Below are positions 1-64,000 of a stretch of DNA of 64,000 bases, piece after piece. The position numbers and the translations under genes are program-made. Position 1 is the stretch's first letter; every line of letters starts with the position of its first letter. Source of the DNA: an uncultured Clostridia bacterium (lineage in GTDB: Bacteria > Bacillota > Clostridia > TANB77 > CAG-508); NCBI GenBank assembly GCA_934153805.1, contig CAKPFO010000002.1, positions 26,419 to 90,418 of the forward strand, in the 5' to 3' direction. The notes under the pieces are model-generated. The model searched no databases. It had not been told where the DNA came from and was given only the letters and a program-made list of their open reading frames with translations.

Positions 1-3000
1 TTGCGCTGCTGCTCCGTTTCCCCATTTTCTTGTATCTACAGAGAAGTTTCCTTCTAAGCTATCTTCTGTATACATATCTACAGCTTGCATTTTAATATTT
101 AGCATTGGATAATATTTAATAGTTACATTTATTGTATTTCTTGTATTAGATACTTGTATATATCTTCCATCTGCTATAAATCCTATAGAGTTTGAGTCTC
201 CACCTGGGTTATATACACTTGTTGATACTATTTTTCCTTCATCATTAAATTGTACATTTACTAATAATGCATAAGCTATTGATTGATATGTTGCATTGCC
301 CTTTTCTTCTCCAATATAATATTTATTTGGTACATTCTTTTGTACAAATCTTAATATTCTATTAGGCTTGCTAGTTCCATCTTCGTATATTCCAAAGCTT
401 GCTGTGTCTTCTCCATGTGCTGAGTCTGAGCCTGTTTCTAATCTTATTTTATATTTTGGATCTTCAGTAAATGATGTTGTATATTGTGTGTCTACAAGGA
501 ATGCATCAAATGTTGCTGTTTCAAGCTTTTTATCATTATCATATACATCTTCTACTGTTAAGTGTACTCTTACTTCATCACTTGGTTTATTTCTTACAGT
601 TATATCAAATGTAAATCCATCTTGATTTATATTTTCTATATCTATATCTCCAGAAACTAGTTTTACTGGATCTGAGTCAATCATTTTTCCTGTAGCATCA
701 TATGTTACTTCAAATATTACTACTTCATCTAGCCAATCATAGCCATCTGCTTTCTTTGTTTCCTTTAATGTGTACTCTATTGTTTTATTTTCCAAAGTAT
801 TATTCATATATGCTGTAGCATGACCATCAGTATCTGTTGTAACATTGTCAACATCTAGTCTTACAGATTCTTTAACTATTGCTAGTAAATCATCTACTCT
901 ATCTTTAGTTGTAGTTTCATTAGATATTAATTTATCAACTACTTCTTTATATGTTATAGCATTTACTTTTTGATTTACTTGTGTTTTTGTTGCCTTTCCT
1001 AATTCAGCAATTTTATTAACTTTAGCACTAAATACTATTTCATTTCTTATTTCGTTTTCTTCATCAGCAGATAAATTACCTGCATCTTTTAACTCTTGCA
1101 ATAGTTTTTCTATTCCCAAGTCTTGTTTTATTAATTCAACATCTTCTGGATTGATTTTTAATCTATCAATTACTTGTGATAAATAGTTTTCTTCTGTAAG
1201 TGTAGCTGTATTCAATGTTAAATATTTTTTCTCTTCATCACTATAATTTGATAAATTGTTTTCTTTAATTCTTGCTGTTAATTCAAAGTCAACTCTTGGA
1301 ACAGCCTTACCTGTTTCTTCATCTACTTTATTAATATTTATTGCAAGTTGTGGGTTACTTTGTATTTCTACATTTACCTTAAACTTATCTTCATCTGTAA
1401 CTTGTACAGGTACGCTTGCTGTTGCTATGTTTGAAGATTGAACAACTCTTGGTGTATTTATTACATATCCTAAATTATCAAAGTCAACTTCTACCTTTAC
1501 AGGAATTGTTAATTTTTGATATCTTGCACTTGGGCTTAATTCTGTAATAGTATATGTTACAGTTTGTGAATATCCGCTTTTATCTATATTAGCAATTGCT
1601 ATTCCATCAGTACCTGTTGTAGCTACTTGTGACTCTGTATTTATTGAAGATGTCATTTTATAGCTTGTACCTGCAAGTACTGTTCCTGTTTGTCTGTCAA
1701 CGTTTTTAATTTCAAATTTAACGTCTGGATAACTCTTAACTGTAATATTTACTATTCCTTTATCATTTCCGTTATATCCTACATCTGCACTTGTAGAAGG
1801 TACTTTATGTGTAACTTCTACAAAGTTAACATATTTGTTTACGTCTCCTACTATTTTTGTGTCTACTATATTTCTATTTGCATCAAATTTTACTTCTATT
1901 TCAAAATCTTCTATAGTTGCATATCCATATGCTGCTTTGTTTTGGCTTACTTTATATCTTCTTGTTACTGTTTCATCTGTTTCAAATTTAGGTAAATAAT
2001 TATAAGCATCACCATTTATATCTGTTACTAAGTTCTTTGTTTCTCCGTCTTGTGCTACTATTGTAAAGTCTCCATTTACAAGATTATTGTTGTCAAAATA
2101 TCCTATATTCTTTATAGTAAATGGTACTTTTGGTTCAATATCTATTTTTATAGTTATTTCTTTTCCTGTATAAGATATCACTGTTAAACCATCTGTTAGA
2201 CTTTCTGGCATTTCTGAAATGTTTCCATCTGCATCATATTTTATTCTAAATTGTTGATCTTGTATTGGCATATAGTTGTTAAATTCATTTGTTTGTCTTA
2301 TTACATATGTTTCTATTCCATTTGGAAGAACATATCCTACTTCTATTTTAGTAGTCCCTGTACCTGGTATATTATGTGTTGGTGTTATTGCATATTCTAC
2401 ATTTGTTAATGAAGAACTATTTGTAACATCTTGTGTTTGTACATTTACTATTAATTTGTCTTGTGGGTCTACATTAATACGTATGTCTATATCGTTTCCA
2501 TCTGCTGTATTTACAGCATTTATACTCCATATAGTTCCATATCCATCTAAACTAGCATTTGCATTATAAGTTGCTGTTGCATCTATATATCCATCCATAT
2601 CGAATACTACTTTTACAACAATTGGTTGTGCTAATTTTTTATAATAATTTGCTGCAACTAAATTGTCTATTGTGTATTCAACTTCATATCCTGTTACTCC
2701 ATAATCACTTGCATGATAGTTTGCTCCTACTAATGCATTTGCTTTTCCTTCTGCATTTGTTGGATTTAAATCTTTTTGTGGACCATGGTCAGAAGTTACC
2801 CTAAATTTGTACTCACTTACTGGGTCTTGTGTTACACTATCTTTTACTTCTATACCAAATTTAAATGTATCAATTTCTAAATCCGTTAAGGTTAATATTG
2901 CTTCAGTTTTTAGTGTTCCATCTGACATTGTTCGTGTATTTGTTTTTACACTTGCTCTTGGTGTTGAATAATTACTTTCTTCTAACACTAATTCCATTTC

Positions 3001-6000
3001 GCCTGTTATTGCATCTATTGATTTTACTGTTAATATTTCTGTATATTCATTCTTTTCATATCCTATTGGTGCAGCAGATTCAGTAACTTCAATTGTTGTT
3101 CCTGCAGATACCATAAATCCTTCTAGTTCTACTCTATCTGTTACATCTATTCCTTTTCTTGTTAGTCTTGAACCATCTGGTCTTGTTACTACAACATCAT
3201 ACTTGGCTCCTGGTAATAAATCCCCTTGTTTATTAACTTTTTGCAAATCTAGTGCAAAGTTTCCAACATCATCATAATCTGTATATAAATCTAAATATAC
3301 GTTACTTTCATATGCAATGTCTGATTCATATCCACTAAATTCTTTCTTTATAACTAATCTGTTACCCCATGTTGCTTCAACATTTGTTACTGCTACAATA
3401 TTTTTGTATGTATTATATCTAAATGTTAATTTTATTGTTATTTCAGTATTAGGAATAGCTTTTCCATCTTTATCTACTTCGTGTAATTGTAAATAGTCTA
3501 CTCTTTCACCATTTTTCAATTCATTACCTTTTACTCTTATTCCTAATATTTCGAAATATCCATTATTGTCTGTTTCCCAATAATTTATTGTTACAGGATT
3601 TCCACTTGCATCTACTGTACTACGATTGCTATCTAAAGAAGTTCCATCTGACATTTTTAATGTACTTGATGAGATTATATTTCTTACCCCTGCTACTAAA
3701 TAGTTATTTGTATCTTTTTTGTTGATATATAAGTTTAATATTGTATCTGCTCCAGATTTTTTCTCATTTACATCATGGTAAACAATATCTTTACCAGAAA
3801 TTTCTGTACCTATATATTGTCCATTTGCTACATCATATTCATATGGATTTTGACTTACAATTGTATAGCCTGTAACCGCATCATAATGTAATTTTATTAC
3901 TTGCTCTTCTTTGTTTATTTTGTATCCTGTTGGAGTAGCTGTTTCTCTAATTGTTATAGTTACGTCTTCACCTGTTAACATTCTTGTGCTAATTTGTCCA
4001 TCAGCATTTGTTAATCTTCCTATAAGCTCTTTTATTCCATTTTCAGATTCCATAACAACACTATATTTTGCTCCTGCTAAAGGATTAGCCCCTGTTATAG
4101 CATCTACAACATTTATCTTGAAATAATATGTATTAGCTACATCTGGTGTTAATGATACTTCTGTTGTTAATGTATCAAATATACTAGCATCTTCTGTTAA
4201 TTGTTCATATGTAGTTTTTGCATATGGTGTTGTATATGATACTGTATTTCCTGCATATATAAATTTCTTACTATTAAATGATGCTTTTATTGTTGCTAAA
4301 TTTAAGTTTCCTACAACATATCCTGCTGGTGCTTCTAGTATATCTATTGAATATTGTGCTTCTCCTAGTGGTTCATTTGCTATTATAAATGTAGCATATC
4401 CATCTCTATCTGTTCTTGCTGTATATGTCTCTGTACTACCTACTTTAGTTAATTGTACAGTAACACCAATTATATTTACGTCTCTTTCTTCTTCATCTAT
4501 TAATTTTACTCTTATTCTATTTTGTTCTGTTCCTTCTTGTGTTTCTAAGTTAACAATAAGCGTGTTTGTTCCAGAATCTGCATTAGCTCTTATTCCATTT
4601 GGTGTTGTTGCAGATACATATTGAACAGTTCCTTTTGTTCTATATACAACTATTTCTTTTGTTACAGTATCTTCTACATATCCTGGTTTAGTAGCAACTT
4701 CTTTTATTCTTACTCTTACATATCCAGTTCCTGGAATTTCTAAGTTTATTTGTCCATTGCTATCTGTCATATTGTTTTTAAATGATGTTTCTACTTCTTC
4801 TCCGGCAGATGTAACCCTTGCTACATCTATGTCATATACTGCTCCTTCTATTTTTATGTCGTTATTTATCTTGTCCATTAAATTAATTTGTAGATTAAAC
4901 ATTTCGTCTTCTTGTGCAGCATTTTTTGCGATAACTTTTACACTACTGTCGTTTATCCATTCTGATTCTACTTGGTCATTAAATTTATGTGTAAAGTTAC
5001 TTAATACTTTTCCATTTTCAAATGTTACAAACAAACTAACATTTCCCATAGAATCGTATCCTTCTTGCTCTGTCATTTGAGTAAGCACATATTGATATGT
5101 TCCATCTTTAGTCATAACAGCTGGTTTAAATATTAATTTTCCATCTGAATCTGTTGTAGCATATAATGCTTCCATGTCATATTTACTGTTTAATTTAGGT
5201 TGAATTAATCTGTATTCAACATTTCCGATTTTTACATTACTATTATTTGCGTCTACTGTTTCAACTTCTAATGTATATGTATCTACACTTATTGGTAATT
5301 TAACAGTTACATTTCTCTTAACATTATCTACTATTGGTTCTGTAACATCAGACTCTGCCCAAATAGCTCCTACTCCTGTTGGATCATTATGTACAATTAT
5401 TTGTGTTGCAGATGTATCTGAATATCCAAATTGATTTACATCTGGTGAAATTTCAAATGTAATATCACCTAACGTCTTTAATTCATCTATTAATATTTTT
5501 CCATTTGAATCTGTTGTTAATGTTTGATTATATACTTCTTTTGTAATATCTTTTCCATCTGAATCTGTGCCTGTCACAACAGTTCCTATAACTTTTACAT
5601 CTAATCCTGTTACTGGAATTTTATCACTCTTTTCACTAACAGCTTGTATTGTCATACTATATTTTCTACAAATAACGTATGTTGGTGATTCGTCTGTTTC
5701 TACTGTCTTAGCCTCTGTTTCGTAATCTTTGTATGCATCATATGTAATTTTAATGTTTTGATTGCTCTTTAATTCTCTGTATATTTTTCCGGCATCTATT
5801 GCTACACTATTTTTTAATGTTAGAGTATATTTTATAGTTTTCGTTTCTCCTGCTTTTATATCTCTGCACTCAAACGTGTATCCATCTGTAGTATCTGTTG
5901 CCGTTACTCCTGCTGGTTTTGAATCGATTGTTAAATCAAAGTATTTTTTAGTTTCTTCTGTAAATACTTCTTGAACTTTTACATTTATCATGCTTAAATT

Positions 6001-6753
6001 TACATTATCATATATATAAGAGAAGTTTTCAATGTCTGCTATCATTTTTATATCACCAAGTGATTTGTCAGTTGCTGCTTCATATTCATCATTGGTCATG
6101 TCTGTTAATACAGAATAAACCTGTATTCCGTTACTAACCGCTTCTTGTAATTTATCTTTAATTGTATCTGTTGCATCTGTAAATACAACTAAATACTTAG
6201 CAGTTGTACTACCACTAAATGAACTTATAGCTCTAGTAACTCCATCAACAACACTTTCTCCATTATTGTATGAAATATTATCTACTGCAGTTGTATATGT
6301 AGATACTTCAGCTCTTCCCATAACTTGTTTTATACCAGTATTATCTGATAAAGAAACTTTGGCAGTTGAAGAATTGTTTAATAATTCTGTTATTAAAGAT
6401 TTTACTTTACCTTTTACCTCTTTGTTAGTATCATTTATGTTCATACTTCTAGAGTTGTCCATCACAACAGCTATTTCTGGCACTTGTGATTTATCCTTCA
6501 TGTTACTAACATTTAGTTCGTAAGTTAAGCTTTTAGAAGTTTCTCCTACTATCTTTTTAGTTAAACTTGCATGGCCATCTTGAACTAAGTTTTTCTCCCC
6601 ATAGTCCTTTACCTCTACAACATAATCACTATTATCGTCCGCAAATACTGCCATGCTTGTAATTAATAAAATTATAGCCATTATAATCATTGCTACAATA
6701 ACTAATTTTTTTTGATTATCAATCACAATCTCCCTCATTTTTTCTTTTGACAT
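1..6753 (-). CDS. Giant secreted adhesin, N-terminal 2251 codons (3' end lies beyond the left edge): signal/anchor helix, von Willebrand factor A domain with MIDAS motif, then a long array of SpaA/Cna-B-like (prealbumin-fold) repeats
   Basis: Missing from the ORF track because there is no stop in the window. My reverse-strand translation from ATG 6753 (GAGAGGG RBS about 8 nt upstream) gives MSKEKMREIVIDNQKKLVIVAMIIMAIILLITSMAVFADD..., then PEIAVVMDNSRSMNINDT (DxSxS MIDAS near 6445-6459), then repeats with TDSDGK/TDRDGY ... APAGY-type motifs. I translated about 6753 to 4300 continuously and spot-checked nt 1-60, where the frame is still open (...SLEGNFSVDTRKWGNGAAAQ); the middle was not read codon by codon. 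Plus-strand ORFs over it are short F/L/S/I-rich antisense artefacts. Confidence 0.85.
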   Translation of the reverse strand, partial: MSKEKMREIVIDNQKKLVIVAMIIMAIILLITSMAVFADDNSDYVVEVKDYGEKNLVQDGHASLTKKIVGETSKSLTYELNVSNMKDKSQVPEIAVVMDNSRSMNINDTNKEVKGKVKSLITELLNNSSTAKVSLSDNTGIKQVMGRAEVSTYTTAVDNISYNNGESVVDGVTRAISSFSGSTTAKYLVVFTDATDTIKDKLQEAVSNGIQVYSVLTDMTNDEYEAATDKSLGDIKMIADIENFSYIYDNVNLSMINVKVQEVFTEETKKYFDLTIDSKPAGVTATDTTDGYTFECRDIKAGETKTIKYTLTLKNSVAIDAGKIYRELKSNQNIKITYDAYKDYETEAKTVETDESPTYVICRKYSMTIQAVSEKSDKIPVTGLDVKVIGTVVTGTDSDGKDITKEVYNQTLTTDSNGKILIDELKTLGDITFEISPDVNQFGYSDTSATQIIVHNDPTGVGAIWAESDVTEPIVDNVKRNVTVKLPISVDTYTLEVETVDANNSNVKIGNVEYRLIQPKLNSKYDMEALYATTDSDGKLIFKPAVMTKDGTYQYVLTQMTEQEGYDSMGNVSLFVTFENGKVLSNFTHKFNDQVESEWINDSSVKVIAKNAAQEDEMFNLQINLMDKINNDIKIEGAVYDIDVARVTSAGEEVETSFKNNMTDSNGQINLEIPGTGYVRVRIKEVATKPGYVEDTVTKEIVVYRTKGTVQYVSATTPNGIRANADSGTNTLIVNLETQEGTEQNRIRVKLIDEEERDVNIIGVTVQLTKVGSTETYTARTDRDGYATFIIANEPLGEAQYSIDILEAPAGYVVGNLNLATIKASFNSKKFIYAGNTVSYTTPYAKTTYEQLTEDASIFDTLTTEVSLTPDVANTYYFKINVVDAITGANPLAGAKYSVVMESENGIKELIGRLTNADGQISTRMLTGEDVTITIRETATPTGYKINKEEQVIKLHYDAVTGYTIVSQNPYEYDVANGQYIGTEISGKDIVYHDVNEKKSGADTILNLYINKKDTNNYLVAGVRNIISSSTLKMSDGTSLDSNRSTVDASGNPVTINYWETDNNGYFEILGIRVKGNELKNGERVDYLQLHEVDKDGKAIPNTEITIKLTFRYNTYKNIVAVTNVEATWGNRLVIKKEFSGYESDIAYESNVYLDLYTDYDDVGNFALDLQKVNKQGDLLPGAKYDVVVTRPDGSRLTRKGIDVTDRVELEGFMVSAGTTIEVTESAAPIGYEKNEYTEILTVKSIDAITGEMELVLEESNYSTPRASVKTNTRTMSDGTLKTEAILTLTDLEIDTFKFGIEVKDSVTQDPVSEYKFRVTSDHGPQKDLNPTNAEGKANALVGANYHASDYGVTGYEVEYTIDNLVAANYYKKLAQPIVVKVVFDMDGYIDATATYNANASLDGYGTIWSINAVNTADGNDIDIRINVDPQDKLIVNVQTQDVTNSSSLTNVEYAITPTHNIPGTGTTKIEVGYVLPNGIETYVIRQTNEFNNYMPIQDQQFRIKYDADGNISEMPESLTDGLTVISYTGKEITIKIDIEPKVPFTIKNIGYFDNNNLVNGDFTIVAQDGETKNLVTDINGDAYNYLPKFETDETVTRRYKVSQNKAAYGYATIEDFEIEVKFDANRNIVDTKIVGDVNKYVNFVEVTHKVPSTSADVGYNGNDKGIVNITVKSYPDVKFEIKNVDRQTGTVLAGTSYKMTSSINTESQVATTGTDGIAIANIDKSGYSQTVTYTITELSPSARYQKLTIPVKVEVDFDNLGYVINTPRVVQSSNIATASVPVQVTDEDKFKVNVEIQSNPQLAININKVDEETGKAVPRVDFELTARIKENNLSNYSDEEKKYLTLNTATLTEENYLSQVIDRLKINPEDVELIKQDLGIEKLLQELKDAGNLSADEENEIRNEIVFSAKVNKIAELGKATKTQVNQKVNAITYKEVVDKLISNETTTKDRVDDLLAIVKESVRLDVDNVTTDTDGHATAYMNNTLENKTIEYTLKETKKADGYDWLDEVVIFEVTYDATGKMIDSDPVKLVSGDIDIENINQDGFTFDITVRNKPSDEVRVHLTVEDVYDNDKKLETATFDAFLVDTQYTTSFTEDPKYKIRLETGSDSAHGEDTASFGIYEDGTSKPNRILRFVQKNVPNKYYIGEEKGNATYQSIAYALLVNVQFNDEGKIVSTSVYNPGGDSNSIGFIADGRYIQVSNTRNTINVTIKYYPMLNIKMQAVDMYTEDSLEGNFSVDTRKWGNGAAAQ

Positions 6754-7096
6754 TTTCTTTCCCTCTCTTTTTTGCATAATTATAGTAACTTTAATATATA
6801 GGAAAATCTAAAACATTTCAATTACTGTTTTTTTCAATGTTTCAAATATTACAAACATTTTTCGTGTCTATTTTTACGGAAATACTGCTTTGTTTTTACA
6901 AATTATCTTTTTTTATATTTATATTAAATTTATTTTACAAAAATCGCTTTAAATCGACTTTTGCTAGGGAATTCTCATTTTATTAATAATTGTGCATTTT
7001 TCGTTTTTATTGTATGTATAAAAAGTATTGATTTGTCCATACTATATTTAGTTTTATCTATATGATATTTCTAATCATATTAAAAATAAGGAAGGA

Positions 7097-7294
7097 ATGA
7101 TTTATATGGCAAATTTATCACAAGTAGAATTGCAAAATTTAAGACATCTAATAGGTGCTCACGAAACATCTTATCAAAAATTAAACACATATGCTTCACA
7201 AGCAGTAGACCCACAAATTAAGCAAATGTTTACAAAATCTGCTCAAGATGCATTAAACACTAAACAAAAATTAATGTCATTTTTAGATAATTAG
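7097..7294 (+). CDS. Small spore-coat-associated protein (partner of the CotF-like gene)
   Basis: 65-aa ORF. The more likely start is ATG 7106 (MANLSQ...), 8-9 nt after AAGGAAGG. Helical Q/K-rich protein directly upstream of a Coat-F-like ORF, an arrangement common in clostridia. Function is inferred from context only. Confidence 0.45.
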   Translation: MIYMANLSQVELQNLRHLIGAHETSYQKLNTYASQAVDPQIKQMFTKSAQDALNTKQKLMSFLDN

Positions 7295-7339
7295 GTTTTT
7301 CAATTATCTTTATAATCTATGAAAGGAATGTGATTTAAA

Positions 7340-7582
7340 ATGGATGAAAAAACAATGGTTAATGATATATTAGATGGTGTAAAAGCTAGTCTTACTACGT
7401 ATCAAGGTGTAATTTCTGAAGCTGAAAACATAAATTTAAGACAAACTATTCAACAAATTAGAAATAGTGATGAAAGTTTTCAATACGAGTTATTTAAAGT
7501 AGCTCAATCTAAAGGTTATTATAAACCTGCTCAACCAGCAACAGTAACAGAAATTCAAACAGTAAAAAACGAGTTGCAATAA
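7340..7582 (+). CDS. CotF-family (Coat F domain) spore coat protein
   Basis: 80 aa. MVNDILDGVKASLTTYQGVISEAENINLRQTIQQIRNSDESFQYELFKVAQSKGYY fits the Coat F pattern (L..ek....Y.....E..N..LR........h..l......GYY). RBS GAAAGGAA upstream. Confidence 0.6.
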   Translation: MDEKTMVNDILDGVKASLTTYQGVISEAENINLRQTIQQIRNSDESFQYELFKVAQSKGYYKPAQPATVTEIQTVKNELQ

Positions 7583-7642
7583 ACAAAAAACCAAGCATTT
7601 ATGCAGTGCATACTGCTAAATTGCTTGGTTTCTTGTTTTTTT
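7581..7642. terminator. Bidirectional rho-independent terminator between the cotF-like gene and the peptidase-LRR-dockerin gene
   Basis: AACCAAGCA (7589-7597) pairs with TGCTTGGTT (7622-7630). There is an inner GCAGT/ACTGC stem, an A-run on the left and a T-run on the right. Confidence 0.6.
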
Positions 7643-7648
7643 ATTATA

Positions 7649-10600
7649 TTATCTAGATAGTATTTTGTACAATTCATTTAAGTCATTGCTTCTTATTCTA
7701 TCATTGCCTTCGTCTAATACATCGGCTGCTTTTCTTTGTAGTTTATCAGTTATTTCATTTTTTCCTGACAAGTGGTTTATTAGTAACATTAAGTCTTTTG
7801 ACCTTACTCTTCCATCTCCATCTATATCACCTGAAATTACAATATAATATGTTTTTACTATATTATTAGCATTATCTTTTAATTCTATAGTGCTTCCTGT
7901 TCCAAGTTTATCTGTATTAGCTAATGTTTTTCCATTTTTATCTTTAGCTACTGTACTATATTTGGTATTTGGGAAATTAGCTTGTACTAATACATCTCCC
8001 ACTTTGTTGTTTTGACCGTTTAATGTTGTTATACATTCTTTGCCGTCTATTTGTTTTATAGGCATATTTGTATATACTTCACTTGCTTCACTTTTTATTG
8101 TACAGTACATATTGTATCTATAATCTCCACTACTAGCATACAATTTAGCTATTTTTATATTATCTCCATCAAAAATTTGTTTAGATATGTATCGTTGCCC
8201 TTCACTATCTTGTAGTATTGTTCCATTTTTTCCTGTTGAATAGTCTATATTTCCATTTTCATCTATTTCATATATACCTAGTCTTTTGTCATCTATATCA
8301 TCTTGTTCCATTGCTACTTGCATATATTGTGGCAACATTATTTTTTCATCTATAACAGTTAAGTCATTTACATCAAACTGACATATTATTTGCGTTTCTA
8401 AATTTCTATTATCTAATAGCTTACCTATATTGGCAATTTTTGATATATCCCATATGTCTAGCATTTTTATATTTTTATTATTTTCTAAACAGCTTATGTC
8501 TGTAATTTCAGTATTTCCTATATCTACACTTTCTAATTTTGGCAAATCTTTTAACGGTGAAATATCTCGTACAGAGCAACCATTTAAAAATACTTCTGCC
8601 AAATTAGAGTTGTTTTTTAGTGCCTGTATATCAGCTATTTTTTTCGAATTGTATACATATAAACTTTTTAAATTTTGTAAATTTCCTATTTCTGTAATAT
8701 CTTCTACATCTGAATAATTGATATTCACTTCATTTAAATTATATAGCTTTGATATTCCAGTTATGTCTACCACTTTTTCTCCTATGGTAATATCTTCTAT
8801 TTCATCAATTCTATTTATGTTTACAACCATTTTTAATAAATCTTTGCTTTTATACAAAATTGAATCTTTATACTCTAAATCAGCTTGTGCTGTTCTAGCA
8901 TATACAGTATCATAAAATCTATCTTCCTTGCATAGTATAGTTACAGTTTCATCTTTTCCATATATTTGTGGTTCATAATTTAATGTATAACCTTTGTATT
9001 CAATTGCTATAGTTTGTCCTTTAGTTAAATTTTGTACATCTTGCACTTTTACTTTTGTATAGTCAGTTATCTCTTGAAGTCCTCCATCTAAATATTGATA
9101 ATAAACTTTTAATGTATCTTTATTGAATTTATCTCCTTCTGTATATATCTCGTCACTTAACACTTTCAATCCTAAAATATCTAACTTACTTACTACATTG
9201 CAATTTATTTTGTATTCAGTTCCTTTAAATATTCCATTTTCTATTGTTATTACGGCTTCTAAAGTTCCTAGTGTATGTGGCTCTATCTCTATTAATCCAT
9301 TATTATAATCAATTGTACAATTTTTAGTAGTTATACTTGTTTTATCTACATACCTATTTTTATTTAATGTTTTAAATAAATTTGGAAGTTCAAATTCAGT
9401 TTTTACATTTAGTTGTATTTGTTTATTTATCTCTATTTTTTGATTTTTTGCTGACTCTGTATATTTTAAATACTTATTATCTATATTTGTTATTCCGTTG
9501 TCATCTGCATAAACTTCATACAATCTTCCTTTATGTGATAGGGCTAGATTATTTATTTTATTTTTATTAATTGATAGTATACTTAAACTTTCAAGATTAG
9601 ATAAACTAGATATATCTTGTATTTTATTGTTATTCATATATAATATCCATAATTTTTTCAAATTACTTAATACTTCGATATTAGCTATATTATTATTATC
9701 TAAGTACAATTCTGACACATTAATTAGTTTTTCTAAAAAGTTTATATCTTCTAATTCACATTTTTCCATATACAATTTTGTAATATTAGATAATTCTTTT
9801 ATTCCGTCTGTATTCGTTAATTTATTACTGTTCATATAAACAATGCTTAAATTTGTTAAATTTTGCATAAAATTCAAATCTGTCAATCCACAATCATTCA
9901 TTGATAAATATTTTAATTGTGTTAAATTTTCTACTCCTGTAACATTTTTATTTCCGTCAATATATAAGCCTTCTATATTTGTAAGTTCACTTACATCTTT
10001 TATATTAGTATTATTTATATATAAATATCTAATACTATTATTCTTTATATACTGAAGTTGTGAATCATCTATTGGGTTATCAGATAAATCCAAATTATAT
10101 CCATTAAAATCTTCTGCAAAATTCTCTAAATTTGAAATATTACAATTTGCAACTTTTAGTGAAGTTCCATTTGTAGGTATCAATATAGGATCTATATTTT
10201 TATTGCCTGATAAATCTAAATCCAAATTAGGTATAGTACATAAATTCCAAGCATCTACTATATTATTATTTCTTAATTCGATATTACCAATTTTTAGCTT
10301 TTGTAATATTGGTATAATAGTATCATCCAAGTTACAATCACTTAAATTTATTAAATCTATTTCTCCTGGCTCTAATTTTTCTAATCCTGTTAGATTAGTA
10401 TTTCCTGATAAATCTAATTCATATCCATATTTAGTTTTTATATTTTTTAACTCTGATACATCAGTTAGACTATTATTATTTAATTTTAATAATAACAATC
10501 CTGTTTTATTTTTTGCACATTCTACACTAGATATATTATTATATCCCAAATTTAACATATATATTTTTTCTAAATTTATTATAGCTGTTGCATCTGTAAT

Positions 10601-12007
10601 ATTATTATGTTCTAATTCCAATTCTCTTAACTTTGTCATCGTTGCTATTGCACTAACATCTGTTATGCTATTATTGTTTAACTTTAACTCTGTCAATCCT
10701 ACAAAATTTTCTAAACCTGAAATACTAGATATTCCTTTGTTTGATAAATCTAGTTCCTCCCATTGGTTTAATACTATTTTTGATAATTCTAGCATATGTG
10801 AGTTGTCATTATATGAGATTATTTCATTTCTAAAAATTTCCTTTAGTGCCAAATACAAGTTTTCATCTTCGAATTTTATATTTTTGGTATTCTTTTCTTC
10901 TGTTGCATTTATTACTCCTGAAATTTCTGTTTCTATATAATAATCTTCATATGAAACATAGAAAAATCCTTTATCTCCCCAACTTTCTCCCCATGAGTTT
11001 ACACATATATATGCTCCATCACTTTTAGGTCTATTATTTTCAGGAAAATTTTCTTTAGAATAATTGTCATCCCAGCCAATAATATCTATAGCATGCAGTT
11101 TATCCCCTGGTATATCCTCATATTTTTTAGTAGAAAACAAAGTATGTGTTTTACTGTCATATACATCTGCATGACCTGGATTTTCTACTACTGCATACAA
11201 AGCTCCATTTTCCATTATTTGTTTCTTCACTTTATTACGGAAAAGAGATAATTCTTCTTGTGTATATTGTTTCTTTTCCTTATCAATTGTAGGGAAATCT
11301 ATTACATCTTCTACATATGCCTCTATATTGCGCGACATCAAATATTCATATTGTTCATCTTCATATACCTCATCATATGGTACTTCACTTTCTAATACCG
11401 GTCCATAATTTTTCATAAGATATCTTGCAACACGTTGAAAAGACCCTCCTGAATGAAGCTTTCTTCCATCTTGTATAAACTCATCTGACATTACATAATC
11501 TACATGTAATTCTGAAAGATCCTTCTCTATGCCTTTTAATGCTAAATTTGTTTCTATAGTTTTTAAGCTTGCAAAATTCCAACAATTTCCATAACTTTTT
11601 TGATCTCTAATTGGAATATTTATCACATCACGTAAATCATATGAACTTGGAATACTGCTTGTACTTCTTTCATTATTAGTAGCACTTACAATTGTTCTAG
11701 ATTTTCTTGATGTATTTTTATTGGTTTCTTCATACAAGCTGTCTAAAGGTATGTCATACTTTCTTGGTATAACCTCTACTTTTGCTTTTTCTTCATCACT
11801 TAAAGCTAAATATGCTTTATACGCTTCACTATATTCTTTTTCATTCTCATCTTGGTTATTCTGTTCTACACTGCCTGTTTGTTTTATAGCATACTCATTT
11901 TTTTGTGTTGATTCTTCTGTTTGTGCATTTATTGGTATACTTCCTAAAACTGTTGTACATAACATTATTAGTATTATGATGTTAGCTAATATTCTTTTTA
12001 TTTTCAT
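7649..12007 (-). CDS. Secreted papain-like (C1 family) cysteine peptidase fused to two leucine-rich-repeat blocks, Ig-like spacers and a C-terminal type-I-like dockerin
   Basis: Signal peptide MKIKRILANIIILIMLCTTVLGSIPINAQ. Catalytic Cys in QKSYGNCWNFASL (Cys142, nt 11582-11584), His in LHAIDIIGWDD, Asn/Trp box in VNSWGESWGDKGFFYVSYE. About 22-aa LRRs follow (LDLSNKGISSISGLENFVGLTELKLNNNSITDVSAI...). The C-terminus GDIDGDGRVRSKDLMLLINHL...AADVLDEGNDRIRSNDLNELYKIL is a duplicated Ca-binding dockerin segment (about 7652-7846). RBS GAAGGGG. Confidence 0.85.
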   Translation of the reverse strand: MKIKRILANIIILIMLCTTVLGSIPINAQTEESTQKNEYAIKQTGSVEQNNQDENEKEYSEAYKAYLALSDEEKAKVEVIPRKYDIPLDSLYEETNKNTSRKSRTIVSATNNERSTSSIPSSYDLRDVINIPIRDQKSYGNCWNFASLKTIETNLALKGIEKDLSELHVDYVMSDEFIQDGRKLHSGGSFQRVARYLMKNYGPVLESEVPYDEVYEDEQYEYLMSRNIEAYVEDVIDFPTIDKEKKQYTQEELSLFRNKVKKQIMENGALYAVVENPGHADVYDSKTHTLFSTKKYEDIPGDKLHAIDIIGWDDNYSKENFPENNRPKSDGAYICVNSWGESWGDKGFFYVSYEDYYIETEISGVINATEEKNTKNIKFEDENLYLALKEIFRNEIISYNDNSHMLELSKIVLNQWEELDLSNKGISSISGLENFVGLTELKLNNNSITDVSAIATMTKLRELELEHNNITDATAIINLEKIYMLNLGYNNISSVECAKNKTGLLLLKLNNNSLTDVSELKNIKTKYGYELDLSGNTNLTGLEKLEPGEIDLINLSDCNLDDTIIPILQKLKIGNIELRNNNIVDAWNLCTIPNLDLDLSGNKNIDPILIPTNGTSLKVANCNISNLENFAEDFNGYNLDLSDNPIDDSQLQYIKNNSIRYLYINNTNIKDVSELTNIEGLYIDGNKNVTGVENLTQLKYLSMNDCGLTDLNFMQNLTNLSIVYMNSNKLTNTDGIKELSNITKLYMEKCELEDINFLEKLINVSELYLDNNNIANIEVLSNLKKLWILYMNNNKIQDISSLSNLESLSILSINKNKINNLALSHKGRLYEVYADDNGITNIDNKYLKYTESAKNQKIEINKQIQLNVKTEFELPNLFKTLNKNRYVDKTSITTKNCTIDYNNGLIEIEPHTLGTLEAVITIENGIFKGTEYKINCNVVSKLDILGLKVLSDEIYTEGDKFNKDTLKVYYQYLDGGLQEITDYTKVKVQDVQNLTKGQTIAIEYKGYTLNYEPQIYGKDETVTILCKEDRFYDTVYARTAQADLEYKDSILYKSKDLLKMVVNINRIDEIEDITIGEKVVDITGISKLYNLNEVNINYSDVEDITEIGNLQNLKSLYVYNSKKIADIQALKNNSNLAEVFLNGCSVRDISPLKDLPKLESVDIGNTEITDISCLENNKNIKMLDIWDISKIANIGKLLDNRNLETQIICQFDVNDLTVIDEKIMLPQYMQVAMEQDDIDDKRLGIYEIDENGNIDYSTGKNGTILQDSEGQRYISKQIFDGDNIKIAKLYASSGDYRYNMYCTIKSEASEVYTNMPIKQIDGKECITTLNGQNNKVGDVLVQANFPNTKYSTVAKDKNGKTLANTDKLGTGSTIELKDNANNIVKTYYIVISGDIDGDGRVRSKDLMLLINHLSGKNEITDKLQRKAADVLDEGNDRIRSNDLNELYKILSR

Positions 12008-12164
12008 TTTTGCAACCCCTTCATTTTCCCTTTTTATCCTTATATTATATATTATAATTAAAGAAAATATATTTCGTCAATGTCTATTTTCTACTGACTT
12101 ATACGGTTTTGCTCTTTGTATTTACGGAAGTTTCTCTTTTTTCTTTAATATTAAATTTATATTA

Positions 12165-12197
12165 CAAAAAAACACATCTTAATTGATGTGTTTTTTG
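12165..12197 (-). terminator. Rho-independent terminator downstream of the cohesin-LPQTG gene
   Basis: ACACATC (12172-12178) / GATGTGT (12185-12191) stem flanked by A- and T-runs. Confidence 0.55.
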
Positions 12198-12218
12198 TAA
12201 ATATTATATTTTCTTTTA

Positions 12219-13124
12219 TTATTTTATATTCAAATTTCTATATTTTATAAATGTTACTACGGCAACAGACATTACAAATATAATTGCTATTATCATTCCA
12301 AAGGCTTCCCCTCCTGTTTGTGGTAATCTTCCTGTGCTTTGGGTATTTTCTTTTTTTCCGTTATTGTTTGTATTTGATGTAGTATTTGTTCCATTTACTT
12401 TATTTGCTCCTGGTACTGTGTTTGTATTTGGTGTTGTATTTGTTCCTGGTACTGTGTTTGTATCTGGCATTGTATTTGTTCCTGGCACTGTGTTTGTATC
12501 TGGTGTTGTATTTGTTCCCGGTACTGTATTTGTATCTGGTGTTGTATTTGTTCCCGGTACTGTGTTTGTATCTGGTGTTGTATTTGTTCCTGGTATTGTG
12601 TTTGTATCTGGTACTGTACCTCCACCTGTACTTGCATTTTCAATGGTAAGGTCTATTGATAATTCATTTGTCCCATTCATTTCTATTGCATTATATGCAT
12701 CTGAACAATCTATATCTCTAATTTTAAAATTAGATTTATTACTGCTTGGTATTGCTTTTAATTTAAATCTTACTTGTAAAACATCTCCTGAAGGCATATC
12801 TGTTAATCTATCTACTATAAACTTTTTAGTAGTTACATCGTACATTGGGTTTCCCCAAGAATTTAAATTATCTATAGCTATATATTCAAATATATTTTCA
12901 TCATATACTAATTGCCCTGCAGCTATATTAATTCCTGTGCTACCATTAATTGATGTTAGACTTAATTTAACAGTTACTGTGTCTCCTATATTATATTTTG
13001 TAGTAGAATCTACTTGTTCTAATTTCATTGTTCCTGTTGGATCTACTGCATTACTAATATTTGTTACTGTTAATATTAATAACATTAATACGCTAACCAT
13101 TACTATTTTAAATACATTTCTCAT
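12219..13124 (-). CDS. Sortase-anchored (LPQTG) cell-wall protein with one cohesin-like module and a Thr/Pro/Asn-rich stalk
   Basis: Start moved to ATG 13124 (MRNVFKIVMVSVLMLLIL, RBS GAGGAGG 7 nt upstream) instead of the track start at 13163. The module at about 12639-13031, ...YNIGDTVTVKLSLTSINGSTGINIAAGQLVYDENIFEYI...GDVLQVRFKLKAIPS..., matches the cohesin pattern (G.tV.V.v......gi......l.YD...le). Next comes a (PDTNTVPGTNTT)n stalk. The C-terminal LPQTG (12312-12326) plus hydrophobic helix plus KYRNLNIK is a classical sorting signal. Confidence 0.75.
   Translation of the reverse strand: MRNVFKIVMVSVLMLLILTVTNISNAVDPTGTMKLEQVDSTTKYNIGDTVTVKLSLTSINGSTGINIAAGQLVYDENIFEYIAIDNLNSWGNPMYDVTTKKFIVDRLTDMPSGDVLQVRFKLKAIPSSNKSNFKIRDIDCSDAYNAIEMNGTNELSIDLTIENASTGGGTVPDTNTIPGTNTTPDTNTVPGTNTTPDTNTVPGTNTTPDTNTVPGTNTMPDTNTVPGTNTTPNTNTVPGANKVNGTNTTSNTNNNGKKENTQSTGRLPQTGGEAFGMIIAIIFVMSVAVVTFIKYRNLNIK
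12398..12618. repeat. About six tandem copies of a 36-bp unit encoding the PDTNTVPGTNTT stalk
   Basis: The unit tgtatttgttcctggtactgtgtttgtatctggtgt recurs head to tail with point differences. This explains the spurious repeat-frame ORFs 12386-12649(+) and 12395-12643(-). Confidence 0.85.
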
Positions 13125-13260
13125 TTGTTTTCCTCCTCGCATAAATCTATATAAATTATACATGTTTATTTATAATTATGCAAGTGAAATTTTTAACATT
13201 TTTGTCACTTTTTGTGTTTTTTATTATATGGATACAATTATATTAAAACATTTAATTTAA

Positions 13261-13294
13261 AAGGCTACCGAAAATTAATTTTTTCGATAACCTT
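13261..13294 (-). terminator. Probable terminator after the 4998-aa gene
   Basis: AAGGCTACCGAAAA / TTTTCGATAACCTT imperfect stem directly 3' of the stop at 13309. The trailing T-run on the minus strand is short. Confidence 0.45.
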
Positions 13295-13308
13295 TCATCT
13301 TTTATTGT

Positions 13309-16300
13309 CTAGTTTATGGTGCTGCTAACATAAATTTGTTTTGCTTTATTTACATCCAATGTCTTTATTTCACCGTCATCATTTATATCTGCTGCCAAAT
13401 AATATGCTCCTGTTAAGATATTAGTACCTATTCTATGTTGTTTAATTTTATTTATATCTAATGTCTTTACTTGTCCATTTCCTGTTATGTCACCTATTAC
13501 TGATATTTCTTTTTCTATTTGCTCTGTTCCCTTTGTTGCTACAATCTTCATACCAGTTCCAACAAGGCTTGTATTACTTACTGCATTTCCATTTTTGTCG
13601 TATACAACCATTGTTCCGTTAGATTCCATATTTGCTAAGAAGTCTGCAACCGTTGTATTACTATTAACTCTTTCTACATAGTCATCTGAAACTCTATATG
13701 TATCAGATTTTAGGTATAATGGTGTGCTTATGTCTCCAGAGCTACTTGCTGCTGCATATAGTAAGCATAATTCCAACGATGTTGACGATGTTGTTTGTTT
13801 TACTAGATTACTTCCAGCAATTACAGTTGCATCTTTAACATATTTATCTCCATAAATAGTTGCTACATCAACTTTTACTTCTTGTGTATCTTTTATGCTA
13901 TTTTTTCCACTTGGAACTTGTTCTTCTTGTATTGAAATTACAAAGTCTGTTACATTTGGAATATCTAATCCTCTTAAAACTATCTGCCCATTAGCATCTA
14001 TATTCTTACTAATTGCATATCCATTTATTGTAACTTTATATTTAGCATTTGTATCAGTAATCATATTTCCTGTATCATTGTCCATTACATTAATCTTCAA
14101 AGAATATTTATTCTTTTCTTTCTTACTTTCAAAAGTAATTCTTACTGTATCTGTAGCTGGATCATAGACTGCTCCTACTCCATACGCATTTGTTATTGTT
14201 ATAGTTCCACTATTAGTGTCTCTACTTAATTCTACATATGTAGTATTATTGTTTATTTCATAACCACTTCCTGCTAGAGTATTGCTTATATCTATTCTTA
14301 TATCTCCTGCACCATTTACTGGTGTTATTGTTGGTATATATCCAGTAGCATCTGTACTTTGATCTGTTATTGCTAATGCTGATGCTCCTATAGTTTGTGT
14401 TATGTTTATATCAAACATTGCATTTTCTATTGGTATAGATGTATCATCTCTATCAACATTGATTAGTTCTATTCTATATGGAGGTACTCCTATATCTTTT
14501 TGTTTGTCTGTAATTTTTATTTTTGCATATTTTTCTTTTTGTTCCATTACTTGTAGTCCTGTACTTTCCATTATATTTTTTATATTTCCAGTTGATGTAT
14601 CTGATTGTACATATATTGTTCTTACTGTGCTATCTAATTCATATCCACTTGGTGCTTTTGTTTCCTCTAAAGTATACGCAATAGGCGAACTACTAAATAC
14701 CTTATCTAATGCAAAGTATACAATACCATTGTTATCAGATTCTTTAAGCATTTCTTCTCCTGTTGCTGTATTTGTTAGTTTGTATTCTGCACCTTGTATT
14801 TTTATTTTTTCATTGTTTTCATCAACTTTTTCAAATGCAAGTCCTATTTTTTCTAATCTATTTTCTATAGTTATATCAATAGATTTGGTATTATTATCAA
14901 TATTCCATAATGAGTCATCATTGTTACTTACAACCTTTTGTAGTGAATCATTTAATTTTGTTACTTCATATGTGTACTTACCATTATTAGCACTTATTTC
15001 ATATCCACTTGGTGTTAGTGCTTCTATTACATCAATTTTTATCGTTCCACTACCAACCAAATTATTTATTACTATTTTTCCATTTGTGTCTGTTTTACCT
15101 GTTTTATATATTGCATTTCCTACTTCAGGTACAACTTTTACTTGGAATAATACATCTTTTAATTTTATATTATGGTCGTTTTCATCAACTTTTGTTATTG
15201 TAATTGAATATGGTTTTACATACTCTTCTAATTTGTTTGTAACTTTAATATGCATACTATTTTCTGTTGAGTCTATTATTTCTGCATTTTTTTCTCCACT
15301 TGTCATGACAATAGTTTGGATTTTTCCTTGTTCATTAATGTATGCATCTATAATTATAGGATCGATTGCTTGATATTCATATATTTTAGTTTCTTCAAGC
15401 ATTAACAATACACTCTTATCGGCATATTTATTATCTAGTTTTAATTCTATTCTACCTGCATCGTCTGTTTTAAATTTTCCTAATTCTTCAACATTTGCTG
15501 TTCCTTTTTCTTGAATTTTGACTGTAAATTCCATTCCTAAAATAGCATTACCACTTTCATCTACTTTGTCCACATTTAGATAAAGTACAGGATCGTTAGT
15601 TATCGTTATTTCAATTTCTTTTGTGTATTTATTATAAGTTACCTTTACACCATTAGAATCTACATTTTCTACTTTTAAAAGAATATCATCTGGATCTGTT
15701 TTATCTAAAGTTACATCAAATGCAACTTCAATTGGTGAATTTAGCTTATCTTCTTTATATCCACTTGGTACAGCAGTTTCTGTTATACTTAGTTTGACAT
15801 TTCCTTCATATTTTAACTTTTTAAAGTCTATTACACCACTATCAACTATATGTGTTCCTACTACATCATCTTGTGTTGTTAAATTTGTTAACGATTCTAC
15901 GTTATTTGAATTATTTTCAATGTTTATATCAAATATTGCTCCGTTAACTCTTAAGCCTGTATTAGAATCTTCTTTTGCAACTTTAATTGTATAGAAATCA
16001 TTATTTCCATATCCTATAATTGCATTCATTGTTAATCCTGTATATCCTGTTCCTGTTAATAGTCTTGATGATATTCCATTTAGGCTAGTAATATTACCCT
16101 TACTATCAAATTCTACAACTAAACGAACTTTTCCTATTTGGTTGAATCCTGTTGCAGAAGTTGGTGTTGTTATTGTATATATTACTTTCTTGCCCGCAAA
16201 GTCATAGGTTTTTCCTAAATCTATTGTTGTAATTCCATCTATACTTGTATATTCATTTCCACCATTATAGCTGATTTCATTAGTAGTTGATGCTAATATT

Positions 16301-19300
16301 GTATCTTCATCATCTGTTTTTTCTCCATATTGAGCTTTTACAATATGTGTAGCATTAAGTGCTGGATCAAATGTTTCTGCATCTACATCTATTATATTAA
16401 GTGTCAAATTATTATCATTGTATAAATATACAGTTACTATACCAGTTTCGCTATCTATTTCATATTCTAAATTATCTGTACTATCATTAAATGTTATTTG
16501 ATATACGTCTGTTCTCTTGTTTATTGATATATAACCAGAGTTTACTGTATTTCTAGATATGCCAGTTGGTACATTCGTTTGATTAAAGTAGAATTTTATT
16601 GTACCACTTGCATCAACATTCTCTATTGTTGCAATACCATCTATGTTTGTATTAACTGTCGCATTTTTTATTATTCCGCTTACATCTTCTACTGACATTG
16701 TAATTTCAGAGTCTTTTATTGGTTCTTTAGTATTATTTTGTAAGTTTACAATTTTAAATGTCACTCTATCGTCATTTACAATATTTAGTTTTATATGTAC
16801 AACTTCCTTTGTAGCTTCCATTTTTAATAAATCACTTGTTGCAACTTCTACATTAACATTACTTGGAACTTTTACTGGAGTATATGATATAACTCTTCCA
16901 CTATTGTCAAAGTATACTCTTATTACTGTATCTTCTACTTTTCTGTATCCGGCTGGTGCTTGAACTTCTGATATTGTATATTCCATTACTTTATTTATTG
17001 GTAAATTTCCAAAGTATTGAACAATTTCTCCAGCATCATTTGTAGCTTTTGTAATTCCATTTACATCTGATGTAGATATATCTTTAGAAGATATTGTATA
17101 TTCAACACCTTTTATTATGTTGCCATTTACATCTTTCTTCTCAATTCCTATTCCCATCTCAGATTCTACTTTAGTGTTTAATTCTATACCTCTTAATTTA
17201 GTATTAGTATATAATTTTTCACTATATTGCTCAGTTAAAGTTACATCTGATGTATTTATTACATATGTTCCAGTTTCAACAATAGTACCATATGCTCCAT
17301 ATTCTACTATAACACTAAATGAAGACATTGCTTTATATCCGCCTTTTGTTTCAATTTGAGTTACAGTGTATGTTACATGAGTATTTTCATATGCTTCATA
17401 TACAGGTATTGTAACACTTCCATTATCATCTGTCTTGTATGGTAATGTTGTTTCTACTCCTGACTTTTCATCTTTTATTTTAAACTGTAATCCTTCTACT
17501 CCACTGTTATATTGTTTGTCTATAGCATTTATTTTTACCATTAATATTGGTTTACTATGTATTTCCAAATTAATATTTGCTATAGTTTTTGAAGCTGTTT
17601 GGTTTGTTGTTCCTATGGTTAATATGTCTGTGTTTGTAGATGTTACATTTCCTATTGTTCCATCTGCTTTGTATTCTACTTTAAATTTAACATCATTTAT
17701 CTTTTGGTATCCTATTTGAGCTGTTGTTTGATGTATTGTATATTCTATTTCTTCTCCTGGATAGTACTTACCTAGTTTTTCTATTGCACTAGTAGTTCCT
17801 TTTATTGCATTAATTGTTATCTTTTCGCCTTTAGAAGATGTTATTTCGTAAGTTCCTGTTATTCGCTCTGTTCCGATATAGCTATCACTGTTTACTATTC
17901 CTACACTTGATTTTGCTCCACTTCCTAGCTCTATGTCTAACTTTCTTGTTCCTATTCCACCTAAAGTTATATTTTCTGTCAAGCTTGATGTATATCCTGA
18001 TATATAACCATTAGCATCATACATAACTGTAACAGTAAATGGGTCTAATGCTTCTATTGCATTATATCCTGATAGGCTATTTTCTGAAATATTGTATACT
18101 ACTGGTGTAGCCACATTTATTCTTCCCGCATCAGTTACACTAATCTTACCATTACCATCTGTTGATTGGTTTACATTATTTCTCATAGCTGTAGATGTAA
18201 TTTGCATACGTCTGCCTGTTATTGGAGCATTTGTTGCTGTATTTCTTCTTGTTACTTCCATTTGTATAACAGGTATATATTTTACTTTTATTTCTATAGC
18301 TAAGCCTGTTTTATATTCAACTTCTACTTGGCTATTTGAAGAACTTATTCCTGATGCATTTATATTTCCGTTAGAGTCAAAAGGTATTCTTATTAATGAA
18401 CTTATATTTCTAGAATCTTTATCATATCCAGTTAAATTATTTTGTACATCGATATCATAAATAAGTGTATTTCCAGCATATGTCGTTCCTAATGGAGAAT
18501 ATGCTACACCAGTTGAATCTGTTGTTAGGGTTAATTGTGTATTACTATATGTTGTTTCTTTTATTCTAACTGCTACTCCAGTTAATGGAATACTACTATC
18601 ATAAGCATCTTCTGCTTTTAAATAAATTTCAAAAATCTGTTTATTTTTTATTTCTAGCTCTACTTGATATGCATTCCAAGATTTTACTGAAACAACACTG
18701 CTGTCAGCATAACTAGAACCAGTTAGTGTATATGGTGCACTATCAATTATTCCATTTGAATCATAATGTACAACAAGTACAATATTTTTGTTTAATTTAT
18801 ATCCTCTATCCACACTTGTTTGTGTTAAAGTATATCTTATTGTTTGACTCTTAGGAACCGATTCTAATGTTGCAGTTGCCTCACCATCTGTAGTTACTAA
18901 TTGCATTGTAGATATATTATTTGCTGAAAGTTCATGTGTACTTTGCAATTTATCTTCACTGTTTCCATCTGATATATTTCTTAATTTTATAGTTGTTAAT
19001 GGGTTATTCTTTACAGTTATTTTTATTGTATAACTTCCTGTAGAATCTATAGTGTAAGCAACATTTTCAGTTGCAACACCACTTCCTCCTAAAGTAGTTA
19101 TTGCTGTTATTTTACCATTTACATCTATATTTAGTCTTATTTTTATTTGTCCTATTGTCAAGTAATTTCCTTGTACATTAGATTGAGAAATTGTTAATAT
19201 TGGATTAGATTTTGTTAGTTTTCCAAAATTTAGTACTCCTATTCCATCTGTTGAATCTGTTGTCATTGATGCACTTTGTCCAGAAGTTAAATATGCATTA

Positions 19301-22300
19301 AAGTCTGCTTGAATTTTTTGAGAATTATTTAATATATTATAATTTTCAATTATAACTTTAAATTCCTCTACTTCTTCATATTTTACTTTTATATCTAAAT
19401 CAAATTTAGCTTCTTTATCTGATGTACTATTTATGTCAATATAATCATATCCTGCTGTAACAGTTTGACTTCCTGGTACTATTTGTCCATCTGTATCATA
19501 TGTTACTTTTATTTTTCCAATTACATTATTTTTATTAATTTCCTTATATCCTAAAGGTGCTCCTTTTTCAACAATTTGATATTCTATTGCCTTTCCAGCT
19601 TCTGGTTTACCTATTGCAGCATGTACTGTTCCAATTGTTTGAGTTATTACAGTATCTTTATTTGTAGTATTTGTTACTTGGCTTATTTCATACCTAGCTC
19701 CAATTAATCTTGTTCCACTGTCTTTATCTACTGCATCCACTCCTATTGTAAATAATGGACGTACTTTTATTTTTATTTCTAAGTCTGGTGTATCTGTTGT
19801 TGGTATAGTTATGTTTATATATTTTTTAACATCTTCAGACATATTTACAGATACAATTTTACCATTTGAATCATAATGAACTGTAAATTGTGCATCTGCA
19901 ACTTTATCATATTCTCTATTCATTGTGCTGTTAGATATTTTATATGTTACATCAAGGTCATTATAATATGGTCCTACATATAATGTTGCTTCTCCATTTG
20001 TTCCAGTAGTTTTTGTATCAGAATATATTGTTGTTTTTCCAACTTCTTCTATTTTAAATGTTGCTCCATCAATTAATACTGTATCAGACTCTGAATTGTG
20101 CGCAATTATTTTCATTTCTGTCTTTTTCTTGTTGGCATCTTTAAGTGTAAGAGTTCCTGTTCCTATGGTATTTGCTGTATCTATCTCAACATATCCATTT
20201 GTAGCAATAATTCTAGCATCTGTTATTAATCCCTCATCATCATATGTTACAGAAATTTGAATTGGCTTATCATTAATCATATATGTACTATCTACATTAG
20301 TTTGCTCAATATTAAACAATACTGTTTTTTCTTTATAGTTCTTATATGAACCTAAGTCAATTTCTCCATCTCCGTCTGCTACTGCTAACAAGCCCTTACT
20401 TGCACCGTCAATACTTACATTGTAAACTGCTGTTCCTATTTTTTGTGTATCATCTGCTTCATCTGTAACTTCTACTTGTACTAAATTTCTTAGTGCCGAT
20501 GTTGTATACATTTTTATTTCCATATTAGATTTATCTGATGTATCTCTTACTGTTGTTATTAAATCATACACATCTGGTATTGTAGCTGGAGTACATGATG
20601 CTATATCTCCATTATCATCAAATTCTACTGTTAAACTAACTGCTGAAACATCATTATAGTTTATAGGAGATTGCTCTTGTTTTATTGCATATGTAATTGT
20701 TTCTCCTTTGTATACTTCTCCTGAAAAGTTTATAACGCTTCCTGTAGAATTTGTTCCTGTTGTAGTATCATTTCTTTCATTTTTACTATTTAGAACTTCA
20801 AATTTATATCCGGATAAATCTAAACCTGATAACGTAGTATCTTCTACTTTTATTTTTATTCTAAATATTTCTGCTACTATTGTAAGATTCATATAATCAT
20901 TTCCAGCATTTGCACTAGAATTTGACTCTTCTATATATTTTCCTTCTATATCTGCTGTTTTTACTTTTGCATATCTATCAAACTCAATTTTTGCTGTTCC
21001 TCTTAATGTAAATTCATCTCCTGTTTCCTCATAAATTGCAAATGTTAAATTCTTAGATGTAGTATCTGTTTTTATTCCTATTGTATATCCTGTTGAAGTT
21101 ACTTTAGACATTCTCGTCTCTACTATAGTTTCTACTCCACTACCATCATCTTCTTTTACAACTGCTTTAAATGATTTTCCAGTTAATATATTTCCATCTG
21201 AATCTTTTCTATTTATGTTTATATTAAATTTAGGTTCTAGCTCATTTACTATTTTTAATTGTAATTGTTCGCTTCCTACTGGATTTCCAACAATTGTTAC
21301 AACATTTATAGTATTTCCTTTAGCATTAATTAATGTTTGTGGATTAATTATTTGTGGTAATGATACCATTTTTCCTTCTTCGTCATATACTACTTTTAGT
21401 ATAATATCATCATTCTTTTTATAAGAATTTGACGATTGTATCTCTTGTATTTGGAATATCATCGTTCTTAGAGCATGTGCATTATCAAATAGAATGCTTG
21501 TATTTCCATTTGTGTCTGTTACTGCTGAATATTTAATTTCATTTGTAACAAGAGTATTTTTTACATAATCATCTTCATCCCATACTGTTACTTTGTATTT
21601 TGTTCCTTCTAGTTTTACATTTTCATCATCAACATCTTCATTTACAATGTCAATATATGGCTTATCTTCAATCAATTTATTAACCATTGTTAAATCTATA
21701 GAACTTTTTTCAACATCTGTTGAAGATACATTATTTTGTTTTGTAATTAATAAAACTTTATCTCCTGCACCTGAAACTAAACTTGCATCTTTTACTTTTC
21801 CAGATTTATCAAATAATACTCTTACTTTTAAATCCTTTTGTGCTATATAGTTATCTGGCACATAATATTCATCTAATTTTATTTCTATTGCTTTACTATA
21901 ATAATTATATGTTGGTGTTTCTGGTAAATCTATTTTTATTTTCACATTACCATTATTATCTGTAAGAGCTGAACCACCTGTAAATACTTGTGTCATTGCT
22001 CCTGTTGTTGCATTATCTATTATTGATGTTGTTTCTTTTACTCTTACGCCTTTTAAACCTGCTCCTGCTTCATCTTGTTTTGTTAAATTTATTGCAAAAT
22101 TATATTTCATATCATTGTATATTGTATATTCAATGTCTGTATTGCTAGCTCCATCACAAATAGCATTTGATGGTGTACTTACTTCTGTAAATTCTATAAT
22201 GTTACCTTCATCATCTAATTTTGCTTTAAATTGTATTTGATTTGCAGAATTATCTATATAATTTTTGCTTCCATTTGTTGCCCCTGATGTTTGGAATAAT

Positions 22301-25300
22301 GTAAATAATAACTCTCTATTTGTATATGTGTCTTGCATTGTTATTGTTACTTTTCCATTAGTTACATTTGTAGATTTAGTTTCTACTATTTTATTTGAAT
22401 TTGTTACATCTGTAATTGTAAGTGATATTGGACCATCTAGATTTTCATCTGTATCTGAGTCTTTTAAGTTTACAGTTACACTTAATGGATTATGTAACTC
22501 TTTATTTAATAAACCTACATATAATGTGTTTCCACCTATGCTGTTATATTTTCCAATGTCATAAGTGTTATATTCATAACCTATTCTTTGGTCTTCAACA
22601 TACCAAAACCATCTATAATAGTATGAATAATACCTTTTTATAGTTTGTATACCTGTTGCTACTCCATCTGCACTAATTCCTCCTACTGCAATTTCATCCA
22701 TGTCTAGCCCTGCTCCTATAGTTCCAGTTGCTACATTTCCATCAGCATCAAATTCTACTATCACTTTAGCATCGTTTGAATTTCTTTTGTAATTTAATTC
22801 TGCTACATTCTCTTTTATAGTAAACTCTACTGTTTTATTTTTATAATCTTTATATAATGCTACTTTATGTGTTCCATCTGTGTCATTTGGAGAATCTATT
22901 AATGTTGCTTTTGCAGTTTCATATATCTCTGTATCTGCCACTCCACCATTAACCAATCTTGCTTCTATATCTATATCTAATGCACTTATAAGTTTAAATC
23001 CATTTGATATAGATGTTCCATCTATATTAAAGAATCTTAAAAATCTTTCTGCACCAGTATATGTTGTATTTATAGTCTTGTTTTCATAAGTTGAACTACA
23101 GTTACAAATATCAGTATGATAATGCCAATATTCATTTTTATAATAGTTATATGAGTAATCCCAACTTCCATATCTTCTATTATATATATTAAAGCTTACT
23201 GTTGGTTCTGCAGGTGCTGGGGTATCCCCACCAGTACTTCCTCCGCCTGTACTTCCTCCACCTGTGCTTCCTCCACTCGTGCTTCCACCAGGTACTACAA
23301 TTGGTGTAGGGTCTTCTGCTGTAATTTTAACTTTTACTATTGTTCTTTTATTTCCACTTGCATCTGTCGTTACTTCTATATTTATCTCTATATTTTTAGT
23401 AGATGTTGTTTCTGGATCATATATAATATTGCCAGATGCATCTAATGTTAATGTTAATATCTTTGTATCACTGTCTAAATTACATCCTATAGCTGCTTCC
23501 TTTTCTGTTAATATTACAGTTGTTTTGTCTTTCTTTAATATTAAATCTGTAATTTCTGTTCTTGAATCAATTACAGTGTTTAATGAACTTATACTTTGTT
23601 CAGCATATGGTCTTATTTCTATATCATATTTAGAACCTGATACTACATTTCCATCTTTATCTACTTTTGTTATATCAATATCATATACGCTTCCTGCAGA
23701 TGCTGATATATTAGTATCTATATAGTTTGTTACCTTTAATTCTACTGTAACTTCATTATTTGTTGTATCATAATTTACTAATTTTTGCTCTAATATCTCA
23801 TTTCCTTGTAAATATGATTCTCCCAAATATCTTACTATTCCTGATGTTTTATCAAATCTTATTTCCATTTTTATTGGATTACTTGGTAATTCATATGGTG
23901 AAACAGTTGCCTTTTCTGTAATTGTATATTCATAGCTTTTTCCTTCAGTCGCACTAAATGGTGCTTTTACTGCAACATATCCATTAGTGTCTGTTACGAC
24001 TGTTTGTTTATAATTAGTGCTAGGCTCTGTTATTTCAAATTCAACACCAGCTAAGTTTAGAGTTCCATCTTTATTAGTTGCAGCCATTTTAAATATAACA
24101 TTTGTATATTCTATTGATTGAAGTACATCTTTTACTTGTACATCTCCGGTTGAATCTACATTAACATTTAATGTATCTATATTATTTAAATATGTTTTTA
24201 CTAAATCTCCATCTGTATTTCTTGTTAATTTTACAGTTTTTACTGTTGAATCTATCTTATATCCATTTATTGAATCTGTTTGTTGAATTTCTACTTCTAT
24301 TGTATCATCATTTGGTAAAGTAATTTCTATTTTTCCATTAGAATCTGTTTTATAAGTATCTATAGATACCATAGATCCTACTATCTTTACTTTATATTGT
24401 ACATTTGCTAATCCAGTATTATCTAATGAGCTTATAGTGTTTAAAACTAATTTATTTGCTCCCGCAAATGTAGAAGGTTTTATTTTTATATCTACATTTG
24501 CAGTGTATTTATAATAATCAGCATCATTATCTTCTGTTTTGTAAATATTTATCTTATCATCTGAAGATGTTTCATTTGCTTCAATTATTTTTTTATTTCT
24601 GTCATAGCTTATAGAAAAGATTATATTTGAAGTAATGATATTTGCATCATCTGGGACAATTTTATATAAAACATCACCTTCTGCATCTGTTGTTACTCCT
24701 GTAATCTCAAGAAGTCCATTGCTATCAGTCTTTCCTCCTCCTATAACTTGTCCTGTATATAAATTATATACTTTTAATCCTATATTATCTACTTTTGTTA
24801 GACTGCTATTGCTTAACATTGTTCTTATTTTTATTGCATTTGTAGATTGTTTTTCTTCATTAGTTAAAGTTGCATATAAAGTTTTTGTAGCTAAATCAAA
24901 TTTACTAAATACTCCTGACATTGATGCCATATTATATGTTATAGTTTCATCATCTTTTCTTTCTATAGTAATATATCTATCTAATTTTTCTACAGCATAT
25001 CCAGCAGGTGCATTTATGTGTTTAAATGTTAACTTTAATAATCCTTTTCCATATAATCCATCAATTTTTAAGTTTCCAGATGCATCTGTTTTTGCACTTG
25101 CAGTTGTATATTGTAAACCTTTTCCATCATCAACTTCTATTTGGTATTCACTATCTTGTAAATCTGCCTTTGTTGCTATATCTTTTACATTTACGCTAAC
25201 ACTAAAGCTTGTATTGTCTATTCTCGCGTTTTTTACTGTTATTTCAGGTTTTGAAGTATCTGGAATAGTCACATTGCTATTAGCGGCAAATAATTTTTGT

Positions 25301-28300
25301 TCTATCTTACTTACATTTCCATCAGCGTCAAATGTTACTTTTAAGTTTATAGAGCCAACATTTGAGTACATTGAATTTACAGTTTCTTGTGTAAGCACAT
25401 ATTCTTTAGATGTATTTACTCCTCCTATTACACTAGTCAAGGTTACTTCTCCATTTACAGTAGTTCCTCTTGTAAGTTCTATTCCACCTTGTTTTAAAAC
25501 AAACTCTGTATTTGATATTAAATTAGAAGATATTGCATCTTTATTAACAATCTTTAAATCGAATTTTTTTCTTTCAACTGGAACCTTAACAGTTAATGTT
25601 TGATTTCCATTACTCAAGTTAGTTACCACATCACTAGATGATGATGTTGTATCTACTACTATACTATATGCACTAGTATCTATACTTACATTTTTATATG
25701 GTGCTACATCATAGCCAACTGCAGCAGAAATATTATCTATTTTTATCTTCTTTACATCTTTTAGTCTTGCTTTTTCTATTGTTATTTTTCCATTCTTATC
25801 TGTTGTTTTATTTTTTGCAATTTCAACAGTTGTTCCATCTGCATATTCACCTATTACATCATATTTTACATCTTTTACTGTTGCATTCGTATTACTATCT
25901 ACTGCTTGAATAATTAACTCATAAGTTGGTTCTATATAGTATTCGCCAACTATTCTTTCTTCTGTTTCTATTCCAGAATTATTTTCAGCAATTACATGTA
26001 AATATATTTTTTTGTCCCAATCTCTAGCTGGTATTGTTAATGTAGTATTAAATATTTTTCCACTATTTATTGTTACTTCTGTAAAATCACTTGCTTGTGC
26101 TGGTGCTTCACTTGTTGTAAATGCATATTTGTATTTCTTCAATCCGCTCTCATTGTCTAAAATTTTTACATCTATATTTATATCTTCATTATATGTTTTC
26201 TTACTTGTAGGGTCTATTATTATTATTGGTGCTGTAGTATCATCGGTTACAGTTATGGTTTGTTTAAATGCATTAGAAGATATTACTGTTCCTGAAACAT
26301 TTTTTGAAACAATTAACTGAATATCGTATTTTCCTACTCCATATGCTGGATTTGCACTTGTTGAAAAATCTACTATAGGAGTACTTCCTGTATATACATC
26401 TGTTTTTACTCCTCCAGCATTTGTTTTTGTAACCTTCCATTCATATGTTAAACTTGCTCCAGATGGATCATAAGACTCATCAACTATGTTTAATCTATCA
26501 TATATAGATATTTCTTTTTCTAGAACTTTAAATTGTGCTATTGGTTTTGCGCTAGTAACTCCTGTTGTTACATTTTTAATTGCTTCAGTTTGAACTCCTT
26601 GATAATCTGTTACAGTTAATTTAATATAATAGTCTGTATTTGCATCCAAAGTAACATCTACTTGTTGTCCTATTCCTGTACTTGGTATTTCTACCCAGCT
26701 TGAATCTCCTACTTTTTTGTATTCCCATTTTTCGGCTTTTATACCATTATTTGCAACTTGATTTGCATATTCGCTAGATGTCTTTTCTATATCTAAGTCA
26801 TATGAGGTACTATTTAATGTTAAATTTTGTCCACTTAAATTCATATTAAATGAAGATATTGGTCTTCTATGTGCATAAACTTCTGTTACTAGTTTTCCCT
26901 CACAGTAAATGCTATATTTTCCAACATTATCAAATGAATTTATTAAATCATTACTATACATACTATCTTGAGGATATTGTCCTTGTGGATTTTCATAATA
27001 GTTATAGTCATGTTCTACTTTCCATACTCCGTTTGGATATTGTGTAGTAGGAGTTGTTACAACTCCTGAAATTGGTTGTGTTATTTTTACATTAACAGCT
27101 TCCCCTGCTATTATTGTATTAGATACTTTCCCCTTAACTATCTTTTTCAAATAATTTGCTGTAGCTTCTACAGCATCACTAGATGAATTTTCAATAAATA
27201 TACCATTATTATTATTTTGTTGAATTATGTTATTTATTTGATCATTATTAGCACTAGTTCCCCAACCTATATAATATACATTATTGTTCATTAATTTAGT
27301 AATAACTTCTGTTAATTCACTAGAATCTGAAAACTCTTCATTTTCTTCATCTTCTACATTTATTAATATTCTAGTTGACCCATTTCTCCAAGTTGGAGCT
27401 TGCAATACTTCTGTAAATTTCTTTGTTACTTCTACTTTTAAGTCTATATTAGTTAATGTAAATTGTCCTATATTGTTACATCCATGAGAATAGTGGTCTG
27501 AAAAGAATCCATATCCACTTCCATATGTTTGACCTTTTGGCATTGTGTATACGTATTCGCTAGTAAGTCCTCCACCATTAATTCTGATTTCTGTGTCTGT
27601 TACCTTTACAGATAAGTCTCCGCTTTGAGCTATACTAAGGCTTTGAACAAGCCATATATCAGTATTTCTTTGGAAAGATGCATAATTATTTTTATTATAT
27701 ATAAAGTGCCATAAACCTGCATTAGCCCCAATGTTGAATGCTCCTGAATTGTTAAAGCTTATCATATAACCTTCTATATATCCATTTGCATTTTGTTGAA
27801 CTCTTACAAGCATTCCTGCAGCATTAAAGCTATCACCAAAGTTTATAGAATATCCAAAATTAAAATTTTGTTCTTCATTTCCTTCTGGTATAATCCACAT
27901 TGCTTGCTTTCCTGCATTGCTTGTATTACCTTGCATAGAAATATTTTTACCATTATTGGTTGGTGTTATTGTTCCTATGCTAGATGTCTTGCTTTCTGTC
28001 CACTTCAATGTTTCTTGGCTTTCTACATTTTTAGTTTCTATTGCATCAATATTTAGTTTTCCAGCATCTATATCAGCCTGTGTCATGATATTTTGCCTGA
28101 TAAGTTCTGCTTTCAAGTCTTCCTCAAAATTTGCAACATTCGCTTGAGTCTTTGATTTAGTTAAAATTATATCTACATTTGGTGTTTGAGATATTTGAAT
28201 TTTTACTTCTTGTGTTGCAAAAACATAAGCACTAATACATGCAAGTATCAAAACTATACTTGTGCAAATTATCTTAATTATTGCTCTCTTTTCCAATCTT

Positions 28301-28305
28301 TTCAT
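13309..28305 (-). CDS. 4998-aa secreted giant adhesin: signal peptide, N-terminal globular region, dozens of SpaA/Cna-B-like beta-sandwich repeats, internal Gly/Ser/Thr linker, C-terminal dockerin
   Basis: Uninterrupted 15-kb ORF with RBS AAAGGAG. Signal MKRLEKRAIIKIICTSIVLILACISAYVFA. It holds reiterated ~90-100-aa units with ...TD.NG...I..L......Y.I.E...P.GY... and ...V.FD..G.I... signatures. GGSTSGGSTGGGSTGGGSTGG linker at about 23226-23290. C-terminal GDITGNGQVKTLDINKIKQH...AADINDDGEIKTLDVNKAKQ (about 13312-13510) is dockerin-like. No LPXTG motif or C-terminal TM helix. Confidence 0.9.
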   Translation of the reverse strand: MKRLEKRAIIKIICTSIVLILACISAYVFATQEVKIQISQTPNVDIILTKSKTQANVANFEEDLKAELIRQNIMTQADIDAGKLNIDAIETKNVESQETLKWTESKTSSIGTITPTNNGKNISMQGNTSNAGKQAMWIIPEGNEEQNFNFGYSINFGDSFNAAGMLVRVQQNANGYIEGYMISFNNSGAFNIGANAGLWHFIYNKNNYASFQRNTDIWLVQSLSIAQSGDLSVKVTDTEIRINGGGLTSEYVYTMPKGQTYGSGYGFFSDHYSHGCNNIGQFTLTNIDLKVEVTKKFTEVLQAPTWRNGSTRILINVEDEENEEFSDSSELTEVITKLMNNNVYYIGWGTSANNDQINNIIQQNNNNGIFIENSSSDAVEATANYLKKIVKGKVSNTIIAGEAVNVKITQPISGVVTTPTTQYPNGVWKVEHDYNYYENPQGQYPQDSMYSNDLINSFDNVGKYSIYCEGKLVTEVYAHRRPISSFNMNLSGQNLTLNSTSYDLDIEKTSSEYANQVANNGIKAEKWEYKKVGDSSWVEIPSTGIGQQVDVTLDANTDYYIKLTVTDYQGVQTEAIKNVTTGVTSAKPIAQFKVLEKEISIYDRLNIVDESYDPSGASLTYEWKVTKTNAGGVKTDVYTGSTPIVDFSTSANPAYGVGKYDIQLIVSKNVSGTVISSNAFKQTITVTDDTTAPIIIIDPTSKKTYNEDINIDVKILDNESGLKKYKYAFTTSEAPAQASDFTEVTINSGKIFNTTLTIPARDWDKKIYLHVIAENNSGIETEERIVGEYYIEPTYELIIQAVDSNTNATVKDVKYDVIGEYADGTTVEIAKNKTTDKNGKITIEKARLKDVKKIKIDNISAAVGYDVAPYKNVSIDTSAYSIVVDTTSSSSDVVTNLSNGNQTLTVKVPVERKKFDLKIVNKDAISSNLISNTEFVLKQGGIELTRGTTVNGEVTLTSVIGGVNTSKEYVLTQETVNSMYSNVGSINLKVTFDADGNVSKIEQKLFAANSNVTIPDTSKPEITVKNARIDNTSFSVSVNVKDIATKADLQDSEYQIEVDDGKGLQYTTASAKTDASGNLKIDGLYGKGLLKLTFKHINAPAGYAVEKLDRYITIERKDDETITYNMASMSGVFSKFDLATKTLYATLTNEEKQSTNAIKIRTMLSNSSLTKVDNIGLKVYNLYTGQVIGGGKTDSNGLLEITGVTTDAEGDVLYKIVPDDANIITSNIIFSISYDRNKKIIEANETSSDDKINIYKTEDNDADYYKYTANVDIKIKPSTFAGANKLVLNTISSLDNTGLANVQYKVKIVGSMVSIDTYKTDSNGKIEITLPNDDTIEVEIQQTDSINGYKIDSTVKTVKLTRNTDGDLVKTYLNNIDTLNVNVDSTGDVQVKDVLQSIEYTNVIFKMAATNKDGTLNLAGVEFEITEPSTNYKQTVVTDTNGYVAVKAPFSATEGKSYEYTITEKATVSPYELPSNPIKMEIRFDKTSGIVRYLGESYLQGNEILEQKLVNYDTTNNEVTVELKVTNYIDTNISASAGSVYDIDITKVDKDGNVVSGSKYDIEIRPYAEQSISSLNTVIDSRTEITDLILKKDKTTVILTEKEAAIGCNLDSDTKILTLTLDASGNIIYDPETTSTKNIEINIEVTTDASGNKRTIVKVKITAEDPTPIVVPGGSTSGGSTGGGSTGGGSTGGDTPAPAEPTVSFNIYNRRYGSWDYSYNYYKNEYWHYHTDICNCSSTYENKTINTTYTGAERFLRFFNIDGTSISNGFKLISALDIDIEARLVNGGVADTEIYETAKATLIDSPNDTDGTHKVALYKDYKNKTVEFTIKENVAELNYKRNSNDAKVIVEFDADGNVATGTIGAGLDMDEIAVGGISADGVATGIQTIKRYYSYYYRWFWYVEDQRIGYEYNTYDIGKYNSIGGNTLYVGLLNKELHNPLSVTVNLKDSDTDENLDGPISLTITDVTNSNKIVETKSTNVTNGKVTITMQDTYTNRELLFTLFQTSGATNGSKNYIDNSANQIQFKAKLDDEGNIIEFTEVSTPSNAICDGASNTDIEYTIYNDMKYNFAINLTKQDEAGAGLKGVRVKETTSIIDNATTGAMTQVFTGGSALTDNNGNVKIKIDLPETPTYNYYSKAIEIKLDEYYVPDNYIAQKDLKVRVLFDKSGKVKDASLVSGAGDKVLLITKQNNVSSTDVEKSSIDLTMVNKLIEDKPYIDIVNEDVDDENVKLEGTKYKVTVWDEDDYVKNTLVTNEIKYSAVTDTNGNTSILFDNAHALRTMIFQIQEIQSSNSYKKNDDIILKVVYDEEGKMVSLPQIINPQTLINAKGNTINVVTIVGNPVGSEQLQLKIVNELEPKFNININRKDSDGNILTGKSFKAVVKEDDGSGVETIVETRMSKVTSTGYTIGIKTDTTSKNLTFAIYEETGDEFTLRGTAKIEFDRYAKVKTADIEGKYIEESNSSANAGNDYMNLTIVAEIFRIKIKVEDTTLSGLDLSGYKFEVLNSKNERNDTTTGTNSTGSVINFSGEVYKGETITYAIKQEQSPINYNDVSAVSLTVEFDDNGDIASCTPATIPDVYDLITTVRDTSDKSNMEIKMYTTSALRNLVQVEVTDEADDTQKIGTAVYNVSIDGASKGLLAVADGDGEIDLGSYKNYKEKTVLFNIEQTNVDSTYMINDKPIQISVTYDDEGLITDARIIATNGYVEIDTANTIGTGTLTLKDANKKKTEMKIIAHNSESDTVLIDGATFKIEEVGKTTIYSDTKTTGTNGEATLYVGPYYNDLDVTYKISNSTMNREYDKVADAQFTVHYDSNGKIVSVNMSEDVKKYINITIPTTDTPDLEIKIKVRPLFTIGVDAVDKDSGTRLIGARYEISQVTNTTNKDTVITQTIGTVHAAIGKPEAGKAIEYQIVEKGAPLGYKEINKNNVIGKIKVTYDTDGQIVPGSQTVTAGYDYIDINSTSDKEAKFDLDIKVKYEEVEEFKVIIENYNILNNSQKIQADFNAYLTSGQSASMTTDSTDGIGVLNFGKLTKSNPILTISQSNVQGNYLTIGQIKIRLNIDVNGKITAITTLGGSGVATENVAYTIDSTGSYTIKITVKNNPLTTIKLRNISDGNSEDKLQSTHELSANNISTMQLVTTDGEATATLESVPKSQTIRYTLTQTSVDRGYKLNKNIVLVVHYDSNGIIDSAPYTLTGSSYADSSVVSVKSWNAYQVELEIKNKQIFEIYLKAEDAYDSSIPLTGVAVRIKETTYSNTQLTLTTDSTGVAYSPLGTTYAGNTLIYDIDVQNNLTGYDKDSRNISSLIRIPFDSNGNINASGISSSNSQVEVEYKTGLAIEIKVKYIPVIQMEVTRRNTATNAPITGRRMQITSTAMRNNVNQSTDGNGKISVTDAGRINVATPVVYNISENSLSGYNAIEALDPFTVTVMYDANGYISGYTSSLTENITLGGIGTRKLDIELGSGAKSSVGIVNSDSYIGTERITGTYEITSSKGEKITINAIKGTTSAIEKLGKYYPGEEIEYTIHQTTAQIGYQKINDVKFKVEYKADGTIGNVTSTNTDILTIGTTNQTASKTIANINLEIHSKPILMVKINAIDKQYNSGVEGLQFKIKDEKSGVETTLPYKTDDNGSVTIPVYEAYENTHVTYTVTQIETKGGYKAMSSFSVIVEYGAYGTIVETGTYVINTSDVTLTEQYSEKLYTNTKLRGIELNTKVESEMGIGIEKKDVNGNIIKGVEYTISSKDISTSDVNGITKATNDAGEIVQYFGNLPINKVMEYTISEVQAPAGYRKVEDTVIRVYFDNSGRVISYTPVKVPSNVNVEVATSDLLKMEATKEVVHIKLNIVNDDRVTFKIVNLQNNTKEPIKDSEITMSVEDVSGIIKNATVNTNIDGIATIENVDASGTIKFYFNQTNVPTGISRNTVNSGYISINKRTDVYQITFNDSTDNLEYEIDSETGIVTVYLYNDNNLTLNIIDVDAETFDPALNATHIVKAQYGEKTDDEDTILASTTNEISYNGGNEYTSIDGITTIDLGKTYDFAGKKVIYTITTPTSATGFNQIGKVRLVVEFDSKGNITSLNGISSRLLTGTGYTGLTMNAIIGYGNNDFYTIKVAKEDSNTGLRVNGAIFDINIENNSNNVESLTNLTTQDDVVGTHIVDSGVIDFKKLKYEGNVKLSITETAVPSGYKEDKLNSPIEVAFDVTLDKTDPDDILLKVENVDSNGVKVTYNKYTKEIEITITNDPVLYLNVDKVDESGNAILGMEFTVKIQEKGTANVEELGKFKTDDAGRIELKLDNKYADKSVLLMLEETKIYEYQAIDPIIIDAYINEQGKIQTIVMTSGEKNAEIIDSTENSMHIKVTNKLEEYVKPYSITITKVDENDHNIKLKDVLFQVKVVPEVGNAIYKTGKTDTNGKIVINNLVGSGTIKIDVIEALTPSGYEISANNGKYTYEVTKLNDSLQKVVSNNDDSLWNIDNNTKSIDITIENRLEKIGLAFEKVDENNEKIKIQGAEYKLTNTATGEEMLKESDNNGIVYFALDKVFSSSPIAYTLEETKAPSGYELDSTVRTIYVQSDTSTGNIKNIMESTGLQVMEQKEKYAKIKITDKQKDIGVPPYRIELINVDRDDTSIPIENAMFDINITQTIGASALAITDQSTDATGYIPTITPVNGAGDIRIDISNTLAGSGYEINNNTTYVELSRDTNSGTITITNAYGVGAVYDPATDTVRITFESKKEKNKYSLKINVMDNDTGNMITDTNAKYKVTINGYAISKNIDANGQIVLRGLDIPNVTDFVISIQEEQVPSGKNSIKDTQEVKVDVATIYGDKYVKDATVIAGSNLVKQTTSSTSLELCLLYAAASSSGDISTPLYLKSDTYRVSDDYVERVNSNTTVADFLANMESNGTMVVYDKNGNAVSNTSLVGTGMKIVATKGTEQIEKEISVIGDITGNGQVKTLDINKIKQHRIGTNILTGAYYLAADINDDGEIKTLDVNKAKQIYVSSTIN

Positions 28306-28606
28306 ATGTTTCTACTCCTTTATTATATATTCTTTGATAGTTTAACATATGTTTTTTATTAACTCAATAAAGCTATTTTCTATATTACATTATTAAAATT
28401 TCATTTTTACTTACGGTTTTTTATGATTGCATATTTAATTATTCTATTTTTACTTTTTTTTATCATTTTTATTACATTTATCATTATTTTTATACTTTTT
28501 TCTACGCATTTGCCACTTTCTTCATTTTTCTTTCATTCAAAAAAAGTATCATTAGAATTCACTTATACAAGAGAATATCTTAATGATACTTTTTAATTTC
28601 TTTCTC

Positions 28607-30994
28607 CTACAAAATCTCCAATCCTGCAAACTTAGCCATCAAACGTTTATGACCTACTTTATCAAAGTTTATATCTACTTTTGCATCTTCTCCTTCTTGT
28701 TCTACATAATTGATTGTTCCTTCCCCAAACTTTTTATGGTATACCCTTTGGCCAGCCTGATATTTAGATATATCTACATTATCTTTTGATGCTGTATTTA
28801 ATGTTTTTAAGAAATTTTCTGCAGTTCTAAAAGCAAAGCCACTTTTTGTATCCACAGTTTGTGCATTTGCTGTTGATAACTTACTTGTACTTGCTGCAGC
28901 AACTGCATAATTTCCAGAATCTTCATTAAATTTATATGTTTTTACTTTTCCTGCATAATTTGTTCCATAGCTCCATCCATAATTACTGTCCTCAAAGCTC
29001 TCATTCTTAGAATTGTTTAGTTCTTCATAACCTTCTAATAAATCTGATGGTATTTCACTTACAAATCTTGATATTGAATTATAGCTTGTAGAGCCGAATA
29101 TTGTTCTATGTTTTGCACAAGTCAAATGTAAATATTGTTTTGCCCTTGTTATTCCTACATAAAATAAACGTCTTTCTTCTTCTAACTCTTTTGGCTCTCC
29201 TATTGATTTATATCCAGGGAATATTCCTTCTTCCATTCCTACTAGAAATACTACAGGGAACTCTAGTCCTTTTGCACTATGTAATGTCATTAAAGTAACC
29301 ATGTCATCTGTTTCTTCTAGATTATCTACATCACTAGATAATGTAATTCCTTCTAGGAAATCATTCAAAGTATTATCTGCTTCTTGTTCTTCAAACTCTA
29401 CGGCTACTGTAACTAGTTCTTCCAAGTTTTGAATCCTACTTTCTGCTTCTACAGAATTTTCTAATTCTAGCGCTTTTGTATATCCAGATTTATTTAAAAC
29501 TTCTTTTAATAATTCAGATATAGTAAGCTCATCCTTTTTTGCTTTTAGTTCTTCTATAAGTGCTACAAATTCTCTAGAATTTGCAAACACTCTGTTTAGT
29601 CCATATTGTTCTGCATTTTTTATTATTTCATATGCAGATACTCCTGTTCTTTCTGAAATCTCTTGTATACTATCTAAACTTGTTTTTCCTATTCCACGTT
29701 TTGGTTCATTTATAATTCTTCTTAAAGATAAGTTATCTGATGTATTTGCAATTAATCTTAAATAACAAAGTGCATCTTTTATTTCTTTTCTTTCGTAGAA
29801 TTTAAGCCCCCCAATTACTTTGTATGGAATTGCTTCTCTATTTAGTATATCTTCTATTGCTCTTGATTGAGAGTTCATTCTGTACAATACCGCAAAGTCA
29901 GAGTAATTATAATATTCTTCTGTTTTCAAATGATTTATTTGTTCTACTATATATCTTGCTTCATCATATTCGTCATCACCTTGATAAATATTAGGTAGAT
30001 GTCCCTCTTCGTTTTCTGTCCATAATTTCTTATCGTATTTGTTTTCATTATTTTTAATTACTGCATTTGCTGCTTTTAATATATTTCCTGTACAACGATA
30101 ATTTTGTTCCAATTTTATAATAGTTGTTCCAGGAAAATCTTTTTCAAAGTTTAAAATATTAGAAATATCAGCACCTCTAAAAGAGTAAATTCCTTGGTCA
30201 TTATCTCCAACAACTGTTATGTTTCCATGATAAGATGCTAAAATGCTAACTAATGTAAATTGTGCTTTATTAGTATCTTGGTACTCGTCTACTAATACAT
30301 ATTTAAATTTATTTGCATAATATTCTAATACATCTGGATTTTCTGTTAATATTTTTATAGTATAGTTTATTATATCATCAAAATCTATAGCATTATTTTC
30401 TTTTAATCTTTTTTGATATAAAGCATAAATTTCTGCTATTTTAGATTTTCTATAATCTCCTGCATATTTTGTAGCATAGCTAGATGGTTCTAACATTTCA
30501 TTTTTTCCATTGCTAATTTCAGATAAAACACTTCTGTCATTAAACATTTTGTCATCTATATTTAATGATTTTAAACATTCCTTTATTAATGTCTTTTGGT
30601 CAGATGTATCAAATATTATAAATGAAGATTCAAAACCAATTCTATCTATGAACTTACGTAAAATTCGCACGCAAATAGAGTGGAATGTTCCTATCCACAT
30701 ATCTTTTACAGCATCTCCAACTAAATTTTCTATTCTATCTTTCATTTCTTTAGCAGCTTTATTTGTAAATGTTATAGCAAGTATATTCCATGGAGCTACA
30801 TTTTTTTCACTCATTAAATATGCTATTTTATGTGTTAATACTTTTGTTTTTCCACTTCCTGCCCCAGCTATAACAAGGCATGGTCCTTCTGTTTGTAAAA
30901 CTGCTTCTCTTTGTTTATCATTTAATCCTTCTATCAAATCTTGCATTTGCTTTAACATTCCTTCCCATATTGTTTTAATTTCTTTGCATAGCAT
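28607..30994 (-). CDS. pcrA: ATP-dependent DNA helicase PcrA (UvrD/Rep superfamily 1)
   Basis: Helicase motifs VIAGAGSGKTKVLTHKIAYL, VDEYQDTN, VVGDNDQGIYSFRGA, LEQNYRC, TLHSAKGLEFPVVFLVGMEEGIFP, YVGITRAKQ, plus the PcrA-type C-terminal QRVYHKKFGEGTI domain. The true start may be one of the internal Met codons (30958 or 30946). Confidence 0.85.
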   Translation of the reverse strand: MLCKEIKTIWEGMLKQMQDLIEGLNDKQREAVLQTEGPCLVIAGAGSGKTKVLTHKIAYLMSEKNVAPWNILAITFTNKAAKEMKDRIENLVGDAVKDMWIGTFHSICVRILRKFIDRIGFESSFIIFDTSDQKTLIKECLKSLNIDDKMFNDRSVLSEISNGKNEMLEPSSYATKYAGDYRKSKIAEIYALYQKRLKENNAIDFDDIINYTIKILTENPDVLEYYANKFKYVLVDEYQDTNKAQFTLVSILASYHGNITVVGDNDQGIYSFRGADISNILNFEKDFPGTTIIKLEQNYRCTGNILKAANAVIKNNENKYDKKLWTENEEGHLPNIYQGDDEYDEARYIVEQINHLKTEEYYNYSDFAVLYRMNSQSRAIEDILNREAIPYKVIGGLKFYERKEIKDALCYLRLIANTSDNLSLRRIINEPKRGIGKTSLDSIQEISERTGVSAYEIIKNAEQYGLNRVFANSREFVALIEELKAKKDELTISELLKEVLNKSGYTKALELENSVEAESRIQNLEELVTVAVEFEEQEADNTLNDFLEGITLSSDVDNLEETDDMVTLMTLHSAKGLEFPVVFLVGMEEGIFPGYKSIGEPKELEEERRLFYVGITRAKQYLHLTCAKHRTIFGSTSYNSISRFVSEIPSDLLEGYEELNNSKNESFEDSNYGWSYGTNYAGKVKTYKFNEDSGNYAVAAASTSKLSTANAQTVDTKSGFAFRTAENFLKTLNTASKDNVDISKYQAGQRVYHKKFGEGTINYVEQEGEDAKVDINFDKVGHKRLMAKFAGLEIL

Positions 30995-31115
30995 ATACCA
31001 TTTTTTATAACTTGTCTAGCGAACATTAAAAAAATAATTGACTTTTTTAATAACCGGTAGTAAAATGTTTATGTAACTTGTACTTTGAAATTTAAATATA
31101 TAGGAGGAATAGCTT

Positions 31116-32972
31116 ATGAATGAAAATAATAGATTTTCTTTTGAGCAATCTGGCTTATTAGTTCTTACATTAGCTCAACGTTTACGGCTATATTATCAAC
31201 TAGAATGTTTGACTGGTATTCACTTGCTTGTTGCAGCAATTTCTATTTCTCAGTCTCCACTTTATAAGAGGCTAATAGACTTAGGAATTGAAAAAGATCA
31301 AATATCTCAAATTTGTTCAGACATGTTACAAGAAACATACTTAGCTTACAGCACTCAAAAACCTTTTTGTGTAATAAACCTTAATAGTAATGTATTTGCT
31401 CTATCTGAAGAAGCTTTTAGTATTCTAAATACAGCAGATAATATAGCTAAAAATTATTATTCAAAAAATTATATAGGTTGTAACGAGATTATTTCGGCTT
31501 GCTGTGAGTTCTTACCTATACCTTATGAATGTTTTTTGAAAAAGGCTGGAATCTATCCAGCTCCCAACAATTTGCAAAAGGAGGATATTACTATGAAAAT
31601 ACCCGTTGGTTTATCTGGTTGCTTAACCGTTTTAAATTCAAAATTTTCACCTAATGAAAGTGAATGTACTATTTTAGGGCGTGAAAAAGAAACTTTGTCC
31701 TTACTTCGGATTTTAGCTAAAGCAAAAAAGAGAAATGCCGTATTAATTGGCGAACCCGGTGTAGGAAAAACTGCCATTGTCGAAAAATTTACATGGCTTA
31801 TTGTAACAGGCAATTGCCCTAGTAAATTTAAAGACTACAGTGTAGTCTCTTTGGATGTAAATGCGATTATAGCAGATACACAGTTTAGAGGAAGCGCAGA
31901 AGCACGTTTTAATGCTCTTATCGGTTTTCTGGAAGATAACCCAAAATGTATTTTATTTATTGATGAAATACATACTCTTCTTGGAGCCGGAGCTTGCCGT
32001 GAAGGTGATTTGGATTTAGCAAATGCTTTAAAGCCTATTTTAGCTAGAAGTTCTACACAGGTCATTGGAGCAACTACAAGTGATGAGTACACAAAGTACT
32101 TTTCTAAAGATGGTGCTCTTAAACGTAGATTTGAAAAAATTGATGTAAAAGAACCCAAAATTGCAGAAGTACTCCCTATGATAAGAAATCAGATAAAATG
32201 GCTATCTAGCGTTCATAATGTTGCCGTTTCTGATGAAATTGTTCATATGATTATATTCTATGCTTCTTGCTTTAATAAAGAAACCAAAAATCCTGACCGT
32301 ACACTTGATTTGCTTGACAGAGCAATGGCAACGGCAGAACTTGCTGGTAAAAATGCTGTAGACCGTAATGATGTTTTAGATAATTTCAGTGTTAATAATG
32401 AAATATTAAATAACACACCTGAAAATGTTAAAATTGCCTTGGCAGCGCATGAAGCAGGTCATTTTTTAGTTCATCATTTTTCCAGTGAATTGTCTAATTT
32501 TAAAACTACAGCACTTTCTATTATGCCCGCTGAAGATTACTATGGAGCTCATGTATATGAAATTGACAACAATGTAATACCTTCTAGAACATTAAACTAC
32601 TACATTCAGTATATTGCTTGTTCTTTAGGTGGTAGAATTGCAGAGAAATTATTCTCTTCTGAGCTTTCGGCAGGTGCTAGTGCGGACTTAAAGAAAGCAA
32701 CTGATTTGGCTAAAGTGGTAGTAACCCAGTATGCTTTAGTTGATACCTTTAGTGATAAAAGAGTTTATTTAAACGACAAAGATAGCGCTCCTTTAATTAG
32801 AGAAAATGTCTATCGCATTGATAATGAAATAGACAACCTTCTTAATAAAGCAGAAATGTGTGCTAAATATATCTTTAAACATCATAGAAAGGAGCTTAAT
32901 CTTTTAGTAGACACTTTATTAGAACGGAAAATGCTGTCAGCAGAGGAACTTGATGAATTATTTGCAGAATAA
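31116..32972 (+). CDS. Soluble fusion of a double Clp_N domain, a ClpA/B/C-type D1 AAA+ module and an FtsH-like M41 zinc metallopeptidase domain
   Basis: RBS AGGAGG. Clp_N-like segments (LECLTGIHLLVAAISISQSPLYKRLIDLGI; SEEAFSILNTADNIAKNY...NEIISACCE). D1 motifs ILGREKETLSLLRILAKAKKRNAVLIGEPGVGKTAIVE, ILFIDEIHTLLGAG, LKPILARSSTQVIGATTSDEYTKYFSKDGALKRRFEKIDVKEP, NPDRTLDLLDRA. M41 motifs AAHEAGHFLVHH (HEXXH) and GGRIAEKLF...GASADLKKATDLAKVVVTQYAL. I saw no hydrophobic TM segment. Confidence 0.85.
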   Translation: MNENNRFSFEQSGLLVLTLAQRLRLYYQLECLTGIHLLVAAISISQSPLYKRLIDLGIEKDQISQICSDMLQETYLAYSTQKPFCVINLNSNVFALSEEAFSILNTADNIAKNYYSKNYIGCNEIISACCEFLPIPYECFLKKAGIYPAPNNLQKEDITMKIPVGLSGCLTVLNSKFSPNESECTILGREKETLSLLRILAKAKKRNAVLIGEPGVGKTAIVEKFTWLIVTGNCPSKFKDYSVVSLDVNAIIADTQFRGSAEARFNALIGFLEDNPKCILFIDEIHTLLGAGACREGDLDLANALKPILARSSTQVIGATTSDEYTKYFSKDGALKRRFEKIDVKEPKIAEVLPMIRNQIKWLSSVHNVAVSDEIVHMIIFYASCFNKETKNPDRTLDLLDRAMATAELAGKNAVDRNDVLDNFSVNNEILNNTPENVKIALAAHEAGHFLVHHFSSELSNFKTTALSIMPAEDYYGAHVYEIDNNVIPSRTLNYYIQYIACSLGGRIAEKLFSSELSAGASADLKKATDLAKVVVTQYALVDTFSDKRVYLNDKDSAPLIRENVYRIDNEIDNLLNKAEMCAKYIFKHHRKELNLLVDTLLERKMLSAEELDELFAE

Positions 32973-33034
32973 TGTTATTCTTAAAATTCTATATTACAAC
33001 TAAATATTGATTGAGTTTTTTACTCAAATTGTTA

Positions 33035-33079
33035 AAAACCAGCATGTTAAAAATATTTTTTTACACGCTGGTTTTTTTG
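33035..33079. terminator. Bidirectional terminator between the AAA-M41 gene and the ZIP transporter gene
   Basis: AACCAGCATGT ... ACACGCTGGTT stem followed by TTTTTTT. A second small hairpin, TTGAGT/ACTCAA, lies at about 33012-33027. Confidence 0.6.
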
Positions 33080-33188
33080 CATATTTTTCTAATATTAAAA
33101 ATAAAATTTGTATAAAACCTTTTAATATCAACAATTTTGGTTTGCTTTTTCAATTGACATAATAGCATGTTGTTGTGTGTATTACTTT

Positions 33189-33935
33189 TTATGTTAATTG
33201 CAATGCTAGTAATCCTATTAAAAAACCTAACATATTTCCAACTGCTGTCATTCTACCTTGATATAGTTTGTTAGACTCTGGAACAAGTTCTCCAGAAACA
33301 ATATATAACATCGCACCTGCTGCAAAACTTAAGCATACACTAATCACATCTTTAGATATTCCACCTACTAATGCTCCAAAAAATGCCCCTATCCCTGTAG
33401 TTACTCCAGACATTAACACATAAAATACTACTTTTAACTTTCCCATTCCTCCGTTTTTCATAGGAACTGCCATAGATATTCCTTCTGGTATATCATGTAG
33501 GCAAATAGCTATAGCCAGTGAATATCCTAAAGAAATAGATGCACCAAACCCAGAACCAATTGCTAAACCTTCTGGCAAATTGTGTAATGCTAAACCTATA
33601 CTAACAATAATTCCTGTTTTTAATAAACTATTTGTATCTATACTCATTTTATTTTTCGTGTTAAACTTTTTCTGCACCAATATATCACATATAATCATAG
33701 ATACTATACCTAAAATAATTCCGGCTAATATACTAATTATATTAGAAATTTCCATGGCCTCTGGTATTAAGTCAAAACATATAATTGCAAGCATAAGTCC
33801 TGATGCAAACGATAAGACAAAACTTAAGAATTTATTAGAGGTTCTTTTAAAAGTAACTCCTATAATTCCTCCTATAGTAGTTCCAAAAGTACCAAAAAAC
33901 AAGCCCACTAGCGTAGTTTTTAATAATTCACTCAA
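33189..33935 (-). CDS. ZIP-family (ZupT/GufA-like) divalent metal transporter
   Basis: Polytopic membrane protein with GLALHNLPEGLAIGSGF and CLHDIPEGISMAVPM signatures. TTG start with AAGGAG about 9 nt upstream. Confidence 0.8.
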   Translation of the reverse strand: MSELLKTTLVGLFFGTFGTTIGGIIGVTFKRTSNKFLSFVLSFASGLMLAIICFDLIPEAMEISNIISILAGIILGIVSMIICDILVQKKFNTKNKMSIDTNSLLKTGIIVSIGLALHNLPEGLAIGSGFGASISLGYSLAIAICLHDIPEGISMAVPMKNGGMGKLKVVFYVLMSGVTTGIGAFFGALVGGISKDVISVCLSFAAGAMLYIVSGELVPESNKLYQGRMTAVGNMLGFLIGLLALQLT

Positions 33936-34027
33936 ATAAAACCACTCCTTAAAAACAAACTTTTTTATTAGTTTATTTTTAAAAAGTGGTATTTATTCTT
34001 ATAATAGCTTAAATACTTTTTATTGTA

Positions 34028-35608
34028 TTACTCTATTCCTAAATACTCATCATAAGTTACTTCTCTGTCAATAACTTTGTCTAATTTAATATCAATTATT
34101 CTATTTGCAACAGTTTGTGTTAATTGATGATCATGAGATGTAAATATTATGTTTCCAACAAATTTTTTCATTCCTTCATTTAATGCTGTTATACTTTCCA
34201 TATCTAAATGATTTGTTGGTTCATCCATTATTAGCATATTAGCTCCAGATAGCATCATTTTAGATAATACACATCTTACCTTCTCTCCTCCAGACAATAC
34301 TTTTACATATTTTAAAGCTTCTTCTCCAGAAAATAGCATTCTTCCTAAAAAGCTTCTTACATAAGTTTCATCTGGATCTTTTGAATATTGTCTTAACCAA
34401 TCTGTTATTGTCATATCATCTTCAAATAAATAGTTATTATCTTTAGGGAAATATGTTGAACTAATAGTAGTTCCCCACTCTATCTCTCCCTCGTCTGGCT
34501 CTAATTCTCCTGCTATAATTTGGAATAAAACAGTTTTTGCATTTTCATTATCTGCTAAAAATGCTATTTTATCTCCTTGTTTTACTACAAAAGAAACATT
34601 GTCAAGTAATTTTTCCCCATTTATTGTTTTAGATATATTCTTAACTTTTAAAATTTCTTTTCCTGGCTCTCTATCTGGTTTAAAATCTATATATGGATAT
34701 CTTCTATTAGAAGGTTTTATTTCGTCTAGCTCAATCTTTTCTAATGATTTCTTTCTTGATGTAGCTTGTTTAGATTTAGAAGCATTAGCACTAAATCTTG
34801 CAATAAATGCTTGTAATTCTTTTATCTTTTCTTCTTTCTTCTTGTTTTGTTCCTTCATTTGTTTTAATAAAAGTTGGCTAGATTCATACCAGAAATCATA
34901 GTTTCCAGGGAATACTTTTATTTGTCCAAAGTCAACATCTGCAATGTGTGTACATACTTTATTTAAAAAGTATCTATCATGTGATACTACAATTACAGTA
35001 TTTTCAAAATTAATTAAAAATTCTTCAAGCCATTCTATACTTTTTAAGTCTAAATCGTTTGTAGGCTCATCCAATAATAAAATATCTGGATTTCCAAAAA
35101 GAGCTTGTGCTAAAAGCACCTTAACTTTGTCTTTAGCCTCTAATTCACTCATTAGCTTATAATGGCTTTCTGTGTCAATTCCTAAATCATTTAAAAGTAC
35201 TGCCGCATCAGATTCTGCATTCCATCCATCAAGTTCTGCAAATCTTTCTTCTAGTTTTGCAGCCTTCATACCATCTTCTTCATTAAAATCTGGTTTCATA
35301 TAGATTGCATCTTTTTCTTTCATTATTTTATATAATTCTTCATTCCCCATTATTACTGTATCCATTACAGTATATTCTTCATAAGCAAAGTGGTCTTGCT
35401 TTAAAACAGAAAGTCTTTCTCCTTTTTCTTTTGTAACCTCACCCTTGCTTGGCTCTATATCTCCTGATAAAACCTTTAAAAAAGTAGATTTTCCTGCACC
35501 ATTGGCACCAATAATACCATAGCAACAACCTTTATTAAATTTTATATTTACATCTTCAAAAAGAGTTCTCTTTCCAAAACGTACAGTTACACCAACTGCG
35601 TTTAGCAT
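34028..35608 (-). CDS. ABC-F family ATPase (two tandem ABC domains, no membrane domain)
   Basis: GANGAGKSTFLKVL, LLLDEPTNDLD, charged inter-domain linker (QNKKKEEKIKELQAFIARF), second cassette LSGGEKVRCVLSKMML...LIMDEPTNHLD. Confidence 0.85.
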   Translation of the reverse strand: MLNAVGVTVRFGKRTLFEDVNIKFNKGCCYGIIGANGAGKSTFLKVLSGDIEPSKGEVTKEKGERLSVLKQDHFAYEEYTVMDTVIMGNEELYKIMKEKDAIYMKPDFNEEDGMKAAKLEERFAELDGWNAESDAAVLLNDLGIDTESHYKLMSELEAKDKVKVLLAQALFGNPDILLLDEPTNDLDLKSIEWLEEFLINFENTVIVVSHDRYFLNKVCTHIADVDFGQIKVFPGNYDFWYESSQLLLKQMKEQNKKKEEKIKELQAFIARFSANASKSKQATSRKKSLEKIELDEIKPSNRRYPYIDFKPDREPGKEILKVKNISKTINGEKLLDNVSFVVKQGDKIAFLADNENAKTVLFQIIAGELEPDEGEIEWGTTISSTYFPKDNNYLFEDDMTITDWLRQYSKDPDETYVRSFLGRMLFSGEEALKYVKVLSGGEKVRCVLSKMMLSGANMLIMDEPTNHLDMESITALNEGMKKFVGNIIFTSHDHQLTQTVANRIIDIKLDKVIDREVTYDEYLGIE

Positions 35609-35653
35609 ATTTATTCACATTCCTTTCTCATTTTATTTAACTAACCTGTGCAT

Positions 35654-35682
35654 ATTATATACGATAAAACTACTTTTTTCAA
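35654..35682 (-). promoter_or_regulatory. Candidate sigma-A promoter for the ABC-F gene
   Basis: On the minus strand, TTGAAA (35677-35682), a 17-nt spacer, then TATAAT (35654-35659), about 45 nt upstream of the start codon. Confidence 0.4.
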
Positions 35683-35743
35683 GTTTATTGTTACTTTATT
35701 AATATTTTATTAGTCAAATTGTCTTTTCTTTCCTCCGTAAAGA

Positions 35744-35855
35744 TATCACACTTTTGCAACATTTTTTTATGTATTTATCACACTTTTGCAAATTTTTTCT
35801 GTGTTTGTATCACACTTTTGCAAGCTTTTTTCGTATTTTTATCACACTTTTGCAT
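35744..35855. repeat. Four direct repeats of TATCACACTTTTGCA(A) phased at exactly 32 bp
   Basis: Copies start at 35744, 35776, 35808 and 35840. The inter-repeat segments are also related (T-run then GT.T.T). Intergenic, 136-247 bp upstream of the ABC-F start. Confidence 0.85.
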
Positions 35856-35930
35856 TAATAAATATCAAAGAGTGCCAATATAAACAGAGATTTTTGACAT
35901 TTACATGTAATCCCATTGACACTTTCTTAT

Positions 35931-35973
35931 AACAAAATAAGACCTAACATATTTCTATATTAAATCTTATTTC
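35931..35973. repeat. Direct repeat copy 1 (ACAAAATAAGACCTAACATATTTCTATATTAAATCTTATTTCC)
   Basis: Near-identical to the sequence at 38033-38131 once the 52-bp palindromic insert there is removed. Confidence 0.8.
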
Positions 35974-36086
35974 CACACATATATTTTTTTATTTTGGATT
36001 TGTTATTCTTCTAGTACTTTTTAACAATTCTTACTTTTGCATTTTCTTTCATATCAACCACCTTGCTTATCTTTTTGGCCAGATAT

Positions 36087-37637
36087 CTAAATTGCAAAAC
36101 CAGGTATAACTGCTCTTGTTCCACTAGCAGAATTGTAGCCTGATTCGTAATAACCATCCACATCACAAAAAGCACCTGAATATACAAAAGGCATTGACCT
36201 CAACCACATCGATTTTCTCCCAGTATAGCCAAATCCATTTTTGTGGCTATCTACGTTAGGGTTTAAAAATTTATAATATTTGTATCTTATTCCTTCATTC
36301 CCAGCTGAAGCATAAGCATAAGTATTATAATAACCTTCGCCATATATTTCATTAAATGAAAGGAGCCATATGTAATCTTCCGAATATGAGAGTTCTGTAC
36401 TTGAATATAATTTGCAATATGCTTTCTTTACCTTTTTTATATTAATAATCTTTCTTAAATTTTCATATTGCGAGCCAGCAGTTGATTCCGCCGAACCATT
36501 TAGTAGTGTATATACATTACTTTCTTTCCAACCTCCTTCATTAACATTACTATCTCTCATCTTTTCTCTTTCTATTAACGGATCCATATACTCAAAGCTT
36601 ATTCCAGCATATGTATTATTGCCACCATATACTGTTTTGTCTACTAACTCATCATGATTAAATCCTAATAATCTCACTTTTTTACCGTCTAGGGTAAAAG
36701 TATCTCCTATTCCTATTGTGTATTGTTCTTTTCCCATTGCAAAAGTAACTCCTGCAGTGTCTGAATTTACCTGTTTTTCTCCTGTTCCTTCATTGTCCGA
36801 TATTAACTTTGCAACAGCTTCTAGCGTTCCCCATTCTAAAGTTTGTTCACTTGCTGTGTGCGTTGAATTTACAGATACAATTCCTATATTCTGTATTTTA
36901 GCTGTTGTTACTATTGAATCTGGCTCGTATTCTACTATTGCTGTAACCTTATAATCAACTTCTGCTTGTAACCCTGTTACTGTATATATCTTTTCAGTTC
37001 CTGTATGTACTAACTTTCCATCTATATAATACTCTATTGCTTTTACTTTATCTCTGTCTGGTATTTCTACACTTAATGTCATTTGCCCCATTATTGCGTC
37101 TTTTACATCAACCTCTATGTATCTTCTACAGCCTGTTAAACCACTTGAACTACCATTTTCTCCTGTCGAACCTCCTGTTGTTTCTCCTCCAGTAGATGTT
37201 CCTCCTGTACCTTCTGTTACTTTTGCTGTTCCTCCTACATATGTTATTTTTAAGCTTTTATCTACCTTAAATTCCATTCCATTGTATGTAATATACATTT
37301 CTTCTGCATTTTCTAGATTAGGTATTCCTCCTGTTACGCTTGCAGATTTATTTAAAGCTATTGCATATATTGCATTATCTTTATCCAAATATTCTGCAAA
37401 ATCTTTTAATGTTGCTTGTCCCTCTTTTTCTATTTGTATTTCACTAGCTTTTAATTCTAACTTTTCTTTAGCTTGTGCTATTAGTGTTTCTTGTTGTGCC
37501 CTTTTTGCCTTACCAAATATTCCATTTTCTCCTACTGTTAAATTTATTACTATTGCAGATAATATAATTAACACAATTATTGTTATCACAAGTGTTATTA
37601 ATGTTATTCCATTATTTGATTTTAAAATATTTTTCAT
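36087..37637 (-). CDS. Pilin-like N-terminal helix protein with Gly/Thr/Ser linker, Ig/FN3-like middle and a C-terminal W-L-R-S ... G-x-R-x-(I/V)-P type domain (resembles the domain I remember as DUF6273)
   Basis: RBS AAGGAGAGGGG. N-terminus MKNILKSNNGITLITLVITIIVLIILSAIVINLTVGENGIF is the prepilin-like class common in clostridial proteins. GGTSTGGETTGGSTGENGSS linker. C-terminus ...IWLLSFNEIYG...MWLRSMP...GTRAVIPGFAI. Confidence 0.7.
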   Translation of the reverse strand: MKNILKSNNGITLITLVITIIVLIILSAIVINLTVGENGIFGKAKRAQQETLIAQAKEKLELKASEIQIEKEGQATLKDFAEYLDKDNAIYAIALNKSASVTGGIPNLENAEEMYITYNGMEFKVDKSLKITYVGGTAKVTEGTGGTSTGGETTGGSTGENGSSSGLTGCRRYIEVDVKDAIMGQMTLSVEIPDRDKVKAIEYYIDGKLVHTGTEKIYTVTGLQAEVDYKVTAIVEYEPDSIVTTAKIQNIGIVSVNSTHTASEQTLEWGTLEAVAKLISDNEGTGEKQVNSDTAGVTFAMGKEQYTIGIGDTFTLDGKKVRLLGFNHDELVDKTVYGGNNTYAGISFEYMDPLIEREKMRDSNVNEGGWKESNVYTLLNGSAESTAGSQYENLRKIINIKKVKKAYCKLYSSTELSYSEDYIWLLSFNEIYGEGYYNTYAYASAGNEGIRYKYYKFLNPNVDSHKNGFGYTGRKSMWLRSMPFVYSGAFCDVDGYYESGYNSASGTRAVIPGFAI

Positions 37638-37766
37638 AATCCCCTCTCCTTATTTTCTTTTGTAATATTATTCATTTATATTCTACTATATAGTTATAGC
37701 ATTTTCAAGCTTAAGATGAGTTAATTTATAACTTATTATCCATTAAAATGTACGAGAGGTGTTAAT

Positions 37767-37967
37767 ATAATCTATCTAAATGTAAAAGATATATTAGCAA
37801 AAAAGAATAAATCTAAATATTGGCTTGTACAGCAAATGGAAAGCGATTTTCAATCTGTTACAGATATGATGGAAACTAAAACCATTAGTATTAGATTTGA
37901 AACTATTGAAAAGCTTTGCAGAATTTTAGAATGTACACCTAATGATATTTTTATTTTTAAAGATTAA
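37767..37967 (+). CDS. Small XRE/Cro-type helix-turn-helix protein (YozG-like), no canonical start codon
   Basis: My translation from 37770: IYLNVKDILAKKNKSKYWLVQQMESDFQSVTDMMETKTISIRFETIEKLCRILECTPNDIFIFKD*. RBS GAGAGGTG at 37754-37761. Only ATA (37767) or ATC (37770) sit at the expected spacing. The first in-frame ATG (37833; an earlier draft figure of 37836 was wrong) would remove helix 1. Absent from the ORF track. Confidence 0.5.
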   Translation: MIYLNVKDILAKKNKSKYWLVQQMESDFQSVTDMMETKTISIRFETIEKLCRILECTPNDIFIFKD

Positions 37968-38032
37968 TATATCTTAATCTTATTAAAAAAAGTAGCAAAG
38001 GATTTTCATTTTAGAAAGTCCTTCCTTTTTTC

Positions 38033-38131
38033 GACAAAAATAAGACCTAACATATCGAAGTGAACTCAAATTATTAGACTTTTGGTCCAATAATTGAGTT
38101 CACTTCATTTCTATATTAAATCTTATTTTCC
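38033..38131. repeat. Direct repeat copy 2, interrupted by a 52-bp palindromic insert
   Basis: ACAAAAATAAGACCTAACATAT + [CGAAGTGAACTCAAATTATTAGAC TTTTG GTCCAATAATTGAGTTCACTTCA, about 38056-38108] + TTCTATATTAAATCTTATTTTCC. It lies immediately 3' of corA. Confidence 0.8.
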
Positions 38132-38133
38132 TT

Positions 38134-39093
38134 TTAATCTAACATATCTCTCTTCTTTAACCATATCATAGCTATAATCCCTAATATAATTGAAGCAGCA
38201 ACTACAATAAAAAATGGCCATTTACTTTCTACATATTGCATTGGTACTTGTACATTCATTCCCCAATAGCTTGCTATCATTGTTGGTATTGCAAGTATAA
38301 TTGTTATAGAAGTTAAAAATTTCATCACACCATTTAAGTTATTTGATATTATAGATGCATATGCATCCATTGTTCCATTTAAAATATCACTGTATATTTT
38401 AGCCATCTCTATAGCTTGCTTATTTTCAATGATTGCATCCTCTAAAATATCTTCATCTTCTGCATACAGTTTTATAATTTTACCTCTTAAAGTCTTTTCC
38501 ATAACAACCTCATTTGATTTTAATGACGTTGTAAAATATACTAAGCTTTTCTCTAAAGAAAGCATTTTTAATAATTCCTTATTTTTTTGTGATGTTTTTA
38601 GTACATTCTCTGCAATTTCCGTTTCTTTATTTATTCTTTTTAAGTATTTTAAATACATTTCAGCATTTTTATAAAATATCTGTAATATCATTCTACTCTT
38701 TTTGTATGTTATTAATGTACTTTTCATTTTATTACTTTCTATTTCCTGAATAATTTTATTTGATTTTAATGACACTGTTATAAAATAATCATCTCTAACA
38801 ACAATCAGACCTAAAGGCATTGTGCTATATACTTGCTCGTTATTTTCTTTTTCTAGAATAGGTACATCTATTATAAAAAGAATAGTGTTGTCTTCTTCTT
38901 CATAATCAATTCTGGCTTTTTCTTCATAGTCTAAAGAATATCTTATAAATTCTTCTTGCATATTTATTTTTTTACAAACTAATTTTATCTCATCTTCTGT
39001 CGGGGCAACCATATTAATCCATATACCTTTTTCAAAATTTCTTGTTTCTGTAGTTTTATTTGTTTCTATATCTGTTTTATACATTCTTATCAC
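38134..39093 (-). CDS. corA: CorA-family Mg2+/Co2+ transporter
   Basis: C-terminal two-TM region with the YWGMNV (GMN) signature. Start placed at GTG 39093, 8 nt after AAAGGGG (the track start at 39102 sits inside the RBS). ATG 39084 is an alternative. Confidence 0.8.
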   Translation of the reverse strand: MIRMYKTDIETNKTTETRNFEKGIWINMVAPTEDEIKLVCKKINMQEEFIRYSLDYEEKARIDYEEEDNTILFIIDVPILEKENNEQVYSTMPLGLIVVRDDYFITVSLKSNKIIQEIESNKMKSTLITYKKSRMILQIFYKNAEMYLKYLKRINKETEIAENVLKTSQKNKELLKMLSLEKSLVYFTTSLKSNEVVMEKTLRGKIIKLYAEDEDILEDAIIENKQAIEMAKIYSDILNGTMDAYASIISNNLNGVMKFLTSITIILAIPTMIASYWGMNVQVPMQYVESKWPFFIVVAASIILGIIAMIWLKKRDMLD

Positions 39094-39156
39094 TATAATC
39101 ACCCCTTTAATTATTCCTTCAATACTTATATTATACCACTTTTTTCCTATTTAGTT

Positions 39157-39210
39157 AATAGGGGGACGCCCCTTTTTCGAAAAAATTTGCAAAAAGGGAC
39201 ACTCCTATTA
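39157..39210. repeat. GC-rich palindromic element, left copy
   Basis: AATAGGGGGACGCCCCTTTTTCGAAAAAA (39157-39185) faces the partner arm CAAAAAGGGACACTCCTATTA (39190-39210). The 23-nt core GGGACGCCCCTTTTTCGAAAAAA recurs at 42174-42194 (21 of 23 nt, same orientation) and in full at 42228-42250 (inverted). Confidence 0.8.
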
Positions 39211-39357
39211 TATCTTATCTATCTTATTTCCACTCAAAAATTGTCCATTCCAGCAATTTTTGAGAGAACTCCAAATAAACAATTAATTGATATTGCAATT
39301 ATACTTTTGTTAGTATATACTAAATTCAAATATAATATTTTTAGGAGGCTAACCAAA

Positions 39358-39750
39358 GTGCTTAAACTTATAAAAAGTATAATTTATGAAAAAATTTCAT
39401 CACCAGGTCTTATAGAATATATAAAAATTGAATTATTAGATGAAGAAAATATATTAGAGTTTGTTGATAATATGTATCCTTCTTCTTTTAATAGGCCTAT
39501 ATGTGTAACTATTAGTGATGAATTACTTATTGATTTTATTGATAAACTATTAAGAACAACTGCAAAATGGAATACTGAATATTATCAAAGAAATATTATT
39601 GATGGTACTGAATGGAAATTAAAAATTTTATTAAAAAATAATACAGAAAAATGTTATACAGGAAGAAATGATTTTCCTAGTAATTTTGAATATTTAGATA
39701 GATTTAAATATGAACTATTAAAAAATTCTATGGTAGATTCAAATATATAA
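39358..39750 (+). CDS. Hypothetical protein (130 aa), first gene of a three-gene operon
   Basis: GTG 39358 lies 9 nt after AGGAGG. The 57-codon N-terminal extension in the track (from 39187) runs through the palindromic repeat and a TTGTTA-N18-TATAAT promoter-like site (39307-39336). No motif recognised. Confidence 0.55.
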   Translation: MLKLIKSIIYEKISSPGLIEYIKIELLDEENILEFVDNMYPSSFNRPICVTISDELLIDFIDKLLRTTAKWNTEYYQRNIIDGTEWKLKILLKNNTEKCYTGRNDFPSNFEYLDRFKYELLKNSMVDSNI

Positions 39751-39772
39751 ATACAAAGGAGAAACACTAAAT

Positions 39773-41656
39773 ATGAATCTTTTAGAATTAGATATACATG
39801 AGTATATTCCAGACATTACTGAAGCCTATGTAGAAGTATTTGGAGAAAAACACAGAGACGTAATAGAAAAAAGACTTAATAATATTATATATTTTCCATA
39901 CAATAAGCCAGAAAATATGCAAGGTTATTTAAATAGATTGAAAGAATTTAAGCGAAGAAACCTTGGAATTAAATTTTTAGAAAAAATAGGCGTAGATGTA
40001 AGCGAAGAAAAAAATAAAAAGTACACAGATCCATTAAATGATGACTTGTCCTCTCTTTTAATGGATTACCTCGGCATTGATAATTTTGAACACAATAATG
40101 AAGGAATAAAATCATTTAATGGTGATAGTAAAAAATCATTATTTTATGAAATTAAATTCTTAAACTTTTTTAATGATGATAAAAGTTTTACTATTACTAA
40201 AGATAACTTTGAAGAATTTTGTAAAACCGACAAATATAAAGAAATACATTCTAAGGTTGATGAATATTTAAAAATATATGAACCTTTAGAAAAAGAATAT
40301 GACGATTATCTTAAAGAATTGTCTCCATATCAAGAATATGTAGATACTGAAAATGCTCGTAAAGAGCAACTAGAAAAAAAGTATTTATCTAGTATGTATG
40401 AAAAAACTGTAGAAGAAGGACTTATTCCTGACGAAACAAAAGCCGCTTTGGATAAACTATATTCAGATGATACCACTAAAGCTAATGTTATGTTTGGCAC
40501 TCTTGGCACAGAATCAAATTTAGAATGCTTTTCTCGTGAAGTTGATAAAAAATTGTTAAATGATGAGATTCTTTTAGACTATTTTACTTATAACGATAGG
40601 TTAAACTATCTAAAAGGTATTGGTGTCATTGACCAAAATTTTGAGCTTGGAAATGATAATTATAAAGAAACTTACGAAGGGATTGTTGCTAGAGAAGATA
40701 TAAAAAAATATATTCCTACCTACGAAACTGTAGAAAATATATCAAAACTAAAACACGAATTTTTTGAAAAAGCAGAAGAAGACTTTAATATAAATAGTCC
40801 AAACATTATAAAAAATGCTGAAAATATTCGCAACAACGCTACGAAATATCCTGACACTACAATATATTTTAAAAATATTAAAAATAATAAAACATGTGTT
40901 ACTAACAATGGCTATACTGATTACAGATTTACTCCAGTTCTTTATCTAACCGTTACCTCTCCATATGCTAGTGGCGGGTTAGATTATCTTTATCTTCATG
41001 AATTTTGTCATGTTTGTGGCGCAGAAGGAGCTGATTCATCTGACTTAGATGATAGGTCTGGATTTGAACCATCTATGCCATTGGGCGACACTACCGATGT
41101 AAGTCCATATAATAATCAATATAGAAAATATGAAAGATTAAACGAGAACTTTACAGATATTCTCTGCATTGAGGCTATGAATATTATGCATAATAAAGGA
41201 ATTTATTTTATGGAGCCCGAAGAAATATGTGACCTTGATGTTAGTAATCATAATACTTTTTCTATTACCAAAGATATGTTATCTCCATTTTTAAGTACAT
41301 ATCGTGATTGCATTATGGATGCAATAATTGATGGAAATTATGAAGAGCTATTTAATGTTATTGGAAAGGAAAATTTTGAAGAATTAAATGATGTTATAAA
41401 TAAAACAGATTTCTTAAACATGAATGGACAATTAACTGCTGAAGAGTATAGCAATCAAAATAAAAGGCTCGAAAACATTTATGCTAATATGAAAAATTAT
41501 AAATCTAAAGATTCTATAAGCAACACTTTACTTGCAAGCGCAATTAGCGCTACCGAAGAATCTACTAGAACTGGCCAAATAAATTCTAACATTGATACTC
41601 TAGTCGAATTACAAAGACAACAAAAATCTCAGCAATTAGATTTAGAAAAAAGTTAA
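39773..41656 (+). CDS. Hypothetical 627-aa cytoplasmic protein with a HEXXH (LHEFCH) zinc-metallopeptidase-like motif
   Basis: RBS AAAGGAG. No signal peptide or TM helix. GGLDYLYLHEFCHVCGAEG is the only recognisable catalytic-type motif. Gln/Ser-rich C-terminal tail. The family is not recognised. Confidence 0.65.
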   Translation: MNLLELDIHEYIPDITEAYVEVFGEKHRDVIEKRLNNIIYFPYNKPENMQGYLNRLKEFKRRNLGIKFLEKIGVDVSEEKNKKYTDPLNDDLSSLLMDYLGIDNFEHNNEGIKSFNGDSKKSLFYEIKFLNFFNDDKSFTITKDNFEEFCKTDKYKEIHSKVDEYLKIYEPLEKEYDDYLKELSPYQEYVDTENARKEQLEKKYLSSMYEKTVEEGLIPDETKAALDKLYSDDTTKANVMFGTLGTESNLECFSREVDKKLLNDEILLDYFTYNDRLNYLKGIGVIDQNFELGNDNYKETYEGIVAREDIKKYIPTYETVENISKLKHEFFEKAEEDFNINSPNIIKNAENIRNNATKYPDTTIYFKNIKNNKTCVTNNGYTDYRFTPVLYLTVTSPYASGGLDYLYLHEFCHVCGAEGADSSDLDDRSGFEPSMPLGDTTDVSPYNNQYRKYERLNENFTDILCIEAMNIMHNKGIYFMEPEEICDLDVSNHNTFSITKDMLSPFLSTYRDCIMDAIIDGNYEELFNVIGKENFEELNDVINKTDFLNMNGQLTAEEYSNQNKRLENIYANMKNYKSKDSISNTLLASAISATEESTRTGQINSNIDTLVELQRQQKSQQLDLEKS

Positions 41657-41674
41657 GAATAGGAGGTTGAAATA

Positions 41675-42124
41675 TTGACTACGTATGCAAAACAAACATA
41701 TAGTGAATTGTGTGAATTCCTAGACCTTTTAGGAAATCAATATAAGTCTAAGATTCCTACAAAATTATTAGAATTATTTGAAACTAATAGAAGTAATGAT
41801 TATACACCACATATAAATCCGAATGTTCCTATTAAAGAACAAAATTTAATGTCTGATACTCTTGCATTAATAGCACTTTTAAATTTAAAATACTGGTGTA
41901 CAGACACCAATGAAATTGAAAGATTAAAGTCTGTATATAATCAAAACGAAAACTTATATAAAAAAGAACTTGAAGAAAAAGTTGATATAAATAGAATTTT
42001 TAATAACCGTAAAAATCAACAAAAATATGAAAATACTACTTCAACAGATATGGTAGTATATAATCATCTTCCATTTTATAAAAGATTTTTTATGAAATTA
42101 AAAGAAATCTTTAAATTTAAATAA
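41675..42124 (+). CDS. Hypothetical protein (149 aa), third gene of the operon
   Basis: TTG start 8 nt after AGGAGG, 18 nt after the stop of the preceding gene. Helical, with no recognised motif. Confidence 0.55.
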   Translation: MTTYAKQTYSELCEFLDLLGNQYKSKIPTKLLELFETNRSNDYTPHINPNVPIKEQNLMSDTLALIALLNLKYWCTDTNEIERLKSVYNQNENLYKKELEEKVDINRIFNNRKNQQKYENTTSTDMVVYNHLPFYKRFFMKLKEIFKFK

Positions 42125-42168
42125 ATATCAAAGGGACGTTCCTATACCTAAACAAGTTATATAGAATA

Positions 42169-42255
42169 TAATAGGGACGCCCCTTTTTCGAAAATTTTTT
42201 TGAAAAAAGGGCGTCCCTATTCAAAAATTTTTTCGAAAAAGGGGCGTCCCTAATT
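42169..42255. repeat. GC-rich palindromic elements, right copies (a hairpin plus an extra inverted arm); may also act as a bidirectional terminator
   Basis: AATAGGGACGCCCCTTTTTCGAAAA (42170-42194) pairs with GAAAAAAGGGCGTCCCTATT (to 42221). TTTTTTCGAAAAAGGGGCGTCCCTAATT (42228-42255) is the reverse complement of the left-hand copy at 39157-39185. A degenerate AAGGGACGTTCCTATA sits at 42130-42146. Confidence 0.8.
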
Positions 42256-42258
42256 GGA

Positions 42259-42801
42259 CTATATTTTCTTTACATTGTTTATAAATATAATATTTTCAAT
42301 TATATCCATAATTGCATATGCTATCATTATAGCTCCTATTGTTTGTATAATTGCACCTGCATCAAATATTACATATAAACCACATAATAACATTATTGTA
42401 GCTATTACTAAGCTATATATCCATATATTAGATTTTATTGCTCTTAATTTTAATGCTGTAAATCCTCTTATTATACTGCTATATACTATCCATACACCTA
42501 CTATTATTCCAAATATTGTACTTAGTATATCTGCATGAAATATTACTACTATTCCTATTACTGCTGACATTATTCCATATAATAATTCATAATTGAATAA
42601 ATCGCTTTTTCCATTTGTTTGAACATAATTTATTACTTTTATAATTCCTACTGCAATTAATATTGCTCCTAGTAAGTAACAAATAACTGCCATTACTCCT
42701 TCTGGTTTCCATACTAATATTATACCAAGTATTGCAAACATTAATGATTCTACTATAGATACCCATCCTGTTTTCTTTAATAAATTTTTAAAATATTCCA
42801 T
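42259..42801 (-). CDS. HdeD/DUF308-family small membrane protein
   Basis: Repeated G-rich TM hairpins (GWVSIVESLMFAILGIILVWKP..., LLGAILIAVGIIKV...). Start set to ATG 42801 (MEYFKN) 6 nt after GAGGAAGGTG, because the track's GTG start lies inside the RBS. Confidence 0.65.
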   Translation of the reverse strand: MEYFKNLLKKTGWVSIVESLMFAILGIILVWKPEGVMAVICYLLGAILIAVGIIKVINYVQTNGKSDLFNYELLYGIMSAVIGIVVIFHADILSTIFGIIVGVWIVYSSIIRGFTALKLRAIKSNIWIYSLVIATIMLLCGLYVIFDAGAIIQTIGAIMIAYAIMDIIENIIFINNVKKI

Positions 42802-42830
42802 TTTATACACCTTCCTCACTATTTAAATTA

Positions 42831-44231
42831 CTATGATTTATAGAAAGCCTCGTATCCTCTGTAAGCTTCGTAAATATCAAATTTAGATGTTACTTCATAT
42901 GGTGCATGCATTGATAATACAGGAACTCCACAGTCTATTACATCTACACCTTTATTAGCTAAAATGTAGGCTATTGTTCCTCCTCCACCAATGTCTATTT
43001 TTCCTAATTCAGCAACCTCATATTTGATATTGTTTTCTTCAAATATACCTCTTATTCTTGCTACAAATTCTGCATTTGCATCAGATGCTCCTGATTTTCC
43101 TCTTGCTCCTGTATATTTGTTTAAGCCAACACCACCTCCTAAATAACCTGAATTATTTTTTTCGTATGCACTACTATATATAGGGTCATATGCTGCATCT
43201 ACATCTGCTGATAGCATTTTTGAATTGCAAAATACTTGATCTAATAGATTTGGTCTATTTACATTTAATTTATTTAATATTTCTGATACAAATGTGTCAA
43301 ATACATGTGATTCCATTCCTGTATTTCCCATGCTTCCAATTTCTTCTTTATCTGAAATAATACATACTGCTGTTGTTTTTGGTTTTTCTATATTTAAGAT
43401 AGCTCTTAATGATGTGTACACGCAAACTTTATCATCTTGTCCATATCCTGCTACCATGCTTCTATCTAGTCCCATGCTTCTGCTTTTAAATGCTGGCACT
43501 AATTCTATTTCTGAACTTACAAAATCCATTTCTGTAATTCCATATTTTTCATTTAATATTTTTAAAATATTTAATTTAACAGCCTCTGCAATATTTGCTC
43601 CATATGGAATACTTCCAACTAATAGGTTTAGTTCTTCTCCTTTTACTCCTTCTTTTAGTTTTCTTTCCATTTGTTCAGATGCTAAATGAGGAAGTAAATC
43701 TGTTATTGTAAATATTGGATCTGACTCATCTTCTCCTATACATACTTCTATATTTTCTCCATTTGGTTTTGATATAACTCCATGTATTGCAAGTGGAATT
43801 GTAGTCCATTGATATTTTTTTATTCCACCATAATAATGTGTTTTTAAGAATGCTAGTCCTGCTTCTTCGTATAATGGGTTTGGCTTTAAATCCAATCTTG
43901 GAGAATCTGCATGTGCACCTATAATATTTATTCCTTTTTCTATACTGTCTTCTCCAATTACTGCTAGGTATATACTTTTATTTCTGTTTATATAGTATAC
44001 TTTATCCCCTGGAACTAATTTTTCGTACTCTACTATGTTTTTAAAACCATTTTGTTCTATTAATTTTTTGGTACTTTTTACAATTTCCCTTTCTGTTTTT
44101 GAATTATTTAAAAACTCTATATAAGAATCACAAAATTCGAAAATTTTCATTTTCTTATCATCTTCTGTACATTCCCATCCCGACTTAGTCTTTCTAAACA
44201 ATTCTTCTTTTAATTTTTCTGCTTCTGTCAT
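42831..44231 (-). CDS. M18-family aminopeptidase
   Basis: 466 aa. IIGAHADSPRLDLKPNP, HYYGGIKKYQW, GQDDKVCVY, DKEEIGS, SMHAPYE resemble the metal-ligand blocks of M18 aminopeptidases. Confidence 0.75.
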   Translation of the reverse strand: MTEAEKLKEELFRKTKSGWECTEDDKKMKIFEFCDSYIEFLNNSKTEREIVKSTKKLIEQNGFKNIVEYEKLVPGDKVYYINRNKSIYLAVIGEDSIEKGINIIGAHADSPRLDLKPNPLYEEAGLAFLKTHYYGGIKKYQWTTIPLAIHGVISKPNGENIEVCIGEDESDPIFTITDLLPHLASEQMERKLKEGVKGEELNLLVGSIPYGANIAEAVKLNILKILNEKYGITEMDFVSSEIELVPAFKSRSMGLDRSMVAGYGQDDKVCVYTSLRAILNIEKPKTTAVCIISDKEEIGSMGNTGMESHVFDTFVSEILNKLNVNRPNLLDQVFCNSKMLSADVDAAYDPIYSSAYEKNNSGYLGGGVGLNKYTGARGKSGASDANAEFVARIRGIFEENNIKYEVAELGKIDIGGGGTIAYILANKGVDVIDCGVPVLSMHAPYEVTSKFDIYEAYRGYEAFYKS

Positions 44232-44412
44232 TTTTCTACCTACCTTTCTTTTGTTTTTTATGATTATATCACTATTATATCCCTTTTTCTATACTTTTTA
44301 TTATTAATTTGAATAATATTTTTATAGATGTATACTACACAAAAATATTAATATAATTTACAAATACTATTTACAAATTAGTTCGCTTATTGTTTAATAT
44401 ATAGTAAGAATT

Positions 44413-46224
44413 TTGTTGATTTTTAGGATTTTACAAAAGCAAAAAATATTGCCCATGACGAAAGGAATATTAATAAAAATGAATGACGATTTAAAAGAAA
44501 TAACTACTGAAAAAAATAATTTATATGATGATAAAAATATAGATAATGATGCTGAAATAGCCTCTTCTAACGAAGATTCTACAAGCACCTCTTTTAATAT
44601 AGATAGTTCTTCTAGTGAAGAAAAAAAGACAGTTACCACTGAAAATAGCATAGAAAATATAGCAAGTCCAATAAAAACAAAAAGATGGCCAATTATTATG
44701 ATTATATCTATAATTGTGCTTTTACTAGTGCTATTTTTATCTACCATTTTTGCATTAGTAAACATTAATAATAAAACTATAATTTCTGGAGTTTCTATAA
44801 AAGGAATTGATGTTTCAAATCTTACTAAAGAGCAAGCAACAAAAAAAATATCTAGTATTTTTAATGAAAAACTATCTTCAGCTATTACACTAAAATATGG
44901 TGAACAACAAATAGAAATATTTCCAGAACAGCTTAGTATTTCGTTTGATATAGACTCTAGTGTAGATTTAGCATACTCTATCGGCAGAAAGTCTAACATT
45001 TTTAAAAATAATTTTGATATACTATCTTCTTTATTTTATAAAACAAATATATCACCTAGTTTTACTTATAACGAAGATTCTATAAATACATATTTAACAG
45101 AATTTGAAAATACATTGCCTAACAAATTAATAGAACCTAGTTACTACATAGATGGCCAAAATCTTGTAATAACAAGTGGTAAAGATGGTGTTTTGATTGA
45201 CCGTGATAGATTAAAGTTTGAAATAATTTATTGTATTAACAACTTAAAACCAGAAACTAATAATGTAATTGATGTATGCATTATACACAAAGGTGCCGAT
45301 GCTATTGATATAGATGCTATTCACTCTGAAATATATAAAGAAGCTAAAGACGCATATTATACGCAAAATCCATTTTGTGTATATCCTCATACTGAAGGTG
45401 TAGACTTTGAAATTAGTGTTGATGAAGCAAAAGCTATGTTACAAGAAAGTAAAGAATCGTATATCATACCTTTAAAATTTGTAACTCCTTCTGTAACTAC
45501 TAATGATATAGGTACTGAAGCATTTCCTGATTTACTAGCAACTTATTCTACAACTTATAGCACAAAAAATGTTAATAGAAGCACAAATATAAGGCTTGCT
45601 TCTAGCAAAATAGATGGAACTGTACTTATGCCTGGTGAAACTTTTTCTTATAATACTACAGTAGGTAAAAGAACTGCCGCAGCTGGTTTTAAATCTGCTG
45701 CTGTATATTCTGGTGGTCAAGTAACTACAGGTATAGGTGGTGGAATTTGTCAAGTGTCTTCTACATTGTACAATTCTGTTTTACTTGCAAATTTAGAAAT
45801 TGTAGAACGTACAAATCATGGTTTTAACCCTGGCTATGTACCTGCTGGTAGAGATGCTACTGTTTCATGGGGTGGACCAGATTTTAAATTTAAAAATAAC
45901 AGAAACTATCCTGTAAAAATTATATGTTCTGGTACTGGTGGAACTATTGTTACAAAAATCTTCGGTTTAAAAGAAGAAAATGAATATGATGTTGAAATTT
46001 CTTCTTATATAACAAGTTACATACAGTATAGAACAATTACACAAAATGATAATTCATTACCCTCTGGCACAACTAAAGTTCTTCAAAGTGGTTCAAATGG
46101 ATGCAGATCTGTTTGCTATAGAATTTTAAAACAAAATGGAGAGGTAATTTCTAAAACACTTCTTTCTTCTGACACATATAGTCCTCATAACAAAGTTGTT
46201 GCAGTCGGAACTAAAGCTGATTAA
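44413..46224 (+). CDS. VanW-family protein with N-terminal TM anchor and C-terminal G5 domain
   Basis: TM segment WPIIMIISIIVLLLVLFLSTIF. VanW core FSYNTTVGKRT...GGGICQVSSTLYNSVLLANLEIVERTNHGF...VPAGRDATV. G5-like tail GTTKVLQSGSNGCRSVCYRILKQNGEV. The start is uncertain (TTG 44413, ATG 44455 or ATG 44479). Confidence 0.8.
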   Translation: MLIFRILQKQKILPMTKGILIKMNDDLKEITTEKNNLYDDKNIDNDAEIASSNEDSTSTSFNIDSSSSEEKKTVTTENSIENIASPIKTKRWPIIMIISIIVLLLVLFLSTIFALVNINNKTIISGVSIKGIDVSNLTKEQATKKISSIFNEKLSSAITLKYGEQQIEIFPEQLSISFDIDSSVDLAYSIGRKSNIFKNNFDILSSLFYKTNISPSFTYNEDSINTYLTEFENTLPNKLIEPSYYIDGQNLVITSGKDGVLIDRDRLKFEIIYCINNLKPETNNVIDVCIIHKGADAIDIDAIHSEIYKEAKDAYYTQNPFCVYPHTEGVDFEISVDEAKAMLQESKESYIIPLKFVTPSVTTNDIGTEAFPDLLATYSTTYSTKNVNRSTNIRLASSKIDGTVLMPGETFSYNTTVGKRTAAAGFKSAAVYSGGQVTTGIGGGICQVSSTLYNSVLLANLEIVERTNHGFNPGYVPAGRDATVSWGGPDFKFKNNRNYPVKIICSGTGGTIVTKIFGLKEENEYDVEISSYITSYIQYRTITQNDNSLPSGTTKVLQSGSNGCRSVCYRILKQNGEVISKTLLSSDTYSPHNKVVAVGTKAD

Positions 46225-46257
46225 AAAATGGATTGAGTCAATCTCAATCCATTTTTA
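46223..46257. terminator. Bidirectional terminator between the VanW gene and the giant adhesin gene
   Basis: ATGGATTGAG (46228-46237) / CTCAATCCAT (46243-46252) perfect stem with flanking A- and T-runs. Confidence 0.7.
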
Positions 46258-46262
46258 ATGTT

Positions 46263-49200
46263 TTAACGTAAAGATTTATTTTTTCTGTCATAAATATACC
46301 AACCTAACATTACTAATAATATTATTGAAGTATATATTCCTATTATTTTTGAGTTTTCTTTACCTGTTTTTATACTAATTACAATAGTAGCACTTCCTAT
46401 GTTGTCCTCTTTAGTTGTTTCTGCATAATTTGCTTTATTACTTGTTGATACTATTCTAACAGTATTTTCTTTTGTTCCTAAATTTTCTTCACTACTATTC
46501 CATTTTAATGTTATCTCTAATACTCTTGTTTCTCCTGCTTTTAATTCTATTTGAGAGGTTATTTTTCCTTTTTCATCTTTTGTCCATACATTCTGTCCAT
46601 CTTCAATTAATTCAAATCCTGTAGGGATTAAATCTTGTATATTTACCATTCCGTCTATTTTTTCAGTATTAGTTACTATTATACTATATTTTACTTGTAG
46701 TGACGTATCTTTTAGTTTAGACTCCGGTATTTCTAGTTTAACTAATTTATTATTAGTTATTTGCTTTTCTTCTCCATCTAATATTATTTTTTGTATTTCT
46801 TTATCTATAGCTATGTTGAATGTCTGCTTTTTATAATAATAAATTACCGTAATCTCATCTTTAGTAATTATTCCTTCTTTATTGTCTGGCATTTCTATTA
46901 AATCATAATATGGAATTTCTTTTTCTTGTGTACTATAGTTTTCTCCTACATATCCATCAATTTCGTATGAATATGATTTTTTTCCTACAGTTCCATCTTC
47001 TAAAGTTTCCTTATACATAATTTCTTTATCAGTACCAGCCTCTAAATATTTTACTATAACTTTACTTGGTATTTTTTTGTATTTATACACTACTATTATT
47101 TGTTCTTTAGTCATGTTTCCTTCTGTATTATTAGTTGTGCTTACCAACATATAATTTTCTATTTCTTTACTAGTAGTTGTATATTTGTCTCCTACTTTTC
47201 CTACTATCACTTCATCTTCTGCTAGTTTATTACCATCCATATCTTCATATTTTACTAATACAGATGAATCCATTTTCTCGTAATAATAAATTACTTCTAT
47301 AATTCCATCAATTACTGTTCCACTTGTATTATCTGTACTTTCTATATAATTATAGTTTTCAAATTCTTTTCTATCAGTATTATATGAAGTTCCTACTTTC
47401 TCTTCTATTTCGTATCTTTCTATGTCTTGACTTGTAGTTTTATCTACATATTTAACAATAACCTTACCTTTAACATTAATAGCTGTTTTGTAGCTTTCTT
47501 CTACCTCATCTTTTTGGTCTGTTTCGTATAATTGTACTTGTCCTATTACTCTATTTTCTATTTCTGTTAAAGTTAAATCTATGTTTTTATATAAAATAGA
47601 TATTTGTTTTTCCATATTAATTTCATAATTTTCACCTAGAACTTGAGTGTTAATATGTGGTAATTCCTCTTTCCAAGTTATTGTCTTTGTTGCTTCATCA
47701 TATTTTCCACCATTTAATTCAGATTTTTCTTCATCAATAGCAAATGGTAAATAATCTATTATAATTACTTTTCCTTTTCCAATATAATCCGCAACACTTG
47801 CTGTAAATTTAATAGTATAATCCACATTTTGTGAAGAAGCTGTTAATTCTTTTGTTCCTTCTTTTGTTATTTTTGAACTTAAATCTGTGTTTAATAATTT
47901 GTATTCATTCTTTATATTGTATAAATATGTTGTAACTTCTTCTGTTTGAGCTTCTGTTTTTGTCATTTCTGCATCTTCATAATACTCTAAATCATTTTTG
48001 TTTGTTTCACTTTCTGTAATATCATACTCTATTTTTGCTTTTGTAATTTCATCATATTTTGGTAAATCTTTTAATTCATATTTCCAGTTATTTGCTTCAT
48101 TTAAAAGTATTGTTGTTTCATTTAAATATGAATCTTTTACAGTTATAGTTACACTGTCTGGCCTTTTACCTTTTAAATTATCATTATCTAGCCATTGTTT
48201 TTCTATTTCTACATTTACCTTATATTCTTGTTTTACAATTGCCTCAGTTTCTGCTTCTTGCTGTGCTCTTTCTTCGCCTGGTTTTAATACATAATCTTCT
48301 GGATAAAATACGCTTACCTTTCCTTTAACTGTATTTAATAAATCACTTATTACATCTTGATTTATATATGATATTTCTATTTGCTTTGTAAAAGTATTTT
48401 CATAAGCTCCATTTATATATGTATCTATGTTGTCTATTGTTTCTAACCATGTTATTGTATTATTTAAAGCATCATAACTTCCTCCTGATAGATTACTTTT
48501 GCTAACATCTATCTCTGCTGGTAAAGTATCTTTTATTTCTATTGTTGCTTTTCCTATGTAGTCTTTTATTACAACTTTATAGTCAATATTATATGTTATT
48601 ATTCCATCTTCTTTAGTAAGTACTGGTATGTCAACTTTTCTAGTAGTTCCATCACCATTGTCTATTGTTTGCTCTACTATTTTATTTGCAGCAGCCGTTT
48701 TTACAATAGAATTTGTTATAATAGGTGTTGCAAGTTCATAATAATAAATTACTTCTATTGTATCATCATTTATTATTCCTTGTTTATTTGTTGGAATATC
48801 AGCTGTTCTTACGTAACCGTTTATTGTTTTTTCTAAATCAGTTGTATCGTAAATATCTCCTGCATTTCCGTTTATTTCTTCCCTATTTGAAATTTCTTTT
48901 CCAGTATCTTTTTCAACATATTTTATTATAACTTTTCCATGGTCTTTACTATAATAGTAAATTATTTCTTGAACTGTTTTTTCGAATTTTCCTTCTTCGT
49001 TTCCTGTAACTCTATCCACTCTAGAATAATTTTTTATATCTTTTATATAATCTTTTGAATTATAACTATCTCCACAATTTCCATTTAGTTCTACTCTTTC
49101 TGCAATTTCTTCTCCAGTATCTTGGTCTACATATTTTATAATTACTTGTCCTTGTGATTTTTTGTAATAATATATTACTATTTGCTCTTCTTCAGTAAAT

Positions 49201-52200
49201 TTTCCTGTAGCATTGTCTGGTTCGATGCCTATTGTTTCATAGTCTGTTATTTCTTTTCTTGTAGTGTTATAATCTTCTCCAACATAGCCTGTTAACTTTC
49301 CATTTGGTACTAATTCATTATCTGTTCCAAATTCTAAATACCTTACAGTTACACCTGCTGAAGCTATTCTTTCAAAGGTTACTATTATATGCTTGTCTTC
49401 TATTACATTTTTAAATCTTTCTATATAAACAATATGGTTTTCATCTTCTTCAAATGATGTATTTACCCCATTTATAGTTATAGTTTTTACTTTATAGCCA
49501 GGTTGTGGTTCTACTTTTAATTCTTTTACACTTTCCTTACCATGTTCTACTACTTCATATGGAGTCTCATTTTCTCCAGATATATTACCATGCCCACCGT
49601 CTACAGCTGTTGTTATATTGTATTGCTTTAATTTATAGTAATATATTACCTCTATTGTATCTTCTGTTATTGTTCCATTTGCATTTGTTGGTAATAAATC
49701 TGTTACAATTTCATATCCTTCAATATTATTTTTAGGATTTGTTGTGTATGTTTTTCCTACATAATCTTCTATAGTTTCATCTTCCACTAAAGAATGATTT
49801 GTATCTTTTTCATAATGGTGTACTATCACTTTACCCTTTGGTATAGCAGAATAATAATATGTTATTTCTATAGTGTCTTTTGTATACTCACCATTCATAT
49901 TTTCTGGCAATTTTTCTAGTACTACTTGATATCCTTCTATATCTGTTTTGTAATTTGTAGTATATTTATCTCCTGCATTTCCTGTTTTTTCTTCATCATC
50001 TATCAATTTTTCTTCTGTTAAATCTTTATAGTGATGTACTATTATTTTGCTTACTATAGGTTTGTACTCATATATTACCTCTATATCACTAGCAGTCATG
50101 TTTCCACTTGCGTTTGCTGGTCTACTACTTTCTACAACAATATATTTATCTAGTATTTTTTCACTTGTAGTATAACTATCACCGACTTCACCTTTTATAA
50201 TTTCGTCATTTGCTACACTTGTAGTTGTACCTTGTAAATAGTGGTGTACTATTACTTTTGCTGGATTTGTATATTCTTTTGCTTCATTTTCTACAGTAAT
50301 TTTTGTAACAGTTACTAATTTGTCTTCTATTGTGCTGTCATTTTTAATTACTCCTATTTGACTTTTATCTATTGTTATTTTTTCAAATTCTATATTTTTA
50401 AAGTCAATATTTTTAACACTTATTGTGCTTGTCTTTTCTACAGGTATATTCATTGTAGGATACGTTGATGTTTTTATCCAAGTTAATAATGTAACTGATG
50501 ATGTTATAGAACTTTGGTTATTATTTAATGTGTTTACAAAACTTTGTGCTTTCATGTTGGTATCAGACATAGCCACTGTATCACCAGTGCCACTACCGAT
50601 TCCTTTACTTGCAGAACCTGTTTTATAATAGCATTTTGTTACTGTTCCTCTATAAGTATTTCCACTACCATCTGACGTTGTATACGTTCCACCTATTACT
50701 CCACCTAATGAATATGATTCTTCGTTTGCTATTGTTCCAGTATTATAACAATTAGTTACTGTTCCACTAATTTTTCCTGCTATTCCTCCACATTCAGAAT
50801 TAGCTGTTACATTTCCAGTATTATATGAATTTACTATATTTCCAACTCCTTGATTATCTCCTGCTATTCCTCCTGTCCCATAATCTAAAAAGCTGCCGGC
50901 ATTAGTATTTTTATTATATATTGTTCCTGTGTTATAAGTATTAGCTATTGTTCCTGTATTCTTTCCAGTAATTCCTCCTACATATGTAAAATTGTTAGTT
51001 GGTGTTGTACTTACATAGGCCGTATTATAACTATTACTTATTGTTCCTGTATTTTCTCCACATAATCCTCCTACAAAAATATTACCTGCTATTTCTGCTT
51101 CATTATAACAGTTCTCTATTGTTCCTGAATTTCTACCTGTTAAACCTCCTGAATATCCTGATGCAGTTATCTTCCCTTTATTATATGATTTTTTTATAGT
51201 TCCATTTGTATTATTTTCAGACGTAATTCCTCCTGCAGAGTTATATTCACTATTTTCTTGTATTTGAACTTCTGCTAAATTATAGCAATTTTCTATAATT
51301 TTGTAATTGTATAGCGTAATTCCTCCTGCATCAACGTCTCCTATTATTTTTCCTTCATTGTAACAATCTTTTAAAGTTCCTCTATTGCTAAATGCTATTC
51401 CTCCAGCTACAAATGCTGTTATATTACCAGTATTATAGCAATTAATTACTATTCCTTTATTCTCTGTTGCAATTCCTCCGATACGTTGATTGGAAGTTAT
51501 TGGCACAGTATTATAGCAATTTGTTACACTGCCTTCATTTTGAGCAACAATTCCAGCTCCATAACAAATATGAATTGCATTTCCTGGAATTTCAGCATTT
51601 ATATTTCCAACATTATAACAATTTTCTATTGTATTATTACTATATGCTACAATTCCTCCTGCATAACAATCTGACTCTACTATTCCTTCATTATAACTTA
51701 CAGTTACACTTCCTGTATTATATCCTATTATTCCTCCTAAATAACTTTTATCAGATGACGTTGAACTTGAGGTTGTCGTTCTTGTTATTTTACCTGTATT
51801 ATAACAGTTAGTTACCGTTCCTTCACTCTTTCCTGCTATTCCTCCTGCATATATTTTTACTATTTCACTGGTATTAGTTATGCTTCCTATGTTATAGCTA
51901 TTACTAATATTTCCTTCATTGTTATTAAGACCTGTAATTCCTCCTATAAATGTTTCATTATCATATGAATTTGAATCTGATTTTACTGTCGTTGTATTGT
52001 AACAATTTGTTATTGTTCCCGCATTACTTCCTGTTATTCCTCCTGTATAACTTTTACCAACTACTTCACCAGAATTGTAACAATTATTTATTATTACTTC
52101 ATTATCTCCTACTATTCCTCCAACATTTGCATCATAATATGTAGCAGTTATTGCTCCTTCATTGTAGCTTTTTACTATTTTTCCAGCATAACTTCCTCCT

Positions 52201-53525
52201 GCTATTCCTCCTGCTGTCCAATATCCTGTTATCGTTCCTGTGTTATAGCAATTTCCTATTGTTCCAGTATATTCTACTCCATTGATACTAGTATTAGAAT
52301 TATTTCCGGCAATTCCACCTGCATTTCCACTTGATGAAGTTATTATTGCTGTATTATAGCAGTTTGTTATTAATCTACTATTATACCCTACTATTCCTCC
52401 TATAGTAGAGTTACCAATAATTGTACCTATATTGTAGCAATTTGTTATTGTTCCATCATTACTTCCTGCTACTCCTCCTTTTGGAGCACTTCCTGATACT
52501 GTACCTTCATTGTAGCAATTTGCTAACATTCCTTTGTTACTTCCTACTATTCCTCCTACATCAATAATATCTGCTGATATTGTTCCTTTGTTATAACAAT
52601 TCTTTATTGTTCCTTTGTTTTCTCCTGCAATACTTCCTGCATATTTATTTCCTGTTATTGTTCCTGTCATTCCTAAGCTATTTACAGTTCCATAAACTTT
52701 TTGGAATAAACCTACATTATTCAATGTTGTATTATTTATATAAATGTTGCGTATTTCATTATCTTTACCATTAAATACCCCATAAAAATCATTTATTGGA
52801 TAAAAGCCTGTTTGACCTACTTTAGTAAGTTCTTCTTTTATTCCTTCTGTTATTCCATCTCCATTGTAGTCACTAAAACTTGTGTCATTTGGATTTTTAT
52901 ATGAAGCATCATCATTAAAATCTAATGTTCTTTCTAATGTTACCAATTTTCCGGTATAAGTTTCTCTATTTTTTGCATTTATTGAAAGATTTACCAAATC
53001 TTCTATATAATTTATTTTAACGTCTTCATAACCTTTTATTGTAAAATTAGTAATACGGTCTGACTCATTATCAGCAAGTTTATACCCGTTTGGTGCCTCT
53101 ATCTCTGTAGCTTTATAAAATCCACCTTCTAAAGCACATGCAATAACTCCTTTTTCATTAGTTTTTAAAACATATTTTCCGCCCTCTAAATTTCCAACAT
53201 ACTCTCCGTTAGGATTTTTAGCATAATCTATTACATTTCCATCTGTATCAACTCTTTGTACAATAAATTTTGCACCTACTAATGGTTCTTTAGTATCTTG
53301 GTCTACCTTAGTCAATTTAAATAATGGTTTATCTTCCATTTTAACGCTTACTACTTTTCGTGTTTGGTCAATGGTGATATTCTCTTTTAAACTTCCACTA
53401 TTCAATTTGAAAGTCAAATTATCAGTCGAATCTCTTGTTACTATAAATTTAACTATTTCTTCATTTAATGCATATCCATCAGGTGCTAATGTTTCTTTTA
53501 ATGTATATTCTTCATTTTCATACAA
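46263..53525 (-). CDS. C-terminal 2420 codons of a split giant surface protein: SpaA-like repeats, a GLUG-type repeat region, nine MucBP-like repeats, Ig-like/DUF11-like modules, C-terminal SIKTG + TM + basic tail
   Basis: The listed start is an internal TTG with no RBS, inside a repeat (..NLYENEEYTLKETLAPDGY). GLUG-like units GG(I/V)(A/T)G.N.G.I.NCYN.G.I span about 50645-52715. MucBP-like units such as KVIVHHY...G..GD.YTT......GY.........NG.....TIEV.YYY span about 48545-50345 and 46850-47500. The C-terminus is ISIKTGKENSKIIGIYTSIILLVMLGWYIYDRKNKSLR. Confidence 0.8.
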   Translation of the reverse strand: MYENEEYTLKETLAPDGYALNEEIVKFIVTRDSTDNLTFKLNSGSLKENITIDQTRKVVSVKMEDKPLFKLTKVDQDTKEPLVGAKFIVQRVDTDGNVIDYAKNPNGEYVGNLEGGKYVLKTNEKGVIACALEGGFYKATEIEAPNGYKLADNESDRITNFTIKGYEDVKINYIEDLVNLSINAKNRETYTGKLVTLERTLDFNDDASYKNPNDTSFSDYNGDGITEGIKEELTKVGQTGFYPINDFYGVFNGKDNEIRNIYINNTTLNNVGLFQKVYGTVNSLGMTGTITGNKYAGSIAGENKGTIKNCYNKGTISADIIDVGGIVGSNKGMLANCYNEGTVSGSAPKGGVAGSNDGTITNCYNIGTIIGNSTIGGIVGYNSRLITNCYNTAIITSSSGNAGGIAGNNSNTSINGVEYTGTIGNCYNTGTITGYWTAGGIAGGSYAGKIVKSYNEGAITATYYDANVGGIVGDNEVIINNCYNSGEVVGKSYTGGITGSNAGTITNCYNTTTVKSDSNSYDNETFIGGITGLNNNEGNISNSYNIGSITNTSEIVKIYAGGIAGKSEGTVTNCYNTGKITRTTTSSSTSSDKSYLGGIIGYNTGSVTVSYNEGIVESDCYAGGIVAYSNNTIENCYNVGNINAEIPGNAIHICYGAGIVAQNEGSVTNCYNTVPITSNQRIGGIATENKGIVINCYNTGNITAFVAGGIAFSNRGTLKDCYNEGKIIGDVDAGGITLYNYKIIENCYNLAEVQIQENSEYNSAGGITSENNTNGTIKKSYNKGKITASGYSGGLTGRNSGTIENCYNEAEIAGNIFVGGLCGENTGTISNSYNTAYVSTTPTNNFTYVGGITGKNTGTIANTYNTGTIYNKNTNAGSFLDYGTGGIAGDNQGVGNIVNSYNTGNVTANSECGGIAGKISGTVTNCYNTGTIANEESYSLGGVIGGTYTTSDGSGNTYRGTVTKCYYKTGSASKGIGSGTGDTVAMSDTNMKAQSFVNTLNNNQSSITSSVTLLTWIKTSTYPTMNIPVEKTSTISVKNIDFKNIEFEKITIDKSQIGVIKNDSTIEDKLVTVTKITVENEAKEYTNPAKVIVHHYLQGTTTSVANDEIIKGEVGDSYTTSEKILDKYIVVESSRPANASGNMTASDIEVIYEYKPIVSKIIVHHYKDLTEEKLIDDEEKTGNAGDKYTTNYKTDIEGYQVVLEKLPENMNGEYTKDTIEITYYYSAIPKGKVIVHHYEKDTNHSLVEDETIEDYVGKTYTTNPKNNIEGYEIVTDLLPTNANGTITEDTIEVIYYYKLKQYNITTAVDGGHGNISGENETPYEVVEHGKESVKELKVEPQPGYKVKTITINGVNTSFEEDENHIVYIERFKNVIEDKHIIVTFERIASAGVTVRYLEFGTDNELVPNGKLTGYVGEDYNTTRKEITDYETIGIEPDNATGKFTEEEQIVIYYYKKSQGQVIIKYVDQDTGEEIAERVELNGNCGDSYNSKDYIKDIKNYSRVDRVTGNEEGKFEKTVQEIIYYYSKDHGKVIIKYVEKDTGKEISNREEINGNAGDIYDTTDLEKTINGYVRTADIPTNKQGIINDDTIEVIYYYELATPIITNSIVKTAAANKIVEQTIDNGDGTTRKVDIPVLTKEDGIITYNIDYKVVIKDYIGKATIEIKDTLPAEIDVSKSNLSGGSYDALNNTITWLETIDNIDTYINGAYENTFTKQIEISYINQDVISDLLNTVKGKVSVFYPEDYVLKPGEERAQQEAETEAIVKQEYKVNVEIEKQWLDNDNLKGKRPDSVTITVKDSYLNETTILLNEANNWKYELKDLPKYDEITKAKIEYDITESETNKNDLEYYEDAEMTKTEAQTEEVTTYLYNIKNEYKLLNTDLSSKITKEGTKELTASSQNVDYTIKFTASVADYIGKGKVIIIDYLPFAIDEEKSELNGGKYDEATKTITWKEELPHINTQVLGENYEINMEKQISILYKNIDLTLTEIENRVIGQVQLYETDQKDEVEESYKTAINVKGKVIVKYVDKTTSQDIERYEIEEKVGTSYNTDRKEFENYNYIESTDNTSGTVIDGIIEVIYYYEKMDSSVLVKYEDMDGNKLAEDEVIVGKVGDKYTTTSKEIENYMLVSTTNNTEGNMTKEQIIVVYKYKKIPSKVIVKYLEAGTDKEIMYKETLEDGTVGKKSYSYEIDGYVGENYSTQEKEIPYYDLIEMPDNKEGIITKDEITVIYYYKKQTFNIAIDKEIQKIILDGEEKQITNNKLVKLEIPESKLKDTSLQVKYSIIVTNTEKIDGMVNIQDLIPTGFELIEDGQNVWTKDEKGKITSQIELKAGETRVLEITLKWNSSEENLGTKENTVRIVSTSNKANYAETTKEDNIGSATIVISIKTGKENSKIIGIYTSIILLVMLGWYIYDRKNKSLR

Positions 53526-56500
53526 ATTTGTTATTACTATTTTTCCGCGTGCTACTTGTCGTATAATTTATTTCTTCTTTTAAGTCTCTTCCATTACCTT
53601 CTATTGTAAAGTTTGCACCTTGCAAAACATCAGTTGTATCCTCTTCAAATTTCGTTAATTCTAGTGTATATTTAGGTATCTCTTCATTTTCTAGTTCAAA
53701 CTTAACCACAGGGAATATTCCTGTTTCGTCTATAGCAGGTATAGTTTTATAATTTCCTGTATTTTCTAGTACTAGTACGTCACTTTCTCTTTTTAAAGTT
53801 ATCGTTCTTTCAGATTCATCTACGTAATATCCTTTTGCATAAATTTCTTTTATTGTATAAGTTTCTCCTAAATGTAATTTATCAATTGTTGCTACACCAT
53901 TGTCATCTGTTTCTACTACAGTGTTTTCCTTATCTTTTCCTTTAACTTCGAACTTTACACCAGATATTTTATCTTCTGAATCTTTCTTTTTCTTTGTTAT
54001 TTGAATGCTATATTTTACTTCATTTTCTACAGTTACCCTTACTGTATTAGAGTTCTCTACTTCAATATTTTTTGGGCTTCCTGCTACTTTCTCTACTTGT
54101 AAAATATTGCTATCATCATAATAAGCTCTTATTTGTATTGTATCTTCATTTAATTCGTAGTCTTCTGGCACCTCAACCTCGTGTATTGTATATATTTTTT
54201 CTGGTATTAGCCCTTGTAGTATAGCACTTCCATCTGAACTTGTAGTTAATATGCTTCCTGTGTTTGGTAATCCTTCCCCTTTGACATTAAATGTTGTTCC
54301 TTCTACTTTGTAATCTGTGCCTATTTTATTTTTTACAATCTTTAAGTCATATTTTTTCTCATTTTCTATATTTAAAGTTAATATTGGTGTTTCAGGTAAA
54401 TTTTCTTCTATAGTAATTTGCTTTGCCTCTCCTGATACAACTTTAGCTTGTAATTTACCACCTATTCTCTCTACTTTAAATACTATTGGCGTAGTGTTCA
54501 AAACATATCCATTTGGAGTATATATCTCATTTAGTGTATATTCTGTATCAAGTAGTAATCCGTCTATTTTTGTAACACCTTCACTATCTGTTTCATATAC
54601 TTTTGAAGCAACTACTCCTTCTCCTTGTATCTCAAATTTAGTACCTTCTATTTTTGTATTTTCTCTTTTAACTGTTTTTACTATATTAAGTTGGTATTTT
54701 GGTTCATTTTCTAGTACTGCTTTCATTGTGCCTAAATTAGTTGTTTCATTTTCCATAGTAGGCATATCTTTAAAGCTTCCACTAATAACCTGTGGCACCA
54801 TTTTTCCACCTTGATATATCACTTTAAAAGTTATTGGTGTTTCATTTAATTTATAGTCTGCGTTAGTTTTAATTTCTTTTATTGTATATTCTGTTTCCAA
54901 ATACAAATCTTGTATAGTTAGTTTACCATTTGCATCTGTCATGTATGTTTGTTTATTTTCCATTCCTAAGCCACTTATTTCAAACATAACATCTTCTATA
55001 GGTTCTGTTGTTTCTGCTCTATATTTAGTTAATTCAACATTATACCTCTTTTTAGAAACAACTTTTATTCCTACTTTATTTGTTTCAGTAGAATTATTTA
55101 CTATTCCACTTGCAGTGTTTTCTTCAAAATAAACAGCATGTGTTGCATATGTTACATTTCCTGGTGTTAAATTACTTGGTAAATTAACATCATAACTAAT
55201 TTCATAGCTTTCACCTGATGCCATAGTTATTTTGCTTAAATCTATTAAATATGTTCTTATCTTACTATAATCTTTTGGCGAAGTTGTCCATTCATTACTT
55301 GCATCTGTTAAATCATTGCTTACAATTTCTTGTTCGCTATAGTATATAGTTCCATTTGCTTTTATTGAACTAGGTAATTGTATTCCTTCATTGCTCATTG
55401 TTGTTGTAAAATTAGAACCTAGATTTTTTCCATTAATTTGATAACTATTTCCCTCAAATGGTATTTTTCCTAATATTTTCATTCCTGTAACTGGTGTAGA
55501 ATAGTTATTAAACACATTTAATTTTACTGTTGCATTTGAGGTTAAATCGTTATAATCTATACTTGCAACATCAGGACCTCTTACTATACTATTTTCAGAA
55601 TCATAATTAGTTAATTCTGTATTTGTATATAATCCTGTTGGTTTTGAATATACTAATCGTACTGTTGTTATTTTTCTTGTTTCTGTAGTATCTCCATTTG
55701 AATTTATGTCATATATATCTGGTGCCTCTTTGGTGTTATTGTATACATACTGCCAGTTATCACATAACTGATTATATGCAAATATCCTTAACTCTCCTGT
55801 ACTTTCTGTAGTATTTGATTTCATAGTTATATTGTGTTTTATGTTAAGGTTACTTCCATCAATTGTCGTTCCCTCTGTTATTATTTTTAGTACTTTCTTA
55901 TTGTTTATTGTTTCTATTTTAGCTTCTTTTACTTCTATTTCTCCATCTGTACTAGTTATTTTTTCTATCACAATATTTTCTATTTCTTCTGGATACTCTA
56001 CTATAATGGTTGGATTAACCCATTGCGTTATGTTTCTATCACTATCAACCCCTGATGAAATTAAATCTATTGTTAATAATGTATTGTTTGTCGTCTGTTT
56101 ATTTAATTGCATTGCAGAATTTGCTCGCATTATTGTATTTCCTTCTTCATAGTCAACACTTTTTACGTCACCATTTATCTGCTTTTCAATGCCATTTTTA
56201 ATAACCTTTCCATTTAAAGAAGTATATACTTTATCCATACTGTTAAACTGCTCTTTTGTATACATTTTAACAAACTTATCATTATCTATATTTTTATAAT
56301 TATATATTTCAACATTTCCTGCAGTAGTAGGATTACTTGTCTGTATTCTTATATGAGAATAGCTTTTATCATAGCTTATATATTTATCTACATCATCTTT
56401 AGTTATTGTTTTAATTATATTTTGAGACTCCTCATCAATTATTTTTATATATCCATCTTCACCTAAAGTACTAAAAGTTGAATATGGTACTTTAACTCCT

Positions 56501-57894
56501 ATGTATTTGCTTATTCCTTCTAAACTATAAAAATTGCCTGTAGAATCTTGAATTTGGTCTACATCATAATTATAACTTGAAGTTACACTTTCTAGTGAAT
56601 TCGTATAATCCTCACTAAAAATCAAACTTTCTATTTCGTCTTCTAAATTTACAATTCCTCTCCAAATTACCCTATATCCATTACTTGTATTCACATTTCT
56701 ATCATACATTAAGCGCAAATTAGCTTTAGAAAGTAAATCCACATCAGCTTCATATATAATCTCTTTTCCTTGTGGATTCTTTAAATTTACATTTACTACT
56801 TGTGTTCCTATAGGTGAGTTTACAGGATTTACATATTCACTATTTGGATTATTATATCCTTCTAAATAACCACTTACTTTTATATTCATGCTTATAGTTG
56901 TAGCACTTATACTGCTATATGCTTCATACGGATATTCTAACATTACTTTTATTTTATATCTCTCATCATATACACTTAATTCCGCTTTTTCTTCGTTGTA
57001 TATAATTTCATCTCTTATCTCTAATCTCCTTGTAGAAGAATTATAGCTGTAAGTCAAGTTTTTCTTTGTATTACTTACATCTATAACATTTACATTTGTT
57101 GGAGCATATCCATTTAATAATGGCATTACACCATCTAAAATAGCAGCTTTGTCTGGCAGTTGTAAATCATTTGCATTAGGACTTTGTGCATACATTTCTG
57201 TTTGAAATGCAATTATTACTTTGTCATTTTCTTTATCTGCAATATATGTTTTTAATTTTGATTCCATTCTTTCTAAATTTTTATTTCCATACCAATCCAA
57301 ATTGAATTTTACGGTCTTGTTTATTTCTGTTTTTGTTCCATCTTCTGCAACATGTGTTCCTGTAAATTTAATTACATTTTCTTTAGATAAATTTCCTTTG
57401 TTAGCGGTAAAATTTCCCATATTAATTACATTTTGCTCTATTAAAACAGGGATTGTTTTATATGTTCCATTTGATATTTCTTTTAAAGTAATCGTTCTAT
57501 TACTTACATATGATATCTCATTGTCAGCATTTATTGTTCTTGCTATTCCATAGTTTCCTGACTCTAAAGTAATTCTTCCATTCTCTAAGTAGCCATTTGT
57601 CAATACATTTAATTCTATATAAAGTTCTTCTGTATCATTTAATTCTTTAGCAGTGCCTCTTACTTTCTTTGCATTTTCTCCTTCATTTTTTAGAAAGTAA
57701 GCATCAAATTTAACATATTCACTTTCTGTAGAGTTTTCTCCTTCTACAACTTCTGAATATGTCATTTTAGAACTATTATTTTTTTGTTTTTCCGTATTGT
57801 TCTTTATATCTATACAAATAGTGCTAACCATTAATGTTAACATTAAAAATATAAATGCTATTATTTTAATTCTTTTTAGGTTATCCCTACTCAT
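53518..57894 (-). CDS. N-terminal 1458 codons of the same split giant surface protein: signal peptide, large unknown N-terminal region, six SpaA/Cna-B-like repeats
   Basis: RBS AAGGAG. Signal MSRDNLKRIKIIAFIFLMLTLMVSTICI. Repeats such as IEGTKFEIQGEGVVASKVYETDSEGVTKIDGLLLDTEYTLNEIYTPNGYVL. The ORF ends inside such a repeat after an out-of-character tail, STRKNSNNKFV*. Confidence 0.8.
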   Translation of the reverse strand: MSRDNLKRIKIIAFIFLMLTLMVSTICIDIKNNTEKQKNNSSKMTYSEVVEGENSTESEYVKFDAYFLKNEGENAKKVRGTAKELNDTEELYIELNVLTNGYLENGRITLESGNYGIARTINADNEISYVSNRTITLKEISNGTYKTIPVLIEQNVINMGNFTANKGNLSKENVIKFTGTHVAEDGTKTEINKTVKFNLDWYGNKNLERMESKLKTYIADKENDKVIIAFQTEMYAQSPNANDLQLPDKAAILDGVMPLLNGYAPTNVNVIDVSNTKKNLTYSYNSSTRRLEIRDEIIYNEEKAELSVYDERYKIKVMLEYPYEAYSSISATTISMNIKVSGYLEGYNNPNSEYVNPVNSPIGTQVVNVNLKNPQGKEIIYEADVDLLSKANLRLMYDRNVNTSNGYRVIWRGIVNLEDEIESLIFSEDYTNSLESVTSSYNYDVDQIQDSTGNFYSLEGISKYIGVKVPYSTFSTLGEDGYIKIIDEESQNIIKTITKDDVDKYISYDKSYSHIRIQTSNPTTAGNVEIYNYKNIDNDKFVKMYTKEQFNSMDKVYTSLNGKVIKNGIEKQINGDVKSVDYEEGNTIMRANSAMQLNKQTTNNTLLTIDLISSGVDSDRNITQWVNPTIIVEYPEEIENIVIEKITSTDGEIEVKEAKIETINNKKVLKIITEGTTIDGSNLNIKHNITMKSNTTESTGELRIFAYNQLCDNWQYVYNNTKEAPDIYDINSNGDTTETRKITTVRLVYSKPTGLYTNTELTNYDSENSIVRGPDVASIDYNDLTSNATVKLNVFNNYSTPVTGMKILGKIPFEGNSYQINGKNLGSNFTTTMSNEGIQLPSSIKANGTIYYSEQEIVSNDLTDASNEWTTSPKDYSKIRTYLIDLSKITMASGESYEISYDVNLPSNLTPGNVTYATHAVYFEENTASGIVNNSTETNKVGIKVVSKKRYNVELTKYRAETTEPIEDVMFEISGLGMENKQTYMTDANGKLTIQDLYLETEYTIKEIKTNADYKLNETPITFKVIYQGGKMVPQVISGSFKDMPTMENETTNLGTMKAVLENEPKYQLNIVKTVKRENTKIEGTKFEIQGEGVVASKVYETDSEGVTKIDGLLLDTEYTLNEIYTPNGYVLNTTPIVFKVERIGGKLQAKVVSGEAKQITIEENLPETPILTLNIENEKKYDLKIVKNKIGTDYKVEGTTFNVKGEGLPNTGSILTTSSDGSAILQGLIPEKIYTIHEVEVPEDYELNEDTIQIRAYYDDSNILQVEKVAGSPKNIEVENSNTVRVTVENEVKYSIQITKKKKDSEDKISGVKFEVKGKDKENTVVETDDNGVATIDKLHLGETYTIKEIYAKGYYVDESERTITLKRESDVLVLENTGNYKTIPAIDETGIFPVVKFELENEEIPKYTLELTKFEEDTTDVLQGANFTIEGNGRDLKEEINYTTSSTRKNSNNKFV

Positions 57895-58136
57895 GTTATT
57901 ACTCCTTATTTATATAATATATTAATTATACTTTAATATATATATAATTCTTTGTAAATAGCCCATTTAGTGGCATTTGTTGGCATTTTTCATAACATGT
58001 TACGGAAAGACATTCTGCACATTTTTTTCTTTTTATTTACTTTTTCATTACTTTTTTGTAACAAACTTGCTGTTTTTTCTATTTTCATTTAGGGAATTCT
58101 AAGTTTGCAATTTTCACTAATTTTTGAATACTTTTC

Positions 58137-58547
58137 CTATTCTCGGTTTTTCATAGATAATTCAACAAGATTTTTAGATAGTGCTAATACATCATCTTCA
58201 ATTTTATATATTTGATTATTTTCAATAACAATATTCTTTATTTCTGGGAGTTCATTATTATTTATTACTCTTTTTATCTCATTTTTTATATAATGAAGTT
58301 GTGTACAATGTGGAGATTTATTTACTGATGCAAATGTCAATTTAGTTACATTTTTAGTAGATAAAATTCCACAAATTTTAGTAATTGCCATATTTATATG
58401 TTCTTTTTCTAAGCATAAATATACAATCGTATCAAAATTATTTTTTATCTTTTCATAACCTTCTGGTTGCATACTTGGAAGGCAAGTTCCACAAATTAGT
58501 ACATTTCCTTTTACATCATAAATATTTTTCTCCATTAAATTATTCAT
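58137..58547 (-). CDS. Hypothetical Cys-containing cytoplasmic protein (136 aa)
   Basis: RBS AAGGGGA. CGTC..., C45, C59 and C91 are scattered. No family recognised. Confidence 0.5.
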   Translation of the reverse strand: MNNLMEKNIYDVKGNVLICGTCLPSMQPEGYEKIKNNFDTIVYLCLEKEHINMAITKICGILSTKNVTKLTFASVNKSPHCTQLHYIKNEIKRVINNNELPEIKNIVIENNQIYKIEDDVLALSKNLVELSMKNRE

Positions 58548-58833
58548 TCTATATTCCCCTTACATTTTTTCTATTTTACTTGTTATTTTTAATTATAGTA
58601 TAATTTTATATATAATACAATATATGTTTTAGTTTAATTTTTTAACTGTAGGTTTGTCAAACATATGCTCTTGAAGCTATTGAAACCATTTTATTAACAT
58701 CAATAAAATGGTCCAATATAATTGTTTGCAAAAGTCAATCCTTTTATTTATTTTTCATACAATATAAAACTTGTTATACTTATTTTTGTAGTGTCTTTAC
58801 TAACATATGCATATAATATTGTTTTCATATATA

Positions 58834-58876
58834 GAAAAAAATAGACGTCGTACTTTTTGACAACGTCTATTTTTTT
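58834..58876. terminator. Rho-independent terminator abutting the stop codon of the 460-aa LPQTG gene
   Basis: AAAAAAA-ATAGACGTCG ... CAACGTCTAT-TTTTTT (9 of 10 bp stem). Confidence 0.7.
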
Positions 58877-60259
58877 CTATATATCTTTTAGTTTATTATA
58901 TTTTATATAAGCCCCTGCAGTACCACCTATTAATGATACTATCGTAGCAATTAAGCCAATTCCTACACCTGTTTGTGGCAATTTGCCAGTAGCAGTTGTA
59001 TTATCTCTTGTTTTATCTGTAGAACTAATACTTCCACTACCATTATTTGTATTTCCAGTATTTGTATTTTCAGTATTTGGCTTATTATTTCCCGAATTGT
59101 TTGTATTGTCTTTATTATCAGTATTATTATTTGTAGTTCCTTCTACATTCGCTTTTATTGTGTTTCCTTTAATTACAGGACAAGATAATTTCGCATCATT
59201 TCCAGAAACATCTTTTATTGTGCCTCCACTATAACTAACTGTTGCTAATTGTCCCTTATCACCTTCTTGAATATTGTATGAATATTCTATATAATTGTCT
59301 TTTATAGTCCCATTTGTTACACTTCTTTCCACACTATCTCCAAATTTTATTTTTAAAGTTGGTACAGAAGTTCCAGTAATAATTTCATCAAAGCGAACTC
59401 TAATTTTTACAGTTTGGCTTGTTTTATATGTACCTGATGCAGGGCTTGTAACTTCTATTGATTTTACCTCTGGTCCTTGAGCATCAGCATAAAACAAGTT
59501 ATACCCGATAACAGTTTTACTATCACTATCGCTAGCCTTTATCCATATATAATATAGTCCTTGTTCTGTAGGCTTTGGATTAATATACTGTCCAGAAAAA
59601 CCATAATTTCCTTCAATCGCTTTCCAACCAGTTGTAGGCGCGTTAGATAAAGTTGCTAATGAAGATATTGTACTAAAATCAAGATTGTTTGCTACAGCAT
59701 TTTGATAAGCACTTATTATATTTTCATTAGTAATTTTCTCAAATTTATAATAATACTGCTGTATTCCATAAATTTCTCTTGGCATAATTGAAAACGACCT
59801 AAAAGTTGTTGTTGTTTTATCTTCTGTTAAATAAAAAGCTTTTAATACTGGTAATTTTAAATCAACTTTTAATCCTTCAACTAAGTATGTATTGTTATTA
59901 TCTTTAATAAATATCCAAGCATTATCATTTGTTTTTAATAATTGTTTTATAGTAGATTCTCCTACATTAAAGTTTATTACTGCAGTCTTTTTACTTGCAT
60001 CAAATGTTGATAATGTATACCATTTTGAAACATCATTAACAGATGTCGTTTTACTAGCACCCCAGCTATATTGATGGTCTTCTGTTACATTTATATTAGT
60101 TAATTTAAAATCTATTGAACCATCTGTGTTTTCTATTATCTTTGTTGCTACAACTCCATCCTTAGTTGTAAATGTATCAACTGCACTAACTATTGTAGGT
60201 AATATTAATAAAACAATACCTACTAATAATAACATAAATAAAACTTTTAATTTTGTCAC
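58877..60259 (-). CDS. LPQTG-anchored surface protein with Ig-like domain and Asn/Thr-rich stalk
   Basis: GTG start 8 nt after AGGAGG. Signal MTKLKVLFMLLLVGIVLLILPTIVSA. An Ig-like repeat of the ...PTLKIKFGD...YSGGTIKDVSGNDA type. NNNTDNKDNTNNSGNNKPNTENTNTGNTNNGSGS stalk. LPQTG (58967-58981) plus a hydrophobic segment plus KYNKLKDI. Confidence 0.8.
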   Translation of the reverse strand: MTKLKVLFMLLLVGIVLLILPTIVSAVDTFTTKDGVVATKIIENTDGSIDFKLTNINVTEDHQYSWGASKTTSVNDVSKWYTLSTFDASKKTAVINFNVGESTIKQLLKTNDNAWIFIKDNNNTYLVEGLKVDLKLPVLKAFYLTEDKTTTTFRSFSIMPREIYGIQQYYYKFEKITNENIISAYQNAVANNLDFSTISSLATLSNAPTTGWKAIEGNYGFSGQYINPKPTEQGLYYIWIKASDSDSKTVIGYNLFYADAQGPEVKSIEVTSPASGTYKTSQTVKIRVRFDEIITGTSVPTLKIKFGDSVERSVTNGTIKDNYIEYSYNIQEGDKGQLATVSYSGGTIKDVSGNDAKLSCPVIKGNTIKANVEGTTNNNTDNKDNTNNSGNNKPNTENTNTGNTNNGSGSISSTDKTRDNTTATGKLPQTGVGIGLIATIVSLIGGTAGAYIKYNKLKDI

Positions 60260-60312
60260 TTTTTTATCCTCCTATTATCTTTTGAACATTAAATACATTA
60301 ATATAAATTAAT

Positions 60313-60765
60313 TTACATCTTCATTTGAAAATCATTATTATTCTTATATATCATAGCATATGCCACTAGGCATATTACTCCAATCCATAATAAATAAAAA
60401 CCTAAACTATATGCTGAAAATTTTACTTTGAGTTTTAAAGTCAAATATAATGCAAAAGCTGCAGCAGCTACGGTTGGAGCAAGAGATGCTTTTGGACTAT
60501 TTATTTCTTTAATCTTTTTGCCTATATCAGTATTAAATAATGAAGGAATATATTTTTCAACAAAATCTTTGAATATAAATAACAAATTAGCAATTGCTAT
60601 TACTAATATTATTTTTCCTTCCCAATAATCCCATAACGATATATCATAAGAGTAGCCTAATATAGAATAGCTTACATAAGGAAACATTGTTCCTAAAATC
60701 AATCCAGCAATTCCTATTCCAGCTAATAATCTTGTATTTTTCAATTTGCTTAAAACATTATTCAT
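60313..60765 (-). CDS. Small integral membrane protein (four predicted TM segments), unknown function
   Basis: RBS AAGGGGGG. Hydrophobic stretches LLAGIGIAGLILGTMFPYV, IILVIAIANLLFIF, APTVAAAAFALYLTL, LLWIGVICLVAYAMI. Confidence 0.6.
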   Translation of the reverse strand: MNNVLSKLKNTRLLAGIGIAGLILGTMFPYVSYSILGYSYDISLWDYWEGKIILVIAIANLLFIFKDFVEKYIPSLFNTDIGKKIKEINSPKASLAPTVAAAAFALYLTLKLKVKFSAYSLGFYLLWIGVICLVAYAMIYKNNNDFQMKM

Positions 60766-60803
60766 TGTTATCCCCCCTTTTTTATAAAATTTAATATTAA
60801 AGA

Positions 60804-62237
60804 CTATTTAAAATTATTAAATGAATTCATTAGTGTTTCACTTATGCTTTGTCCACTAACATTAGTGTTATTAGCACCTTCTATTCTTGAATTTGAAATT
60901 CCTTTTTCATGTTTAATTAAGTTATCAATTTTTCTTAAATTAAGAATTCTTTTCTTTGTTTCTGTTTCATAATGATGCCTTGCATTTGAATTTCTATATC
61001 TTAAATACATTGCAAAGAAATATATAAATCCTGATAATAGGAATATCCACTCGTATTTAAAATCCATCAGTAAAGTAGCAAACCAGCCTAATAATTCTAC
61101 CACACAAGAAACTGCAAATAATTTTGGCATATGTATCGGAACACTTCCCATTGTTTCTTTTGTTCTCGCGTTAACAGCCACATAATGTATTACACTATCA
61201 TTTTCACCTTTTTTTTGCTGGTAACTATATAGCCACACTGGCAAATAAGCTGTTTTCCACTGTTTGCCCTTTACGTCTAATTGTTCTACTTGCCAATTAA
61301 CACCACGATCATATTCTTTTAATGTTTCATTTGCAGCAAATCTTGCTATATCTTTGCTTTGTACATCAACTAATGGTCTTAATTCATCAACATTAGTATC
61401 TCGTTTTTCTGATGTATAGCCCTTCAAGTAATTTGCATTGTATTTAACACTATTTTCAATATCAAATGGCATAATAGCATTTATAACATTGTTAGTCTTA
61501 TTAGATTGTTTTTTTAATTTATCTAAGCTTGACTCAACTGTTAATCCTTCTATTGTCAAATCAAATTCACGTTCAATCTCATATAAATCAGCATCATAAT
61601 ATGTTTTTCTATTTTCCCCATTTCCACGAGTGTATCGTCTAACCTCATGCTCCCCATGTCCTGAAAAATGAGCATGTGAATTAACATCAACTACCATATA
61701 AGGGAAATAAACTCCCATAATATTATTTGTTGTAAATTCTTCTCTAAATTTTGGATGAGCAAAAAATTTTCTTTTACCAACAAAGTTTTCGATTTGTTCT
61801 TTTGCTTCTGCTTTTGTTAAATTAAAAGGCAAAACCACATCTGGAATAGCACCATTTGGAATTTGTTGATTAACAGATAAAGTGTTTCTACACCAGTGGC
61901 ATCTTGCTTGTGTACTTTCTGATGTATCAATAACTACCTCTGCACCACAACTACTACATTTAAAAGTCATTATGTTTTGAGTATCTTGCACAATATCTTG
62001 TGTACCAGACCCCATTATTTCACCTTCAAGTTTAGTTATATCTGTTTCCATTCCTTGTATCTTTTCAGGCTCAAATTCATGCCTACAAAAGTTACATCTT
62101 AGCTTACCAGTCTTGGCATTTACAGATATATCTGTCGCTCCACATTGAGGACATTTATTTTGTCCATCTTTTGAATCTGCATCAGTTTTTATAATCTTTG
62201 GCTCATCATTATTTTTTAATAATTGATTAACTGACAC
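60804..62237 (-). CDS. Double zinc-ribbon protein with C-terminal TM hairpin (YdjG-like partner of SPFH/COG4260 proteins)
   Basis: CPQCGA...CNFC and CSSCGA...CHWC ribbons. IPDVVLPFNLTKAEAKEQIENFVGKRKFFAHPKF block. C-terminal TM pair. The GTG start sits 3 nt after the upstream stop, with RBS GGGGGTG overlapping it (translational coupling). Confidence 0.7.
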   Translation of the reverse strand: MSVNQLLKNNDEPKIIKTDADSKDGQNKCPQCGATDISVNAKTGKLRCNFCRHEFEPEKIQGMETDITKLEGEIMGSGTQDIVQDTQNIMTFKCSSCGAEVVIDTSESTQARCHWCRNTLSVNQQIPNGAIPDVVLPFNLTKAEAKEQIENFVGKRKFFAHPKFREEFTTNNIMGVYFPYMVVDVNSHAHFSGHGEHEVRRYTRGNGENRKTYYDADLYEIEREFDLTIEGLTVESSLDKLKKQSNKTNNVINAIMPFDIENSVKYNANYLKGYTSEKRDTNVDELRPLVDVQSKDIARFAANETLKEYDRGVNWQVEQLDVKGKQWKTAYLPVWLYSYQQKKGENDSVIHYVAVNARTKETMGSVPIHMPKLFAVSCVVELLGWFATLLMDFKYEWIFLLSGFIYFFAMYLRYRNSNARHHYETETKKRILNLRKIDNLIKHEKGISNSRIEGANNTNVSGQSISETLMNSFNNFK

Positions 62238-62240
62238 TTT

Positions 62241-63386
62241 TTACACCCCCAAAAGTCTTTTCTTTTGTTCATCATAATCTTCTTGTGTAATAAGTCCTTC
62301 ATCAAGCATTTCTTTATATTTTTTCAATTTTTCCATTGGGTCTTCTTGTGATTGTTGCACTGGTTGTTGTAAACCGCTCATTGCTCCACCAACAGCATTC
62401 ATTCCCATACCCATAAATGCCATATTAGCAGCTCCACCGTTTTCACCAGCAGCTTGAAATCCACGAGCTACAGATTGTTGCATAAATGAATTTCCTCTTG
62501 CTCCTGACAAAGCATCTGCTTTTTTTACATCACTTAATAATCTTCTTGTATCTTCATCATATTCAATAGCTTGTATTGCAACTTTAACAATTTCAATACC
62601 TCTATCAGTTTTCCATTGATAACCTTCTTCAACAGCCTGTGATAGAGATTTTGCAAATCCTATTTGGTCTCCTTGTATTCTTGTTATACGATTTCCTTTA
62701 TCAGGGTCATTTGTATAATTTGAAAATGCAGCAGATAGACTACTTACAACTTCATTGAATAATTGTGCTCCTGCATCGTTATCCATATCAGCAAAATCAA
62801 ATATTTTCCCATCTGATAGATATGTTGCTGGCACAAAATTCTTAATAAATAATATTGGATCTGTTATTCTTAATGTATATGTACCTCTTGTTATCGCACC
62901 TACCTGTGCGTTTAAGTACGCATCATCCCAATATATTTCAGCTTGTGTCCCAAATCTATTATTTGGTATTTCTTTTAAATTTACATAGAATGCTGTCTGT
63001 TGAGAGCCTGGTTGTCCACCATATTTGAATCTTTCCCAACTTTGAGTAATTAAAGATGATACAATTCCATCTCCTGAAAAAATTGATTTTGCATTTGGAT
63101 CATCTGATGAAAAAACGAATCCTCCTGGTTCTGTAATGCATCCGGTGATTGCACCTTCTTGCATTGTAATAAGAGCCATCCCTTCTGGTACAACTATTTT
63201 ACTTCCATTTGAAATAATATTGTTTGAACCTTTTGTATTTGACCCTCTACCTGCATTTGTACCTTGTGGCACTGCTGGATAAATACCTGCTGTTGCTGGA
63301 ACTCCTGACATAGGAACTATAAAGTCTTTCCATTGGTCTGCAAGTGTTCCTCCGATTGCTCCTGCAAATGCTTTAATAAAGCCCAT
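62241..63386 (-). CDS. SPFH-superfamily protein of the COG4260 / B. subtilis YdjI type with a C-terminal SHOCT domain
   Basis: MGFIKAFAGAIGGTLADQWKDF...SNTKGSNNIISNGSKIVVPEGMALITMQEG... matches the N-terminus I recall for YdjI-type (so-called virion core protein-like) proteins. The C-terminal MEKLKKYKEMLDEGLITQEDYDEQKKRLLG is a SHOCT motif. Confidence 0.75.
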   Translation of the reverse strand: MGFIKAFAGAIGGTLADQWKDFIVPMSGVPATAGIYPAVPQGTNAGRGSNTKGSNNIISNGSKIVVPEGMALITMQEGAITGCITEPGGFVFSSDDPNAKSIFSGDGIVSSLITQSWERFKYGGQPGSQQTAFYVNLKEIPNNRFGTQAEIYWDDAYLNAQVGAITRGTYTLRITDPILFIKNFVPATYLSDGKIFDFADMDNDAGAQLFNEVVSSLSAAFSNYTNDPDKGNRITRIQGDQIGFAKSLSQAVEEGYQWKTDRGIEIVKVAIQAIEYDEDTRRLLSDVKKADALSGARGNSFMQQSVARGFQAAGENGGAANMAFMGMGMNAVGGAMSGLQQPVQQSQEDPMEKLKKYKEMLDEGLITQEDYDEQKKRLLGV

Positions 63387-63578
63387 AATTTTTCCTCCTT
63401 CTATAATAACTCTAGATTTTTTTATAGTTATTTACCATATTTATACCAAACTTGTCGAAAAAAGTAAATACTTTTTTCACAATATTGTGTGAAAAAATAT
63501 ATTTTATTACCAATATTTTGTGTTGAGATAAATTATTAAAAATTGGATAATATATGTATATATACGGGAGGAAAACAA

Positions 63579-63920
63579 ATGGAAATTGATAATAGAAAAG
63601 AAGAAATTGCACAATATATTGGGAAAAATATTTTGAGTTTAAGAAAATCTAAAAAATTATCTAGAGAACAATTTGCAGAGAAAACAAACTTATCAGCCAA
63701 CTATATATATGAAGTTGAAAAAGGTAATAGTATTCCTGGATGTATTGCTTTAATAGATATATGTAACTTTTGTGAAATTGCACCTTCAAATCTATTGGAT
63801 AAATATTTAGATACAAATATATACACTGCAGCGGAATTAATAAATACAAATTTTCAAAGATTGTCAAACTATGATAAAAAGCTAATTATAGATATGATTA
63901 ATTTATTAGCAAATAGATAG
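63579..63920 (+). CDS. XRE-family helix-turn-helix transcriptional regulator
   Basis: ATG 63579 lies 8 nt after GGGAGG (the track start 63543 has no RBS). IGKNILSLRKSKKLSREQFAEKTNLSANYIYEVEKGNSIPGCIALIDICNFCEIAPSNLL is a classic HTH_XRE fold. Divergent from the SPFH operon. Confidence 0.75.
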   Translation: MEIDNRKEEIAQYIGKNILSLRKSKKLSREQFAEKTNLSANYIYEVEKGNSIPGCIALIDICNFCEIAPSNLLDKYLDTNIYTAAELINTNFQRLSNYDKKLIIDMINLLANR

Positions 63921-64000
63921 AGATAAACAAAAATGTATAAGCATATGTTTATCTTTTTTATTTACAACTCTTTAAACTACAAATTAAAATTTTGGTAAAT

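Follow-up and report, generated by a model that had tools for sequence, protein, structure and literature searches.

This locus of an uncultured gut Clostridia bacterium raises the question of what a small single-cohesin protein with a cell-wall sorting signal is doing between two large genes whose products end in dockerins. In the initial annotation it was interpreted as a minimal anchor-plus-cargo system, with both large proteins hung on one wall-linked cohesin, for which they might compete. Within the window, i.e. the whole 64-kb stretch of DNA that was analysed, the identities of the modules and the giant protein as putative cargo of the cohesin were borne out; the shared cohesin and the minimal character of the system were not. 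The reading favoured here, with a probability of roughly 0.7, is that the locus represents a non-cellulosomal cohesin-dockerin surface-display cassette, in which the giant would be mounted on the wall-linked cohesin.

Organization of the locus

The three open reading frames were found as annotated, all on the minus strand, at 7649–12007 (1452 aa), 12219–13163 and 13309–28305 (4998 aa), and all peptide strings quoted for them are present. The middle frame (12219–13163, 314 aa) has a GAGGAGG ribosome-binding site 7 nt 5′ of the ATG at 13124, and its more upstream ATG falls within the promoter −10 region, so that the reading as a 301-aa protein (12219–13124) is the correct one.

A terminator-like hairpin with a T-rich tail lies just 3′ of the stop codon of the giant (13259–13295, minus strand; −19.5 kcal/mol, z −7.7, with none of 200 shuffled sequences folding as well). 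Terminator-like hairpins followed by a T run are also found 3′ of the cohesin gene (12162–12200, minus strand; −15.7 kcal/mol, z −5.3) and of the peptidase gene (7590–7629, minus strand; −19.1 kcal/mol, z −5.1). The promoter-like site of the cohesin gene (TTGCAT, 17 nt, TATAAT; 13155–13183, minus strand) was recognized by eye and is absent from the list of the automatic promoter scan; the same motif occurs 5′ of the orthologous gene in the related loci L083 and L084. For the peptidase gene the automatic scan yielded a site with 11 of 12 matches (TTGACG, 18 nt, TATAAT; 12051–12080, minus strand). Since a terminator-like hairpin follows each gene, and promoter-like sites precede those for the cohesin protein and the peptidase, the three genes are predicted to be separate transcription units and not an operon. 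With hairpins between such units, co-expression of the three genes is not guaranteed.

A six-frame scan of the 64 kb, using HMMs built from family alignments rather than those of Pfam, detected one cohesin and two dockerins, and a family-wide cohesin HMM likewise returned just one cohesin module. When most of the larger ORFs of the window were scanned with Pfam and NCBIfam, no GH, CE, PL or CBM and no multi-cohesin scaffoldin came to light, which for GH, CBM and scaffoldin agrees with the initial annotation. A cellulosome or an amylosome is defined by dockerins on carbohydrate-active enzymes together with a CBM and a scaffoldin that carries several cohesins; none of these features was found among the ORFs scanned. 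The same scans, again of most of the larger ORFs, found no sortase gene in the 64 kb. Another LPQTG protein is encoded at 58877–60259, its motif suggesting that sortase substrates may be in use. Another giant of the window (46263–57894) has a C-terminal membrane anchor.

The anchor protein and its cohesin module

The 301-aa anchor protein (12219–13124, minus strand) starts with a signal peptide (residues 1–26), continues with a single cohesin and a stalk rich in Pro, Thr and Asn, and ends in LPQTG with a hydrophobic segment and a basic tail behind it; the signal peptide, cohesin, stalk and LPQTG signal had been annotated previously. Its stalk, which is presumed to span the wall, is encoded by a 36-bp tandem repeat (12401–12612, minus strand; 5.9 copies, 92% matches) with the 12-aa unit PDTNTVPGTNTT. 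The cell-wall sorting signal (12222–12326, minus strand) begins with LPQTG at 12312–12326 (residues 267–271), continues with a hydrophobic stretch roughly 20 residues long and ends in the tail KYRNLNIK. In full it reads LPQTG-GEAFGMIIAIIFVMSVAVVTFI-KYRNLNIK and contains the motif, the hydrophobic segment and the positive tail of an LPXTG sorting signal.

The cohesin module is located at 12618–13046 (minus strand). The Pfam Cohesin profile (PF00963) missed the module when the 314-aa ORF was scanned whole; taken by itself, the module scored 29.1 bits (E 1.3e-6), above the cut-off of 24.1, with the match confined to the N-terminal half of the profile (positions 4–64 of 139). In the AF2 model (143 residues, pLDDT 94.4, pTM 0.88) nine strands form a flattened beta sandwich of the jelly-roll type, and ranks 1–43 of the Foldseek search against the PDB are taken by cohesins throughout (TM up to 0.78–0.82). 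The best fold matches are non-cellulosomal cohesins of Clostridium perfringens, i.e. 2vo8 (TM 0.78) and 2jh2, then 2w1n, to which the window cohesin is only 14–19% identical in sequence. The ScaB cohesin of Ruminococcus flavefaciens (5n5p) is found at rank 6 (TM 0.61) and the Sca5 cohesin of R. bromii (7urp) is also among the matches, while no ScaE cohesin occurs within the best 50 Foldseek matches. The profile of the cohesin family matches the solved cohesins 1g1k, 2vn5 and 2w1n/2ozn/2jh2, and PF00963 is matched by 77 of the 106 members examined (best E 2.6e-15). Taken with the AF2 fold and the Foldseek ranks, these matches settle the identity of the module, which is, on the grounds of sequence and modelling, a true, type-I-like cohesin with putative dockerin binding.

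The family of this cohesin comprises 367 representative clusters at E ≤ 1e-3, from metagenomes only. Most members are small sortase-anchored proteins of 200–300 aa with a single N-terminal cohesin; a signal of the [LI]PxTG type is present in 81 of 151 representatives, and Gram_pos_anchor of Pfam is matched by 7 of 106 members. Multi-cohesin X-dockerin adaptors belong to the family as well, with two (P0003), four (P0004) and three (P0009) cohesins, and none of them has a link to CAZymes in the contigs seen. Given these adaptors, and with only 64 kb of the genome covered, the description of the system as minimal is not supported.

The giant protein and its dockerin

The gene at 13309–28305 (minus strand) encodes a predicted secreted, fibre-like adhesin of 4998 aa with a signal peptide, an unannotated head of about 800 aa, a SpaA/prealbumin-like stalk, an X-module and a dockerin. 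The stalk extends over residues 800–4810 with a period of about 120 aa; an iterated repeat HMM found 29 significant SpaA/prealbumin-like modules in it (47 matches at a lax threshold), and the SpaA match in Pfam reached 177 bits. The head (residues 1–800) gave no significant Pfam match and no PDB sequence match, and it is a guess that it is adhesive. As had been annotated, a motif scan found neither an LPXTG motif nor a membrane anchor at the C-terminus of the giant or of the peptidase. Fibrillar adhesins are recognized by a long array of stalk domains combined with a surface anchor; the giant has such an array, and its "anchor" would be the dockerin instead of LPXTG.

The dockerin (residues 4938–4995; 13321–13494, minus strand) is made of two Ca-loop/helix segments, DITGNGQVKTLDINKIKQH and DINDDGEIKTLDVNKAKQI, which are about 60% identical, have canonical EF-hand-like Ca loops (DITGNGQVKTLD and DINDDGEIKTLD, of the pattern D-x-[DN]-x-[DN]-G-x-[IV]-x-x-x-D) and share TL at positions 10/11. 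Dockerin_1 scored 21.0 bits in the whole protein, under the gathering cut-off of 22.9, and 27.8–30.8 bits on C-terminal fragments, above it. Directly N-terminal of the dockerin lies the X-module (approximately residues 4860–4937; 13495–13728, minus strand), a small beta module with the conserved motif NTTV...DKNG...VGTGM. In alignments, X-modules of this type also precede the dockerin of the peptidase and occur in the adaptors P0003, P0004 and P0009.

The AF2 model of the X-module and dockerin of the giant (pLDDT 84.6, with only two of the five models confident) has beta strands at residues 1–77 and helices at 89–99, 107–113 and 123–138. No convincing PDB fold match was obtained for the X-module. 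The dockerin, which this model covers for the giant, shows the three-helix dockerin fold and superimposes on the type I dockerins 2ccl_B and 1ohz_B of C. thermocellum with a target-normalised TM of 0.82–0.88, an rmsd of 1.2 Å and a probability of 1.00; the E-values of these fold matches are weak because the domain is short.

Conservation of the cargo-anchor gene pair

It could be argued that such dockerin-like tails are mere Ca2+-binding modules for stabilisation or secretion and that the small cohesin-like protein is something unrelated, e.g. a carbohydrate- or host-binding Ig-like protein, the adjacency of the genes having no meaning for binding. In that case the giant would be set free, or else retained through its N-terminal hydrophobic stretch, which is long (about 22 residues) and could be a signal anchor. 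Many dockerin-like modules are reportedly present in genomes without a known partner. What makes this reading very improbable is the gene neighbourhood in the relatives. In all eight contig sets with upstream sequence, the immediate 5′ neighbour of the family cohesin gene ends in an X-dockerin (the sets are not fully independent, as the window, L001 and L083 represent one lineage). This adjacency is kept across lineages even at cohesin identities of 22–40%, against a background in which our dockerin HMM, run on 1.36 Mb of unrelated flanking sequence of 80 related genomes, had just three hits. Furthermore, dockerin positions 10/11, the specificity positions, shift jointly in both segments, from TL/TL in the window and L001 to AL/AL in L085, and in the fold comparisons the modules match specifically such cohesins and dockerins as are known to bind each other.

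The 5′ neighbour is the 4998-aa SpaA giant in the window, a SpaA giant of 5238 aa in L001, where the cohesin is 65% identical to that of the window, and a giant of 4976–4979 aa in L085–87, where the cohesin is only 35% identical and the dockerin 62%. Other cargo is found elsewhere: a 1244-aa transglutaminase-core protein with X-dockerin in L091/92, a gene ending in an X-dockerin in L093, and two peptidases with X-dockerin, each followed by its own single-cohesin gene, namely a C1 peptidase of 661 aa in L096 and a C1-LRR peptidase in L097. In L090 only the dockerin tail is present. The order of cargo gene and then anchor gene is thus found across divergent relatives. Cohesin and dockerin also show a pattern of co-divergence: cohesins beside giants share 32–76% identity, more than most of them share with cohesins beside other cargo (22–37%), the two ranges overlapping at the L085 end; the dockerins of the giants are 60–76% identical to each other. 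It follows from the adjacency in eight of eight contig sets that giant and cohesin are a conserved, presumably cognate pair, and the earlier proposal that the giant is non-covalent cargo of the wall-linked cohesin is supported by the retention of the pair in L001 and L085–87.

The C1/LRR peptidase

The gene at 7649–12007 (minus strand) encodes a predicted secreted protease of 1452 aa with a signal peptide, a pro-region, a Cwp84-like papain-family (C1A) domain, two internalin-like LRR blocks, an X-module and a dockerin. The Peptidase_C1 domain (residues 119–354; 10946–11653, minus strand) scored 64.8 bits against a cut-off of 20.7, and the catalytic Gln/Cys/His/Asn can be read from the translation in DQKSYGNCW, HAIDIIGW and NSWG. 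The nearest solved relative of the domain is Cwp84 of Clostridioides difficile (4ci7/4d59, E 2e-24). The LRR region, which comprises approximately residues 400–1220 (8348–10810, minus strand) and is broken by a non-LRR segment, matches LRR_4 with 122 bits in nine stretches; the match to InlA-type LRRs (E 3e-43) is under the family cut-off. The lectin-like domain of the Cwp84 type (PF18560) was not detected in the window peptidase, where the LRRs come after the catalytic domain instead; most homologues of the peptidase carry PF18560, and about 10 of 120 carry a dockerin.

At the C-terminus (7664–8020, minus strand) an X-module (7832–8020) is followed by a dockerin (7664–7831) with the segments DIDGDGRVRSKD and DVLDEGNDRIRSND. 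The first Ca loop (DIDGDGRVRSKD) is canonical and the second (DVLDEGNDRIRSND) has a two-residue insertion, so the duplicated-segment pattern is present by half; positions 10/11 are SK and SN. Dockerin_1 scored 28.4 bits on the whole protein and 32.8 bits on the isolated domain, both above the cut-off of 22.9, and thus each of the two large proteins ends in a dockerin, as annotated. The peptidase dockerin is 34% identical to that of the giant and 29–36% identical to giant-type dockerins overall.

That the giant and the protease both dock on the cohesin encoded between them, which would allow the cell to switch or mix its cargo, is compatible with the local arrangement. The peptidase gene adjoins the cohesin gene on its 3′ side and on the same strand, its product ends in the same arrangement of X-module and dockerin and has no anchor of its own, and a second cohesin is absent from the 64-kb window. 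There is also a precedent, as one ScaE cohesin binds several proteins with group 4 dockerins, including LRR proteins and peptidases (PMC2930009). In the relatives, however, the orthologous loci L083, L001 and L085 have no such peptidase gene, a CoatF pair directly following the cohesin gene in L083, and the cognate cargo in the family is the 5′ and not the 3′ neighbour. Moreover, the peptidase dockerin differs from the giant type in its SK/SN (not TL/TL) as well as in its low identity and atypical second loop, the genes for the C1-dockerin peptidases of L096 and L097 are each followed by a cohesin gene of their own, and the hunt for other cohesins spanned just 64 kb of the genome. Because of the absence from orthologues, the SK/SN dockerin and the relatives with their own cohesin, the partner of the peptidase may be a cohesin outside the window, and sharing of or competition for the window cohesin is rather unlikely. 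To judge from these comparisons, the peptidase is probably a second dockerin-bearing cargo of the same display system, added to this locus in one lineage. With a dockerin of seemingly different specificity, it would most likely be mounted on some other cohesin encoded in the genome, and it might cross-bind that of the window.

A further alternative gives the protease a role in the maturation, trimming or release of surface proteins, e.g. of the giant or the anchor, while it is held by its dockerin on this or another cohesin; the locus would then comprise an adhesin, an anchor and a processing enzyme. Cwp84, its closest solved relative, cleaves SlpA, the S-layer precursor of C. difficile, and the intact catalytic residues, the position beside the adhesin/anchor pair and the homologues, some of them dockerin-bearing and most with the Cwp84-type lectin-like domain, are consistent with such a role. 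It is nevertheless unlikely, somewhat more so than a shared cohesin, as the replacement of the lectin-like domain by LRRs points more to an external or host ligand and the adhesin/anchor pair occurs without the protease in L001, L083 and L085.

Comparison with known systems

The proposed mounting of the giant on the anchored cohesin resembles the ScaE-CttA system of R. flavefaciens in function. ScaE is a single-cohesin protein anchored via LPXTG and sortase, as is predicted for the anchor protein of the window, and its cargo likewise ends in an X-module and a dockerin and includes CttA, a substrate-binding, adhesin-like protein. The group 4 dockerins that bind ScaE are internally symmetric and are carried by LRR proteins, peptidases and transglutaminase-like proteins as well (PMC2930009, PMC3573020), and the cargo classes of ScaE (adhesin, cysteine peptidase, LRR, transglutaminase-like) recur in the window family. 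Since the X-dockerin:cohesin link between CttA and ScaE bears a high load of 600–750 pN (PMC4266597), a link from an adhesin to an anchored cohesin is mechanically feasible. In contrast to ScaE/CttA/ScaB, no CAZymes, CBMs or scaffoldins of the ScaA/ScaB type were found among the window ORFs scanned, and the cargo is a 5000-aa fibre of SpaA repeats rather than a CBM protein. In its fold, the window cohesin comes closest to cohesins of C. perfringens and of type I/II and not to ScaE, the dockerin is type-I-like, and the X-module is a small beta module without a PDB match. Whereas one anchor of the sca cluster serves many cargoes, each cargo gene here has a private anchor gene directly downstream. 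Sequence and models thus indicate that the likeness to ScaE-CttA is functional and not one of family membership.

C. perfringens, with NanJ (GH33), NagJ (GH84C) and NagH, is likewise a low-GC, gut-associated Firmicute with cohesin-dockerin interactions outside a cellulosome, and its cohesins match that of the window best in structure and are also hit by the family profile. There, the cohesin and dockerin modules sit in large secreted glycoside hydrolases and join enzymes together; in contrast to the window, the system is not known to include a small cohesin protein anchored by sortase or to have a fibrillar adhesin as cargo. The giant follows the plan of the LPXTG fibrillar adhesins of Gram-positive bacteria with SpaA/Cna-B stalks, i.e. 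signal peptide, distal head, prealbumin-like stalk and C-terminal attachment device, but its predicted device is a dockerin, which would make the attachment non-covalent and exchangeable. Among the open-access papers searched, the terms "fibrillar adhesin" and "dockerin" co-occur in just one, a general review.

Cwp84 of C. difficile is, like the window peptidase, a secreted C1A protease held non-covalently at the surface by a C-terminal targeting module, which for the peptidase is a prediction. Cwp84 has cell-wall-binding (CWB2) repeats and a lectin-like domain, whereas in the window peptidase their place is taken by internalin-like LRRs, about 800 aa in all, and an X-dockerin. The amylosome of R. 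bromii, a human gut Firmicute, is an example of cohesin-dockerin use beyond cellulose breakdown (PMC4611034). Its cargo consists of GH13 amylases on scaffoldins, while that of the window is an adhesin or a protease, with no glycoside hydrolase.

Proposed mode of surface display

In the favoured reading, the 301-aa protein would be exported and linked covalently to peptidoglycan by sortase through its LPQTG, and the Pro/Thr/Asn stalk would present the single type-I-like cohesin beyond the wall. The 4998-aa protein, without a wall anchor of its own, would be exported through a presumably cleavable signal peptide, and its C-terminal X-module and internally symmetric dockerin would plug into the cohesin in a Ca2+-dependent manner, as expected from the behaviour of these domain families. 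Its C-terminus would thereby be cell-proximal, with some 30 SpaA-like modules or more forming a stalk that projects the head of about 800 aa far out, where an adhesive function of the system would reside. The dockerin may thus take the place held by LPXTG in related fibrillar adhesins.

The cargo-then-anchor pair, which recurs with other cargo, would give non-cellulosomal cohesin-dockerin pairs a defined and testable job. A more general view, for which we would give slightly less than even odds, is that uncultured small-genome gut Clostridia of the TANB77/CAG-508 type use cohesin and dockerin for modular surface display in general. The gene of each exoprotein (5000-aa fibrillar adhesin, Cwp84-like protease or transglutaminase-like protein) would form a two-gene cassette with that of a co-evolving "socket", a single-cohesin protein anchored by sortase and private to this cargo. 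Stacking would be possible through X-dockerin adaptors with several cohesins, and docking would replace LPXTG. If this is true, the largest surface structures of these bacteria would be mounted, and perhaps exchanged or shed, through non-covalent, specificity-coded docking.

Organization of the locus

The three co-oriented minus-strand ORFs are positioned exactly as in the initial annotation, with the gene of the giant SpaA-repeat adhesin at 13309-28305 (4998 aa), the ORF of the cohesin-bearing anchor protein at 12219-13163 and the gene of the C1/LRR peptidase at 7649-12007 (1452 aa). The true start of the anchor gene is the ATG at 13124, giving a protein of 301 aa, since a GAGGAGG ribosome-binding site precedes this codon and the upstream ATG falls within the -10 region. 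Each of the genes is followed by a stable hairpin with a T-rich tail (z of -7.7, -5.3 and -5.1 for the giant, cohesin and peptidase genes, respectively), and promoter-like sites were found on the minus strand for the cohesin gene (TTGCAT-17-TATAAT, kept in the related contigs L083 and L084) and the peptidase gene (TTGACG-18-TATAAT). Judging from these terminator-like hairpins and promoter-like sites, the three genes are separate transcription units.

The setting of the locus is chromosomal; a PcrA/UvrD gene lies directly upstream of the giant gene, and genes for an ABC-F ATPase, CorA, ZupT and an M18 aminopeptidase are located farther along. The window has a GC content of about 29% and a strong strand bias. 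The GC content of the genes (0.26-0.31) resembles that of the window (0.286) and is uninformative on recent transfer of the module, the lower value of the peptidase gene stemming from its LRR part. No sortase gene was seen in Pfam and NCBIfam scans of most of the larger ORFs of the 64-kb window. The window also encodes a 618-aa protein (31116-32972, plus strand) with a Clp-type AAA+ region similar to ClpA/ClpB (residues 17-418) and a C-terminal part (residues 436-612) matching the end of FtsH, an unusual fusion with scores far below the equivalog cut-offs.

The anchor protein and its cohesin family

The whole anchor protein was not recognized by Pfam; the isolated module scored above the Pfam Cohesin cut-off (29.1 versus 24.1 bits), with only half of the profile covered. 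A single-sequence phmmer search of the module against the PDB gave no match, and the family profile matched solved cohesins, including the non-cellulosomal ones of Clostridium perfringens. The AF2 model is a nine-strand sandwich (pLDDT 94.4), of which the best 43 fold matches in the PDB are all cohesins, led by 2vo8 and 2jh2 of C. perfringens. The cohesin identity proposed initially is thus borne out by the HMM match of the isolated module, the family profile and the modelled fold. The stalk of the anchor protein contains a 36-bp repeat in 5.9 copies, and its C-terminus is a textbook sorting signal. A secreted protein of 460 aa encoded elsewhere in the window (58877-60259, minus strand) lacks a cohesin but shares the Asn/Thr-rich stalk and carries an LPQTG sorting signal as well, and is likely a second sortase substrate of the window; its N-terminal domains had no match in Pfam.

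A profile search against 1.84 billion representative proteins yielded 367 relatives, and PF00963 was matched by 77 of the 106 that were aligned. Most are proteins of 200-300 aa in which a signal peptide and a single cohesin are followed by a low-complexity stalk and an anchor, the latter being a [LI]PxTG-type signal in 81 of 151 representatives and a membrane helix in others. A few family members are of an adaptor type, in which two, four or three cohesins (P0003, P0004 and P0009, respectively) are combined with a terminal X-module and dockerin, so that the description of the system as minimal in the initial annotation was not established. All family proteins looked up were sourced solely from metagenome assemblies and were absent from NCBI genomes, and cohesin scans of the GTDB species representative genomes and of JGI metagenomes found no relative. 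The family was reached only via this large HMM search and look-ups of contigs by exact protein; word-indexed homologue searches returned two matches for the cohesin and one for the giant's X-dockerin.

In the Logan sample SRR25400522, one contig of the pair L082/L088 carries the exact 65-aa protein of the window and the other the cohesin P0007, which is about 28% identical to the window cohesin; this is a weak hint at additional single-cohesin anchors in the same organism or in a relative living alongside it. A single open frame in the related MAG L040 (11785-13650, plus strand) joins a cohesin-like module, 'VKTGD' with a hydrophobic segment, an X-module and a dockerin-like module, and may represent either a hybrid of anchor and adaptor or two genes that lack an intervening stop codon. 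An 'xKTG' before a membrane helix also ends a 2420-aa adhesin ORF of the window (IKTGK), and could be a variant sorting motif of the clade. This ORF overlaps by 8 bp with one of 1458 aa (together 46263-57894, minus strand), and the two can be read as a single adhesin of about 3880 aa with SpaA, GLUG, MucBP and Cna_B domains and a C-terminal membrane anchor. At the junction (near 53518-53545), a frame shift at the A-run in ACGCGGAAAAATAG restores the typical SpaA-repeat sequence RGKIVITNLYENEEYTLKETLAP, and the split stems either from an error in sequencing or from a frameshift in the homopolymer, perhaps related to phase variation.

The giant adhesin ends in an X-dockerin

The giant was identified as a SpaA-repeat protein (177 bits), and an iterated repeat HMM matched it 47 times (29 significant), at intervals of about 120 aa over residues 800-4810. 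For its head of about 800 aa, no annotation was found in Pfam or by PDB sequence search. At the C-terminus, Dockerin_1 scored 21.0 bits when the whole protein was searched and 27.8-30.8 bits when fragments were. The AF2 model of the last 139 residues (pLDDT 84.6, confident in two of five models) comprises three helices preceded by a small beta module; the helices superpose on C. thermocellum type I dockerins with a TM score, normalised to the target, of 0.82-0.88 and an rmsd of 1.2 Å. Neither the giant nor the peptidase has a C-terminal LPXTG or membrane anchor; the Dockerin_1 scores and the anchor motif scan therefore agree with the earlier description of both neighbours as dockerin-tailed proteins without a wall anchor of their own. 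In contrast, homologous stalk adhesins have LPXTG at exactly the place where the giant bears its dockerin.

Conserved order of cargo and anchor genes

In all eight contig sets with upstream sequence, representing about seven lineages with cohesin identities of 20-41% between them, the gene 5' of the family cohesin ends in an X-dockerin. This neighbour is the 4998-aa giant in the window, a 5238-aa SpaA giant (68% identical) in L001 and a SpaA giant of 4976-4979 aa in L085-87, while the upstream sequence shows an X-dockerin tail in L093 and only the last 30 residues, corresponding to a second dockerin segment, in L090. The cargo is of another class in L091/92, where it is a 1244-aa protein with a transglutaminase core, an internal cohesin and a C-terminal X-dockerin (L091, 1037-4771, plus strand), and in L096, where a 661-aa C1 peptidase precedes a 258-aa IPYAG-anchored cohesin. 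In L097, a C1-LRR-X-dockerin peptidase, 40% identical to that of the window, is followed 21 bp later by the cohesin gene. As a background, a dockerin HMM of our own build matched three places in the 1.36 Mb flanking pcrA in 80 related genomes.

Within the giant-associated group, the cohesins are 32-76% and the dockerins 60-76% identical. Positions 10/11, the putative specificity positions, are the same in both dockerin segments and switch together (TL/TL in the window and L001, AL/AL in L085), a paired change that would be expected of a cognate pair able to bind in two orientations. HMM E-values, fold matches and synteny confirm the observation of the modules far beyond chance. The reading as an anchor with an adhesin as cargo, already put forward in the initial annotation, probably holds right, on the basis of module identities and conserved gene order.

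The L097 peptidase gene contains a TAG nonsense change (340-420) that hits precisely the conserved Trp of the catalytic Cys-Trp motif, as well as a frameshift (2397-2401). Stop-codon reassignment was thus rejected, and this homologue is apparently either a decaying gene or the result of an assembly error.

The peptidase as a probable further cargo

The peptidase of the window has a papain-family C1 domain (64.8 bits) with intact catalytic Gln, Cys, His and Asn motifs, many matches to LRRs, which are internalin-like, and a C-terminal Dockerin_1 above the Pfam cut-off. Its X-module is the same as that of the giant, and Dockerin_1 is found on about 10 of the 120 C1 homologues listed for it. By its modules, the peptidase clearly belongs with this system as a predicted cargo that carries a dockerin. 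Among solved structures, it comes closest to the C. difficile surface protease Cwp84 (4ci7/4d59, E 2e-24), and by analogy it might process surface proteins.

Sharing of the single cohesin by the peptidase and the giant, perhaps in competition, as suggested initially, is rather unlikely. The two genes, peptidase and cohesin, do adjoin, and ScaE of Ruminococcus flavefaciens provides a precedent for one cohesin serving several cargoes (PMC2930009); however, the peptidase gene is absent from the orthologous loci L083, L001 and L085, and in L083 the cohesin gene is directly followed by the CoatF pair that lies beyond the peptidase gene in the window. Moreover, the peptidase dockerin shares only 29-36% identity with the dockerins of the giant type, with SK/SN at positions 10/11 and a 2-residue insertion in its second Ca loop, and related C1 peptidases are accompanied by a downstream cohesin of their own (L096, L097).

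Variability of the locus

The window PcrA shares 86% identity with its counterpart in an 'uncultured Clostridiaceae' MAG, 75% with the one in Clostridium sp. CAG:508 and 70% with the one in a Candidatus Scatovivens MAG, so that the source organism probably belongs to, or is close to, the TANB77/CAG-508 clade. In the relatives closest by PcrA (L002 and L003), a homologue of the gene at 1-6753 (44-50% identity) lies 1.3-1.9 kb downstream of pcrA, preceded in L002 by one small ORF, and no giant/cohesin pair is present in the interval that holds the giant/cohesin/peptidase block in the window. In L085 and L083, the pair adjoins CoatF, M23 peptidase, MecA, RadC and MreBCD genes. These differing neighbours indicate that the cassette changes position, or is acquired and lost, among members of the clade.

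The gene at 1-6753 (minus strand) runs off the end of the window after 2251 aa and encodes another giant with SpaA repeats, the third of the window. An exact-protein look-up led only to a 1.2-kb contig, and the homologues in L002 and L003 extend past the flanks analysed. Between this gene and the peptidase gene lie a 65-aa gene and an 80-aa Coat_F family gene (7097-7582, plus strand). This pair flanks cohesin or C1-dockerin genes in L083, L085 and L096 and is a useful synteny marker; it also hints at a spore-forming organism.

Comparison with known systems and proposed mechanism

The functionally closest system is that of ScaE and CttA of R. flavefaciens, in which ScaE is a sortase-anchored single cohesin holding an X-dockerin attachment protein (PMC2930009, PMC3573020, PMC4266597). 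The group 4 dockerins of ScaE are also found on LRR, peptidase and transglutaminase-like proteins (PMC2930009, PMC3573020, PMC4266597), and the transglutaminase-core protein of L091 parallels the transglutaminase-like proteins with group 4b dockerins. The window system is nevertheless outside the type III family of R. flavefaciens: in structure, its cohesin comes closest to type I cohesins and to the non-cellulosomal ones of C. perfringens, its dockerin is type-I-like and its X-module is without a solved counterpart. The 'dockerin-type giant proteins' of Omnitrophota were rejected as relatives, having a different architecture of many internal dockerin/thrombospondin repeats and a membrane anchor (bioRxiv 10.1101/2023.11.21.568195). 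As noted initially, this is no cellulosome; nor is it an amylosome, no CAZyme, CBM or scaffoldin having been found among the window ORFs scanned.

Taking as observed features which domains are present and how they fold, the sorting signal, the absence of another anchor on the cargo and the conserved cargo-then-anchor order, we propose that a sortase would fix the anchor protein to peptidoglycan, presenting the cohesin beyond the wall. The giant would be secreted and then held in a Ca2+-dependent manner by its C-terminal X-dockerin, and its stalk of SpaA modules would hold the head at a distance from the cell. That such a load can be carried by a non-covalent link is shown by the CttA X-dockerin:ScaE cohesin complex of R. 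flavefaciens, which withstands 600-750 pN (PMC4266597).

In the open-access literature searched, 'fibrillar adhesin' together with 'dockerin' returned only a general review, and nothing linked dockerins with TANB77/CAG-508. To our knowledge, the cohesin-dockerin pairs found outside cellulosomes, although catalogued for years, have hardly ever had a cargo or a purpose assigned to them. Such pairs are no surprise per se; what is unexpected is a conserved, cargo-defined cassette tethering giant adhesins in an uncultured gut clade. The 5000-aa SpaA fibre as cargo, with a dockerin replacing LPXTG, appears to be new, as do the private two-gene cassette, repeated with different cargo classes, and the host clade. 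The repeated pairing of an X-dockerin cargo with a following sortase-anchored single cohesin has cargo unrelated to polysaccharide breakdown, and the long-open question of what such pairs do becomes directly testable. The natural cognate pairs, at 22-76% cohesin identity, are a ready-made specificity matrix, and orthogonal cohesin-dockerin pairs are useful parts for protein engineering.

The uncultured gut order TANB77, of which CAG-508 is a major family, has reduced genomes, and its surface proteins have been linked to host immune responses (PMC11680825); how organisms of this type build their surface is therefore of practical interest. The cassette suggests a new mode of attachment for fibrillar adhesins, by a non-covalent, possibly force-resistant tether that may be exchangeable or releasable.
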